Assembly: GCA_040289515.1 (NCBI GenBank)
Contig: PSLI01000017.1
Location: 1 to 40,285 of the forward strand
Source of the DNA: Candidatus Sysuimicrobiota bacterium
GTDB lineage: Bacteria > Sysuimicrobiota > Sysuimicrobiia > Sysuimicrobiales > Sysuimicrobiaceae
Direction: 5' to 3'
Length of the DNA: 40,285 nucleotides
Shown here piece by piece: positions 1-40,285 of the stretch (the first letter of the stretch is position 1; every line of letters starts with the position of its first letter). A model generated the notes under the pieces. The model ran no database searches. It had not been told where the DNA came from and was given only the letters and a program-made list of their open reading frames with translations. The position numbers and the translations under genes were made by a program.

Positions 1-1871
<1,871 letters not shown>

Positions 1872-2094
1872 GGTTCCCCCTCAGGAGCAGCTGGAAGGAG
1901 CCTCAAGCGCCTGGCCTGTTGCGTCTGGCTCTCGCGATGGAGTTGTCAAGGTGCACCCCCGCAAACGGCGGGGCGGTATCACGCCGCGGAGGAGGCAAGT
2001 ATGCCTCCTCCGCGGGGACCCAAAACCGAGCGTGGCAGGAACGCACGCAGCCTGCGGCCCCGAACCCCGCGGGGTCAGGACCGCGGAACTCCCT
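1872..2094 (-). other. 16S-23S internal transcribed spacer without tRNA genes
   Basis: ~220 nt. Contains boxA-like TGCACCTTGACAACT (1941-1955), a perfect 14-bp hairpin (1984-2015), and 2031-2043, which is complementary to 16S leader 3730-3742 (processing stem). No cloverleaf seen. Confidence 0.85.
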
Positions 2095-3659
<1,565 letters not shown>

Positions 3660-3729
3660 GAAAGTCCAATCCCCAGCTCGCCTCGGGTCAAAATTCCGAC
3701 CCGGGGGATCTTGCGGGTCTCGGCCGCGT

Positions 3730-3759
3730 CGTTCCTGCCACGATTCGGTTTTCAAGGTC
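3730..3759 (-). promoter_or_regulatory. rrn leader: boxA-like antitermination element and 5' arm of the 16S processing stem
   Basis: GACCTTGAAAACC (3747-3759) resembles the ITS boxA. CGTTCCTGCCACG (3730-3742) is the exact inverted complement of 2031-2043. Confidence 0.75.
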
Positions 3760-3787
3760 CGCGCCGGCCACAGACCGGCAGACATTA

Positions 3788-3816
3788 AGCCTAGCACGAG
3801 TGTGGAGCCTTGTCAA
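3788..3816 (-). promoter_or_regulatory. rrn proximal promoter (P2)
   Basis: TTGACA-17 bp-TAGGCT with extended TG (TGcTAGGCT). Confidence 0.85.
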
Positions 3817-3874
3817 CCGGACGCGCCGCTTGCGCCCGGGGACCGCGACCATCACCTTCGCGGTCCCGGCTTGC

Positions 3875-3903
3875 ATCCTAGCGGGCGGGCCGATGCGGGT
3901 CAA
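3875..3903 (-). promoter_or_regulatory. rrn distal promoter (P1)
   Basis: TTGACC-17 bp-TAGGAT upstream of P2. Confidence 0.75.
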
Positions 3904-4210
3904 GCGCCACAAGACGAGCCTCACTGCCCTCCGGGGCCGCTGCGGGCCGCAGGATGCCCTGGCCGCGGGCTGGGTTCGCCAGCTTCCTCCGCTCCTCTTC
4001 CCGCAGCTCCCTGCGCAGGACCTTCCCCACCCGCGACTTCGGCAGGACGTCGCGGAACTCCACGTAGTCCGGCACCTCGTAGGGGGCCAGGCGCTCCGGC
4101 ACCACCGCACGAGGTCGTAGGCCGTCACCGCCCGTGTCCCTTCCTTGAGGACCACGAAGGCCTTCACCCGTTCCCCCACCTCGGCATCAGGTATCCCTAC
4201 CACGCAAGCC
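3878..4210 (-). pseudogene. C-terminal remnant of an acyl-CoA synthetase (frameshifted)
   Basis: [22 protein letters not shown]...LVRWC, then after a frameshift [32 protein letters not shown] (A10 motif). N-terminal domains missing. Confidence 0.8.
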
Positions 4211-4229
4211 GCGATAGCCGGATTCCAAC

Positions 4230-4415
4230 GCGCCGGGCCTCCCGTCGGCCGTACACGTGGGTGAGCCCTGCCAGGGTGTTCAAAAGCGTCATCTTCACCC
4301 CTCCGGTGGAGCCCAGCACCCCACCACTTCCCCAGCCCGGACCGCCCGGCTCACGTCGTTCAGGGCCACGGCGTTCTGGTAGTACACGGGGAGGGCGTGG
4401 GACTCAAGCAAGCGT
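4230..4415 (-). pseudogene. N-terminal remnant of a LivF-like ABC ATPase
   Basis: VYYQNAVALNDVSRAVRAGEVVGVLGSTGGVKMTLLNTLAGL, a degenerate Walker A region. Confidence 0.65.
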
Positions 4416-4419
4416 CGCT

Positions 4420-4810
4420 ACTTCCCCGCCCCGGTAGGCGCGGCGCACTTCTTCCCTGGCCAGAACCTCCTCGGGGCCCTCCTCGATCTTTCGGCCGAAG
4501 CTCAGCACCACTGCCCGGTTCACCACCTGGAAAGAGCTCTGTCAGCCGGTGTTCCACCAGCACCAGGCTCTTGCCCTCCTGCACGAACCGGACCAGCAGG
4601 GGGATCAGGCTCGCGGACTCCGCAGGGCTCATGCCGGAGAACAGCTCGTCCAGCAGCAGCTCGGCATCCAGGGCCAGACAGCGGGCCGGCTCCAGGCGTT
4701 TCAGGTAGCGGTGGGGAAGCTCACTGGCGGGCTTTCAGATCGAGGGGGCGTCGTGTTCGAACCCCACCTCCTCCATCAGGTCCAAAGCGACCTCCTCCCG
4801 CCCCAGGCCG
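4420..4810 (-). pseudogene. C-terminal remnant of a LivG-like ABC ATPase
   Basis: ELPHRYLKRLEPARCLALDAELLLDELFSGMSPAES...KSLVLVEHRL (signature, Walker B, H-loop), with an internal stop and frameshifts. Confidence 0.7.
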
Positions 4811-4822
4811 GCCCTCAACCGC

Positions 4823-4987
4823 TCACGGGCGGGGGCGCGGCGAAGCACTCCCTCTGCAGCCGCACCCGGAACAGGTGGCGGTGGGGACGCCCAAAACGAC
4901 CGGCTCTACGGGTGCCGCTGCGACCCCGGAGGCCGCCCACACACCCGCGGCCATCACCAACGCCCACAGCACGCGCGAACGCTTCAC
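4823..4987 (-). pseudogene. N-terminal remnant of an ABC substrate-binding protein
   Basis: VKRSRVLWALVMAAGVWAASGVAAAPVEPVVLGVPT: signal peptide plus the first strand of a Liv-type SBP, then the frame is lost. Confidence 0.5.
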
Positions 4988-4992
4988 CTCGC

Positions 4993-5802
4993 TCACCCCC
5001 TCGCCTCCTGTTGTTTGCCGGAAGCCTCGCGGTTCCGTGTTGTCCACACGCCCTCCGGGTCGTACTCCCGCAGCACCCCCAGCTCCTCAGCAGAGGGCTG
5101 GGGGGTGGGGCAAGCATCGGGGGCCACCCGCACGGTCCAGCCGGTGTCCTCCAGTACTTCTTCCAGGGATTGGCCGGGGTGCCAGTGCTGTAGCACCGCC
5201 TCGCAGGTCACCGGGTCGAACCGGAACACCGCGCGGTCCGTGATGACCCCCGACGGCCCCCCGCGCGGCAGGCCCACCTGTTCCCGCCAGCCGGGCCCGT
5301 CCCCGTAGCCCGGGGAGGTGAGGAAGTCCACTCGCTCCACCAGCCGGTGGCGGCCGTGGGGAAGGATCACCACCAGCCGCTTGGCCAGGGAGGCGATGTC
5401 CGCAGCACCCCCGCTGCCCGGTAGCTTCACCCGGGGCCGGTCCACGCGCCCGATGTACGAGCTGTTCACGTTCCCATACCGGTCCACCTGGGCGCCGCCG
5501 ATGAACCCCACGTCCACCTCGCCCCGCTGCAGCAGGCCCATCACGTTGGTCATGCGGGTACACCAAACCGCGCCCACGATGTTGGGCGTGTCCGACATCG
5601 TGTACAGCAGCTCCCGGGTGGGAGCGTCCCGCACGACCCCGTTCTCGAACACCCCCACGCAGTGGGGCGCGTGCAGGCGCTTGGCCACGCAGTAGGCCAG
5701 CAGGGGCAGGCGCATACCCACGAACACCACCTCGCCGTCCCGGATCTGCCGGGCCGCGGCCACCACCATGAGCTCACCCACGCTCCATTCCACGGCTTTC
5801 AC
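4993..5802 (-). CDS. Family I CoA-transferase beta subunit (GctB/CatJ-like)
   Basis: ELMVVAAARQIRDGEVVFVG, FENG (catalytic Glu), GGAQVDRYGNVNSS, LPGSGGAADIA. GTG start overlaps the alpha-subunit TGA. Confidence 0.9.
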   Translation of the reverse strand: MKAVEWSVGELMVVAAARQIRDGEVVFVGMRLPLLAYCVAKRLHAPHCVGVFENGVVRDAPTRELLYTMSDTPNIVGAVWCTRMTNVMGLLQRGEVDVGFIGGAQVDRYGNVNSSYIGRVDRPRVKLPGSGGAADIASLAKRLVVILPHGRHRLVERVDFLTSPGYGDGPGWREQVGLPRGGPSGVITDRAVFRFDPVTCEAVLQHWHPGQSLEEVLEDTGWTVRVAPDACPTPQPSAEELGVLREYDPEGVWTTRNREASGKQQEARG

Positions 5803-6725
5803 CAAGCGTAGTCCACGGGCTCGGCGGGTGCCGGCCGCACCCGCCGCAGCTCTCGCCAGCGTGGGCCCAGGCGCCGCAGGTACCCCTCCCGGTCCGGGAC
5901 ATCCAGCACCCAGTCCCGCAACCACCTGTGAAAGCCCTCCTCCGTACGGGTGAGGCGGTGGTATTCCTCGTAGAAGCCGTGGTCCCTGCGGTAGTAGCCC
6001 GGCACGGGGGAGGGGTGGCAGCCGCCGGGGCAGTGCACCACCGCGGACACCTTGAAGCCGGGCACCAGGACCCGGTTGGGGTCGCTGCGGATCACTTCGG
6101 GGCTGACGATCTCCTCCGCCAGCAGCACCACGTGACGGGATGCCAAAGCCGCCTCCTCCGTCACCCCCAGGTTGCCCCACAGGTGCGCGTTGCCTTCCAC
6201 GTCCGCCCGCTGCACAGCCAGGAAGGCCACGTCCGGCTGCACGGCCCTTACCAGCAGCAGGGGCTGACCCGTCCACGGGTCCTGGCCAGGCAAAAAAGCC
6301 TCCCGCCTGCGGGGCACGTCGCTGCCGAGCAGGGATCGGGTGGGGAGGTACGGAACTCCCAGCGCGCCCGCCCACAGGGCCAGGGCCACAGCGAAGTTGG
6401 AGTAGTCCCACACCTCCACACGGCGAGGGTTCCCCTGTTCCGTGGCCCTGCGGTACGCGTGGCCCAACCCCGCGGACACGTTTCCGACCCACGCGGCCAT
6501 CACCCGGGCCACGCAGCCAGCGCCGATGAGCTGGTCGAACAGGATGTCGGAGATGGGCCCCACCAGGGTGAGGTCGCGCTTGCCCTGCCGGATGATCTCG
6601 TGTCCCGCCGCGAAGGGGATGAGGCTTTCCAGGCACGTGCCCATCGCCACGGTGGCCCCGTCGGGCACAAAGCGGGACACCGCCTCGGAGAGGCTCTGCA
6701 GCTTACCGCCCAGCTTCAGGCCCAC
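5799..6725 (-). CDS. Family I CoA-transferase alpha subunit (GctA/CatI-like)
   Basis: SLSEAVSRFVPDGATVAMG, IPFAAGHEIIRQG, DQLIGAG, QRADVEGN, GGCHPS. Start approximate (RBS GGAGGT). Confidence 0.9.
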   Translation of the reverse strand: MGLKLGGKLQSLSEAVSRFVPDGATVAMGTCLESLIPFAAGHEIIRQGKRDLTLVGPISDILFDQLIGAGCVARVMAAWVGNVSAGLGHAYRRATEQGNPRRVEVWDYSNFAVALALWAGALGVPYLPTRSLLGSDVPRRREAFLPGQDPWTGQPLLLVRAVQPDVAFLAVQRADVEGNAHLWGNLGVTEEAALASRHVVLLAEEIVSPEVIRSDPNRVLVPGFKVSAVVHCPGGCHPSPVPGYYRRDHGFYEEYHRLTRTEEGFHRWLRDWVLDVPDREGYLRRLGPRWRELRRVRPAPAEPVDYAW

Positions 6726-7728
6726 CACCTCCCACCTCTGCCCGGGACGCACCGCCTGCGAGGCCGGCGGGCCGGAATGCGGGGCGGAGCCGGTGCGATA
6801 GCGCCCCCTGGACCAGGGGCACAGCACCTTGGCGGAAGACCAAGAACAGCACCACCAGCAGCACGCCGTATGCGAGGACCGTGAGCTGGCCAAACGGACG
6901 CACCAGCTCGTCCACCGCGCTGAACAGAACAGCGCCCACCAAGGGACCCAGCAGGGTCCGCATCCCGCCCAGCAGGAGGGCGATCAGCACGGGGATATCC
7001 ACGTGGCCGACCGTGTACACGGACGGGCTGATGAAGCCGTTCAGGTCCGCGTACAGGGCACCCACCAGCCCCACCAGCCCGGAGGAAGCGGTGGCGCAGG
7101 CCACCTTGTACCGGGTGACGTCGATGCCCGACAGCTCCGCGCTCACCTCGTCCTCGCTGAGGGCGTGCAGGGCCACGCCGTGCGGGGAGCTGAACAGCCA
7201 GCGGTAAGCCCACAGGGACGCCACCAGGACCGCCAGCAGGGTGTAGTAGGCACGGTAGGGGTCCTCCGCCAGCCCCACCCCCAGCCCTCGGGTCACGATG
7301 CCCGTCTCGCCGTTGGTAACTTCCCGAAGCCCCAGAAGCAGGTTGTGCAGCATCAAGGACACCGCCAGAGTCACGATCCCCACGAACAGCACCCCGAAGC
7401 CCCGGCGCACGCTCACGTAGCTCAGAAAGCCGCCCACTCCGGCGCTCAGGACCGCGGCCACCCCCACGGCGGCCAGCGGGAAAACGTGCAAGTCCCGCAC
7501 CAACAGTACCGATCCGTAGCCACCCAGGCTGGCCAGGGCGCCCACGCACAAAAACAGCTGGTTGGTGTGCCCAAACAGCACGTTGAAGGCCACCGCGTAG
7601 CTGGCCAGCACCAGCATCAGGGTGGCAATCCGCATCTGGTAGGGGCTGCCCCCCAGCACCGCGGGGACCGCGCTCAGCACCGCGGCCGCGGCCAGCACCG
7701 GCAGGGCCTTGCGGACGCTGGGGCTCAT
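6703..7728 (-). CDS. livM: Branched-chain amino acid-type ABC transporter permease (LivM-like)
   Basis: Hydrophobic; TNGETG, ALHALSEDEVSAELSGID, LLGGMRTLLGPLVGA. ATG overlaps the livH-like stop. Confidence 0.85.
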   Translation of the reverse strand: MSPSVRKALPVLAAAAVLSAVPAVLGGSPYQMRIATLMLVLASYAVAFNVLFGHTNQLFLCVGALASLGGYGSVLLVRDLHVFPLAAVGVAAVLSAGVGGFLSYVSVRRGFGVLFVGIVTLAVSLMLHNLLLGLREVTNGETGIVTRGLGVGLAEDPYRAYYTLLAVLVASLWAYRWLFSSPHGVALHALSEDEVSAELSGIDVTRYKVACATASSGLVGLVGALYADLNGFISPSVYTVGHVDIPVLIALLLGGMRTLLGPLVGAVLFSAVDELVRPFGQLTVLAYGVLLVVLFLVFRQGAVPLVQGALSHRLRPAFRPAGLAGGASRAEVGGGGPEAGR

Positions 7729-8579
7729 GGCCAGTACGCCAGCAGCCCCTCGGGCCGCACCAGCAGGGTCGCCACCGCCACCGCCAGCAGGGCGATCCAC
7801 GTAAGGTAGGTGCCCACCCAGTAGCTCAAAGCCGCGTTCACCACGCCCAGCAGCAGGCTCGCGAGGAAGGTGCCCGCTAAGCTGCGCACGCCCCCCACCA
7901 CCGCCACGATCAAGCTGAGGATGGTGAACTCCGGGCCCATGTCCGGCCCCAGGTAGGAGAAAAACCCTTGCCCCAGGGCTGCCACCCCCGCGAGAGCTCC
8001 GCTCGCGAACAGGGTGACGGTGCGGGCCTGCTCCACGTCCACGCCGCACAGCAGGGCCCCCGCCTCGTTCTGGATGATGCACCGCACGGCCTTGCCCAGG
8101 CGGGTCCCCTTGAGGAAGGCCAGCAGCAGACCGAACGTAGCCAACGACAGGGCACCTACGGCCAGGCTCGCGGTGCGCACCGTGACCCCCAGCACCTCCA
8201 CGGAGGGGTTTGTCAGCCGCAGGCTGAGGGCCACGTTGGGGAAGCGCAGGGTGAACAGGCCGTCCAGGGCGAAGGAAGCCCCGAGGGTGAGGATCAGGGC
8301 CAGCAGCAGCCGTTCCTCTCCCCGGCGGCGGTAGGCCGCCTGCAGCAAGCTCCGGTCCAACAGCAGTGCCGCCAGGCCGGCAGCCAGCACGCCCACCACA
8401 CCGCTTAGCACCGGGTGCTGGCGCGCCTGCAGCATGAGCGCGGTAGCCAGCCCGCCCAGCACCGCCACCTGCCCGTGGGCCAAATTCAACACGCCCCCCA
8501 GTCCGTACACGAACACGATCCCCACCGAAAGCAGCGCCAGCTGCAGCCCCAGCACCAGCCCGTCCAGGACCACGCCCAT
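7725..8579 (-). CDS. livH: Branched-chain amino acid-type ABC transporter permease (LivH-like)
   Basis: GGVLNLAHG, TRLGKAVRCIIQNEAGALLCGVD, VVGGVRSLAG. Confidence 0.88.
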   Translation of the reverse strand: MGVVLDGLVLGLQLALLSVGIVFVYGLGGVLNLAHGQVAVLGGLATALMLQARQHPVLSGVVGVLAAGLAALLLDRSLLQAAYRRRGEERLLLALILTLGASFALDGLFTLRFPNVALSLRLTNPSVEVLGVTVRTASLAVGALSLATFGLLLAFLKGTRLGKAVRCIIQNEAGALLCGVDVEQARTVTLFASGALAGVAALGQGFFSYLGPDMGPEFTILSLIVAVVGGVRSLAGTFLASLLLGVVNAALSYWVGTYLTWIALLAVAVATLLVRPEGLLAYWP

Positions 8580-8584
8580 GGGGC

Positions 8585-9286
<702 letters not shown>

Positions 9287-9288
9287 CG

Positions 9289-10098
9289 TCAGACCACCCC
9301 GCTGGCCGCGTCCGCGGTGGCGTCCTGGACTCCCATGGTAGGCCCGCCTACATCCTGGAAGTCCACACCCAGGTACGCTTCCACCACCGCCGGATCCCTG
9401 GCCACCTGCGCCGACGAGCCCTGCGCGATCACCGCCCCGTGGTCCAGCACCACTACCCGCTCCACGGTCCCCAGGACCGCGTCCATCACGTGCTCCACCC
9501 ACAGCACGGCCACGCCGCGCTCCTCCCGCACTCGCCGCAGCAGCAGGGTGCAGTGCTGGATCTCCACCGGGTTCAGCCCGCTCATCAGCTCGTCCACCAG
9601 CAGCAGCCTCGGCTGGCCAGCCAGGGCCCGCGCCAGGTCCACGAGCCGCTTCTCCTGGGTGTTGAGCCTGCCCACGGGCTCCTGGTGGCGATCCTGCAGG
9701 CCCACCAGCTCCAGGGCCTCCGCCACCCGCCGCCATGCCTGCGCGGGGGTGGGCGTGTGCGGGGAGCCGAACAGAGCCCCGATCCGCACCGTCTCCTCCA
9801 CCGTGAGGCTGGGGAACAGCCGTGGGATCTGCAGCACCCGCCCCACCCCCCGGCGCACCACCGCGTGCGCCGGCAGCCCCGAGACCGGTTCCCCTGCCAG
9901 CTCCACCACTCCGCGGTCCGGACGCGCCAGCCCGCAGATGACGTTCAGGAGGGTGGTTTTGCCGGCCCCGTTGGGGCCGATCAGCCCCACGAACCCCGCA
10001 GGCTCCACCTCCAGCGTCACGTCCCGCAGGGCCACCACCCCGCCGAACCGCTTGGTGACGCCCCGGCACCGCAGCAGGGCGTTATTCGCTCGGGACAT
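9289..10098 (-). CDS. livG: ABC transporter ATP-binding protein (LivG-like)
   Basis: KRFGGVVAL, GPNGAGKTT, LLLVDELMSGLNP, VEHVM, VVEAYLG. Confidence 0.92.
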   Translation of the reverse strand: MSRANNALLRCRGVTKRFGGVVALRDVTLEVEPAGFVGLIGPNGAGKTTLLNVICGLARPDRGVVELAGEPVSGLPAHAVVRRGVGRVLQIPRLFPSLTVEETVRIGALFGSPHTPTPAQAWRRVAEALELVGLQDRHQEPVGRLNTQEKRLVDLARALAGQPRLLLVDELMSGLNPVEIQHCTLLLRRVREERGVAVLWVEHVMDAVLGTVERVVVLDHGAVIAQGSSAQVARDPAVVEAYLGVDFQDVGGPTMGVQDATADAASGVV

Positions 10099-11278
10099 AG
10101 GGCTCCACGGGCGTGCTGCGGAACTGGTACTTCTGGGCCCACCCGCAGCCTGGACACACCCCGCCCGCGGGTTCGCCCCGCTCGATGGTGAAGAACACGA
10201 TGCGGACGTTTTTCATCTCGCCCCACTCCGTGTACGACAGGGGCCACGCGTAGCCCGGCTGCACGAAGCGGCCCTTGCGGATCTGCTCCGCGATGGCCCG
10301 GGGATCCGTGCTGCCCGCCTTCCTGGCCGCCTCCGCCACCATGCGGACGATCACGTAGCCGGAAAACGCGCTGTTGTCAAAGTACCGCTTGTACAGGCCG
10401 TAGTACTTGGCCGCCAGTTGCCGGAAGGCGGGAGTGGTGAAGTCCACGCAGGAGTAGTCCAGAAACCGGCCGAACACCGCCTCCCCGCCCCGCGCCACCA
10501 TGAGCTCGGGGGGCAGGACGGAGCCGATGGCCTGCTGGCGCATGCCCAGCTCTGCAGCCTGACGTACGATGATGGGGTTGCCCGGCGGGTGCCCCGCGAT
10601 CACCAGCACCTGCGGGTCGAAGGCCTGCAGCCGCCGTAGGTAGGGGGTGAAGTCCGCGGCGGTCACGGGGGCCACCTCCGTCTGGACCCGCACACCCGGC
10701 AGGCTGGCCACGTACCGCTCCACCGCCTCCCGGATGGAGTGGCCCCACGCGTAGTCCGCGATGATGTTGCCCACCCGTGTGTGCTTGGCGTGCTTGACCA
10801 TGGCCGCGATGGCCTGCACGTACATGGGAGCTGCCGCCAGGCACGTGCGGAAGGTGAACCGGCTGCTCTTGCGCAGGATGGCGTGCGAGCCCGCCATGGT
10901 AAGGAACAAAGGCACCCGCAGGCTCTCCGCCTCCCGGGAGGCCGCCAGGGCCACGTCGCTGCTGATGACCCCTCCTGCGGCCGCGATCCCCTCCCGCTCC
11001 ACCAGGGCGCGGAAGGCGCTGATGGCCTCCGCGGGGCTGTTCCGGTCGTCCCGCTCCACGAACTCCACCGGCCGGCCCAGCACCCCGCCGGCCTCGTTCA
11101 GCTCCGAGACGGCCATCCGCATACCGTCGCGGGCGTTCACGCCCCAGAAGGCAAACGGGCCGCTGAGGGAGCTGAGGAAGGCTACCTTCAGGGGCCTGGG
11201 CTGGGCGCCCCCGAAGCTAGCCAGCACCGCCAATGCTAGGGCTACCGCGCACAGCGCCGCTAGGCCTCGACCCTTCAC
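10082..11278 (-). CDS. ABC substrate-binding protein, Liv/periplasmic binding protein type 1 family (probably an aromatic acid ligand)
   Basis: Signal peptide, SLSGPFA, GGVLGRPVEFVERDD, ADYAWGHS. Ligand inferred from context. Confidence 0.9.
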   Translation of the reverse strand: MKGRGLAALCAVALALAVLASFGGAQPRPLKVAFLSSLSGPFAFWGVNARDGMRMAVSELNEAGGVLGRPVEFVERDDRNSPAEAISAFRALVEREGIAAAGGVISSDVALAASREAESLRVPLFLTMAGSHAILRKSSRFTFRTCLAAAPMYVQAIAAMVKHAKHTRVGNIIADYAWGHSIREAVERYVASLPGVRVQTEVAPVTAADFTPYLRRLQAFDPQVLVIAGHPPGNPIIVRQAAELGMRQQAIGSVLPPELMVARGGEAVFGRFLDYSCVDFTTPAFRQLAAKYYGLYKRYFDNSAFSGYVIVRMVAEAARKAGSTDPRAIAEQIRKGRFVQPGYAWPLSYTEWGEMKNVRIVFFTIERGEPAGGVCPGCGWAQKYQFRSTPVEPYVPSE

Positions 11279-11324
11279 GTCCCACCACCTCCTCCTCGTC
11301 CGTTCTGCGCGAACACCGCCGTTT

Positions 11325-11342
11325 ACCTTACCACGCGGTCAA
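11325..11342 (-). promoter_or_regulatory. Degenerate operator copy (site 4) overlapping an extended -10 (TGgTAAGGT) upstream of the ABC genes
   Basis: CTTACCACGCGGTCAA (11327-11342) resembles the 16-bp palindromes at 19211/19241/19304. Confidence 0.55.
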
Positions 11343-11396
11343 CCGCCCCGTCATGGCGCGCCCGGACCAGCGCACCTGGTACAGACGGCCCACGCC

Positions 11397-12968
11397 TTAG
11401 CCCACCTGCGAGGCTACAGGGGGCCCGGATTCCCGCAGCTTGAACCGCTGGATCTTCCCCGTCACGGTCTTGGGCAGGTCCTCGGTGAACGTCACGTAGT
11501 GGGGGTACCTGTAGCGCGCTAGGCGCTCCTTGCACCACTCCTGCAGCTCCTGGGCGAGGGCCTCGGAGGGTGCCCGGCCCGGCTTGAGGACCACGAAGGC
11601 CCGGATGCGGGTGAGCCCCTCCACGGGAATCCCCACCACCGCGGCCTCCTGCACCGCCGGGTGCTCGATGAGGGTGTTCTCGATCTCCACGGGCGACACC
11701 CACAGCCCCCCGACCTTGATCATGTCGTCGCTGCGGCCCTCGTACCAGTAAAACCCCTCCTCGTCCACCCGGTAGCGGTCCCCCGTATAGAACCAGCCGC
11801 CGTGCAGGCTGCGCTTGGTCTTCTCGTGCTGGTGCCAGTACAGAGCCAGCTCGCTGTCGCCCTTCACGTACAGGTCGCCCACCTCCCCCGGTGCCACCGG
11901 CTGGCCCGTGTCGGGGGACACGATCTTCAGCTCGTAGCCCGGGACCGGCCTGCCGGAGGATCCCGGCTTGAGGGCCTCCGGGGTGTTGGAACAGTAGATG
12001 TGCAGCATCTCCGTGGACCCCACCCCGTCCAGGATCACCAAGCCGAAACGTTCCTTCCACCGGTGGAAGATCTCCGCGGGCAGCGCCTCCGCCGCGGACA
12101 CGCACAGCCGTACGCCGGAGAGGTCGTACCGCCCGCAGTTCGGATGGTTCAGGATGGCGTTGTACAGGGTGGGCACGGCGAAAAACAGCGTAGGCCGGTA
12201 GCGCTGGATGGTCTCCAGCACCCCCTCCGGGGTAGGCCGCCCGGAGCGCAGCACCGTGGATGCCCCCGCCCAGTACGGGAAGCTCAGGTTGTTGCCCAGG
12301 CCGTAGGCGTGGAAGAGCTTGGAGGCGGAGAAGGTGACGTCCTCCTGCGTGATCCGCAGCACGTGGCGGGCGTACGTCTCACACGTATACAGGATGTCGT
12401 GCTGCAGGTGCACCACGCCCTTGGGGCGCCCCGTGGACCCGGAGCTGTACAGCCAGAAAGCCATGTCATCCCGGTGGGTGTCCGCGGGGGGCAGGTCCCC
12501 CGCGTAGGCCTGCACCAGCTCCTCCAGGTGCGGCTGGCCCTCCCCCGCGGGGCGCGAGGCCAGCACCAGGGGTGGTTCTGCCAAAGCGGAGCAAACCTCC
12601 CGCACCACGTCCAGCAGGGGCGGGTCGGCCACCACCGCCCGGGCACCGCTGTCCAGGAGGAAGTACGCGTAGTCGTCCGAGCGCAGAAGCGGGTTGGTGG
12701 GGATGGGGACCGCGCCGGTCCGGATCGCCCCCAGGAACGCCACCGGGAACGCGGGGCTGTCGTCCAGCACCAGCAACACCCGCTCTTCCCGCCGTACCCC
12801 CAGCGCCCGCAGGGCCCGGGCGAATCCGCACACCCGGCGGTACACCTCCCCGTACGTGACCTCCTGGTCCTGCCAGCGGATGCACACCTTGTGCGCGAGG
12901 CCCCGTCCCAGGTTGCGGTCTAGCAGCGTGCTGGCGTTGTACCGCTCGGGGATGTCGAGGAGGCTCAC
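11397..12968 (-). CDS. Benzoate-CoA ligase family protein
   Basis: IPERYNAS..LDRN, DDMAFWLYSSGSTGRPKGVVHLQHD, SKLFHAYGLGN, DGVGSTEMLHIY, DDMIKVGGLWVSPVEIE, LPKTVTGKIQRFKLR. These are BadA/BclA-type motifs, not PaaK-type. GTG overlaps the ALDH stop. Confidence 0.9.
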   Translation of the reverse strand: MSLLDIPERYNASTLLDRNLGRGLAHKVCIRWQDQEVTYGEVYRRVCGFARALRALGVRREERVLLVLDDSPAFPVAFLGAIRTGAVPIPTNPLLRSDDYAYFLLDSGARAVVADPPLLDVVREVCSALAEPPLVLASRPAGEGQPHLEELVQAYAGDLPPADTHRDDMAFWLYSSGSTGRPKGVVHLQHDILYTCETYARHVLRITQEDVTFSASKLFHAYGLGNNLSFPYWAGASTVLRSGRPTPEGVLETIQRYRPTLFFAVPTLYNAILNHPNCGRYDLSGVRLCVSAAEALPAEIFHRWKERFGLVILDGVGSTEMLHIYCSNTPEALKPGSSGRPVPGYELKIVSPDTGQPVAPGEVGDLYVKGDSELALYWHQHEKTKRSLHGGWFYTGDRYRVDEEGFYWYEGRSDDMIKVGGLWVSPVEIENTLIEHPAVQEAAVVGIPVEGLTRIRAFVVLKPGRAPSEALAQELQEWCKERLARYRYPHYVTFTEDLPKTVTGKIQRFKLRESGPPVASQVG

Positions 12969-14413
12969 CCGCTCCCCCCTTCTAGGGCCCGGACCACCAC
13001 GGACTTCGTCTCCATGTAATAGTCTAGCGCCTCCAGCCCGTGCTCCTTGCCGAACCCGCTCTGCTTGACCCCGCCGAAGGGGAGCTCGTCGTAGATCCGG
13101 TTTACGGAGTTCACCCACGTATAGCCGGCTTCCAGCCGTTCCGCGGCCAGGGACGCCCGTTCCAGGCTGCGGGTCCAGATGGAGGAACCCAGGCCGTACG
13201 GAGAGTCGTTGGCGCGCTCAAGGGCCTCCTCCAGATCATGAACGCGCCAGACGGGCAGCACCGGGCCGAACACCTCCTCCTGTGCCACCCGGGAGTGCGG
13301 ATCGGGGTCCAGCAGCACCGTGGGCTCGTAGAAGAAGCCCCGCTGCAGCCGCGGTTCCTCGGGCCTCCTGCCCCCCGCCAGCAGCCGCGCCCCGCGATCC
13401 AGGGCGTCCTGCACCTGCTGCTCAATGCGCTCCCTCTGGCGCTGCATGTGCAGGGGCCCCAGGTGTACACCCTCCTCCAGGCCGGGGCCCACCCGCAGCC
13501 GCCGCACGCGCGCCAGCAGCTTTTCCAGGAACTGCTCCGCTACGGACTCAAACACGTACAGGCGCTTGACGGCCACGCAGGCCTGCCCGCAGTTGAAGAA
13601 CCTGCCCACGCTGGCGGCGCCGGCGGCGGCGTCCAGGTCCGCGTCGTCGCACACGATCATGGGGTCGGAGCCCCCCAGCTCCAGGGTCACGCGCTTCACG
13701 CCTTCCGCCGCCAGGGCCATGATGCGCTTGCCCACCTCCGTGGACCCGGTGAACGCCACCTTGCGCACCAGGGGGTGGCGCACCAGGGCTTCCCCGGCCA
13801 CCGGCCCGATGCCGGTGATTACGTTAAACACGCCCGCGGGCAGGCCCCCCTCGCGCAACAGCTGCGCGATCCGAAGGGTCGTAAGCGGGGTGGTCTCCGC
13901 AGGCTTGGCCACCACGGTATTCCCCGCCACCAGGGCGGGACCCAGCTTGTTGCCCAGCAGGGTGGTGGGGAAGTTCCACGGGACGATGGCGGCCACCACG
14001 CCCATGGCGCGCTTCAACACCAGCCCGTAGGTACCCTCGTCCAGGTTGGGCACGTACCCACCCCGCAGGTTCCGGCCGAGGCCCGCGTAATGCACCAGGG
14101 TTTCCACGAACCTGCGGATCTCCAGGCGCGACTCCCGCAGGGGCTTGCCCTGCTCGCGGGTGAGGCTGTGGGCCAGCTCCTCCAGATGGTGGTGGACGTG
14201 CTGCGCCGCACGCAGGAGGATGTCGCCCCGCCGGGCCGCAGGGGTGGCCGACCAGCTCTGGAAGGCCTCGTGGGCGTTGCGAACCGCCAGGTCCACCTCC
14301 TCCGGGCCCGCCAGGGGCACGGTGTCCACCACTTCCTCCGTGGCGGGGTCCACCACCGGGAACCGCTCCCCCTCGGCGCGCACGAACTCCCCGCCGATGA
14401 ACATCTCTGCCAC
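12965..14413 (-). CDS. NAD(P)-dependent aldehyde dehydrogenase (copy 2)
   Basis: IVPWNFP, KPAETTP, FTGSTEVG, LELGGSDP (Glu), FNCGQACV (Cys), EEVFGPV. Confidence 0.93.
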   Translation of the reverse strand: MAEMFIGGEFVRAEGERFPVVDPATEEVVDTVPLAGPEEVDLAVRNAHEAFQSWSATPAARRGDILLRAAQHVHHHLEELAHSLTREQGKPLRESRLEIRRFVETLVHYAGLGRNLRGGYVPNLDEGTYGLVLKRAMGVVAAIVPWNFPTTLLGNKLGPALVAGNTVVAKPAETTPLTTLRIAQLLREGGLPAGVFNVITGIGPVAGEALVRHPLVRKVAFTGSTEVGKRIMALAAEGVKRVTLELGGSDPMIVCDDADLDAAAGAASVGRFFNCGQACVAVKRLYVFESVAEQFLEKLLARVRRLRVGPGLEEGVHLGPLHMQRQRERIEQQVQDALDRGARLLAGGRRPEEPRLQRGFFYEPTVLLDPDPHSRVAQEEVFGPVLPVWRVHDLEEALERANDSPYGLGSSIWTRSLERASLAAERLEAGYTWVNSVNRIYDELPFGGVKQSGFGKEHGLEALDYYMETKSVVVRALEGGSG

Positions 14414-14422
14414 GGCGGCCTC

Positions 14423-15196
14423 CTAGTTCCCGCGGAACTGCGGGGCCCGCTTCTCCAGGAAGGCGCGGATTCCCTCCTGGGCGTCCTGTGTTCGGAACAG
14501 GCCGTCCACCAGCTCCCGTTCCAGCCGCAACCCGTCCTCCAGGGGCCGCTCCAGGCCCAGCCGCACGGCCAGTTTGATGGCGCCCACGGCGCGCACCGCG
14601 CCCGCGGCCAACCGGGCTGCGTAGGCCGCGGTGTGTTCTGCCAGGCGGTCCGCGGGCCACAGCCGGTCCAGGATGCCGCACGCGTGCGCCTCTTCGGGCG
14701 ACAGGGTGCGGCCGGTCACCATCAGGTCCAGGGCCCTGCTCCAGCCCACCAGGCGTGGCAGCCTCTGGGTGCCCCCGTTGCCGGGCAGCAAGCCCAGCGT
14801 CACCTCGGGCAGGCCCAGACGGTAGTCCCCCTGGGCCCCGAACCGCAGGTCGCACGCCAGGGCGATCTCCAGCCCTCCCCCCAAGGCGTGGCCCGCGATC
14901 TGCGCCACGAACACCTTCGGGACCGTGGCGATGCGGCCCAGAACCTGGTGTGCGTAGCGCACCAGGTCCATGTTGCGCTCCGGGGGGTTCTCCGCGAACG
15001 CCCGCACGTCCGCGCCCGCGGAGAAGAAACGCTCCAGGGCGCTGCGGACCACCACCACCCGGACCTCCGGGTCCTGTTCGGCCTGCTGCAGGGCCCGGTC
15101 CAGCTCCTGCAGAAACCCGTGGTCGTAGCTGTTAGCGGGAGGCCGGTTCAGGATCACGTAGCCCACCGCACCTTCCCGCAGGAACTCCACCGCCAT
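14423..15196 (-). CDS. Enoyl-CoA hydratase/isomerase (crotonase) family protein
   Basis: FSAGADV, GHALGGGLEIALACD, GLPEVTLGLLPGNGGTQRL, EGIRAFLEKRAP. RBS GGAGGAGG. Confidence 0.92.
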   Translation of the reverse strand: MAVEFLREGAVGYVILNRPPANSYDHGFLQELDRALQQAEQDPEVRVVVVRSALERFFSAGADVRAFAENPPERNMDLVRYAHQVLGRIATVPKVFVAQIAGHALGGGLEIALACDLRFGAQGDYRLGLPEVTLGLLPGNGGTQRLPRLVGWSRALDLMVTGRTLSPEEAHACGILDRLWPADRLAEHTAAYAARLAAGAVRAVGAIKLAVRLGLERPLEDGLRLERELVDGLFRTQDAQEGIRAFLEKRAPQFRGN

Positions 15197-15218
15197 CTCG
15201 TCCCTCCTCCGGTGGCTG

Positions 15219-16670
15219 TCAGGCGAGGCCACCCACCACCACAGACTTCAGCTCCACGTAGTAGTCCAGCGCTTCCAGCCCGTGCTCCTTGCCGAACCCG
15301 CTCTGCTTGACCCCGCCGAAGGGGAGCTCGTCGTACCCGTAGTGCACCTGGTTCACCCACGTCATCCCCGCCTGCAGCTCGTGGATGGCGCGGTGGATCC
15401 ACCGCACGTTGAAGGTCCAGATGGAGGAACCCAGGCCGTACGGGCAGTCGTTGGCCAGACGGATGGCCTCATCCAGGTCCCGCACGCGGAACACGGGCAG
15501 CACCGGACCGAACACCTCCTCCTGCACCACCCGGGAGTCATGGGGCACGTCCACCAGGACCGTGGGTTCCAGGAAGTAGCCCCGCTCGCGCCCCTCGGGG
15601 ATTCTGCCCCCGTAGGCCACCCGCGCTCCGCGATGCAGAGCCTCCTGCATCTGCTCCAGCACCTCCTCCCGCTGACGCGCGGTGTGCAGGGGGCCCATGC
15701 GGATCTTGGGCCGGGGGGGCTTGATCCACCCTTCCCCGGGTTCGTACCGGCTGACCCCGGCCAGGAGCTTGTCCACGAAGGCGTCGTACACCTCCTCGAA
15801 AACGTACACCCGCTTGGCCGCCAGACAGCTCTGCCCGCAGTTCCAGTAGCGGCCCACCAGCACCCCCCGTACCGCCTGGTCCAGGTCCGCGTCCGAGCAC
15901 ACGATCACGGGATCCGAGCCACCCAGCTCCAACGTCACGCGCTTGAAAGCAGGGCCCGCGATCTCCATCACCCGCCGGCCCGTGGCGGTCTGCCCCGTGA
16001 AGGCTACCCGCACCACGTCGGGGTGCGCCACCAGGTGCTCGCCCACCGTGGTGCCGGGCCCGGTGACCACGTTGAGCACGCCTGGGGGAAGGCCTGCTTC
16101 CTGGAGCAGACCCACCACGCGGGTGGCGGCCAGGGGTGTGGTGCTGGCAGGTTTGACCACCACCGTGTTGCCCGCCACCAAAGCGGGGCCGATCTTGGTG
16201 CCCATGAGGGTCAAGGGGTAGTTCCAGGGGACGATGGCCGCCACCACACCCAAAGGACGGCGCACCACCAGCCCGAAGGAAGGGCCCAGGTGGCCCGGCA
16301 GGGGTACGTAGCTGCCGCGGAGCTTCGTGGCGAGGTCCGCGTAGTATTCCAGCCCGTGCAGCAGGTGGTTCAGCTCCGCCAGGGCCTCGTGGGTAGGCTT
16401 GCCCTGCTCGCGCACCAGCAGGTTGACCACCTCGTCCTGGTGCGCCCGCACGCGCTCAATCCCTTGGCGCAGTAGCTGCGCGCGGTGTTCGGGGTCGGTG
16501 CGGGACCACTCCGGGAAGGCCGCCCTCGCCGCGGCCACTGCACGGTCCACATCCTCCGGGCTGGCTTGGGGGACGGTATCCACCACCTCGCCCGTGGCAG
16601 GGTTGGTGACCGCCAGCTCGGCCTTGGAGGCGCTGTCCACCCACTCCCCAGCCACCAGCATCTTCGCCAT
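15219..16670 (-). CDS. NAD(P)-dependent aldehyde dehydrogenase (copy 1)
   Basis: IVPWNYP, KPASTTP, FTGQTATG, LELGGSDP, WNCGQSCL, EEVFGPV. Confidence 0.93.
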   Translation of the reverse strand: MAKMLVAGEWVDSASKAELAVTNPATGEVVDTVPQASPEDVDRAVAAARAAFPEWSRTDPEHRAQLLRQGIERVRAHQDEVVNLLVREQGKPTHEALAELNHLLHGLEYYADLATKLRGSYVPLPGHLGPSFGLVVRRPLGVVAAIVPWNYPLTLMGTKIGPALVAGNTVVVKPASTTPLAATRVVGLLQEAGLPPGVLNVVTGPGTTVGEHLVAHPDVVRVAFTGQTATGRRVMEIAGPAFKRVTLELGGSDPVIVCSDADLDQAVRGVLVGRYWNCGQSCLAAKRVYVFEEVYDAFVDKLLAGVSRYEPGEGWIKPPRPKIRMGPLHTARQREEVLEQMQEALHRGARVAYGGRIPEGRERGYFLEPTVLVDVPHDSRVVQEEVFGPVLPVFRVRDLDEAIRLANDCPYGLGSSIWTFNVRWIHRAIHELQAGMTWVNQVHYGYDELPFGGVKQSGFGKEHGLEALDYYVELKSVVVGGLA

Positions 16671-16694
16671 CGATCCACCTCCCGCGCGGTGTGG

Positions 16695-16859
16695 TTAACA
16701 CCAGCGGATCACCTCGAAGGGGCTGTGGCACCGCCTGCACAGGTACGCGTGGGTAAGGAGCTGCGGGCCGAACTCGCCCACCCGCTCCACCTCCTCGGCC
16801 CCGCACCACGGGCACCGCACCCCGGATGTGGGGCCCTCCACCTCCTCTTGAGCCGCCAC
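16695..16859 (-). CDS. 54-aa zinc-ribbon protein homologous to the PaaD C-terminal domain (not in ORF track)
   Basis: Manual translation MAAQEEVEGPTSGVRCPWCGAEEVERVGEFGPQLLTHAYLCRRCHSPFEVIRWC*. CPxC...FG...CxxC.PFE pattern, RBS GGAGGAGG, and it fills the gap between the paaC-like gene and ALDH. Confidence 0.85.
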   Translation of the reverse strand: MAAQEEVEGPTSGVRCPWCGAEEVERVGEFGPQLLTHAYLCRRCHSPFEVIRWC

Positions 16860-16871
16860 CTTGCCCTCCTC

Positions 16872-17555
16872 CTAGGCAGCGCCCACCGCCTCCACCACCC
16901 CGCAAAGCTCCCGCAGCCCGGCACGCACCGCGTCCAGGTAGCGCGCCCGCAGCCCCTCGCTTTCTCCGTCCACCACACCTGCGGCCTGCAGCACCCCCAG
17001 GCCCGCGGTCGCCGATGACAGCCAGTCCAGCACCTCCGCCATACGGGCCGCCAGTAGAGGCCTTGCCCTGCGGGACGCGTCCTCCTGCAGCAGCGCCCGC
17101 ACGCGGGCCCAGCCGAACACGGAGTGGAACCACTCCTCCTCCACGATGCGGCAGGCCCGCCGGGCCAGCTCCCCGTGCGCGGAGCTCGTGGCGGCCTGCA
17201 GGAGCACCGTCAGGGCGCTGTCCACCAGAGCCAAGCTGACCACCGCCTCGGGCCAGCTGGGCCAGGGGCTGGTCAGGAAGGCCGGGCAGAAGTACTGCGA
17301 GCGGTCCTGTTCCCGTTCCAGGGGCACCACGGGGACGTGTAGGGGGAGCTCGCCCAGAAGAGGGTACAGCACCCGCGCGTGTCCCAGCTCCTCCTGCGCG
17401 ATGGCCGCGCACGCCACCGCGCTTTCCAGCTCCGGGGCGCCCACGCACCAGTCCGCCACCCGGCGGCCCAGGAAAAACTTGGCATCCGCCAGAGAGGCGA
17501 TCAGGGAGCCCAAGGCTTCACAGGTGGGTCCCGGCTCCGTCCACGGGGCCTGCAA
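16872..17555 (-). CDS. paaC: PaaC-like ferritin-fold subunit of an aryl-CoA epoxidase
   Basis: LADAKFFLGRRVADWCVGAPELESAVACAAIAQEELGHAR...IVEEEWFH. TTG start after GGAGGAGGT. Confidence 0.82.
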   Translation of the reverse strand: MQAPWTEPGPTCEALGSLIASLADAKFFLGRRVADWCVGAPELESAVACAAIAQEELGHARVLYPLLGELPLHVPVVPLEREQDRSQYFCPAFLTSPWPSWPEAVVSLALVDSALTVLLQAATSSAHGELARRACRIVEEEWFHSVFGWARVRALLQEDASRRARPLLAARMAEVLDWLSSATAGLGVLQAAGVVDGESEGLRARYLDAVRAGLRELCGVVEAVGAA

Positions 17556-17763
17556 TCTCCACCTCCTCCGCGCCGCCGGGTGCCCCGGGGGATCCCACCA
17601 CCCAGTGCGCGTCCGGCTCGGGCACCAGGACCAGCTCCACCCAACCATCCCCGAACCGCGCCTCGGCCAGCTGTCGGGCCAGGTCCTCGTCCGTGGCCTC
17701 CAGCACGCCCCGGTGTTCCAGGGGCTGCGCGTAGCAGGTCCGGCCGAACACCCAGTAGCGCAT
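17518..17763 (-). CDS. Second PaaB-like small protein (81 aa)
   Basis: MRYWVFGRTCYAQPLEHRGVLEATDEDLA...WVELVLVP aligns by eye with the adjacent YEVFARHGVEPVRHVGSVRATSPEEA...WSELFVVP. ATG overlaps the upstream TGA. Confidence 0.65.
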   Translation of the reverse strand: MRYWVFGRTCYAQPLEHRGVLEATDEDLARQLAEARFGDGWVELVLVPEPDAHWVVGSPGAPGGAEEVEIAGPVDGAGTHL

Positions 17764-17960
17764 CAGTCCGGCTCCACCACCCGCACCAGCCGATCCCGCG
17801 GCACCACGAACAGCTCCGACCACCCGCGCTCGTCGTACAGGGTGTACGCGTACACCCCCGCCTCCTCCGGGCTGGTGGCCCGCACGCTGCCCACGTGCCG
17901 CACGGGCTCTACGCCGTGGCGGGCGAACACCTCGTACACCGCAGGCAGCAGCCCGGACAC
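17763..17960 (-). CDS. paaB: PaaB-like small subunit (65 aa)
   Basis: YEVFAR...HVGSVRA.SPEEA...LFVVPR, the typical PaaB pattern. Confidence 0.8.
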   Translation of the reverse strand: MSGLLPAVYEVFARHGVEPVRHVGSVRATSPEEAGVYAYTLYDERGWSELFVVPRDRLVRVVEPD

Positions 17961-18266
17961 CTACACCACCCCCGCCTCCCGCAACCGTTGCAGCCCCTCG
18001 GGGGTGATATCCGCCCGGGACCACCGCTCGAAGACCTGCTCCACGACCACTTCCCGCACGCCTTCCAGCTGCTGTACCGCGCGCCGAACGTCCTCCCGGA
18101 TGAGCTCCACACACGGACAGCCCAGGGAGGTCAAGGTGATCCGGACCCGCACCACGTCCCCGTCCACCTCTACCCCCCGCACCAGCCCCAGGTCCACCAC
18201 GCTCACGGGAAACTCCGGGTCCAGGATGGACCGCAGGACTTGTCGCACCTCCTCCGGGCTGGGCAC
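17961..18266 (-). CDS. paaD: DUF59/PaaD N-terminal domain protein (metal-centre maturation)
   Basis: LRSILDPEFPVSVVDLGLVRGV...ITLTSLGCPC...WSRADITPEG. Ends without the Zn-ribbon tail. RBS AAGGAG. Confidence 0.85.
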   Translation of the reverse strand: MPSPEEVRQVLRSILDPEFPVSVVDLGLVRGVEVDGDVVRVRITLTSLGCPCVELIREDVRRAVQQLEGVREVVVEQVFERWSRADITPEGLQRLREAGVV

Positions 18267-18277
18267 GGCTTTCTCCT

Positions 18278-19195
18278 TTATGCCGCCAGCTGGCGGTAGG
18301 CCCGCTGCAGCTGGAAGACCAGCTCCCCGTTGGCGGGCCCCCGCCGGCGCCAGCGCTGCAGCACCTGATCCCACGACACCGGGCCGTCCTCGAACCGCCA
18401 CCGCTTGTTCTCCTCGTCGAACTCCGCCGGGAACGGGCAGTCGACCACGTACTGACCCAGCTGCGGGTCGTAGTGGGCCGGCACCCGCAGCCCCAGCCGC
18501 TCGCACAGGGGGACCGCGGTGGACATCCACTCCTGGCGGAGCTGGTCGTTGGTGGATCCCTTCAGGCCGTACTCGATCTGCTCGGTGTGCCGCTTCAGGT
18601 GGTCCGGCAGCCCGAACCACTCCAGGGTCATGACGAACATCCAGTCCACGGCCCGTTGCAGCTCCTCTCTCGTGGCGGGGTTAGCGGCCAGGATTTCCAT
18701 CCACCGCTCGCCGTGGCGCAGGTGGAAGTTCTCCTCCCGGTCCACCTTCACCAGGGCCCGCTTCCACGGGCCGTAGCTGGTGTGCCGGAAGATGTCCCCC
18801 AAAAGCACGAAGCCCGCGCGGTCGTAGAAGGCGTTGGCCACCACCAGCTCCGTCCAGCTGTCCAGGGGCACGTCGAAAGCGTACGGGTGCTTGAAGTCCC
18901 TGGGATCGCGCTCGTACACCAGCTGCCGGGTGTTCACCCCCAGGTCCTCCAAAAGCCGGTAGGCGATGTGGGCGTGGCCCAGCTCGTCCTGGATGATGCC
19001 CAGGGCCGACACGTAGGCGTTCAAGGAGGGCGCGTGGCGGGCGGCGCGCAGGTAGGCGGGGGCGCTGATGAGCTCCGTGTCCGCGGACACGATCAGGGTG
19101 CGCTTGAGCCCCTCTAGGTAGCGCTCCGTGGCGTGCTGGGGCCCCTCCACCAATTTCCCCTCTCGGATCCGCTGCAGCAGGGCCTGCTCGTCCAC
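18278..19195 (-). CDS. paaA: PaaA-like di-iron catalytic subunit of an aryl-CoA epoxidase
   Basis: ADTE, APSL, QDELGH, YDRAG, TSYGPW, EENFHLRHG, LEWFG. Di-iron ligand set of the PaaA family. Confidence 0.88.
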   Translation of the reverse strand: MDEQALLQRIREGKLVEGPQHATERYLEGLKRTLIVSADTELISAPAYLRAARHAPSLNAYVSALGIIQDELGHAHIAYRLLEDLGVNTRQLVYERDPRDFKHPYAFDVPLDSWTELVVANAFYDRAGFVLLGDIFRHTSYGPWKRALVKVDREENFHLRHGERWMEILAANPATREELQRAVDWMFVMTLEWFGLPDHLKRHTEQIEYGLKGSTNDQLRQEWMSTAVPLCERLGLRVPAHYDPQLGQYVVDCPFPAEFDEENKRWRFEDGPVSWDQVLQRWRRRGPANGELVFQLQRAYRQLAA

Positions 19196-19210
19196 AGCCC
19201 ACCTCCGTAC

Positions 19211-19226
19211 TTAACCGGTCGGTCAA
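19211..19226. promoter_or_regulatory. Palindromic operator site 1 (near the predicted +1 of the paaA-like operon)
   Basis: TTAACCGGTCGGTCAA, a 16-bp imperfect palindrome. Confidence 0.8.
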
Positions 19227-19256
19227 ACCCTACTCCTATGTTAACCGAGCGGTCAA
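19227..19256 (-). promoter_or_regulatory. Promoter of the paaA-like operon overlapped by operator site 2
   Basis: TTGACC-18 bp-TAGGGT. The -35 is one half of palindrome TTAACCGAGCGGTCAA (19241-19256). Confidence 0.7.
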
Positions 19257-19303
19257 GAAGCCGTTAGCGCGTTTGGAACAGGCGGATCGGTGCAGCGGGC
19301 GCA

Positions 19304-19332
19304 TTGACGGTACGGTCAAGGACCTGTGCCAT
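19304..19332 (+). promoter_or_regulatory. Operator site 3 and divergent promoter
   Basis: TTGACGGTACGGTCAA (19304-19319). TTGACG-17 bp-TGCCAT (weak -10) just upstream of GTG at 19341. Confidence 0.6.
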
Positions 19333-19340
19333 GGGGCGCG

Positions 19341-20509
19341 GTGGACGAGCAGTTCAACCTGGGGGTGTACCTTCTGGACCGCCACGTGGCGGAGGGCCGC
19401 GGGGCGCAGGTGGCGGTGTACTACGGCTCGTCTTCCTTCAACGTACGCGGACCTGCAGCCCTAGGCGCACGCGGTGGCTGCAGCCCTGCGAGGGCTGGGG
19501 GTGGAGCTGGAGAACCGGATGGTGCTGTGCCTGCCGGACAGCCCCGCTTTCCTGGCCGCGTACTTCGGGGCCCTGCGGGCAGGCGCGCTGCCGGTGCTGG
19601 TGAACACCTACGCGGGGCCCGCGGAGTACGCGTGCGACCCCACCACAGCCGCGCCAAGGTCCTGGTGGGGCACGGGACGGTGCCGCCGCGCCCGAGGCCG
19701 GTGGCGGACCAGCTGTTGTGGCTGCGACACGTGATGGTGGATCCGGCTGAAGACCGGCCCCTGGAGCACCAGCTGCCAGCGCCCGCCTTGGAGGGGCGTG
19801 CGCCTTCGAGGAGCTGCTGTCCGGTTCCACACCTGCACCGCCACCCGGCCCACCAGCGCCAACGACATGGCCTTCTGAATGTACAGCTCCGGGACCACAG
19901 GACCTCCCAAGGCCGTGGTGCACCTGCACCACGGCCTGTGGCACTTCATGCCGCCCCACTGCCCGCAGGTGGTGCAGCTCACCCTGCCGGACAAGGTGTT
20001 CTCCACCTCCAAGCTGTTTTTCCTCGTACGGCTGCAGCGACTCCCCGGACGGACCTTTCTCGTACGGCGCGCGGCATCTTTGCGGGCCACTGGAACGACT
20101 ACCACCGTACGCGGGCGTGCCTGGTGGGCGAGTGGTTCATCACGGGCGACCTGTTTTGCCAGGACGGGGAGGGCGGGCGACCTGCTGAAGCCCTCCGGCC
20201 TGTGGGTTTCCCCCTGGAGGTCGAGGGAGCCCTGCTGCAGCACCCCGCGGGGCGGGAAGCGGCGGTGCTGGGTGCCCGAGACGAGGCGGGCTGGAGAAGC
20301 CCGCGGCCTTCGTGGTGCTGCGCGAAGGATACCGGCGCGGCCCTGGCCTCGAGGAGGAGCTGCGGAAGTTCGTCCGCCAGCAGTTGCCTTCGTGCAAGTG
20401 CCCTCGGTGGGTGTACTTCACGCACGAACTGCCCCGCACCAGCACCGGCAAGATCCAGCGTTTCCGGATGCGGGACACCCTCCGCGCCCAGCCCGCGGGC
20501 ACCCCGTAG
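19341..20509 (+). pseudogene. Second benzoate-CoA-ligase-family gene, degraded
   Basis: FNLGVYLLDRHV, LPDSPAF..AYFGALRAG, DMAF*MYSSGTTGPPKAVVH (TGA at 19876-19878 in place of Trp), SKLFF, GLWVSPLEVE, LPRTSTGKIQRF. Several frameshifts and a large internal deletion near 20030-20070. Confidence 0.88.
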
Positions 20510-20561
20510 GGGTTGGCCACCATCTTCCCTGGCAGCGCAAACTTCACGTGGGAGGTACATC

Positions 20562-20905
20562 ATGGAGGAACCCGAGGTCCTGGTGCAGACCCCGGAAACG
20601 CACGTGGGGCTGGTACAGCTCCACCGGCCCCACGTCTTGAACGCCCTGGTGGTGGCCTCGAAGACCGCTCGCTTCGGACAGCCGGAGATCCAGCCGGGAT
20701 CATCCCGGGCGCAGGAGCCACGCAGCGCCTGCCCCACCTGGTGGGCAAGCGCCGCGCCCTGGAGCTCATGCTTATGGACACCTGCCTGGACGTCGGGCTG
20801 GACTACGAGCGCAAGCTGTCCCCCCTGGCTTTCGCCACGGAGGACCGGGAGGAGGACGTGCGGGCCTTGCTGGAGAAGCGCAAGCCCACGTTCCGCGGTC
20901 GGTGA
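20562..20905 (+). pseudogene. Enoyl-CoA hydratase (PaaF-like), internally deleted
   Basis: MEE...LHRPHVLNAL / ARFGQPEI / GIIPGAGATQRLPHLVG / FATEDREE...LEKRKPTFRG. Only ~340 nt, with a frameshift. Confidence 0.82.
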
Positions 20906-20926
20906 GGACACGGGAGGAGGGATTCG

Positions 20927-22618
20927 GTGGGCGACGAGCACGGTATCCGCATGGTGGGCGTATGTGGCGCGGGCACCATGGGAGCGGGCATCGCCCAGGT
21001 GTGCGCCACCTCGGGGTTCACGGTGCTGCTGTACGACGCCTTCCCCGAGGTCCTGCCCAGGGCCCTGAGCCGCATCCAGCAGGACACGGAGCGGCTGGTG
21101 CAGCGGGGCCGCCTGAAAGCCGAAGACCGCAAGCGGGCCTTGGAGTCCCTGCGCACCGCGCACCACCCGGAGGCCCTGGCGGACTGCCACCTCATCGTGG
21201 AAGCCGCTTTCGAGGACCTCGCCATCAAGAAGGAGCTGTTCGGCCGGCTGGGCGCGGTCGCACCACAGGCGGTGCTGGCCACCAACACCTCCTCCCTGTC
21301 GGTGGCGGAGCTGGCGGGGGCAGCATCGCAGCCGGAACGGGTGGCAGGGCTGCACTTCTTCAACCCCGCCCCCGTGATGGCCCTGGTGGAGGTGGTGCGG
21401 GCACCGCAGACGGACCCGCAGGTCGTGGACCGCCTTGTGGCCTTCGCCCGCGCCCTGGGCAAGACGCCCATCGTGGCGCGGGACAGCCCGGGCTTCGTGG
21501 TGAACCGTGTGAACCGGCCCTTCTACATGGAAGGGCTGCGCCTGGCAGCAGAAGGTCTCGCGGACTTTCAAACGGTGGATCGGGTCGCGCGGGAAGCAGG
21601 AGGGTTCCGCATGGGACCCTTCGAGCTCATGGACCTGGTGGGGATCGATGTGGGCTACGCGGTGTCCCAGTCCTTCCACCAGGCGTTCTTCGGGGAGCCG
21701 CGGTTCCGGCCCCATCCCCTCCAGCGGGAGATGGTGCTCTCCGGACGCCTGGGTCGCAAGACGGGCCGGGGCTTCTACCGGTACGACGAGCCCGTCTCAC
21801 AACCTCCACCCCTTCCCCTGCCGAGCGCGCAGCCGGGTCCCTACGCGGTAGCGGGGGACACCCGCCTGGCGCACGAACTGGCTGGACGTTTGCGGCAGCG
21901 TGGGTTCGAGGTGCTGCACCTTTCGCGGCCGCCGGACCGGCCCCTTGCGGTGGCTGCGGCCTTCGAGGCGGAGGTGGAGGACCGCCACCGGAAGCGCGAG
22001 TTTGTTGTGGGGCTGGACCAACACCTGCCGGAGGACGCGGTGCTGCTGGTTGCGTGCACGAACGCCAACTGTGCGGAGTGCGCCACGTGGGGGAGCCGCC
22101 CCGGGAGGGTGGCGGGGTACGCGACCCTACCGCCACTGGAGGACCGAGGCCTCCTGGAGTGGACGGCCCACGAGCTGACCACGGTGGACCCGCTCCCGTA
22201 TCTGGCAGCCCTGGGGCTGCCTCTGATGCGGGTGGGCGACGCCCCCGGCGGCGTGTTCCCCCGGCTGCTGGCCGTGCTGGTGAACGAGGCAGCGTTTGCG
22301 GTGGCCGAGGGGGTTGCAAGCCCCCAGCACGTGGACCTGGGCATGCGGCTTGGGCTGAACCACCCCCATGGGCCCTTCGCGTGGGCGGAGCGGGTGGGCG
22401 TTCAAGCGTTGGCAGGTGTGCTGGACGCGCTGCGGGACTACTATGGAGAGGAGCGGTATCGGTTGGCGCCGGTCCTGCGCCGGGCGCGGTGGCTGGGGCG
22501 CTGGCCGCACGGCGAACCAGGGAGGGATGCGGATGGCACAGCAGATCGCGTACCGGGCCCCGTCGGACTTCTACGCGGTGGAGGACCTGCTGACGGACGT
22601 CCAGCGCTCCGCCCGTGA
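20927..22618 (+). CDS. paaH: 3-hydroxyacyl-CoA dehydrogenase (PaaH-like)
   Basis: GVCGAGTMGAGIAQ, EAAFEDL, ATNTSSLS, GLHFFNPAP, GFRMGPFELMD, LGRKTGRGFY, and a second C-terminal domain (LGLNHPHGP). Confidence 0.88.
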   Translation: MGDEHGIRMVGVCGAGTMGAGIAQVCATSGFTVLLYDAFPEVLPRALSRIQQDTERLVQRGRLKAEDRKRALESLRTAHHPEALADCHLIVEAAFEDLAIKKELFGRLGAVAPQAVLATNTSSLSVAELAGAASQPERVAGLHFFNPAPVMALVEVVRAPQTDPQVVDRLVAFARALGKTPIVARDSPGFVVNRVNRPFYMEGLRLAAEGLADFQTVDRVAREAGGFRMGPFELMDLVGIDVGYAVSQSFHQAFFGEPRFRPHPLQREMVLSGRLGRKTGRGFYRYDEPVSQPPPLPLPSAQPGPYAVAGDTRLAHELAGRLRQRGFEVLHLSRPPDRPLAVAAAFEAEVEDRHRKREFVVGLDQHLPEDAVLLVACTNANCAECATWGSRPGRVAGYATLPPLEDRGLLEWTAHELTTVDPLPYLAALGLPLMRVGDAPGGVFPRLLAVLVNEAAFAVAEGVASPQHVDLGMRLGLNHPHGPFAWAERVGVQALAGVLDALRDYYGEERYRLAPVLRRARWLGRWPHGEPGRDADGTADRVPGPVGLLRGGGPADGRPALRP

Positions 22619-23723
22619 TACCGTGCGGCGGTTCGTGGACCGGGAGGTCCTTCCCCACATCGGACGGTGGTGGCTGGAGGGACGGTTCCCCGCAGAGCTG
22701 GTGCCCAAGCTGGGGGAGTTGGGGATTCTAGGCGCCAACCTCCCCGAGGAGTACGGCTGCGCGGGGCTGGACAACGTGGCCTACGGGCTCCTCATGCAGG
22801 AGCTGGAGCGCGGGGACTCCGGGATCCGATCCTTCGCCAGCGTGCAGGGTGCTTTGGTGATGTACCCCATCTACGCGTATGGGTCGGAGGAACAACGGCG
22901 CCAATACCTGCCGCGCCTGGCGCGCGGGGAGCTGGTGGGCTGCTTTGGCCTCACTGAGTCCACCGCGGGTAGCGACCCCGCTGCCATGAACACCCGAGCC
23001 CGCCGCACCGCCTACGGCTGGGTGCTGTCGGGGACCAAGATGTGGATCACCAACGGCTCCATCGCGCACGTGGCCATCGTGTGGGCCAAGGACGAGACGG
23101 ACACCGTGCGCGGGTTCCTCGTTCCCACGGACACCCCGGGGTTTTTCGCCCACGACATCCACACCAAGGCGTCCATGCGGGCATCCGTGACCAGCGAGCT
23201 GGTGCTGGAGGAGGTGGAGATCCCAGAAGAGCTGGCCCTGCCGGGGGCGGTGGGCCTGGGCAAGGCCCTGGGCTGTCTCACGCAGGCCCGGTACGGGATC
23301 GCGTGGGGCGCGGTGGGCGCCGCGGTGGCGTGTTTCGAGGAGGCCGTGAACTACGCGAAGGAGCGGCTGGCCTTCGGCCGGCCCATCGCCTCCACCCAAA
23401 TCATCCAGGAGCGGCTGGTGGACATGCTGACCAGGATCACCACCAGCCAGCTGCTGGCGTACCGGCTGGGGCAGCTCAAGGACGCGGGCCGCATGCATTA
23501 CGCCCAGGTGTCCCTGGCCAAGCGGCACAACGTGCGGGCGGCCCTGGAGGTGGCGCGGGACGCGCGTCAGATCCTGGGGGCTTACGGGATCACCACGGAG
23601 TACCACGCCATGCGGCACGCGGCCAACCTGGAGTCCGTGGACACCTACGAGGGCACCTACGACATCCACACCCTCATCGTGGGCCGCGAGATCACCGGGC
23701 ACGAGGCCTTCGGCCGGGCATGA
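22533..23723 (+). CDS. gcdH: Glutaryl-CoA dehydrogenase-like acyl-CoA dehydrogenase
   Basis: YGLLMQELERGDSGIRSFASVQGALVMYPI, CFGLTE..AGSDP, KMWITNG, NLESVDTYEGTYDIHTLIVGR. Confidence 0.85.
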   Translation: MAQQIAYRAPSDFYAVEDLLTDVQRSARDTVRRFVDREVLPHIGRWWLEGRFPAELVPKLGELGILGANLPEEYGCAGLDNVAYGLLMQELERGDSGIRSFASVQGALVMYPIYAYGSEEQRRQYLPRLARGELVGCFGLTESTAGSDPAAMNTRARRTAYGWVLSGTKMWITNGSIAHVAIVWAKDETDTVRGFLVPTDTPGFFAHDIHTKASMRASVTSELVLEEVEIPEELALPGAVGLGKALGCLTQARYGIAWGAVGAAVACFEEAVNYAKERLAFGRPIASTQIIQERLVDMLTRITTSQLLAYRLGQLKDAGRMHYAQVSLAKRHNVRAALEVARDARQILGAYGITTEYHAMRHAANLESVDTYEGTYDIHTLIVGREITGHEAFGRA

Positions 23724-24685
23724 CGGAGTTTCCGCCGGAGCTGGAGCCCGTCGCCCCCGCGGTTCGCCGGCTGCGCCTGCCCATCCCCTTCCCCATGCGG
23801 TGGGTAAACGTGTACGTGCTGGGGAACGGGGGTCCGTTGACCCTGGTGGACGCGGGATACCCAGGACCGGATGCCCGCCACCTGCTGCGGGAAGCTCTTC
23901 AGCGCGCCCGCGTGCGTCCCGAGGTCTTGATGGTCACCCACGCACACCCGGACCACTTCGGCATGGCGGCCGAGCTGGCCGCAGAGTTGGGCTGCGAGGT
24001 GTGGATGGAGCCCCGAGAGCTGGAGGTCGCCCGGCTGTACCAACCCGCGTCGCCCATCTGGCAGCAGCTCGCCGCGCAGTTCGCCCACGCGGGCATGCCC
24101 CCGGAGCAGGTAGAGGAGGTGGTGCGATCCGGCCAGCGCACGTGGGCTGTGACCCCCGCGCCGGAGGTGCGCCGCTTCCTGGGGGCGAACGAAGAACTCC
24201 CCCTCGGCGGGCGCCGGTGGCAGGTGGTGGTCACCCCCGGACACGCACCCGGACACGCGTGCCTTTTGGACCCTGAAGATGGCACCCTGGTAGCGGGCGA
24301 CCACCTGCTGCCCAAGATCACGCCCAACATCGGGCTGTGGCCCGGGGGGAGCGAGGACCCCTTAGACGACTTCCTTCGCAGCCTGGCGGGTCTGCGGTCC
24401 TTGCGGGTGCGCCGGGTTCTGCCTGGCCACGGCCATCCCTACGAGGCCTTCACGGAACGGATCCAGGAGCTCGCCTCCCACCACCGGGAGCGCCTGCAGG
24501 CGGTTCTGAACGCCCTGCAGGACGGCCCACGCACCCCCTACGAGGTGTGCATGTTCCTGTTCGGGGAGGAACTGGACAGCCACAACCTGCGGTTCGCCAT
24601 GGTGGAGACGTTAAGCCACCTCACCTACCTGGAGCGCCGGGGCCGCGTGCGCCGCACCCCGGAGGGGCTCTACCGCGCCAGCTGA
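23720..24685 (+). CDS. Metallo-beta-lactamase fold hydrolase
   Basis: THAHPDHFG, TPGHAPGH, GDHLLPKITPN, LPGHG, C-terminal winged helix. ATGA overlap. Confidence 0.9.
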   Translation: MTEFPPELEPVAPAVRRLRLPIPFPMRWVNVYVLGNGGPLTLVDAGYPGPDARHLLREALQRARVRPEVLMVTHAHPDHFGMAAELAAELGCEVWMEPRELEVARLYQPASPIWQQLAAQFAHAGMPPEQVEEVVRSGQRTWAVTPAPEVRRFLGANEELPLGGRRWQVVVTPGHAPGHACLLDPEDGTLVAGDHLLPKITPNIGLWPGGSEDPLDDFLRSLAGLRSLRVRRVLPGHGHPYEAFTERIQELASHHRERLQAVLNALQDGPRTPYEVCMFLFGEELDSHNLRFAMVETLSHLTYLERRGRVRRTPEGLYRAS

Positions 24686-25172
24686 CCCGCCCGCAGCGCC
24701 CGGAGAGGGAGGGCGGGCGAAGGGCTGCCGTTGCGGTGTCCGCACGCAGAGAGCAGGCTGGCCCGTATGCGCGAGGCGTGCCCGTAGAACACCACCAAGG
24801 GGAGACAGAGGTCCACCGCCAAAGCTTCTGCGGCGCGGAACACCTCCGCGGTCTGCCGGTACGGGTCTTTCACCACCACGCGGGCGGCCCCTCCCCACCG
24901 GCTGACCAGCTCCTCTGCGGCCTGCTGAGCGCGCACCACAGCGAGTTCCGGAGCGGCCAGGCGGCTTGCGAGGGCGTGCAACCGAGGGCCAAGGGCGTAG
25001 CGACAGGCGGAAGTGTTGCGCAGCAACCCCGCACCGCACAGGGTCTTGAGCAGGGCGTGCACCGTGGACCGGGGAACGTGCAGGACCTCCGCCACGTCAC
25101 TTCAGCTCCGTTCGGGGTGTGGGGCGTCAAACAGCGCCCGCACGCGACGCGCGCATAGCGGTGCGGGCGCAC
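24670..25172 (-). pseudogene. IclR-family regulator remnant
   Basis: RALFDAPHPERS*SDVAEVLHVPRSTVHALLKTLCGAGLL...RYALGPRL. In-frame TGA at 25102-25104; effector domain truncated. Confidence 0.7.
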
Positions 25173-25179
25173 CAGGTCG

Positions 25180-25782
25180 CTAGCAGCCCCGCAGGTAGGT
25201 GAACAGGGCGTGCTTGCAACGCTCCCGGGTCTGCGCGTGGGTGGCCGCCGGGTCGGGTTCCTGCAACCACTGCAGGAACAGCCCGTCCACCAGGGCCCGC
25301 ATCACCGCCGCGGCCTCCTGCACGTCCCGGACCCGGAAGGCGCCCTCCTGGACGCCCTCCTGGATGATCTGCCCGTACACCGCGTCCACGATGCCCCGGA
25401 AGGTGGCGCTGAGCTCCTGGAACCGGTGCTGGCGGGCTGCGCTGCTCAGCAGGTCGGTGTACACGAGGTAGAAGTCGCGGTTGGCCTGCGGGTCCACGAA
25501 GATGGCGTCGATGGTGGCCTGGATCTTCTCCTGCGCGGTACGGGCCCGGCGGATGGCGGAGAAGATGCGGCGCGCCACCCGGGCCAGCACCCACCGCAGG
25601 GTGGCCAGCACCAGGTTCTCCTTGCTCCCGAAGTAGTACAGAAGGATCCCCTTGCTGACCCCCGCCCGGCTGGCCACCCGCTGCAGCGACAGGTGCCGCA
25701 GCCCGCTCTCCGCCAGCACCTGGTAGGTGCACCGCAACAGGTGCTCCTGCTTGGGCGGGAACTCCGCCTCCAGGGCCGCCAC
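25180..25782 (-). CDS. TetR/AcrR family transcriptional regulator
   Basis: LSLQRVASRAGVSKGILLYYFGSKENL helix-turn-helix; BetI-like C-terminus (ALVDGLFLQ). Confidence 0.92.
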   Translation of the reverse strand: MAALEAEFPPKQEHLLRCTYQVLAESGLRHLSLQRVASRAGVSKGILLYYFGSKENLVLATLRWVLARVARRIFSAIRRARTAQEKIQATIDAIFVDPQANRDFYLVYTDLLSSAARQHRFQELSATFRGIVDAVYGQIIQEGVQEGAFRVRDVQEAAAVMRALVDGLFLQWLQEPDPAATHAQTRERCKHALFTYLRGC

Positions 25783-25811
25783 CTGAGGCTGGAGGCTGAA
25801 AACCCCTGGGC

Positions 25812-26347
25812 CTACGGCGGCCTGCGGAGGCGTACGGCCAGGTGCGTCAGACGTTGGTGATCCCCTCTTCCTTGTGCGTGTTCCACCCCATCGTAGCAGC
25901 GGCCCACGTCCGCGTCATCGGACGGATCCAGCACCCCCTCGCCCAGGGGGAACAGGACCCCGTTCTCCTTGGCGATGTGGGCCCGCAGCAGCTCCACGTA
26001 CTCCCGGGCCATGTCCACCACCTCCGCCGCTCCTGCCCCGCCGGTCTCGTACCGGGCCACCGCATCCCCGATGCGCCGCACAGCTGGCGACCCATGTCGT
26101 GCTCGGCCAGCATGAAGCCGATGGGCGCCCTGCAGGGGGATTCCCCGCTGCTCAGGCAGGGAACAGGCAGTGCTCCTCTTGCCGTGGTGGCAGCGGCCCA
26201 CGAAGCCCTGGCTGAACGCCACTAGGTCCCGCACGTATCCACCATCCAGGGGCCCGCCTGCCCGCACGTCCTCCAGGTGCCGCTCCAGCCCGGCTAAGGC
26301 CCGAGGATGACCTTGTGCTCGCGTACCTGCGCCTCCGTGGAACGCAC
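25812..26347 (-). pseudogene. Hemerythrin/HHE-domain protein, frameshifted
   Basis: REHKVIL, CHHGK, MLAEHDMGRQ and HIAKENGVLFP are spread over different frames. Confidence 0.78.
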
Positions 26348-26349
26348 GC

Positions 26350-27105
26350 CTACACCATGGTCAGGCCGCCCGAGACGCTCAGGGTCTGGCCCGTGATGAA
26401 GGATGCCCGGTCCGATGCCAGGAACACCACCGCCTCCGCCACCTCCTCCGGCTTGGCCATGCGGCGCAGGGGGGTGGAGCGGACGATGGCGTCGATGAGC
26501 TTCTCGTTGCCCGCCTGGATGATCTGCTGCAGGAGGGGGGTGTCCGTGATGCCGGGTGCTACCACGTTTACCCGGATCTTGTGCCGGGCCACCTCCCGGG
26601 CCAGGGCCTTGCTGAAGGCGATCACCGCGCCCTTGGCGCCCGAGTACACCGTCTCCCCGGACGACCCGACCCGGCCCGCGTCGGAGCTGATGTTCACCAC
26701 CGCCCCCCCGCCCTGCTGGACCATGTGGGGCAGGACCACGTGGCAGGTGTTCAGCACCCCGCGGAAGTTGATGGCGATGATGCGATCCCACAGGTCCTCC
26801 GTGCTCTCCAGGAAGGGGACGATGCGGTCCCAGCCCGCGGCGTTGATCAGCACGTCCACCCGGCCCCAGGCATCCAGCACCTCCTGCACCCCGCGCGCCA
26901 CGGAGGCGCGGTTTGTGACGTCCATGGCCACCGCCAGGGCCTCCCGATCCTGCCGGCGGATCTCCTTTGCCACCTGCTGGGCCCCTTCGGCGTTGACGTC
27001 CGCCACCGCCACCTGGGCGCCCCGGGCCGCCAGGGCCAGGCACGTGGCCCGGCCGATCCCGCTGGCCCCTCCCGCCACCAGCGCCACGCGGTTCTGGAAC
27101 TCCAT
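26350..27105 (-). CDS. SDR oxidoreductase, BadH-like (2-hydroxycyclohexanecarboxyl-CoA dehydrogenase family)
   Basis: AGGASGIG, NAAGWD, SSDAGRVGSSGETVYSGAKG, TLSVSGGLTM. These motifs are characteristic of the BadH subfamily. Confidence 0.85.
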   Translation of the reverse strand: MEFQNRVALVAGGASGIGRATCLALAARGAQVAVADVNAEGAQQVAKEIRRQDREALAVAMDVTNRASVARGVQEVLDAWGRVDVLINAAGWDRIVPFLESTEDLWDRIIAINFRGVLNTCHVVLPHMVQQGGGAVVNISSDAGRVGSSGETVYSGAKGAVIAFSKALAREVARHKIRVNVVAPGITDTPLLQQIIQAGNEKLIDAIVRSTPLRRMAKPEEVAEAVVFLASDRASFITGQTLSVSGGLTMV

Positions 27106-27124
27106 GGGTGCCTCCCCTGGTGTG

Positions 27125-27490
27125 CTACCCGACCCGCGCCGGGGTGTGCAACGAGAACAGTTCGACGGCGTTGTGCCGCACCACCTTCCAGTACATCTCC
27201 GGCTTGAGGCCCAGGGCCCGGAGCTGCTCCCGGCTCTGCTTCCACGGCAGTCCGTTGCACCGCGGGAAAATTGGGGTCCTCCACCAGGACCCGCAGGTTG
27301 TCGAAGATACGTTCGCCCTGCAGCTACCCACGTCTATCCGACGGGTCAGTCGAACCGTACCGCCGGGCCATGCGGGGATCGCGGTGTAGACGCTTCAGGG
27401 CCTCCTCGAACAGGCTGCCGAAGGAGTCCACCGCGCACACCAAGGAGGGGTTGTGGGTAGCCCGGCTCACGGCCGCGTGGAAGCTTAAGC
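27125..27490 (-). pseudogene. Possible amidohydrolase-2 family remnant
   Basis: C-terminal NGLPWKQSREQLRALGLKPEMYWKVVRHNAVELFSL; upstream frames are broken. Confidence 0.45.
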
Positions 27491-27798
27491 TCAGGGGGTC
27501 GTACGGCCGCCACCTCCCGCTCCGGGCCTAGCCGTGCCTCCCCCAGAGCCTGGAAGGAGGCTTGCCGCAGCTGCAAGAGGTTGCGCAGGCTCTCCGTGGC
27601 GTGCTCCAGCCCCGGCGTGCACACAAACACCCCGCTTCGGGCGCCCGGGTGCACTGCCACGAGCCCCTGCGACTCCAGAGCACCGCCCGCACGGTATAAG
27701 ATCGTTCAGACGTTTCGGGCAGTCCATCGGGTGTGCACCCGAAGAAGATCGGGCGGAGACCGGATGCGGCGTTGACAAGCCTGCTGCGGCGCCGCACC

Positions 27799-28410
27799 AT
27801 GGGCACGCTGGAGGGTGACGGTGGAGCACCGGGAAGGATCGCGCCGGCTGGGGGGGCCATCGCGGGGGCCAGCGGGGCGCCGGGCGTGCGGCTGCTCCAG
27901 GCTGTCCGGGAGCTGGAGCTGGAGACGCACCGGGTGGTGAGCGAGTGGGCCCGCCGCACCATCCAGCACGAGATGGAATACTCCCTCGAGCAGGTGTTGT
28001 AGCTGGCGACCGTGGTGCGCCCTGTGGATGACCAGGTGGCGGTCATCTCCAGTGGGTCGTTCCCCACCCGGGGGATGGCGGTGGTGCCGTGCAGCATGAA
28101 GACCCTGGCGGCCATCCCGTGCGGGTTCGCGGACAACCTCATCCACCGGGCTGCGGACGTCACCCTCAAGGAGCGGCGACGCTTGGTTCTGGTGCCACGG
28201 GAGGCGACCCTCAGCAGCATCCACCTGGAGAACATGCTCGAGCTGTCCAACCTGGGCGCGGCGATCCTGCCGCCCGTACCCGCCTTCGACACCCAGCCCC
28301 GCACGGTGGAAAACATGGTGGACCATGGGGTGGCCCAGATGCTGGACCCGTTCGAGTTCTCTTGGAGCCGCGCCCGGGGATGGGAAGGCCGGCTGGAACG
28401 CAAGCCCTGA
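27799..28410 (+). pseudogene. ubiX: Flavin prenyltransferase UbiX/Pad1, interrupted
   Basis: AGASGA, ISSGSF, PCSMKTLA, DNLIHRAADVTLKERRRLVLVPRE. In-frame TAG at 28000-28002; ETP and AFY motifs changed to EAT and AFD. Confidence 0.88.
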
Positions 28411-28418
28411 GCCGGATC

Positions 28419-29177
28419 GTGTGGCCACACTGGGTATCCGCCCTGAGCTTAAGCGCGCTTGCCTCCGCCTTTGGCCGGCTCGCTGGGGCGCTGTCGGACA
28501 GCGGGGCGCTGGCGGCGGCGGTGGTGGGTACGGTGGTAGCCGGCGCTGGGGGATGGGACTGGGCCGTGGTGCTGGTGGTGTTCGTGGCCACCGCCTCCGC
28601 CGCCAGCGCCCTTCCACCCCACGCACAGCGGCCCCGCAGGACCGCGCGCCAGGTGTTCGCCAACGGTGCCGTGGCGTGCGCCGCGGCACTGCTGCACCAG
28701 GCAGGGGTTGCAAACTCCGGGGCGGCGTTCGCTGGGGCGGTGAGTTCCGCCTGGGCGGATACCTGGGCCGCGGAGCTCGGCGTGCGCTACGGGGGTTCGC
28801 CGTGGAGCCTGCGGGATGGCCGAAGGCTGGAGCCGGGCACGTCGGGCGGGATCACCGTGGTAGGCACGGCGGCGGGGATCCTGGCCGCGGTGGCCTGTGG
28901 GCTGCTGGCGGCAGTGGTGGGCGTGGCCCCACTCGGGGCCACCGCGGTGGCGGGCTGCGCCGGGATGGCGGCGGACTCCCTGCTGGGTGCCGGCTGGCAA
29001 GCGCGGTTTTCCTGCAGCTGCTGCGGCCGCACGGGGGAGGAGCCGCGCTGCCCGTGTGGGGCTGTGGGGCGGTGCAGCACGGGAATTCGATGGCTAGATA
29101 ACGACGTCACCAACCTCCTGGCTACCTGCGTGGGTGCCGGGGTGTCGGTGCTGTGGGCGCAGGTGGCCATACCATGA
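28419..29177 (+). CDS. DUF92/TMEM19 family membrane protein
   Basis: [39 protein letters not shown]. Confidence 0.85.
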
Positions 29178-29205
29178 TGCGGGGAGCTCATTCGAGGAGG
29201 TGGCC

Positions 29206-30645
29206 ATGCAGCCGGAGCCGGTTCCCCTGGGGTTGACCTTCGACGACGTGCTGCTGGTTCCGCGGCGCTCGCCCGTGGAGCGCCGCGCGGAGGTGGACCC
29301 GCGCACCCTGCTGGCCCGCGGGGTGGAGCTGTCCATCCCCATCGTGAGCGCCAACATGGACGCGGTCACCGAGAGCGAGATGGCCATCGCCATGGCCCGC
29401 GAGGGCGGGATCGGGATCGTGCACCGCTTCCTGCCCATCGAGCAGCAGGTGGCGGAGGTCCGCCGGGTCAAGCGGGCGGAAAGCATCGTCATCGAGCAGC
29501 CCTACACCATCCGGCCCCACCAGACCCTTCGGGACGCGGTGGCGTTCTTGGAGGAGCACGGATCCGCGGGGTTGTTGGTGGTGGAGGACGGGCGCCTGGT
29601 GGGCATCGTCACCGCCCGTGACCTGCTGTTCGAGGACGACCTGGACCGCCCGGTGCGGGAGGTTATGACGCCTCGGGAGCGGCTCGTTACCGCACCGCCC
29701 GGGATCAGCATGGAGGAGGCCAAGCGCATCCTCCACGCCCACCGCATTGAGAAGCTGCCCCTGGTGGACGGGCAGGGTCGCCTGGTGGGGCTGGTAACCA
29801 GCCGGGACATCCGCAGCCGCATGCAGCACCCCCACGCCACGAAGGACGAACGGGGCCGGCTGCGGGTGGGCGCGGCGGTGGGCGTGCGGGGCGACTACCT
29901 GGAGCGGGCGGAGGCCCTGGTGGAGGAGGGGGTGGACGTGCTGGTGGTGGACGTGGCCCATGGCCACTCGGAGGCTGTGCTGCGCGCGCTGCGCTCCCTG
30001 CGCGCCCGCTTTCCGGACCTGCCCCTTGTGGCGGGGAACGTAGCCACCGCGGAGGGCACTCAGGACCTCATCGAGGCGGGGGCGGATGCGGTAAAGGTGG
30101 GCGTGGGCCCCGGGTCCACCTGCACCACGCGCGTGGTCACGGGGGCCGGGGTGCCGCAGCTGTCGGCCATCCTGGAGTGCGCCCGGGTGGCGCGGCCGCG
30201 TGGGATTCCCATCATCGCGGACGGGGGGGTCCGCAACTCCGGCGACATCACCAAGGCCCTGGCCGCGGGCGCCAGCACGGTGATGCTGGGCAACCTCCTG
30301 GCGGGCACGGAGGAAAGCCCGGGCGCCACGGTGATCCGCAACGGTCGCCAGTACAAGACCTACCGGGGCATGGCCAGCCTGTGGGCCACCGCTAGGCGGC
30401 GGTCCCTTGACCACCCCGTGGAGGAGGAAGAGGTCAGCCAGATCGTGGCGGAGGGGATCGAGGCCCTGGTGCCCTACCGGGGGAAGGTGGCGGACGTGCT
30501 GCGCCAGCTGGTGGGCGGGCTGCGCTCGGGCATGAGCTACTGCGGCGCCCGCACCATCCCGGAGCTGCAGGAGAAGGCGCGCTTCGTGCGCATCACCCCC
30601 GCGGGCCTGCGGGAGAGCCTGCCCCACGACGTGGAACCTCTGTAG
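29206..30645 (+). CDS. guaB: IMP dehydrogenase/GMP reductase family protein with CBS pair
   Basis: [22 protein letters not shown] domains, [33 protein letters not shown]. The flap lacks Arg-Tyr (see findings). Confidence 0.9.
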
Positions 30646-30689
30646 AGCTCGGGGTCCTCGCGCTGGCGGCCCGCCTCTGGGGTTCTCCC

Positions 30690-31075
30690 ATCACGCAATG
30701 GGCGCTGGCGCAGCTTGCGGCGGTGACCACCGCCGCGGTGGAAACCCTGTACCTGGGCGCGGCGACCGGAGCTACCCGGTGGGTCCGCAGGTTTCGTGGC
30801 CGGTTTTGGTGCCTTCTGGCCGCTTGTGGGCCTCACGTTCCCGTGGCTGGGCACGTACCTGTGGGGGGCCCGCGCAAGCCCCGGGTTCTACCTGAGGCAG
30901 GAGCTGGTGGTGGTGTTCGCGGTGGTGTTCACCTCCGTGATGTGCAGCCTGGCCTCCGGGCGGTTCCGCCGGCAGCGGCTGCAGGCCAAGCAGCTGGAGG
31001 AGGCGAACCGGCCGGTACGTGGAGGAGTTCCTGGGCCAGGCCCTGACCCGGGCCCGGCGGTGTGGAGTTCGCGCA
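30690..31075 (+). pseudogene. Possible remnant of a membrane-anchored GGDEF protein
   Basis: Hydrophobic segments, a coiled stretch (LQAKQLEEANR), then in another frame YVEEFLGQALTRARR, which resembles a GGDEF N-terminal helix. Confidence 0.35.
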
Positions 31076-31110
31076 CCTGCCCGGGCCGCAGGCACCGTGG
31101 GAGCCGCCGG

Positions 31111-31680
31111 TCAGCCCGCGGAGCTCTTGAAGACGGGCAGGATCCCCACGTGGTGCACGTCCGGCCACTCCTGCCCCTCCAGCAGCAGGGCCGCCTTGGC
31201 CACCACCCGGCCGCCTGCGCGCTGCACCAGCTGGGCCATGGCCTGCAGGGTTTCGCCGGTGCTCACGATGTCGTCCACCAGGCCCACCGCGCGGCCGCGC
31301 AACTTCAGAGCGTCCCGGCCGTCCAAGAAAAGCTCCTGCTCCGCCTTGGCGGTGATGGGCTTGTAGCGCACCGACAGGGGGCTGAGCATGAAAGGCCGGA
31401 TCTCCTTCCGGCACACCACGTAGGGCCGCAGTCCCAGGTAGGTGGCGATGGCGTGGGCCAGGGGGATCCCCTTGGTCTCCGTGGTGACGAACAGCTCGCA
31501 GTGCGCAAGACGCTCGCTGAGTACCTGGGCGGCGCGGTCGATGACCTCCGTGTCGCCCAGGCTGTAGTAGTACGCGATCCACGTGTCCGCCGCCACCTGG
31601 ATCAGGGGCAGGATGCGCCGCGCCCCCGCGATCTCCAGCTCGTAGGTCACCTGCCCGTTGAAGGGCAACACGTACGCCAT
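31111..31680 (-). CDS. Purine phosphoribosyltransferase (type I PRTase, adenine PRT-like)
   Basis: ETKGIPLAH, CRKE, PRPP loop LVDDIVSTGET. Start could be 31701. Confidence 0.85.
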   Translation of the reverse strand: MAYVLPFNGQVTYELEIAGARRILPLIQVAADTWIAYYYSLGDTEVIDRAAQVLSERLAHCELFVTTETKGIPLAHAIATYLGLRPYVVCRKEIRPFMLSPLSVRYKPITAKAEQELFLDGRDALKLRGRAVGLVDDIVSTGETLQAMAQLVQRAGGRVVAKAALLLEGQEWPDVHHVGILPVFKSSAG

Positions 31681-31724
31681 GACTCTGTGGACACCCACCA
31701 ACCGTGCATCTTACCGCACAGCTC

Positions 31725-33248
31725 CTAGTGGCGGAAGTGGCGAACCCCCGTGAGGACCATGGCGCAGCCGGCCCGCTCCGCGGCCGCCACCACCTCCGCA
31801 TCCCGCACGGAGCCCCCGGGCTGCGCGAAGGCCACCACCCCGGCCCGCGCCGCCTCCGCCACCCCGTCGGGGAACGGGAAGAAGGCGTCTGAGGCCAGCA
31901 CCGCCCCCCGTGCCCGCTCCCCAGCCTTCTGGACCGCTACCCGCACGCTGTCCACGCGGCTCATCTGCCCGGCACCCACCCCCACCACCTCCGTACCCCG
32001 CGCCAGCACGATGGCGTTCGACTTGGTATGCTTGCACACCGTCCACGCGAACTCCAAGCTCCGCCACTCCTCCACCGTGGGCTGCCGGGTGGTCACCACC
32101 CGCAGCTGCGCGGGGTTCCAGCCCAGTCGATCTGGCTCCTGGACCAGCACCCCGCCGAAGACGGTCCTCAGCTCCATCTCTTCCTCGGTCCGGTTTAAGC
32201 TCAGCAGCCGTAGGTTGCGCTTGCTGCGGAGGACTTCCAGGGCTTCGGACTCGAAACCCGGCGCTACGACCACTTCCAGGAACACCTCCCGCAGGGCCTC
32301 GGCGGACGCGCGGTCCACCACCCGGTTACAGGCCACGATTCCCCCGAAGGCGGACGTGGGGTCCGCCCGCAGGGCTGCCACCACCGCCTCCACCAAGGTG
32401 ACAGCCACCGCGCACCCGCAGGGATTGGTGTGCTTGACCACCACCGCGGCGGGCTGTACGAACTCGCAGGCGAGGCTCCAGGCGGCGTGAGCGTCCAGCA
32501 GGTTGTTGTACGACAGCTCCTTGCCCCCCAGGGGGTCGGTGGTCGCTAGGCTGTCGGGACTTGCGAGGGGATCCGCGTACACCGAGGCGCGCTGGTGGGG
32601 GTTCTCCCCGTATCGCAGGTCCCGCACCTTCCGCCACGCGCGCACCAGCCGGTCCGAAAAGGGTGGAAGGCCCGCCCGCAAGCCCAGCACCCGTGCCACC
32701 AGCGCGTCGTAGTACGCAGTGTGCAGGAAGGCCTGCGCCGCCCACCGCCGCCGAACCGGCTCGGGTACCTCCCCGTGCTCCCGGAGGAGTTGCAGGGCCT
32801 CCGGGTACTGCGCGGGGTCCGTGAGCACCGCCACCCGAGAGGCGTTCTTGGCCGCGGCCCGGATGAGGGTCACCCCGCCGATGTCCACGTGCTCGGCCAG
32901 CTCCTCCCAGTCCGCACCGGAGCGCGCGGCCTCCTCGAACCGGTACAGGTTGCAGGCCACCAGGTCCACGGGCTCGATGCCGAAACGCGCCAGCTCCTCC
33001 AAATCCTCCCGCCGCGCGCGAGCCAACACAGCCGCGTGCACCGCCGGGTGCAGGGTCTTCACGCGGCCGCCCAACAGCTCCGGGAAGCCGGTGAGCTCCT
33101 GCACGGGGACCACGGGCAGCCCTGCTTCCTGCAGCACGCGGGCGGTCCCGCCCGTGGACACCAGCTCCCAGCCCAACGGACGCAGCCCCGCTGCCAGCTC
33201 CACGATCCCGGTCTTGTCCGTCACGCTGAGGATGGCCCTGCGCGCCAC
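31725..33248 (-). CDS. purH: Bifunctional AICAR transformylase/IMP cyclohydrolase
   Basis: ILSVTDKTG, STGGT, GRVKTLHP, DIGG, LRYGENPHQ, SYNN, KHTNPCG, SDAFFPFPD, RHFRH. Confidence 0.97.
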   Translation of the reverse strand: MARRAILSVTDKTGIVELAAGLRPLGWELVSTGGTARVLQEAGLPVVPVQELTGFPELLGGRVKTLHPAVHAAVLARARREDLEELARFGIEPVDLVACNLYRFEEAARSGADWEELAEHVDIGGVTLIRAAAKNASRVAVLTDPAQYPEALQLLREHGEVPEPVRRRWAAQAFLHTAYYDALVARVLGLRAGLPPFSDRLVRAWRKVRDLRYGENPHQRASVYADPLASPDSLATTDPLGGKELSYNNLLDAHAAWSLACEFVQPAAVVVKHTNPCGCAVAVTLVEAVVAALRADPTSAFGGIVACNRVVDRASAEALREVFLEVVVAPGFESEALEVLRSKRNLRLLSLNRTEEEMELRTVFGGVLVQEPDRLGWNPAQLRVVTTRQPTVEEWRSLEFAWTVCKHTKSNAIVLARGTEVVGVGAGQMSRVDSVRVAVQKAGERARGAVLASDAFFPFPDGVAEAARAGVVAFAQPGGSVRDAEVVAAAERAGCAMVLTGVRHFRH

Positions 33249-33266
33249 GGTTACCTCCCCGCTCAA

Positions 33267-33977
33267 TCAACCCCAAAAAGTTTTTGCAGCTTTTGGCGGA
33301 GCCCCTATAAAATCGCCCCGATTTAAACCGGGGTCCCCAAGAAAATCGCCAGATTTCCTTGGGGTGGTGAGGAGCTGTTCGAACCGCACCTGCCCGGTCA
33401 CCACCCGCCAGATGGCCTCCGGGTACAGCCGGTGCTCCTGCTCCGCCACCCGGGCTGCCAGCGTCTCCACCGTGTCGCGTGGCAGCACGGGCACACGCGC
33501 CTGGGCTACCACGGGCCCGGCGTCCACCTCTGCGGTCACGAAGTGCACGGTGCACCCGCTCTCCGTGGCCCCGGAGGCCAGCACCGCGCGGTGCACCCGT
33601 TCCCCGTACATCCCCCTGCCCCCGAAGGCGGGAAGCAGCGAGGGGTGGATGTTCAGGATGCGGCCCCGGTAGCGTTGCACGAACTGCGGATCCAAAATCC
33701 GCAGGAACCCCGCCAGGCACACCCACTCCACCTCGTGGGCTTCCAGCACCCGCGCCACGCGGCATCCGGCTTCCGCCGGGTCTTTGCCCCAGGGCACCAC
33801 GTACGCGGGCACCCCCGCCCGGCGGGCCCGTTCCAAGGCGTAGGCCTGGGGCCGGTCAGAGACCACGACCACCACTTCCGCGGGGTAGTCGGGGTCCTGA
33901 GTGGCGTCCAGGATGGCCTGCAGGTTGGTGCCCTGTCCGGACACGAGCACCCCAAGCCGAGCGCGGCGCCCGCTCAC
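33267..33977 (-). CDS. purN: Phosphoribosylglycinamide formyltransferase with a 32-aa element-derived C-terminal tail
   Basis: VSGQGTNLQA, LAGFLRIL, NIHPSLLP, GCTVHFV, DAGP, EH.LYP. Confidence 0.95.
   Translation of the reverse strand: MSGRRARLGVLVSGQGTNLQAILDATQDPDYPAEVVVVVSDRPQAYALERARRAGVPAYVVPWGKDPAEAGCRVARVLEAHEVEWVCLAGFLRILDPQFVQRYRGRILNIHPSLLPAFGGRGMYGERVHRAVLASGATESGCTVHFVTAEVDAGPVVAQARVPVLPRDTVETLAARVAEQEHRLYPEAIWRVVTGQVRFEQLLTTPRKSGDFLGDPGLNRGDFIGAPPKAAKTFWG
33270..33365. repeat. 96-bp AT-rich multi-hairpin palindromic element
   Basis: Bounded by inverted ACCCCAA/TTGGGGT. Contains modules CCCCTATAAAATCGCCCCGATTTAAACCGGGG and CCCCAAGAAAATCGCCAGATTTCCTTGGGG. Confidence 0.7.
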
Positions 33978-35017
33978 AGGCAACCCTGTACCACCACCCG
34001 TACGTCCCGCACTCCGGATGTCACCTCGCCGATCCTGTACACCCGTTCACCGCACGCCCGCAGGATCACTTCCGCCCGGGAAGCGGCATCCGGCCGCGTG
34101 ACCACCACCAGGCCCACGCCCATGTTGAACACCCGGAACATCTCCGCCTCCTCCACCGGGCCCCACCGGGCAACCAGGCGGAAGACGGCCGGGACCTCCC
34201 AGGTGACCCGTACTTCCGCCCCACACCCTTCGGGCAGCACCCGCACCAGGTTCCCCGGGATCCCGCCGCCCGTGACGTGCGCCATGGCGGTGACCTCCGG
34301 GCCGAGCTCTCGCACCAGCCTCAGCAGGCTGGGTGCGTAGCACCGGTGGGGTCGCAGCAGCGCCTCCGCGCGGGTGCACCCCAGGTCCGGCTCGTACCGG
34401 TCCAGGTCTTCGGGCTTTTGCACCAGCAGGGCCCGTGCGAGGCTATAGCCGTTGGTGTGCAGGCCGTCGGAAGCGAGCCCCAGCAGTACGTCGCCGGGGC
34501 TGACCCGCTGGCCATCCACCAGAGCCTCCCGTTCCACCAGGCCCACCGCGCAGCCCACCACGTCCCACGCACCCTCCGCGTACACCCCAGGCATCTCCGC
34601 GGTCTCCCCGCCCACCAGGGCCACCCCGTAGCGGCGGCAGGCGTCCGCGACTCCCTCGAGTACGGCCTGGAGGGCCTCCGGATGCAGACGGCTGGAGGCC
34701 ACGTAGTCCAAGAACACCAGCGGTGTTGCGCCGTGTACAGCCACGTCGTTGAGCCCGTGCGCCACCGCGTCGTGCCCCAGAATTCGGAAGTCCTGCGCAC
34801 GGCGGGCCAAAAGCGTTTTGGTCCCCACCCCGTCCACGGAAGCCACGAGCACCAGGTCGGGTACGGGGGCTAAGCGGACCATGCCCGCGAACAGGCCCGG
34901 TCCTGCCACTACCTCCGGCGTGTGGGTGGAGCGGATGCGGGTGCTCAGGCGGTGCAGAACCAACTCCGGCGTAGCCGGGTCCACGCCCGCGTCCCGGTAG
35001 GTAAGGGTACGGTTCAG
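33974..35017 (-). CDS. purM: AIR synthetase (phosphoribosylformylglycinamidine cyclo-ligase)
   Basis: TYRDAGVD, DGVGTK, FLDY, GGETAEMPG, GLHTNGYSL, HVTGGG, FNMGVG. Probable CTG start. Confidence 0.95.
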   Translation of the reverse strand: MNRTLTYRDAGVDPATPELVLHRLSTRIRSTHTPEVVAGPGLFAGMVRLAPVPDLVLVASVDGVGTKTLLARRAQDFRILGHDAVAHGLNDVAVHGATPLVFLDYVASSRLHPEALQAVLEGVADACRRYGVALVGGETAEMPGVYAEGAWDVVGCAVGLVEREALVDGQRVSPGDVLLGLASDGLHTNGYSLARALLVQKPEDLDRYEPDLGCTRAEALLRPHRCYAPSLLRLVRELGPEVTAMAHVTGGGIPGNLVRVLPEGCGAEVRVTWEVPAVFRLVARWGPVEEAEMFRVFNMGVGLVVVTRPDAASRAEVILRACGERVYRIGEVTSGVRDVRVVVQGCL

Positions 35018-36429
35018 CGCACCACCTCCAGCGCCGCCCGACCGGCGAGCTCCTCGCGAGGGTGGCCGGTGGGGTACTGCCCGTCCAGGCAGGCCATGCA
35101 CAGCTCCTCCCGGGCCAGCCCGATGGCCTCCACCAGCCCCTCGTGGCTTAGGTAGCCCAAAGAGTCCGCGCCGATCCGCTGCCGGATCTGCTCCACATCC
35201 AGCTCCGCGGCCACCAGCTGACGGCGGCTGCTGGTGTCCACACCGTAAAAGCACGGCCAGCGAATGGGCGGGGAGGAGATGCGTACGTGCACCTCCCGCG
35301 CCTCGGCCTCCCGCAGCACCTGCACGATCTTGCCGCTGGTGGTACCCCGCACGATGCTGTCGTCCACCAGCACCACACGTCGGCCCGCCACCAGCTCCCG
35401 CACGGGGTTCAGCTTCACCCGCACCCCCAGGTCTCGGCGCTGCGGGTCGGGCTCGATGAAGGTGCGGCCCACGTACCGGTTCTTCACCAGCGCCAGCTCG
35501 AAGGGCAGCCCGCTGTGTTCTGCGAACCCCAGAGCCGCGGAGGTCCCGGAGTCCGGCACGGGCACCACCAGGTCCGCGTCCGCGGGGTGCTCCCGGGCCA
35601 GCACCCCGCCCATGGCCCGCCGCACCCGGTGTACGTTGCGGCCGCACAGGGTCGTATCGGGCCGCGCGAAGTAGATGTACTCGAACACGCAGTGGGCTCG
35701 CCTCGAAGAAGGCCGTACGACCTCCGCGTGCAGCCGGCCGTCCCGCACGGCGATCAACTCCCCGGGCCGCACGTCCCGCACGAACTTTGCCCCCACCTGG
35801 TCGAAGGCGCACGTCTCCGAGGCCACCACCCAACCGTCCTCCATCCGTCCCAGCACCAGGGGCCGGATGGCAAAGGGGTCCCGGAAGGCAAAAAGCGCCC
35901 CTGCCACCACGCACACCACCGTGTACGCACCCTCCAACCGCTCCATGGCGGCCCGGACAGCACCCTCCGGCGTCCGCCGGGCGCTGGTGGCCAGGCACCA
36001 CGCTAGCACCTCCGTGTCGGAGGACCCCCGGAAGCGCACGCCGCGCCGCCCAAGGTCCTCCCGCAGCTGGGGGGCGTTCGTGAGGTTTCCGTTGTGTGCC
36101 ACCGCCAGGGTGCCCCACGGGGAAGGGACCGCCACCGGCTGTGCGTTCTCCAGCACCGCGCTCCCCATGGTGGAGTAACGCACGTGCCCGATCCCCACGC
36201 TGCCCGGCAGCGCCCCAAGGCGCTGGTCGAACACGCGGCTTACAAGCCCCATGCCCTTGTGGAGGTGCAGGCCGGCCTCGCTCCACGTGGCAATCCCCGC
36301 GCTCTCCTGCCCCCGGTGCTGCAGGCTCAGCAGCCCTAAATACACCAAGGGAGCCACGGTGCGTCCGGGCCAGTTGATGCCGAACACCCCGCACTCCTCC
36401 CGGGGTCCGTCGCGCCACGGGTCCCTCAT
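35014..36429 (-). CDS. purF: Amidophosphoribosyltransferase (propeptide and Fe-S type)
   Basis: EE|CGVFG, QHRGQESAG, GHVRYST, HNGN, CVFEYIYFARPD, VDDSIVRGTT, PCFYG, LCMAC. Confidence 0.97.
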   Translation of the reverse strand: MRDPWRDGPREECGVFGINWPGRTVAPLVYLGLLSLQHRGQESAGIATWSEAGLHLHKGMGLVSRVFDQRLGALPGSVGIGHVRYSTMGSAVLENAQPVAVPSPWGTLAVAHNGNLTNAPQLREDLGRRGVRFRGSSDTEVLAWCLATSARRTPEGAVRAAMERLEGAYTVVCVVAGALFAFRDPFAIRPLVLGRMEDGWVVASETCAFDQVGAKFVRDVRPGELIAVRDGRLHAEVVRPSSRRAHCVFEYIYFARPDTTLCGRNVHRVRRAMGGVLAREHPADADLVVPVPDSGTSAALGFAEHSGLPFELALVKNRYVGRTFIEPDPQRRDLGVRVKLNPVRELVAGRRVVLVDDSIVRGTTSGKIVQVLREAEAREVHVRISSPPIRWPCFYGVDTSSRRQLVAAELDVEQIRQRIGADSLGYLSHEGLVEAIGLAREELCMACLDGQYPTGHPREELAGRAALEVVR

Positions 36430-38627
36430 CTGTACGCCTCCTGTGCCGCGCGCAGCTGCTCCACCGAGACCGCTAGCTCTCCGTCTGCCAGGCGCACGCG
36501 CAGCTCGCCTTCCCCCACGGTTCCCAGCAGGCGGATCGGGACCCCCTCCCGCACGCACAGCTCGGCGAACGCCTCGTAGCGTTCCGGGGGAACCGACACC
36601 ACCACCCGGGACGGCCCTTCGCCGAACAGCGCCACGTCCGCCCTACCTCCGAACAACTGCGGGCTGAGCGTGCACCGGGCGCCGAGCCGGCCGGCTACGC
36701 ACGCCTCCGCCAGCGCCACCCCCAGCCCCCCCTCGCTGAGGTCATGAGCGGAACGCAGCAGGCCCGCCTGTGCGGCACGGACCAGGACGTTCACCAGCCG
36801 GCGGTGCAGCTGCAGGTCCGGCCGTGCGGGCGCGCCGGCCACCCGGCCGTGCACGACCCGCAGGTACTCGCTGCCCCCCAGGGACACCCGATCCCCACCC
36901 ACCAGCGCCACCAGGTCCCCGCTCTCGCAGAAACCGGTGGGCAACACCTGGGAGACGTCCTCCAGTACACCCACGCACACCACCACCGGGGTGGGGTACA
37001 CCGCGCCCAGCTCCGATTCGTTGTACAGGCTCACGTTGCCGCCCACCACGGGTACGCCGAGGGCCGCGCAGGCATCCGCGATTCCGTCCACCACCCCTGC
37101 CAGCTCCCACGCCACCTCCGGCCGCTCCGGGTTGCCCAGGTTCAGCCCGTCCGTGATGGCCACCGGGCGCGCCCCCACGCACGCCACGTTCAAGGTGGCC
37201 TCGCACACCGCAGCCGCCCCCCCCGCCCACGGGTCCAGGTAGCTCAGCCGGCCGTTGCCGTCCGCGCTGAGGGCCAGCCCGCGGGGCGGAGCTTCCAAAA
37301 GACGCAGCACCGCGGCGTCCGAGCCGGGCCCGACCACCGTGCGCAGCTGCACCATGTGGTCGTACTGGCTGTACACGGGCCGCTTGGTGACCACCGACGG
37401 GGACCGCAGAAGCGCAAGCAGCGCCTCCTTCAGGTCCGGCTGCGGCAGGCCTTCCAGGCTCACCTCCCGCAGGGCTCGCCGTGCGGGCGGCTCCTGTTCG
37501 GGCACCCGGTACGTGGGGGCGTCCGTGAGGGCACAGGGAGACAGCTCCACCACCAGCTCCCGGCCGTCGTACACCTGCAGAAGCGGCTCTGCGGTCACCT
37601 CCCCCAGGATCTCCGCCCGCAGGCCCCACCGCCGGTACGCCCGCAGCACCTCTTCTTCCCGGCCCCGCTGGACCACCAGCAGCATGCGCTCCTGAGACTC
37701 CGAAAGCAGCACCTCCACGGGGGTCATCCCACGTTCCCGCCTCGGCACCCGGTCCAGGTGCAGCACCATCCCCACCCCGCCCCGCGCGCTCATCTCCGCC
37801 GCGGCACAGGTCAGCCCGGCGGCCCCCATGTCCTGCAGGGCCACCACCGCGCCGGACTGCAAAGCCTCCAGAGTTGCCTCGATGAGGAGCTTGCCCGCCA
37901 GGGGGTCGCCCATCTGTACCGCGCCGCGGTCCGCCTCCGCAGCGTCCTCTGCCAGCTCTTCTGAGGCGAAGCGGGCGCCGCCGATGCCGTCCCTGCCCGT
38001 CCGGGTTCCTGCGTAGACCACCGAGTTACCGGGGCCAGTGGCCCTGGAGCTAGCCACCCGGGAGGAGGATACCAGGCCCACGCACGCCACGTTCACCAGA
38101 GGGTTCGCGCGATAGCAGTCCTCGTAGAGGATCTCGCCGCCCACCACGGGCACGCCCACGCAGTTGCCGTAGTGGCTGATGCCTGCCACCACGCCGTCCC
38201 GCAGACGCCGGGCGTGCCGGTCGTCGGGTGGACCGAACCGCAGGCTGTCCAGCAGGGCCAGGGGCCGGGCGCCCATACTGAGCACGTCGCGCAGGATCCC
38301 GCCCACCCCCGTGGCCGCCCCATGGAAGGGGTCCACCGCGCTGGGATGGTTGTGGCTCTCCACCTTCAGCGCCACCGCCAGGCCTGGGCTCACCTCCACC
38401 ACACCCGCGTTCTCGCCCGGGCCCCGGAGCACCCCCGACCCGGTGGTGGGCAGGCGCTTCAGGTACGGCCGGGAGTGCTTGTAAGCGCAGTGCTCGCTCC
38501 ACATGACCCCAAACATGCGCAGCTCTACGGCGTTGGGCTCGCGGCCCAGCAGCGCGCACACCCGCTCGTACTCCTCGCGCCGCAGCCCTGCCGCCTGCCA
38601 ACCGGGGATCCGCGTGGCCGCCCTCAT
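36426..38627 (-). CDS. purL: FGAM synthase large subunit (small PurL)
   Basis: MWSEHCAYK, GENAG, ESHNHPS, QDMGAAGL, LSESQERM, GGNVSLYN, HDLSEGGL. Confidence 0.97.
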   Translation of the reverse strand: MRAATRIPGWQAAGLRREEYERVCALLGREPNAVELRMFGVMWSEHCAYKHSRPYLKRLPTTGSGVLRGPGENAGVVEVSPGLAVALKVESHNHPSAVDPFHGAATGVGGILRDVLSMGARPLALLDSLRFGPPDDRHARRLRDGVVAGISHYGNCVGVPVVGGEILYEDCYRANPLVNVACVGLVSSSRVASSRATGPGNSVVYAGTRTGRDGIGGARFASEELAEDAAEADRGAVQMGDPLAGKLLIEATLEALQSGAVVALQDMGAAGLTCAAAEMSARGGVGMVLHLDRVPRRERGMTPVEVLLSESQERMLLVVQRGREEEVLRAYRRWGLRAEILGEVTAEPLLQVYDGRELVVELSPCALTDAPTYRVPEQEPPARRALREVSLEGLPQPDLKEALLALLRSPSVVTKRPVYSQYDHMVQLRTVVGPGSDAAVLRLLEAPPRGLALSADGNGRLSYLDPWAGGAAAVCEATLNVACVGARPVAITDGLNLGNPERPEVAWELAGVVDGIADACAALGVPVVGGNVSLYNESELGAVYPTPVVVCVGVLEDVSQVLPTGFCESGDLVALVGGDRVSLGGSEYLRVVHGRVAGAPARPDLQLHRRLVNVLVRAAQAGLLRSAHDLSEGGLGVALAEACVAGRLGARCTLSPQLFGGRADVALFGEGPSRVVVSVPPERYEAFAELCVREGVPIRLLGTVGEGELRVRLADGELAVSVEQLRAAQEAYR

Positions 38628-39340
38628 GGCACCCTCCCCGCGGCATGCGCCGCCCACCGGTGCACGCTCTCGAAGAGCCGACGGCCGTCCGTTCCGCCCA
38701 GCACCTCCTCCGCGCACCGCTCGGGGTGGGGCATCAGCCCCAGGACGTTGCCCGCGCGGTTCACCACGCCCGCGATGTGGTGCACGGACCCGTTGGGGTT
38801 GCCCTCCGCGGTGGTACGGCCCCGGTTGTCCACGTACCGGAACACCACCTGCCGGCAGCGTTCCAGTTCCTCCGCCACCTCTTCCGGGGCGTGGTAGCGG
38901 CCGTCCCCGTGGGCGATGGGCATGCGCACCACCTCCCCCGGCTCGTACAGGGCGGTGAAAGGGGTGTCGGACCGCTCGACCCGCAGGCTTACCCACTCGC
39001 ACCGGAAGGTCGCGCCCCGGTTGCGCAGCAGAGCTCCGGGCAGGAGCCCTGCTTCCGTCAGGACCTGGAACCCGTTGCAGATCCCCAGCACCAGGCCCCC
39101 GGCCGCCGCGAAATGCTTCACCGCCCTCACCACGGGGCTGGTGGCCGCCACCGCACCGGGCCTCAGGTAATCCCCGTAAGAGAAGCCTCCGGGCAAAACC
39201 ACCACGTCGAAGCCGGACAGGTCCTCCGACTCGTGCCACACGAACTCCGCGGGGCAGCCCAGCACCTCGTGCAGCACATGCAGGCAGTCCCGATCGCAGT
39301 TGGACCCCGGGAACACCACCACGCCGAAGCGCGCGCTCAC
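38624..39340 (-). CDS. purQ: FGAM synthase glutaminase subunit
   Basis: FPGSNCDRD, GGFSYGDYLR, GICNGFQ, AHGDG, NPNGS, MPHPER. Confidence 0.97.
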   Translation of the reverse strand: MSARFGVVVFPGSNCDRDCLHVLHEVLGCPAEFVWHESEDLSGFDVVVLPGGFSYGDYLRPGAVAATSPVVRAVKHFAAAGGLVLGICNGFQVLTEAGLLPGALLRNRGATFRCEWVSLRVERSDTPFTALYEPGEVVRMPIAHGDGRYHAPEEVAEELERCRQVVFRYVDNRGRTTAEGNPNGSVHHIAGVVNRAGNVLGLMPHPERCAEEVLGGTDGRRLFESVHRWAAHAAGRVP

Positions 39341-39588
39341 CGTCCCGGTACCTCCTCCCGTTCGTGCACCTCGTACTGCTCGATCAGGGGGTTCGTGAGG
39401 AAACGCTCGCACAGCTCTCGCACCCGCTGCCGCCAGCCGTCCGCGGGGACCGAAAGCTCGAAAGCCTTCCCCACCCGCACCTCCTCCGCCTCGAAGCCCA
39501 AGGCCCGCAGCCCCGTCTGAACCGCCTGGCCCTGCGCGTCCAGCACCCCCGGCTTCAGGAACACCACCACCCGCACGCGCTTGTTCAC
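39337..39588 (-). CDS. purS: FGAM synthase PurS subunit
   Basis: LKPGVLDAQG, VRVGK, LTNPLIEQY. Start is GTG 39588 (alternatives ATG 39594 or 39609). Confidence 0.93.
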   Translation of the reverse strand: MNKRVRVVVFLKPGVLDAQGQAVQTGLRALGFEAEEVRVGKAFELSVPADGWRQRVRELCERFLTNPLIEQYEVHEREEVPGR

Positions 39589-39617
39589 CTCCATAACCTC
39601 CGCCTCCATAACCTCCG
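39588..39617 (+). repeat. 15-bp tandem duplication CCTCCATAACCTCCG x2
   Basis: Exact copies at 39588-39602 and 39603-39617. Confidence 0.9.
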
Positions 39618-40268
39618 CCCGGAAGCCCCGCCTTTCGGCGTGGGGAGGAAGGGCGGCCCGATTCCTCGTCTAATTGGGCGATGCGTGCTGTAATTCGAAA
39701 CATGAATCTGACGCTGATGGTAAAGCTCCAGCCGACCGCTGAGCAATCCACCGCTCTCCTGGAGACCATGGAGCGATTCAACGCGGCTTGCAACGCCATC
39801 GCCGAAGTTGCATTCAAAGAGAGGACGGCAAACAAGATCCGGCTCCAGAAGCTCGTCTATTACGACATCCCAGAGCGGTTCGGCTTGCCCGCCCAAATGG
39901 TTCTCCGCGCCATCAGCAAGGTCGCCGAAGCCTACAAACAGGACAAGTCCAAGAAGCCATCCTTCCATCTGCATGGGGCCATCGTCTACGACCAGCGGGT
40001 GCTCTCCTGGAAAGGCATTGATCGCGTGTCCACTCTGACGCCGCGGGGGCGGCAACTCATCCCGGTCCTGTTCGGTGGATACCAAGCCGCCCGCCTGAAG
40101 CGCATCCGTGGAGCGGCTGACCTCGTCTACCGGAACAGGGCCTTCGATCTCGCCGTGGTGGTAGACGTGCCCGAACCGCCTTCTGGAAACCCCGAAGATT
40201 GGCTCGGCGGTGACCTCGGGATCGTCAACATCGCCACCGATTCGGAGGGGATAATCCGTGATATCTGA
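39589..40268 (+). mobile_element. IS200/IS605-family (tnpB-only) element: left end and truncated tnpB
   Basis: Subterminal hairpin GAAG-CCCCGCCTTTCGGCGTGGGG (39622-39645) flanked by CCGCCC/GGGCGG, followed by tnpB; AT-richer than its neighbours. Confidence 0.8.
39702..40268 (+). pseudogene. tnpB: TnpB (IS605 OrfB) truncated just after RuvC-I
   Basis: MNLTLMVKLQPT..Q...L.ETM.RFN.ACN, GAIVYDQR, WLGGDLGIVNIATDSEG, then a stop at 188 aa. TGcTGTAAT -10-like motif just upstream of the ATG (possibly leaderless). Confidence 0.85.
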
Positions 40269-40285
40269 AACCGAAAAGGCATATG

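Follow-up and report, generated by a model that had tools for sequence, protein, structure and literature searches.

Which aromatic acid is broken down by an operon that joins the subunits of a phenylacetate-type ring oxygenase to a ligase of the benzoate type? The window, i.e., the whole stretch of 40,285 nt analysed here, carries such an operon. At a probability of roughly 60%, we read it as a pathway for aerobic benzoate breakdown that would combine a benzoyl-CoA epoxidase of Paa architecture with a single-domain, BoxC-like ring hydrolase. Gene content, clade, motifs and co-occurrence were observed directly, and from these we infer every reaction.

Organization of the locus

Gene calls and profile searches placed all genes named in the original prediction within 4993-19195, each on the minus strand, and confirmed their order, from the paaA-like gene to the CoA-transferase. 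The run is tightly packed (15 of 16 junctions of at most 24 nt), but calling it mostly translationally coupled was somewhat strong, as only about five of the 16 junctions overlap, with one start uncertain; a 118-nt gap separates the ligase gene from the ABC binding-protein gene. The gene of the catalytic diiron subunit A (18278..19195) is directly followed by a DUF59/FeS_assembly_P protein (17961..18266), which by profile match equals the N-terminal half of PaaD. Two small PaaB-like subunits come next: B1 (17763..17960; PF06243, E 3.6e-5), whose profile matches E. coli PaaB, and its paralog B2 (17518..17763), which has no Pfam match and aligns weakly to E. coli PaaB, but strongly to B1 (hhalign probability 98, E 1e-13) and is present in 62 of 80 related loci. 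The PaaC-like structural subunit (16872 to about 17513, where a TTG is the likely start) has a lysine at the first iron-ligand position. A Zn ribbon with the pattern CxxC...CxxC (16695..16859; PF23451, 51.6 bits, cut-off 27) corresponds to the C-terminal half of PaaD. Canonical haloarchaeal paa clusters also have a split PaaD and lack PaaE, and therefore these two traits are not distinctive.

A Liv-type ABC transporter of five genes (6703..11278, minus strand) encodes a binding protein (10082-11278), ATPases (9289-10098 and 8585-9286) and permeases (7725-8579 and 6703-7728). It is followed by a family I CoA-transferase (4993..6719, minus strand; A about 5799-6719, B 4993-5793), whose assignment to the GctAB type held: the B subunit matches 1POI_B (E 2e-45) and retains a glutamate aligned to that of the VESG motif of GctB. 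It is accessory, occurring near the cassette in only 2 of 80 related and 11-13 of 75 Bacillota-type loci. As predicted, profile searches found no PaaK, PaaE, PaaZ or BoxB in the window. Depending on the gene, a six-gene cassette recurs in 62-79 of the 80 related loci, so the gene run is not a product of chance.

The system extends beyond 4993-19195, as three operators (19211-19319), a divergent operon (19326-24685) and a TetR regulator (25180-25782, minus strand) belong to it. The palindromic sites lie at 19211..19226, adjoining the ribosome-binding site of the A gene, 19241..19256 and 19304..19319 (TTRACCG-N2-CGGTYAA, one mismatch). Allowing two mismatches, the motif matched four times in the window (0.26 expected), thrice in the intergenic region upstream of A, and 28 of 78 loci carry it in the 250 bp preceding the A gene, as against 7 of 1491 windows drawn at random. 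TetR orthologues accompany the cassette in 34 of 80 loci, and this protein is the likely reader of the sites. Site 1 has ACCGACCGGT in common with the Burkholderia cenocepacia PaaR operator (PMC9493321).

The oxygenase is a PaaA relative outside canonical PaaA

The original prediction of a Paa-fold oxygenase was borne out by profile, tree and alignment. With PaaABC(D)E of E. coli and K. pneumoniae (PDB 3PW1, 4IIT) the system shares a catalytic A, a structural C, PaaB-type subunits and a PaaD-type factor, and subunit A has the ferritin-like fold (TM 0.85 to PaaA vs 0.60 to BoxB) and all six diiron ligands (E41, E71, H74, D125, E155, H158). However, it is only 29% identical to E. coli PaaA, reaches 116 bits on TIGR02156 (cut-off 280) and belongs to a separate clade, here called clade II; two PaaB-type genes, DUF59 directly after A, and an operon that pairs with a benzoate-CoA ligase without PaaE, PaaZ, PaaG and PaaK set the window further apart. 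Canonical PaaA was monophyletic (UFBoot 97 and 100) and the window protein was not nested within it; it clustered with proteins of Thermus plasmids, Bacillota and haloarchaea (UFBoot 92). Approximately unbiased tests rejected three of four placements nesting it in PaaA (p 0.027-0.036), while the fourth, as sister to bacterial PaaA, survived (p 0.09). Clade II thus appears to form a branch of its own among the phenylacetate-type ring oxygenases, and a widespread one.

The pocket (S37, T40, S44, Y48, I67, F107, Y124, G128, L132) partly resembles that of BoxB. At E. coli PaaA positions 41/45/68/129/133, canonical PaaA has S/G/K/A/Q (10 of 10 sequences), BoxB has T/S/V/G/L (3 of 3) and the window protein T/S/I/G/L. 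Four pocket residues are thus common to the latter two, and the Lys68/Glu49 bridge, a feature of PaaA (PMC4498308), is absent from both, with a hydrophobic residue at the lysine site. The equivalents of BoxB T119, S123, F193, G214 and L218 are shared, of which Thr119 and Ser123 set the orientation of the benzoyl ring in BoxB (PMC5489048). Whole-sequence likeness to BoxB, a monomeric protein of 475 aa and 20% identity to A, does not discriminate (18.6 bits for the window protein, 11-29 for nine canonical PaaA).

Two substrate contacts of BoxB are not kept: Gln116 is Ser here and Val/Thr in Bacillota, and Thr210 is replaced by Tyr/Phe, with Tyr in the window protein. Because the Thr210-Asp211 peptide sets the regioselectivity of BoxB (PMC5489048), the substrate or the position of attack may differ. 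The complex could then act on a substituted aroyl-CoA, such as benzoyl-CoA with a hydroxy, methyl or amino group, on a heteroaroyl-CoA, or on benzoyl-CoA itself at another position, giving a 1,2-epoxide or a hydroxylation with a shift towards gentisate, and the route would be no copy of Box chemistry. We consider this family of readings, taken together, a tentative alternative with perhaps the odds of one in five.

The main ligase (11397..12968, minus strand) is of the Bcl/BadA type, as first proposed, scoring 600 on TIGR02262 (cut-off 375). Its best PDB matches are BadA and BclM (4EAT, E 6e-148; 2V7B, E 2e-140), with which it shares the cavity residues (equivalents of A227, Y228, G327, S328, T329, H333 and I334), including six of the six named for the benzoate cavity of BadA (PMC7277991); it differs in a His at the Phe226 position and in its coupling to a Paa-type oxygenase. 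Nearly all cluster copies keep His333/Ile334, which argues against substituted substrates. A second gene of this family opens the divergent operon (19326..20509, plus strand). In three close relatives (L001, L002, L004) it is intact, shares the operators and has Ser227/Ala333 equivalents, suggesting a wider pocket and a substituted substrate; here, it is frameshifted, and yet the cassette has stayed intact. Of the 80 loci, 26 have an amidohydrolase-family gene, four an HpaB-like and four a 4-hydroxybenzoyl-CoA-reductase-beta-like gene, and UbiD pairs adjoin haloarchaeal cassettes, but such decarboxylases and reductases could equally funnel into benzoyl-CoA. A Sulfobacillus-type sub-branch (47-48%) stands beside gentisate-dioxygenase-like genes (TIGR02272, 410 below the cut-off of 442); however, its pocket differs (Met108 and Leu125 equivalents), and a search for gentisate dioxygenase in this genome found none.

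Co-occurrence with ligases and Paa genes

The cassette recurs in 314 GTDB matches as well as at 77 Bacillota-type loci, on Thermus plasmids and in haloarchaea. The expected pairing of the PaaA-like protein with Bcl is conserved across phyla: Bcl is nearby in 33 of 80 related loci (24 of 43 among those of 17 kb or more, the other 19 having none within 10 kb) and in 59 of 75 Bacillota-type loci, whereas PaaK is nearby in none of the 80 and in one of the 75. Among relatives, a Bcl orthologue shares the contig with clade-II A in 10 of 12 clade-II genomes. Bacillota-type loci also carry ALDH (43 of 75), PaaH (43 of 75), PaaJ (36 of 75) and PaaF (33 of 75). BoxB above the cut-off was found in none of 94 genomes of the phylum and none of five others, BoxC in none of nine.

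It appears unlikely that the enzyme is instead a divergent epoxidase for phenylacetyl-CoA, alone or alongside benzoyl-CoA, with PaaK-, PaaG- and PaaJ-like partners from elsewhere. The fold, the A/B/C/D architecture, the PaaR-like operator and neighbours in relatives (PaaY-like in 43 of 80 loci, MaoC in 12 of 80, PaaX-like in 64 of 75 Bacillota loci) recall the paa pathway. Moreover, this genome has no canonical PaaA, and holds a PaaK-like gene (580 bits, below 646) with PaaI on contig C37 and PaaF, PaaG-like and thiolase (PaaJ-like) genes on contig C49, in part the constellation that was named as speaking against a benzoate route. However, PaaK-like (G005, G008, G009, G017) and PaaG-like matches (G005, G008-G011, G015, G020) also occur in relatives without any PF05138 match, i.e., these genes do not track clade II. 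Eight genomes, three of them Geobacillus-type, retain canonical PaaA besides clade II (G014, G019, G022, G025, G028 and those of L177, L219 and L179), and in L206 both clusters lie side by side. The near absence of PaaK from the loci, the lack of PaaZ in this genome and the replaced pocket and lysine bridge also weigh against phenylacetyl-CoA.

Ring opening and aldehyde dehydrogenases

The crotonase ECH1 (14423..15196, minus strand) is likely an epoxide/oxepin dihydrolase in the role of BoxC, as had been suggested: unlike PaaG, it has the two catalytic glutamates, and it was the best crotonase on the BoxC model in seven of nine genomes (in G098 another crotonase ranked first, in G094 one on another contig). 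It is a single domain of 257 aa, unlike BoxC (about 550 aa), scores only 60 bits on that model (cut-off 712) and shares more identity with PaaF (37%) than with the BoxC N-domain (33%). The dehydrogenases ALD1 (15219..16670) and ALD2 (12965..14413, both minus strand) are paralogs (56%). In all 50 loci that have both, ALD1 adjoins the crotonase, but it adjoins the ligase in 0 of 28; ALD2 adjoins the ligase in 22 of 30, so one of the two is more likely a feeder enzyme. Hence the claim that both are BoxD analogues was not supported; probably only one is BoxD-like. ALD1 is the likely dehydrogenase of the ring-cleavage semialdehyde, without being a BoxD or PaaZ orthologue, and ALD2 likely converts benzaldehyde to benzoate. 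We regard as very improbable a diiron enzyme that opens no ring but, e.g., desaturates or hydroxylates cyclohexanecarboxyl-CoA or another alicyclic acyl-CoA, while crotonase and dehydrogenases serve beta-oxidation. In its favour, the neighbourhood includes an acyl-CoA dehydrogenase and a BadH-like SDR (TIGR03206, 300 below 431), and the two glutamates are those of ordinary hydratases; but outside the genus both neighbours seldom occur next to the cassette, the ligase matches the benzoate family and is not among the best 25 on the cyclohexanecarboxylate ligase model, and an ALDH fixed beside the crotonase suits a semialdehyde-forming ring cleavage.

Proposed pathway and its relatives

For the benzoate pathway we favour, the original interpretation is supported as to the oxygenase fold, the ligase type, their pairing and the crotonase, and not as to the role of one ALDH. 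The Liv transporter would import benzoate, ALD2 would supply it from benzaldehyde, and the BadA-type ligase would form benzoyl-CoA. After maturation by the split PaaD, the A/B1/B2/C complex would take the place of BoxB and form 2,3-epoxybenzoyl-CoA, which ECH1 would hydrolyse to 3,4-dehydroadipyl-CoA semialdehyde and formate; no electron donor gene is encoded at the operon. Oxidation by ALD1 and PaaF/PaaH/PaaJ-like enzymes would lead to succinyl-CoA and acetyl-CoA. The divergent operon (plus strand) holds a broken PaaF-like enoyl-CoA hydratase (20562..20905), a PaaH-like 3-hydroxyacyl-CoA dehydrogenase of the lower pathway (20927..22618; PRK08268 518, cut-off 508; TIGR02279 462, below 669), an acyl-CoA dehydrogenase (22533..23723) that by reading looks glutaryl-CoA dehydrogenase-like but passes no model cut-off, and an MBL-fold hydrolase (23720..24685), possibly a lactonase, with relatives near 11 of 80 and 57 of 75 Bacillota cassettes. 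The latter and the CoA-transferase could salvage C6 acids or lactones that have lost CoA, and TetR may repress from the three palindromes until aroyl-CoA is present.

The Box system (Azoarcus/Aromatoleum evansii, Burkholderia) has in common with the window a Bcl-type ligase, a two-glutamate crotonase with an ALDH and a lower pathway to 3-oxoadipyl-CoA; it differs in BoxA, absent from the window, and in its ALDH, as those of the window are not BoxD/PaaZ-like. We propose a third type of benzoate-ring epoxidase, and O2-dependent benzoate breakdown without the textbook Box enzymes is likely in many Gram-positives, thermophiles and salt-loving archaea.

To our knowledge, the oxygenase of the aerobic benzoyl-CoA pathway of Bacillus stearothermophilus was never identified biochemically; this route reportedly leads from benzoyl-CoA to dehydroadipyl-CoA. 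Feng et al. are said to have annotated a 'benzoate' gene cluster in G. thermodenitrificans NG80-2 in 2007. The cassette is a candidate for the B. stearothermophilus route; aerobic catabolism of benzoate by this species is reported (Zaar 2001, PMID 11306574). Geobacillus-type genomes have no BoxB or BoxC above cut-off and carry the same cassette as the window, though at an identity of only 54% for A (crotonase 43-44%, ligase 47-48%). The solved crotonase 2PPY, which we take to be G. kaustophilus GK1992, is the orthologue of ECH1 in this cassette. Unlike the window, Bacillota cassettes carry a single PaaB-type gene and a single ALDH, with a regulator of the PaaX type, and haloarchaeal versions likewise have one PaaB-type gene vs B1 and B2 here.

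Gene content of the cluster

All genes named in the original prediction were found on the minus strand at 4993-19195 and in the order it gave, running from a PaaA-like diiron subunit (A, 18278-19195) through a DUF59 protein, two PaaB-like subunits (B1 and B2), a PaaC-like subunit (C) and a ribbon protein to the aldehyde dehydrogenase ALD1 (15219-16670), the single-domain crotonase ECH1 (14423-15196), a second aldehyde dehydrogenase (ALD2, 12965-14413), a benzoate-CoA ligase (Bcl, 11397-12968), a Liv ABC transporter and a CoA-transferase. The multicomponent A/B/C/D gene set of the phenylacetate (paa) pathway is present in gene content. Fifteen of the 16 junctions within the operon measure 24 nt or less, about five of them overlapping, and the gap between ligase and transporter is 118 nt. 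The gene run is real and conserved. It lies on contig C43 of a 1.99 Mb genome (G000; completeness 96.7%, contamination 0.25%), in which A and C constitute the sole PF05138 pair.

We favor, with a probability of roughly 60%, a route of the aerobic benzoyl-CoA (Box) type run on Paa-type machinery. Benzoate would be taken up, with ALD2 oxidizing benzaldehyde, and ligated to CoA; the Paa-type oxygenase would epoxidize the ring, ECH1 would open it hydrolytically with loss of formate, ALD1 would oxidize the ring-opened product, and beta-oxidation would lead to succinyl-CoA and acetyl-CoA. We infer all of these reactions from the observed gene content, clade, motifs and co-occurrence.

The oxygenase is separate from canonical PaaA

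A phylogeny of the PaaA-like protein had been proposed as a check. We calculated a FastTree phylogeny of 79 sequences (A, C and three BoxB-type proteins) and two IQ-TREE phylogenies of 26 and 37 A/BoxB sequences that we picked from the fetched loci. Canonical PaaA formed a single clade (UFBoot 97 and 100), with A outside it in the maximum-likelihood trees. Instead, A grouped with proteins from a Thermus plasmid (79-80%), Rubrobacter, Thermoleophilia, Chloroflexota, Bacillota (49-55%) and haloarchaea (51-55%; UFBoot 92), the branch here called clade II, and clade II joined a sister pair from Agrobacterium and Natrialbaceae with UFBoot 97. Among four constrained placements inside PaaA, the AU test rejected three (p = 0.036, 0.027 and 0.027) and kept one (p = 0.09). 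The protein scored 116 bits on the PaaA model TIGR02156, below the cut-off of 280 (a canonical PaaA neighbor at another locus, L206, reached 452), and shares 29% identity with E. coli PaaA. Judged by its sequence, oxygenase A is not PaaA, the label that databases give to clade-II proteins. Its closest named relatives among the matches listed (86-90%) come from the metagenome-assembled genomes Ca. Tepidifontimicrobium thermophilum and Bacterium HR32, and a search of 50% representatives returned 910 matches, mostly fragments.

Nor does A resemble BoxB over its length: it has 305 aa vs approximately 475 for the monomeric BoxB, is 20% identical to Mycetohabitans BoxB, and the BoxB model TIGR03225 found no match in G000. 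Neither the A sequence nor its profile retrieved BoxB from the PDB, and the AlphaFold model of A (pLDDT 91.7) gave TM scores of 0.85 to PaaA and 0.60 to BoxB. We discarded whole-sequence likeness to BoxB as support, the medians on a three-sequence BoxB profile being 24.5 for 25 clade-II and sister proteins vs 13.8 for nine canonical PaaA, with wide overlap and 18.6 for A. Weak TIGR03225 matches on clade-II proteins in five genomes were dropped as well, because PaaA-bearing control genomes also match at E ≤ 1. The sister branch, on plasmids of Agrobacterium (L089) and Natrialbaceae (L128), is 37-39% identical and has different pocket residues and ligases.

The active site and the ligase

All six iron ligands named for PaaA (E42, E72, H75, D126, E155 and H158; PMC4498308) are kept in the alignment of A. 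The Lys68 bridge and the H38/S41/G45/A129/Q133 pocket of canonical PaaA are replaced, by I67, S37, T40, S44, G128 and L132. At E. coli positions 41/45/68/129/133, ten canonical PaaA have S,G,K,A,Q and three BoxB-type proteins T,S,V,G,L; the corresponding residues are T,S,I,G,L in A and T,S,I/V,G,L in the Bacillota versions. Thr119 and Ser123 are among the BoxB residues described as orienting the benzoyl ring (PMC5489048); T119, S123 and F193 are kept in A, while Q116 is replaced by Ser and T210 by Tyr.

The closest solved relatives of the ligase are benzoate-CoA ligases (2V7B, E = 6e-148), and it scored 600 bits on TIGR02262 against a cut-off of 375. The narrow benzoate cavity is formed by Y228, G327, S328, T329, H333 and I334 (PMC7277991), and the ligase, like nearly all copies in related clusters, keeps all six residues. 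On these sequence features the ligase is BadA-like. We regard a substituted aroyl-CoA as substrate, or a different regiochemistry, as unlikely.

The crotonase and the aldehyde dehydrogenases

ECH1 has both catalytic glutamates, as do PaaF and the N-domain of BoxC and unlike PaaG, and it forms its own group in the crotonase comparison. With 59.6 bits on the model of BoxC, a two-domain dihydrolase (53.9 for the next crotonase in G000), it lies far below the cut-off of 712, so this score is a lead, not membership. ECH1 was the top crotonase on that model in seven of nine genomes (G000, G019, G025, G029, G095, G096 and G097); the top match was not ECH1 in G098 and lay on another contig in G094. 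The Bacillota ECH1 orthologue matched PDB 2PPY with E = 4e-126, and a search for a close solved relative of ALD1 found none. BoxB above the cut-off was found in none of 94 genomes of the phylum and none of five others, and BoxC above the cut-off in none of nine genomes.

Conservation of the neighborhood

A GTDB scan with A recovered 314 relatives, and the following counts refer to the best 80 of these 314 loci, at identity thresholds that we set and with shuffled gene orders and many short contigs. The cassette genes recurred most often (DUF59 in 79, B1 in 76, C in 73, ribbon in 72 and B2 in 62), then ALD1 (54), ECH1 (51) and ALD2 (45); further neighbors were a PaaY-like gene (43), a second crotonase (31), an amidohydrolase, so labeled from the L087 annotation (26), and the CoA-transferase (2). 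ALD1 adjoined ECH1 in all 50 loci holding both and Bcl in none of 28, and ALD2 adjoined Bcl in 22 of 30.

A second scan, seeded with the Alicyclobacillus version, gave 77 Bacillota-type loci, of which 75 were analyzed after two fragments were dropped. ECH1 was present in 66, a PaaX-like gene in 64, an MBL hydrolase in 57, an aldehyde dehydrogenase and PaaH in 43 each, PaaJ in 36, PaaF in 33 and the CoA-transferase in 11-13; the label "thioesterase" used for Bacillota loci is our reading of the sequence, with no NCBIfam match at 1e-25. The anticipated pairing of a PaaA-like protein with Bcl was borne out in both sets: Bcl occurs in 33 of the best 80 of 314 loci (24 of the 43 with at least 17 kb) and in 59 of the 75 Bacillota-type loci vs PaaK in 0/80 and 1/75, the single PaaK being part of an adjacent, distinct canonical paa cluster.

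Within the order, clade-II A occurs in 12 of 31 genomes, ten of which carry a Bcl orthologue on the same contig, and canonical-scoring PaaA likewise in 12 (including G023). Because related genomes are not independent, these and the other neighborhood figures should be taken as counts and not as tests. Both types coexist in G014, G019, G022, G025 and G028 (tree-checked for G014, G019 and G025), as they do in G. thermodenitrificans DSM 465, G. jurassicus and P. caldoxylosilyticus. In T. thermophilus HB5018 the entire set is plasmid-borne.

The ECH1 orthologue lies directly downstream in two of three haloarchaeal cassettes, which have a 2Fe-2S ferredoxin alongside; their ligases are more distantly related (36-37% in two and 26% in the third). 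Two of these cassettes (L088 and L126) are flanked by two UbiD decarboxylases besides the ferredoxin, and that of H. turkmenica also by formate dehydrogenase genes; in these few loci, such flanks fit a funneling to benzoyl-CoA and release of formate. In all 31 loci holding both (L022, L026, L087 and others), the second crotonase, which is without the first glutamate, comes after the ribbon gene, usually together with the PaaY-like gene; it is absent from the window operon. A Sulfobacillus-type sub-branch of clade II (L139 and L144, 47-48%) neighbors SDR, PaaK-like ligase, FAH hydrolase and gentisate/aminosalicylate-dioxygenase-like genes and may act on another aroyl-CoA. A short BoxB-like protein at L123:1033-2154 in G062 (373 aa, 37% to BoxB, under the cut-off) adjoins a crotonase without the two glutamates, an additional, unclassified type of diiron epoxidase.

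Phenylacetate genes and the electron donor

Phenylacetyl-CoA as the substrate, alone or together with benzoyl-CoA, appears improbable, and the evidence falls on both sides. Co-regulated paaG, paaZ and paaK partners elsewhere in the genome had been named among the findings that would refute the original prediction, and PaaK-like and PaaG-like genes do exist elsewhere: contig C37 of G000 carries a PaaK-like gene (580 bits, below 646) with PaaI, and C49 carries PaaF-like, PaaG-like (279, below 345) and 3-oxoadipyl-CoA thiolase genes. None of these is linked to A, and searches of G000 for PaaZ, PaaE, PaaX, PaaY and Box genes found none. PaaK-like genes also occur in four, and PaaG-like genes in seven, relatives without any PF05138 match and therefore do not track clade II; at 45% identity, no PaaG-like gene was found in the best 80 of 314 loci. 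Under either reading, the hydratase and thiolase of C49 can act in the lower pathway. That the substrate is a non-aromatic acyl-CoA we regard as highly improbable.

For the preferred benzoyl-CoA route, a reductase is missing from the operon, and neither BoxA nor a PF00175 (FNR-type) domain was found in G000, where Fer2 has four matches on other contigs. A ferredoxin-reductase-like gene is present in 8 of the best 80 of 314 loci. The lack of PaaE and the split PaaD were considered as distinguishing traits and proved not distinctive. Contig C22 (L082 and L083) encodes an anthraniloyl/salicylyl-CoA monooxygenase-reductase (PRK08255, 1300, above 1078) and two more benzoate-CoA-ligase-family genes, a predicted second CoA-dependent aromatic route in G000.

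Relation to known ring epoxidases

Two ring epoxidases are known from earlier work, and each accepts only its own substrate, phenylacetyl-CoA in the case of PaaABCE and benzoyl-CoA in that of BoxAB (PMC4498308). We consider it slightly better than an even bet that clade II is a third family, combining a Paa-type multi-subunit architecture and a partly BoxB-like pocket with Box-type benzoyl-CoA chemistry and a half-size BoxC substitute, that it supplies the oxygenase so far missing from aerobic benzoate breakdown in Geobacillus and in hundreds of species of Gram-positives, thermophiles, soil organisms and haloarchaea, where it is regularly mis-annotated as the phenylacetate enzyme PaaA, and that its sub-branches diversified to other aroyl-CoAs. 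The cluster itself is probably mis-annotated and would vary the known CoA-epoxide strategy of ring cleavage.

In the pathway of Zaar and colleagues, benzoyl-CoA is said to give dehydroadipyl-CoA and hydroxyadipyl-CoA. If our reading is true, clade II would name the enzyme of the benzoyl-CoA route in B. stearothermophilus, one of the two organisms, with A. evansii, for which a new aerobic benzoate pathway was reported (Zaar et al. 2001); Geobacillus-type genomes lack boxB and boxC. The reading would be testable in cultured strains of Geobacillus and Parageobacillus, in Thermus thermophilus HB5018 and in Rubrobacter taiwanensis, and would give a naturally occurring comparison from which to learn how substrate and regioselectivity are determined in diiron ring epoxidases. 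In soils, hot springs and brines, benzoate turnover would then be mis-assigned, since databases call these proteins PaaA, and one study proposes PaaA/PaaC as indicators of phenylacetate degradation (PMC13186573).

A full-text search, largely of open-access literature, found no paper describing the clade or cluster. The 2007 genome of G. thermodenitrificans NG80-2 by Feng reportedly labels a cluster as benzoate via benzoyl-CoA; it may be the same as this one, which lowers the novelty at the level of annotation. Because a T. oshimai protein is 79% identical to A, a study of T. oshimai JL-2 (Chakraborty et al. 2021, PMC8208148) was considered as a possible precedent; we dropped it, since a paper citing it describes its subject as protocatechuate decarboxylation to catechol, and it may still mention this cluster.

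Putative operators, the divergent operon and flanking genes

A 16-bp palindrome, likened to the PaaR operator of B. cenocepacia (PMC9493321), occurs three times in the divergent intergenic region (19211-19319); the whole window has four matches vs 0.26 expected. In 28 of 78 related loci the motif is found no more than 250 bp upstream of A, as against 7 of 1491 random windows. A search for a sigma-70 promoter at 19150-19400 found none. Orthologues of the TetR gene (25180-25782) occur in 34 of the best 80 of 314 GTDB matches.

On the other side of these palindromes begins a second operon, whose first two genes, one of the benzoate-CoA-ligase family and one PaaF-like, are frameshifted and broken, respectively; both are intact in L001, L002 and L004. 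PaaH-like, acyl-CoA dehydrogenase and MBL hydrolase genes follow. Intact copies of this second ligase have Ser and Ala at positions 227 and 333, because of which its pocket would be wider, by analogy with the H333A mutant. The PaaH-like ORF (20927-22618) overlaps the following gene by approximately 85 nt and exceeds the L001 version in length, possibly through a lost stop or a late frameshift.

The best match of the CoA-transferase B subunit is 1POI_B, with a glutamate aligned to the catalytic Glu of GctB; the two subunits and this residue make the enzyme a family I transferase of the GctAB type. Downstream of it, 3688-4632 contains what is left of an AMP-binding ligase and, probably, of an ABC ATPase, and G004 (L099) has a second Liv ABC and ligase, intact, at the equivalent place. 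Positions 1-3650 are lower in GC, and their shadow ORFs resemble a putative 16S-23S rRNA region. Decayed accessory genes occupy 24730-28410, comprising an IclR fragment (24730-25146), a hemerythrin-like gene (25815-26300), an intact BadH-like SDR (26350-27105), an amidohydrolase remnant (27128-27256) and a UbiX-like flavoprotein divided between two ORFs (27733-28410).
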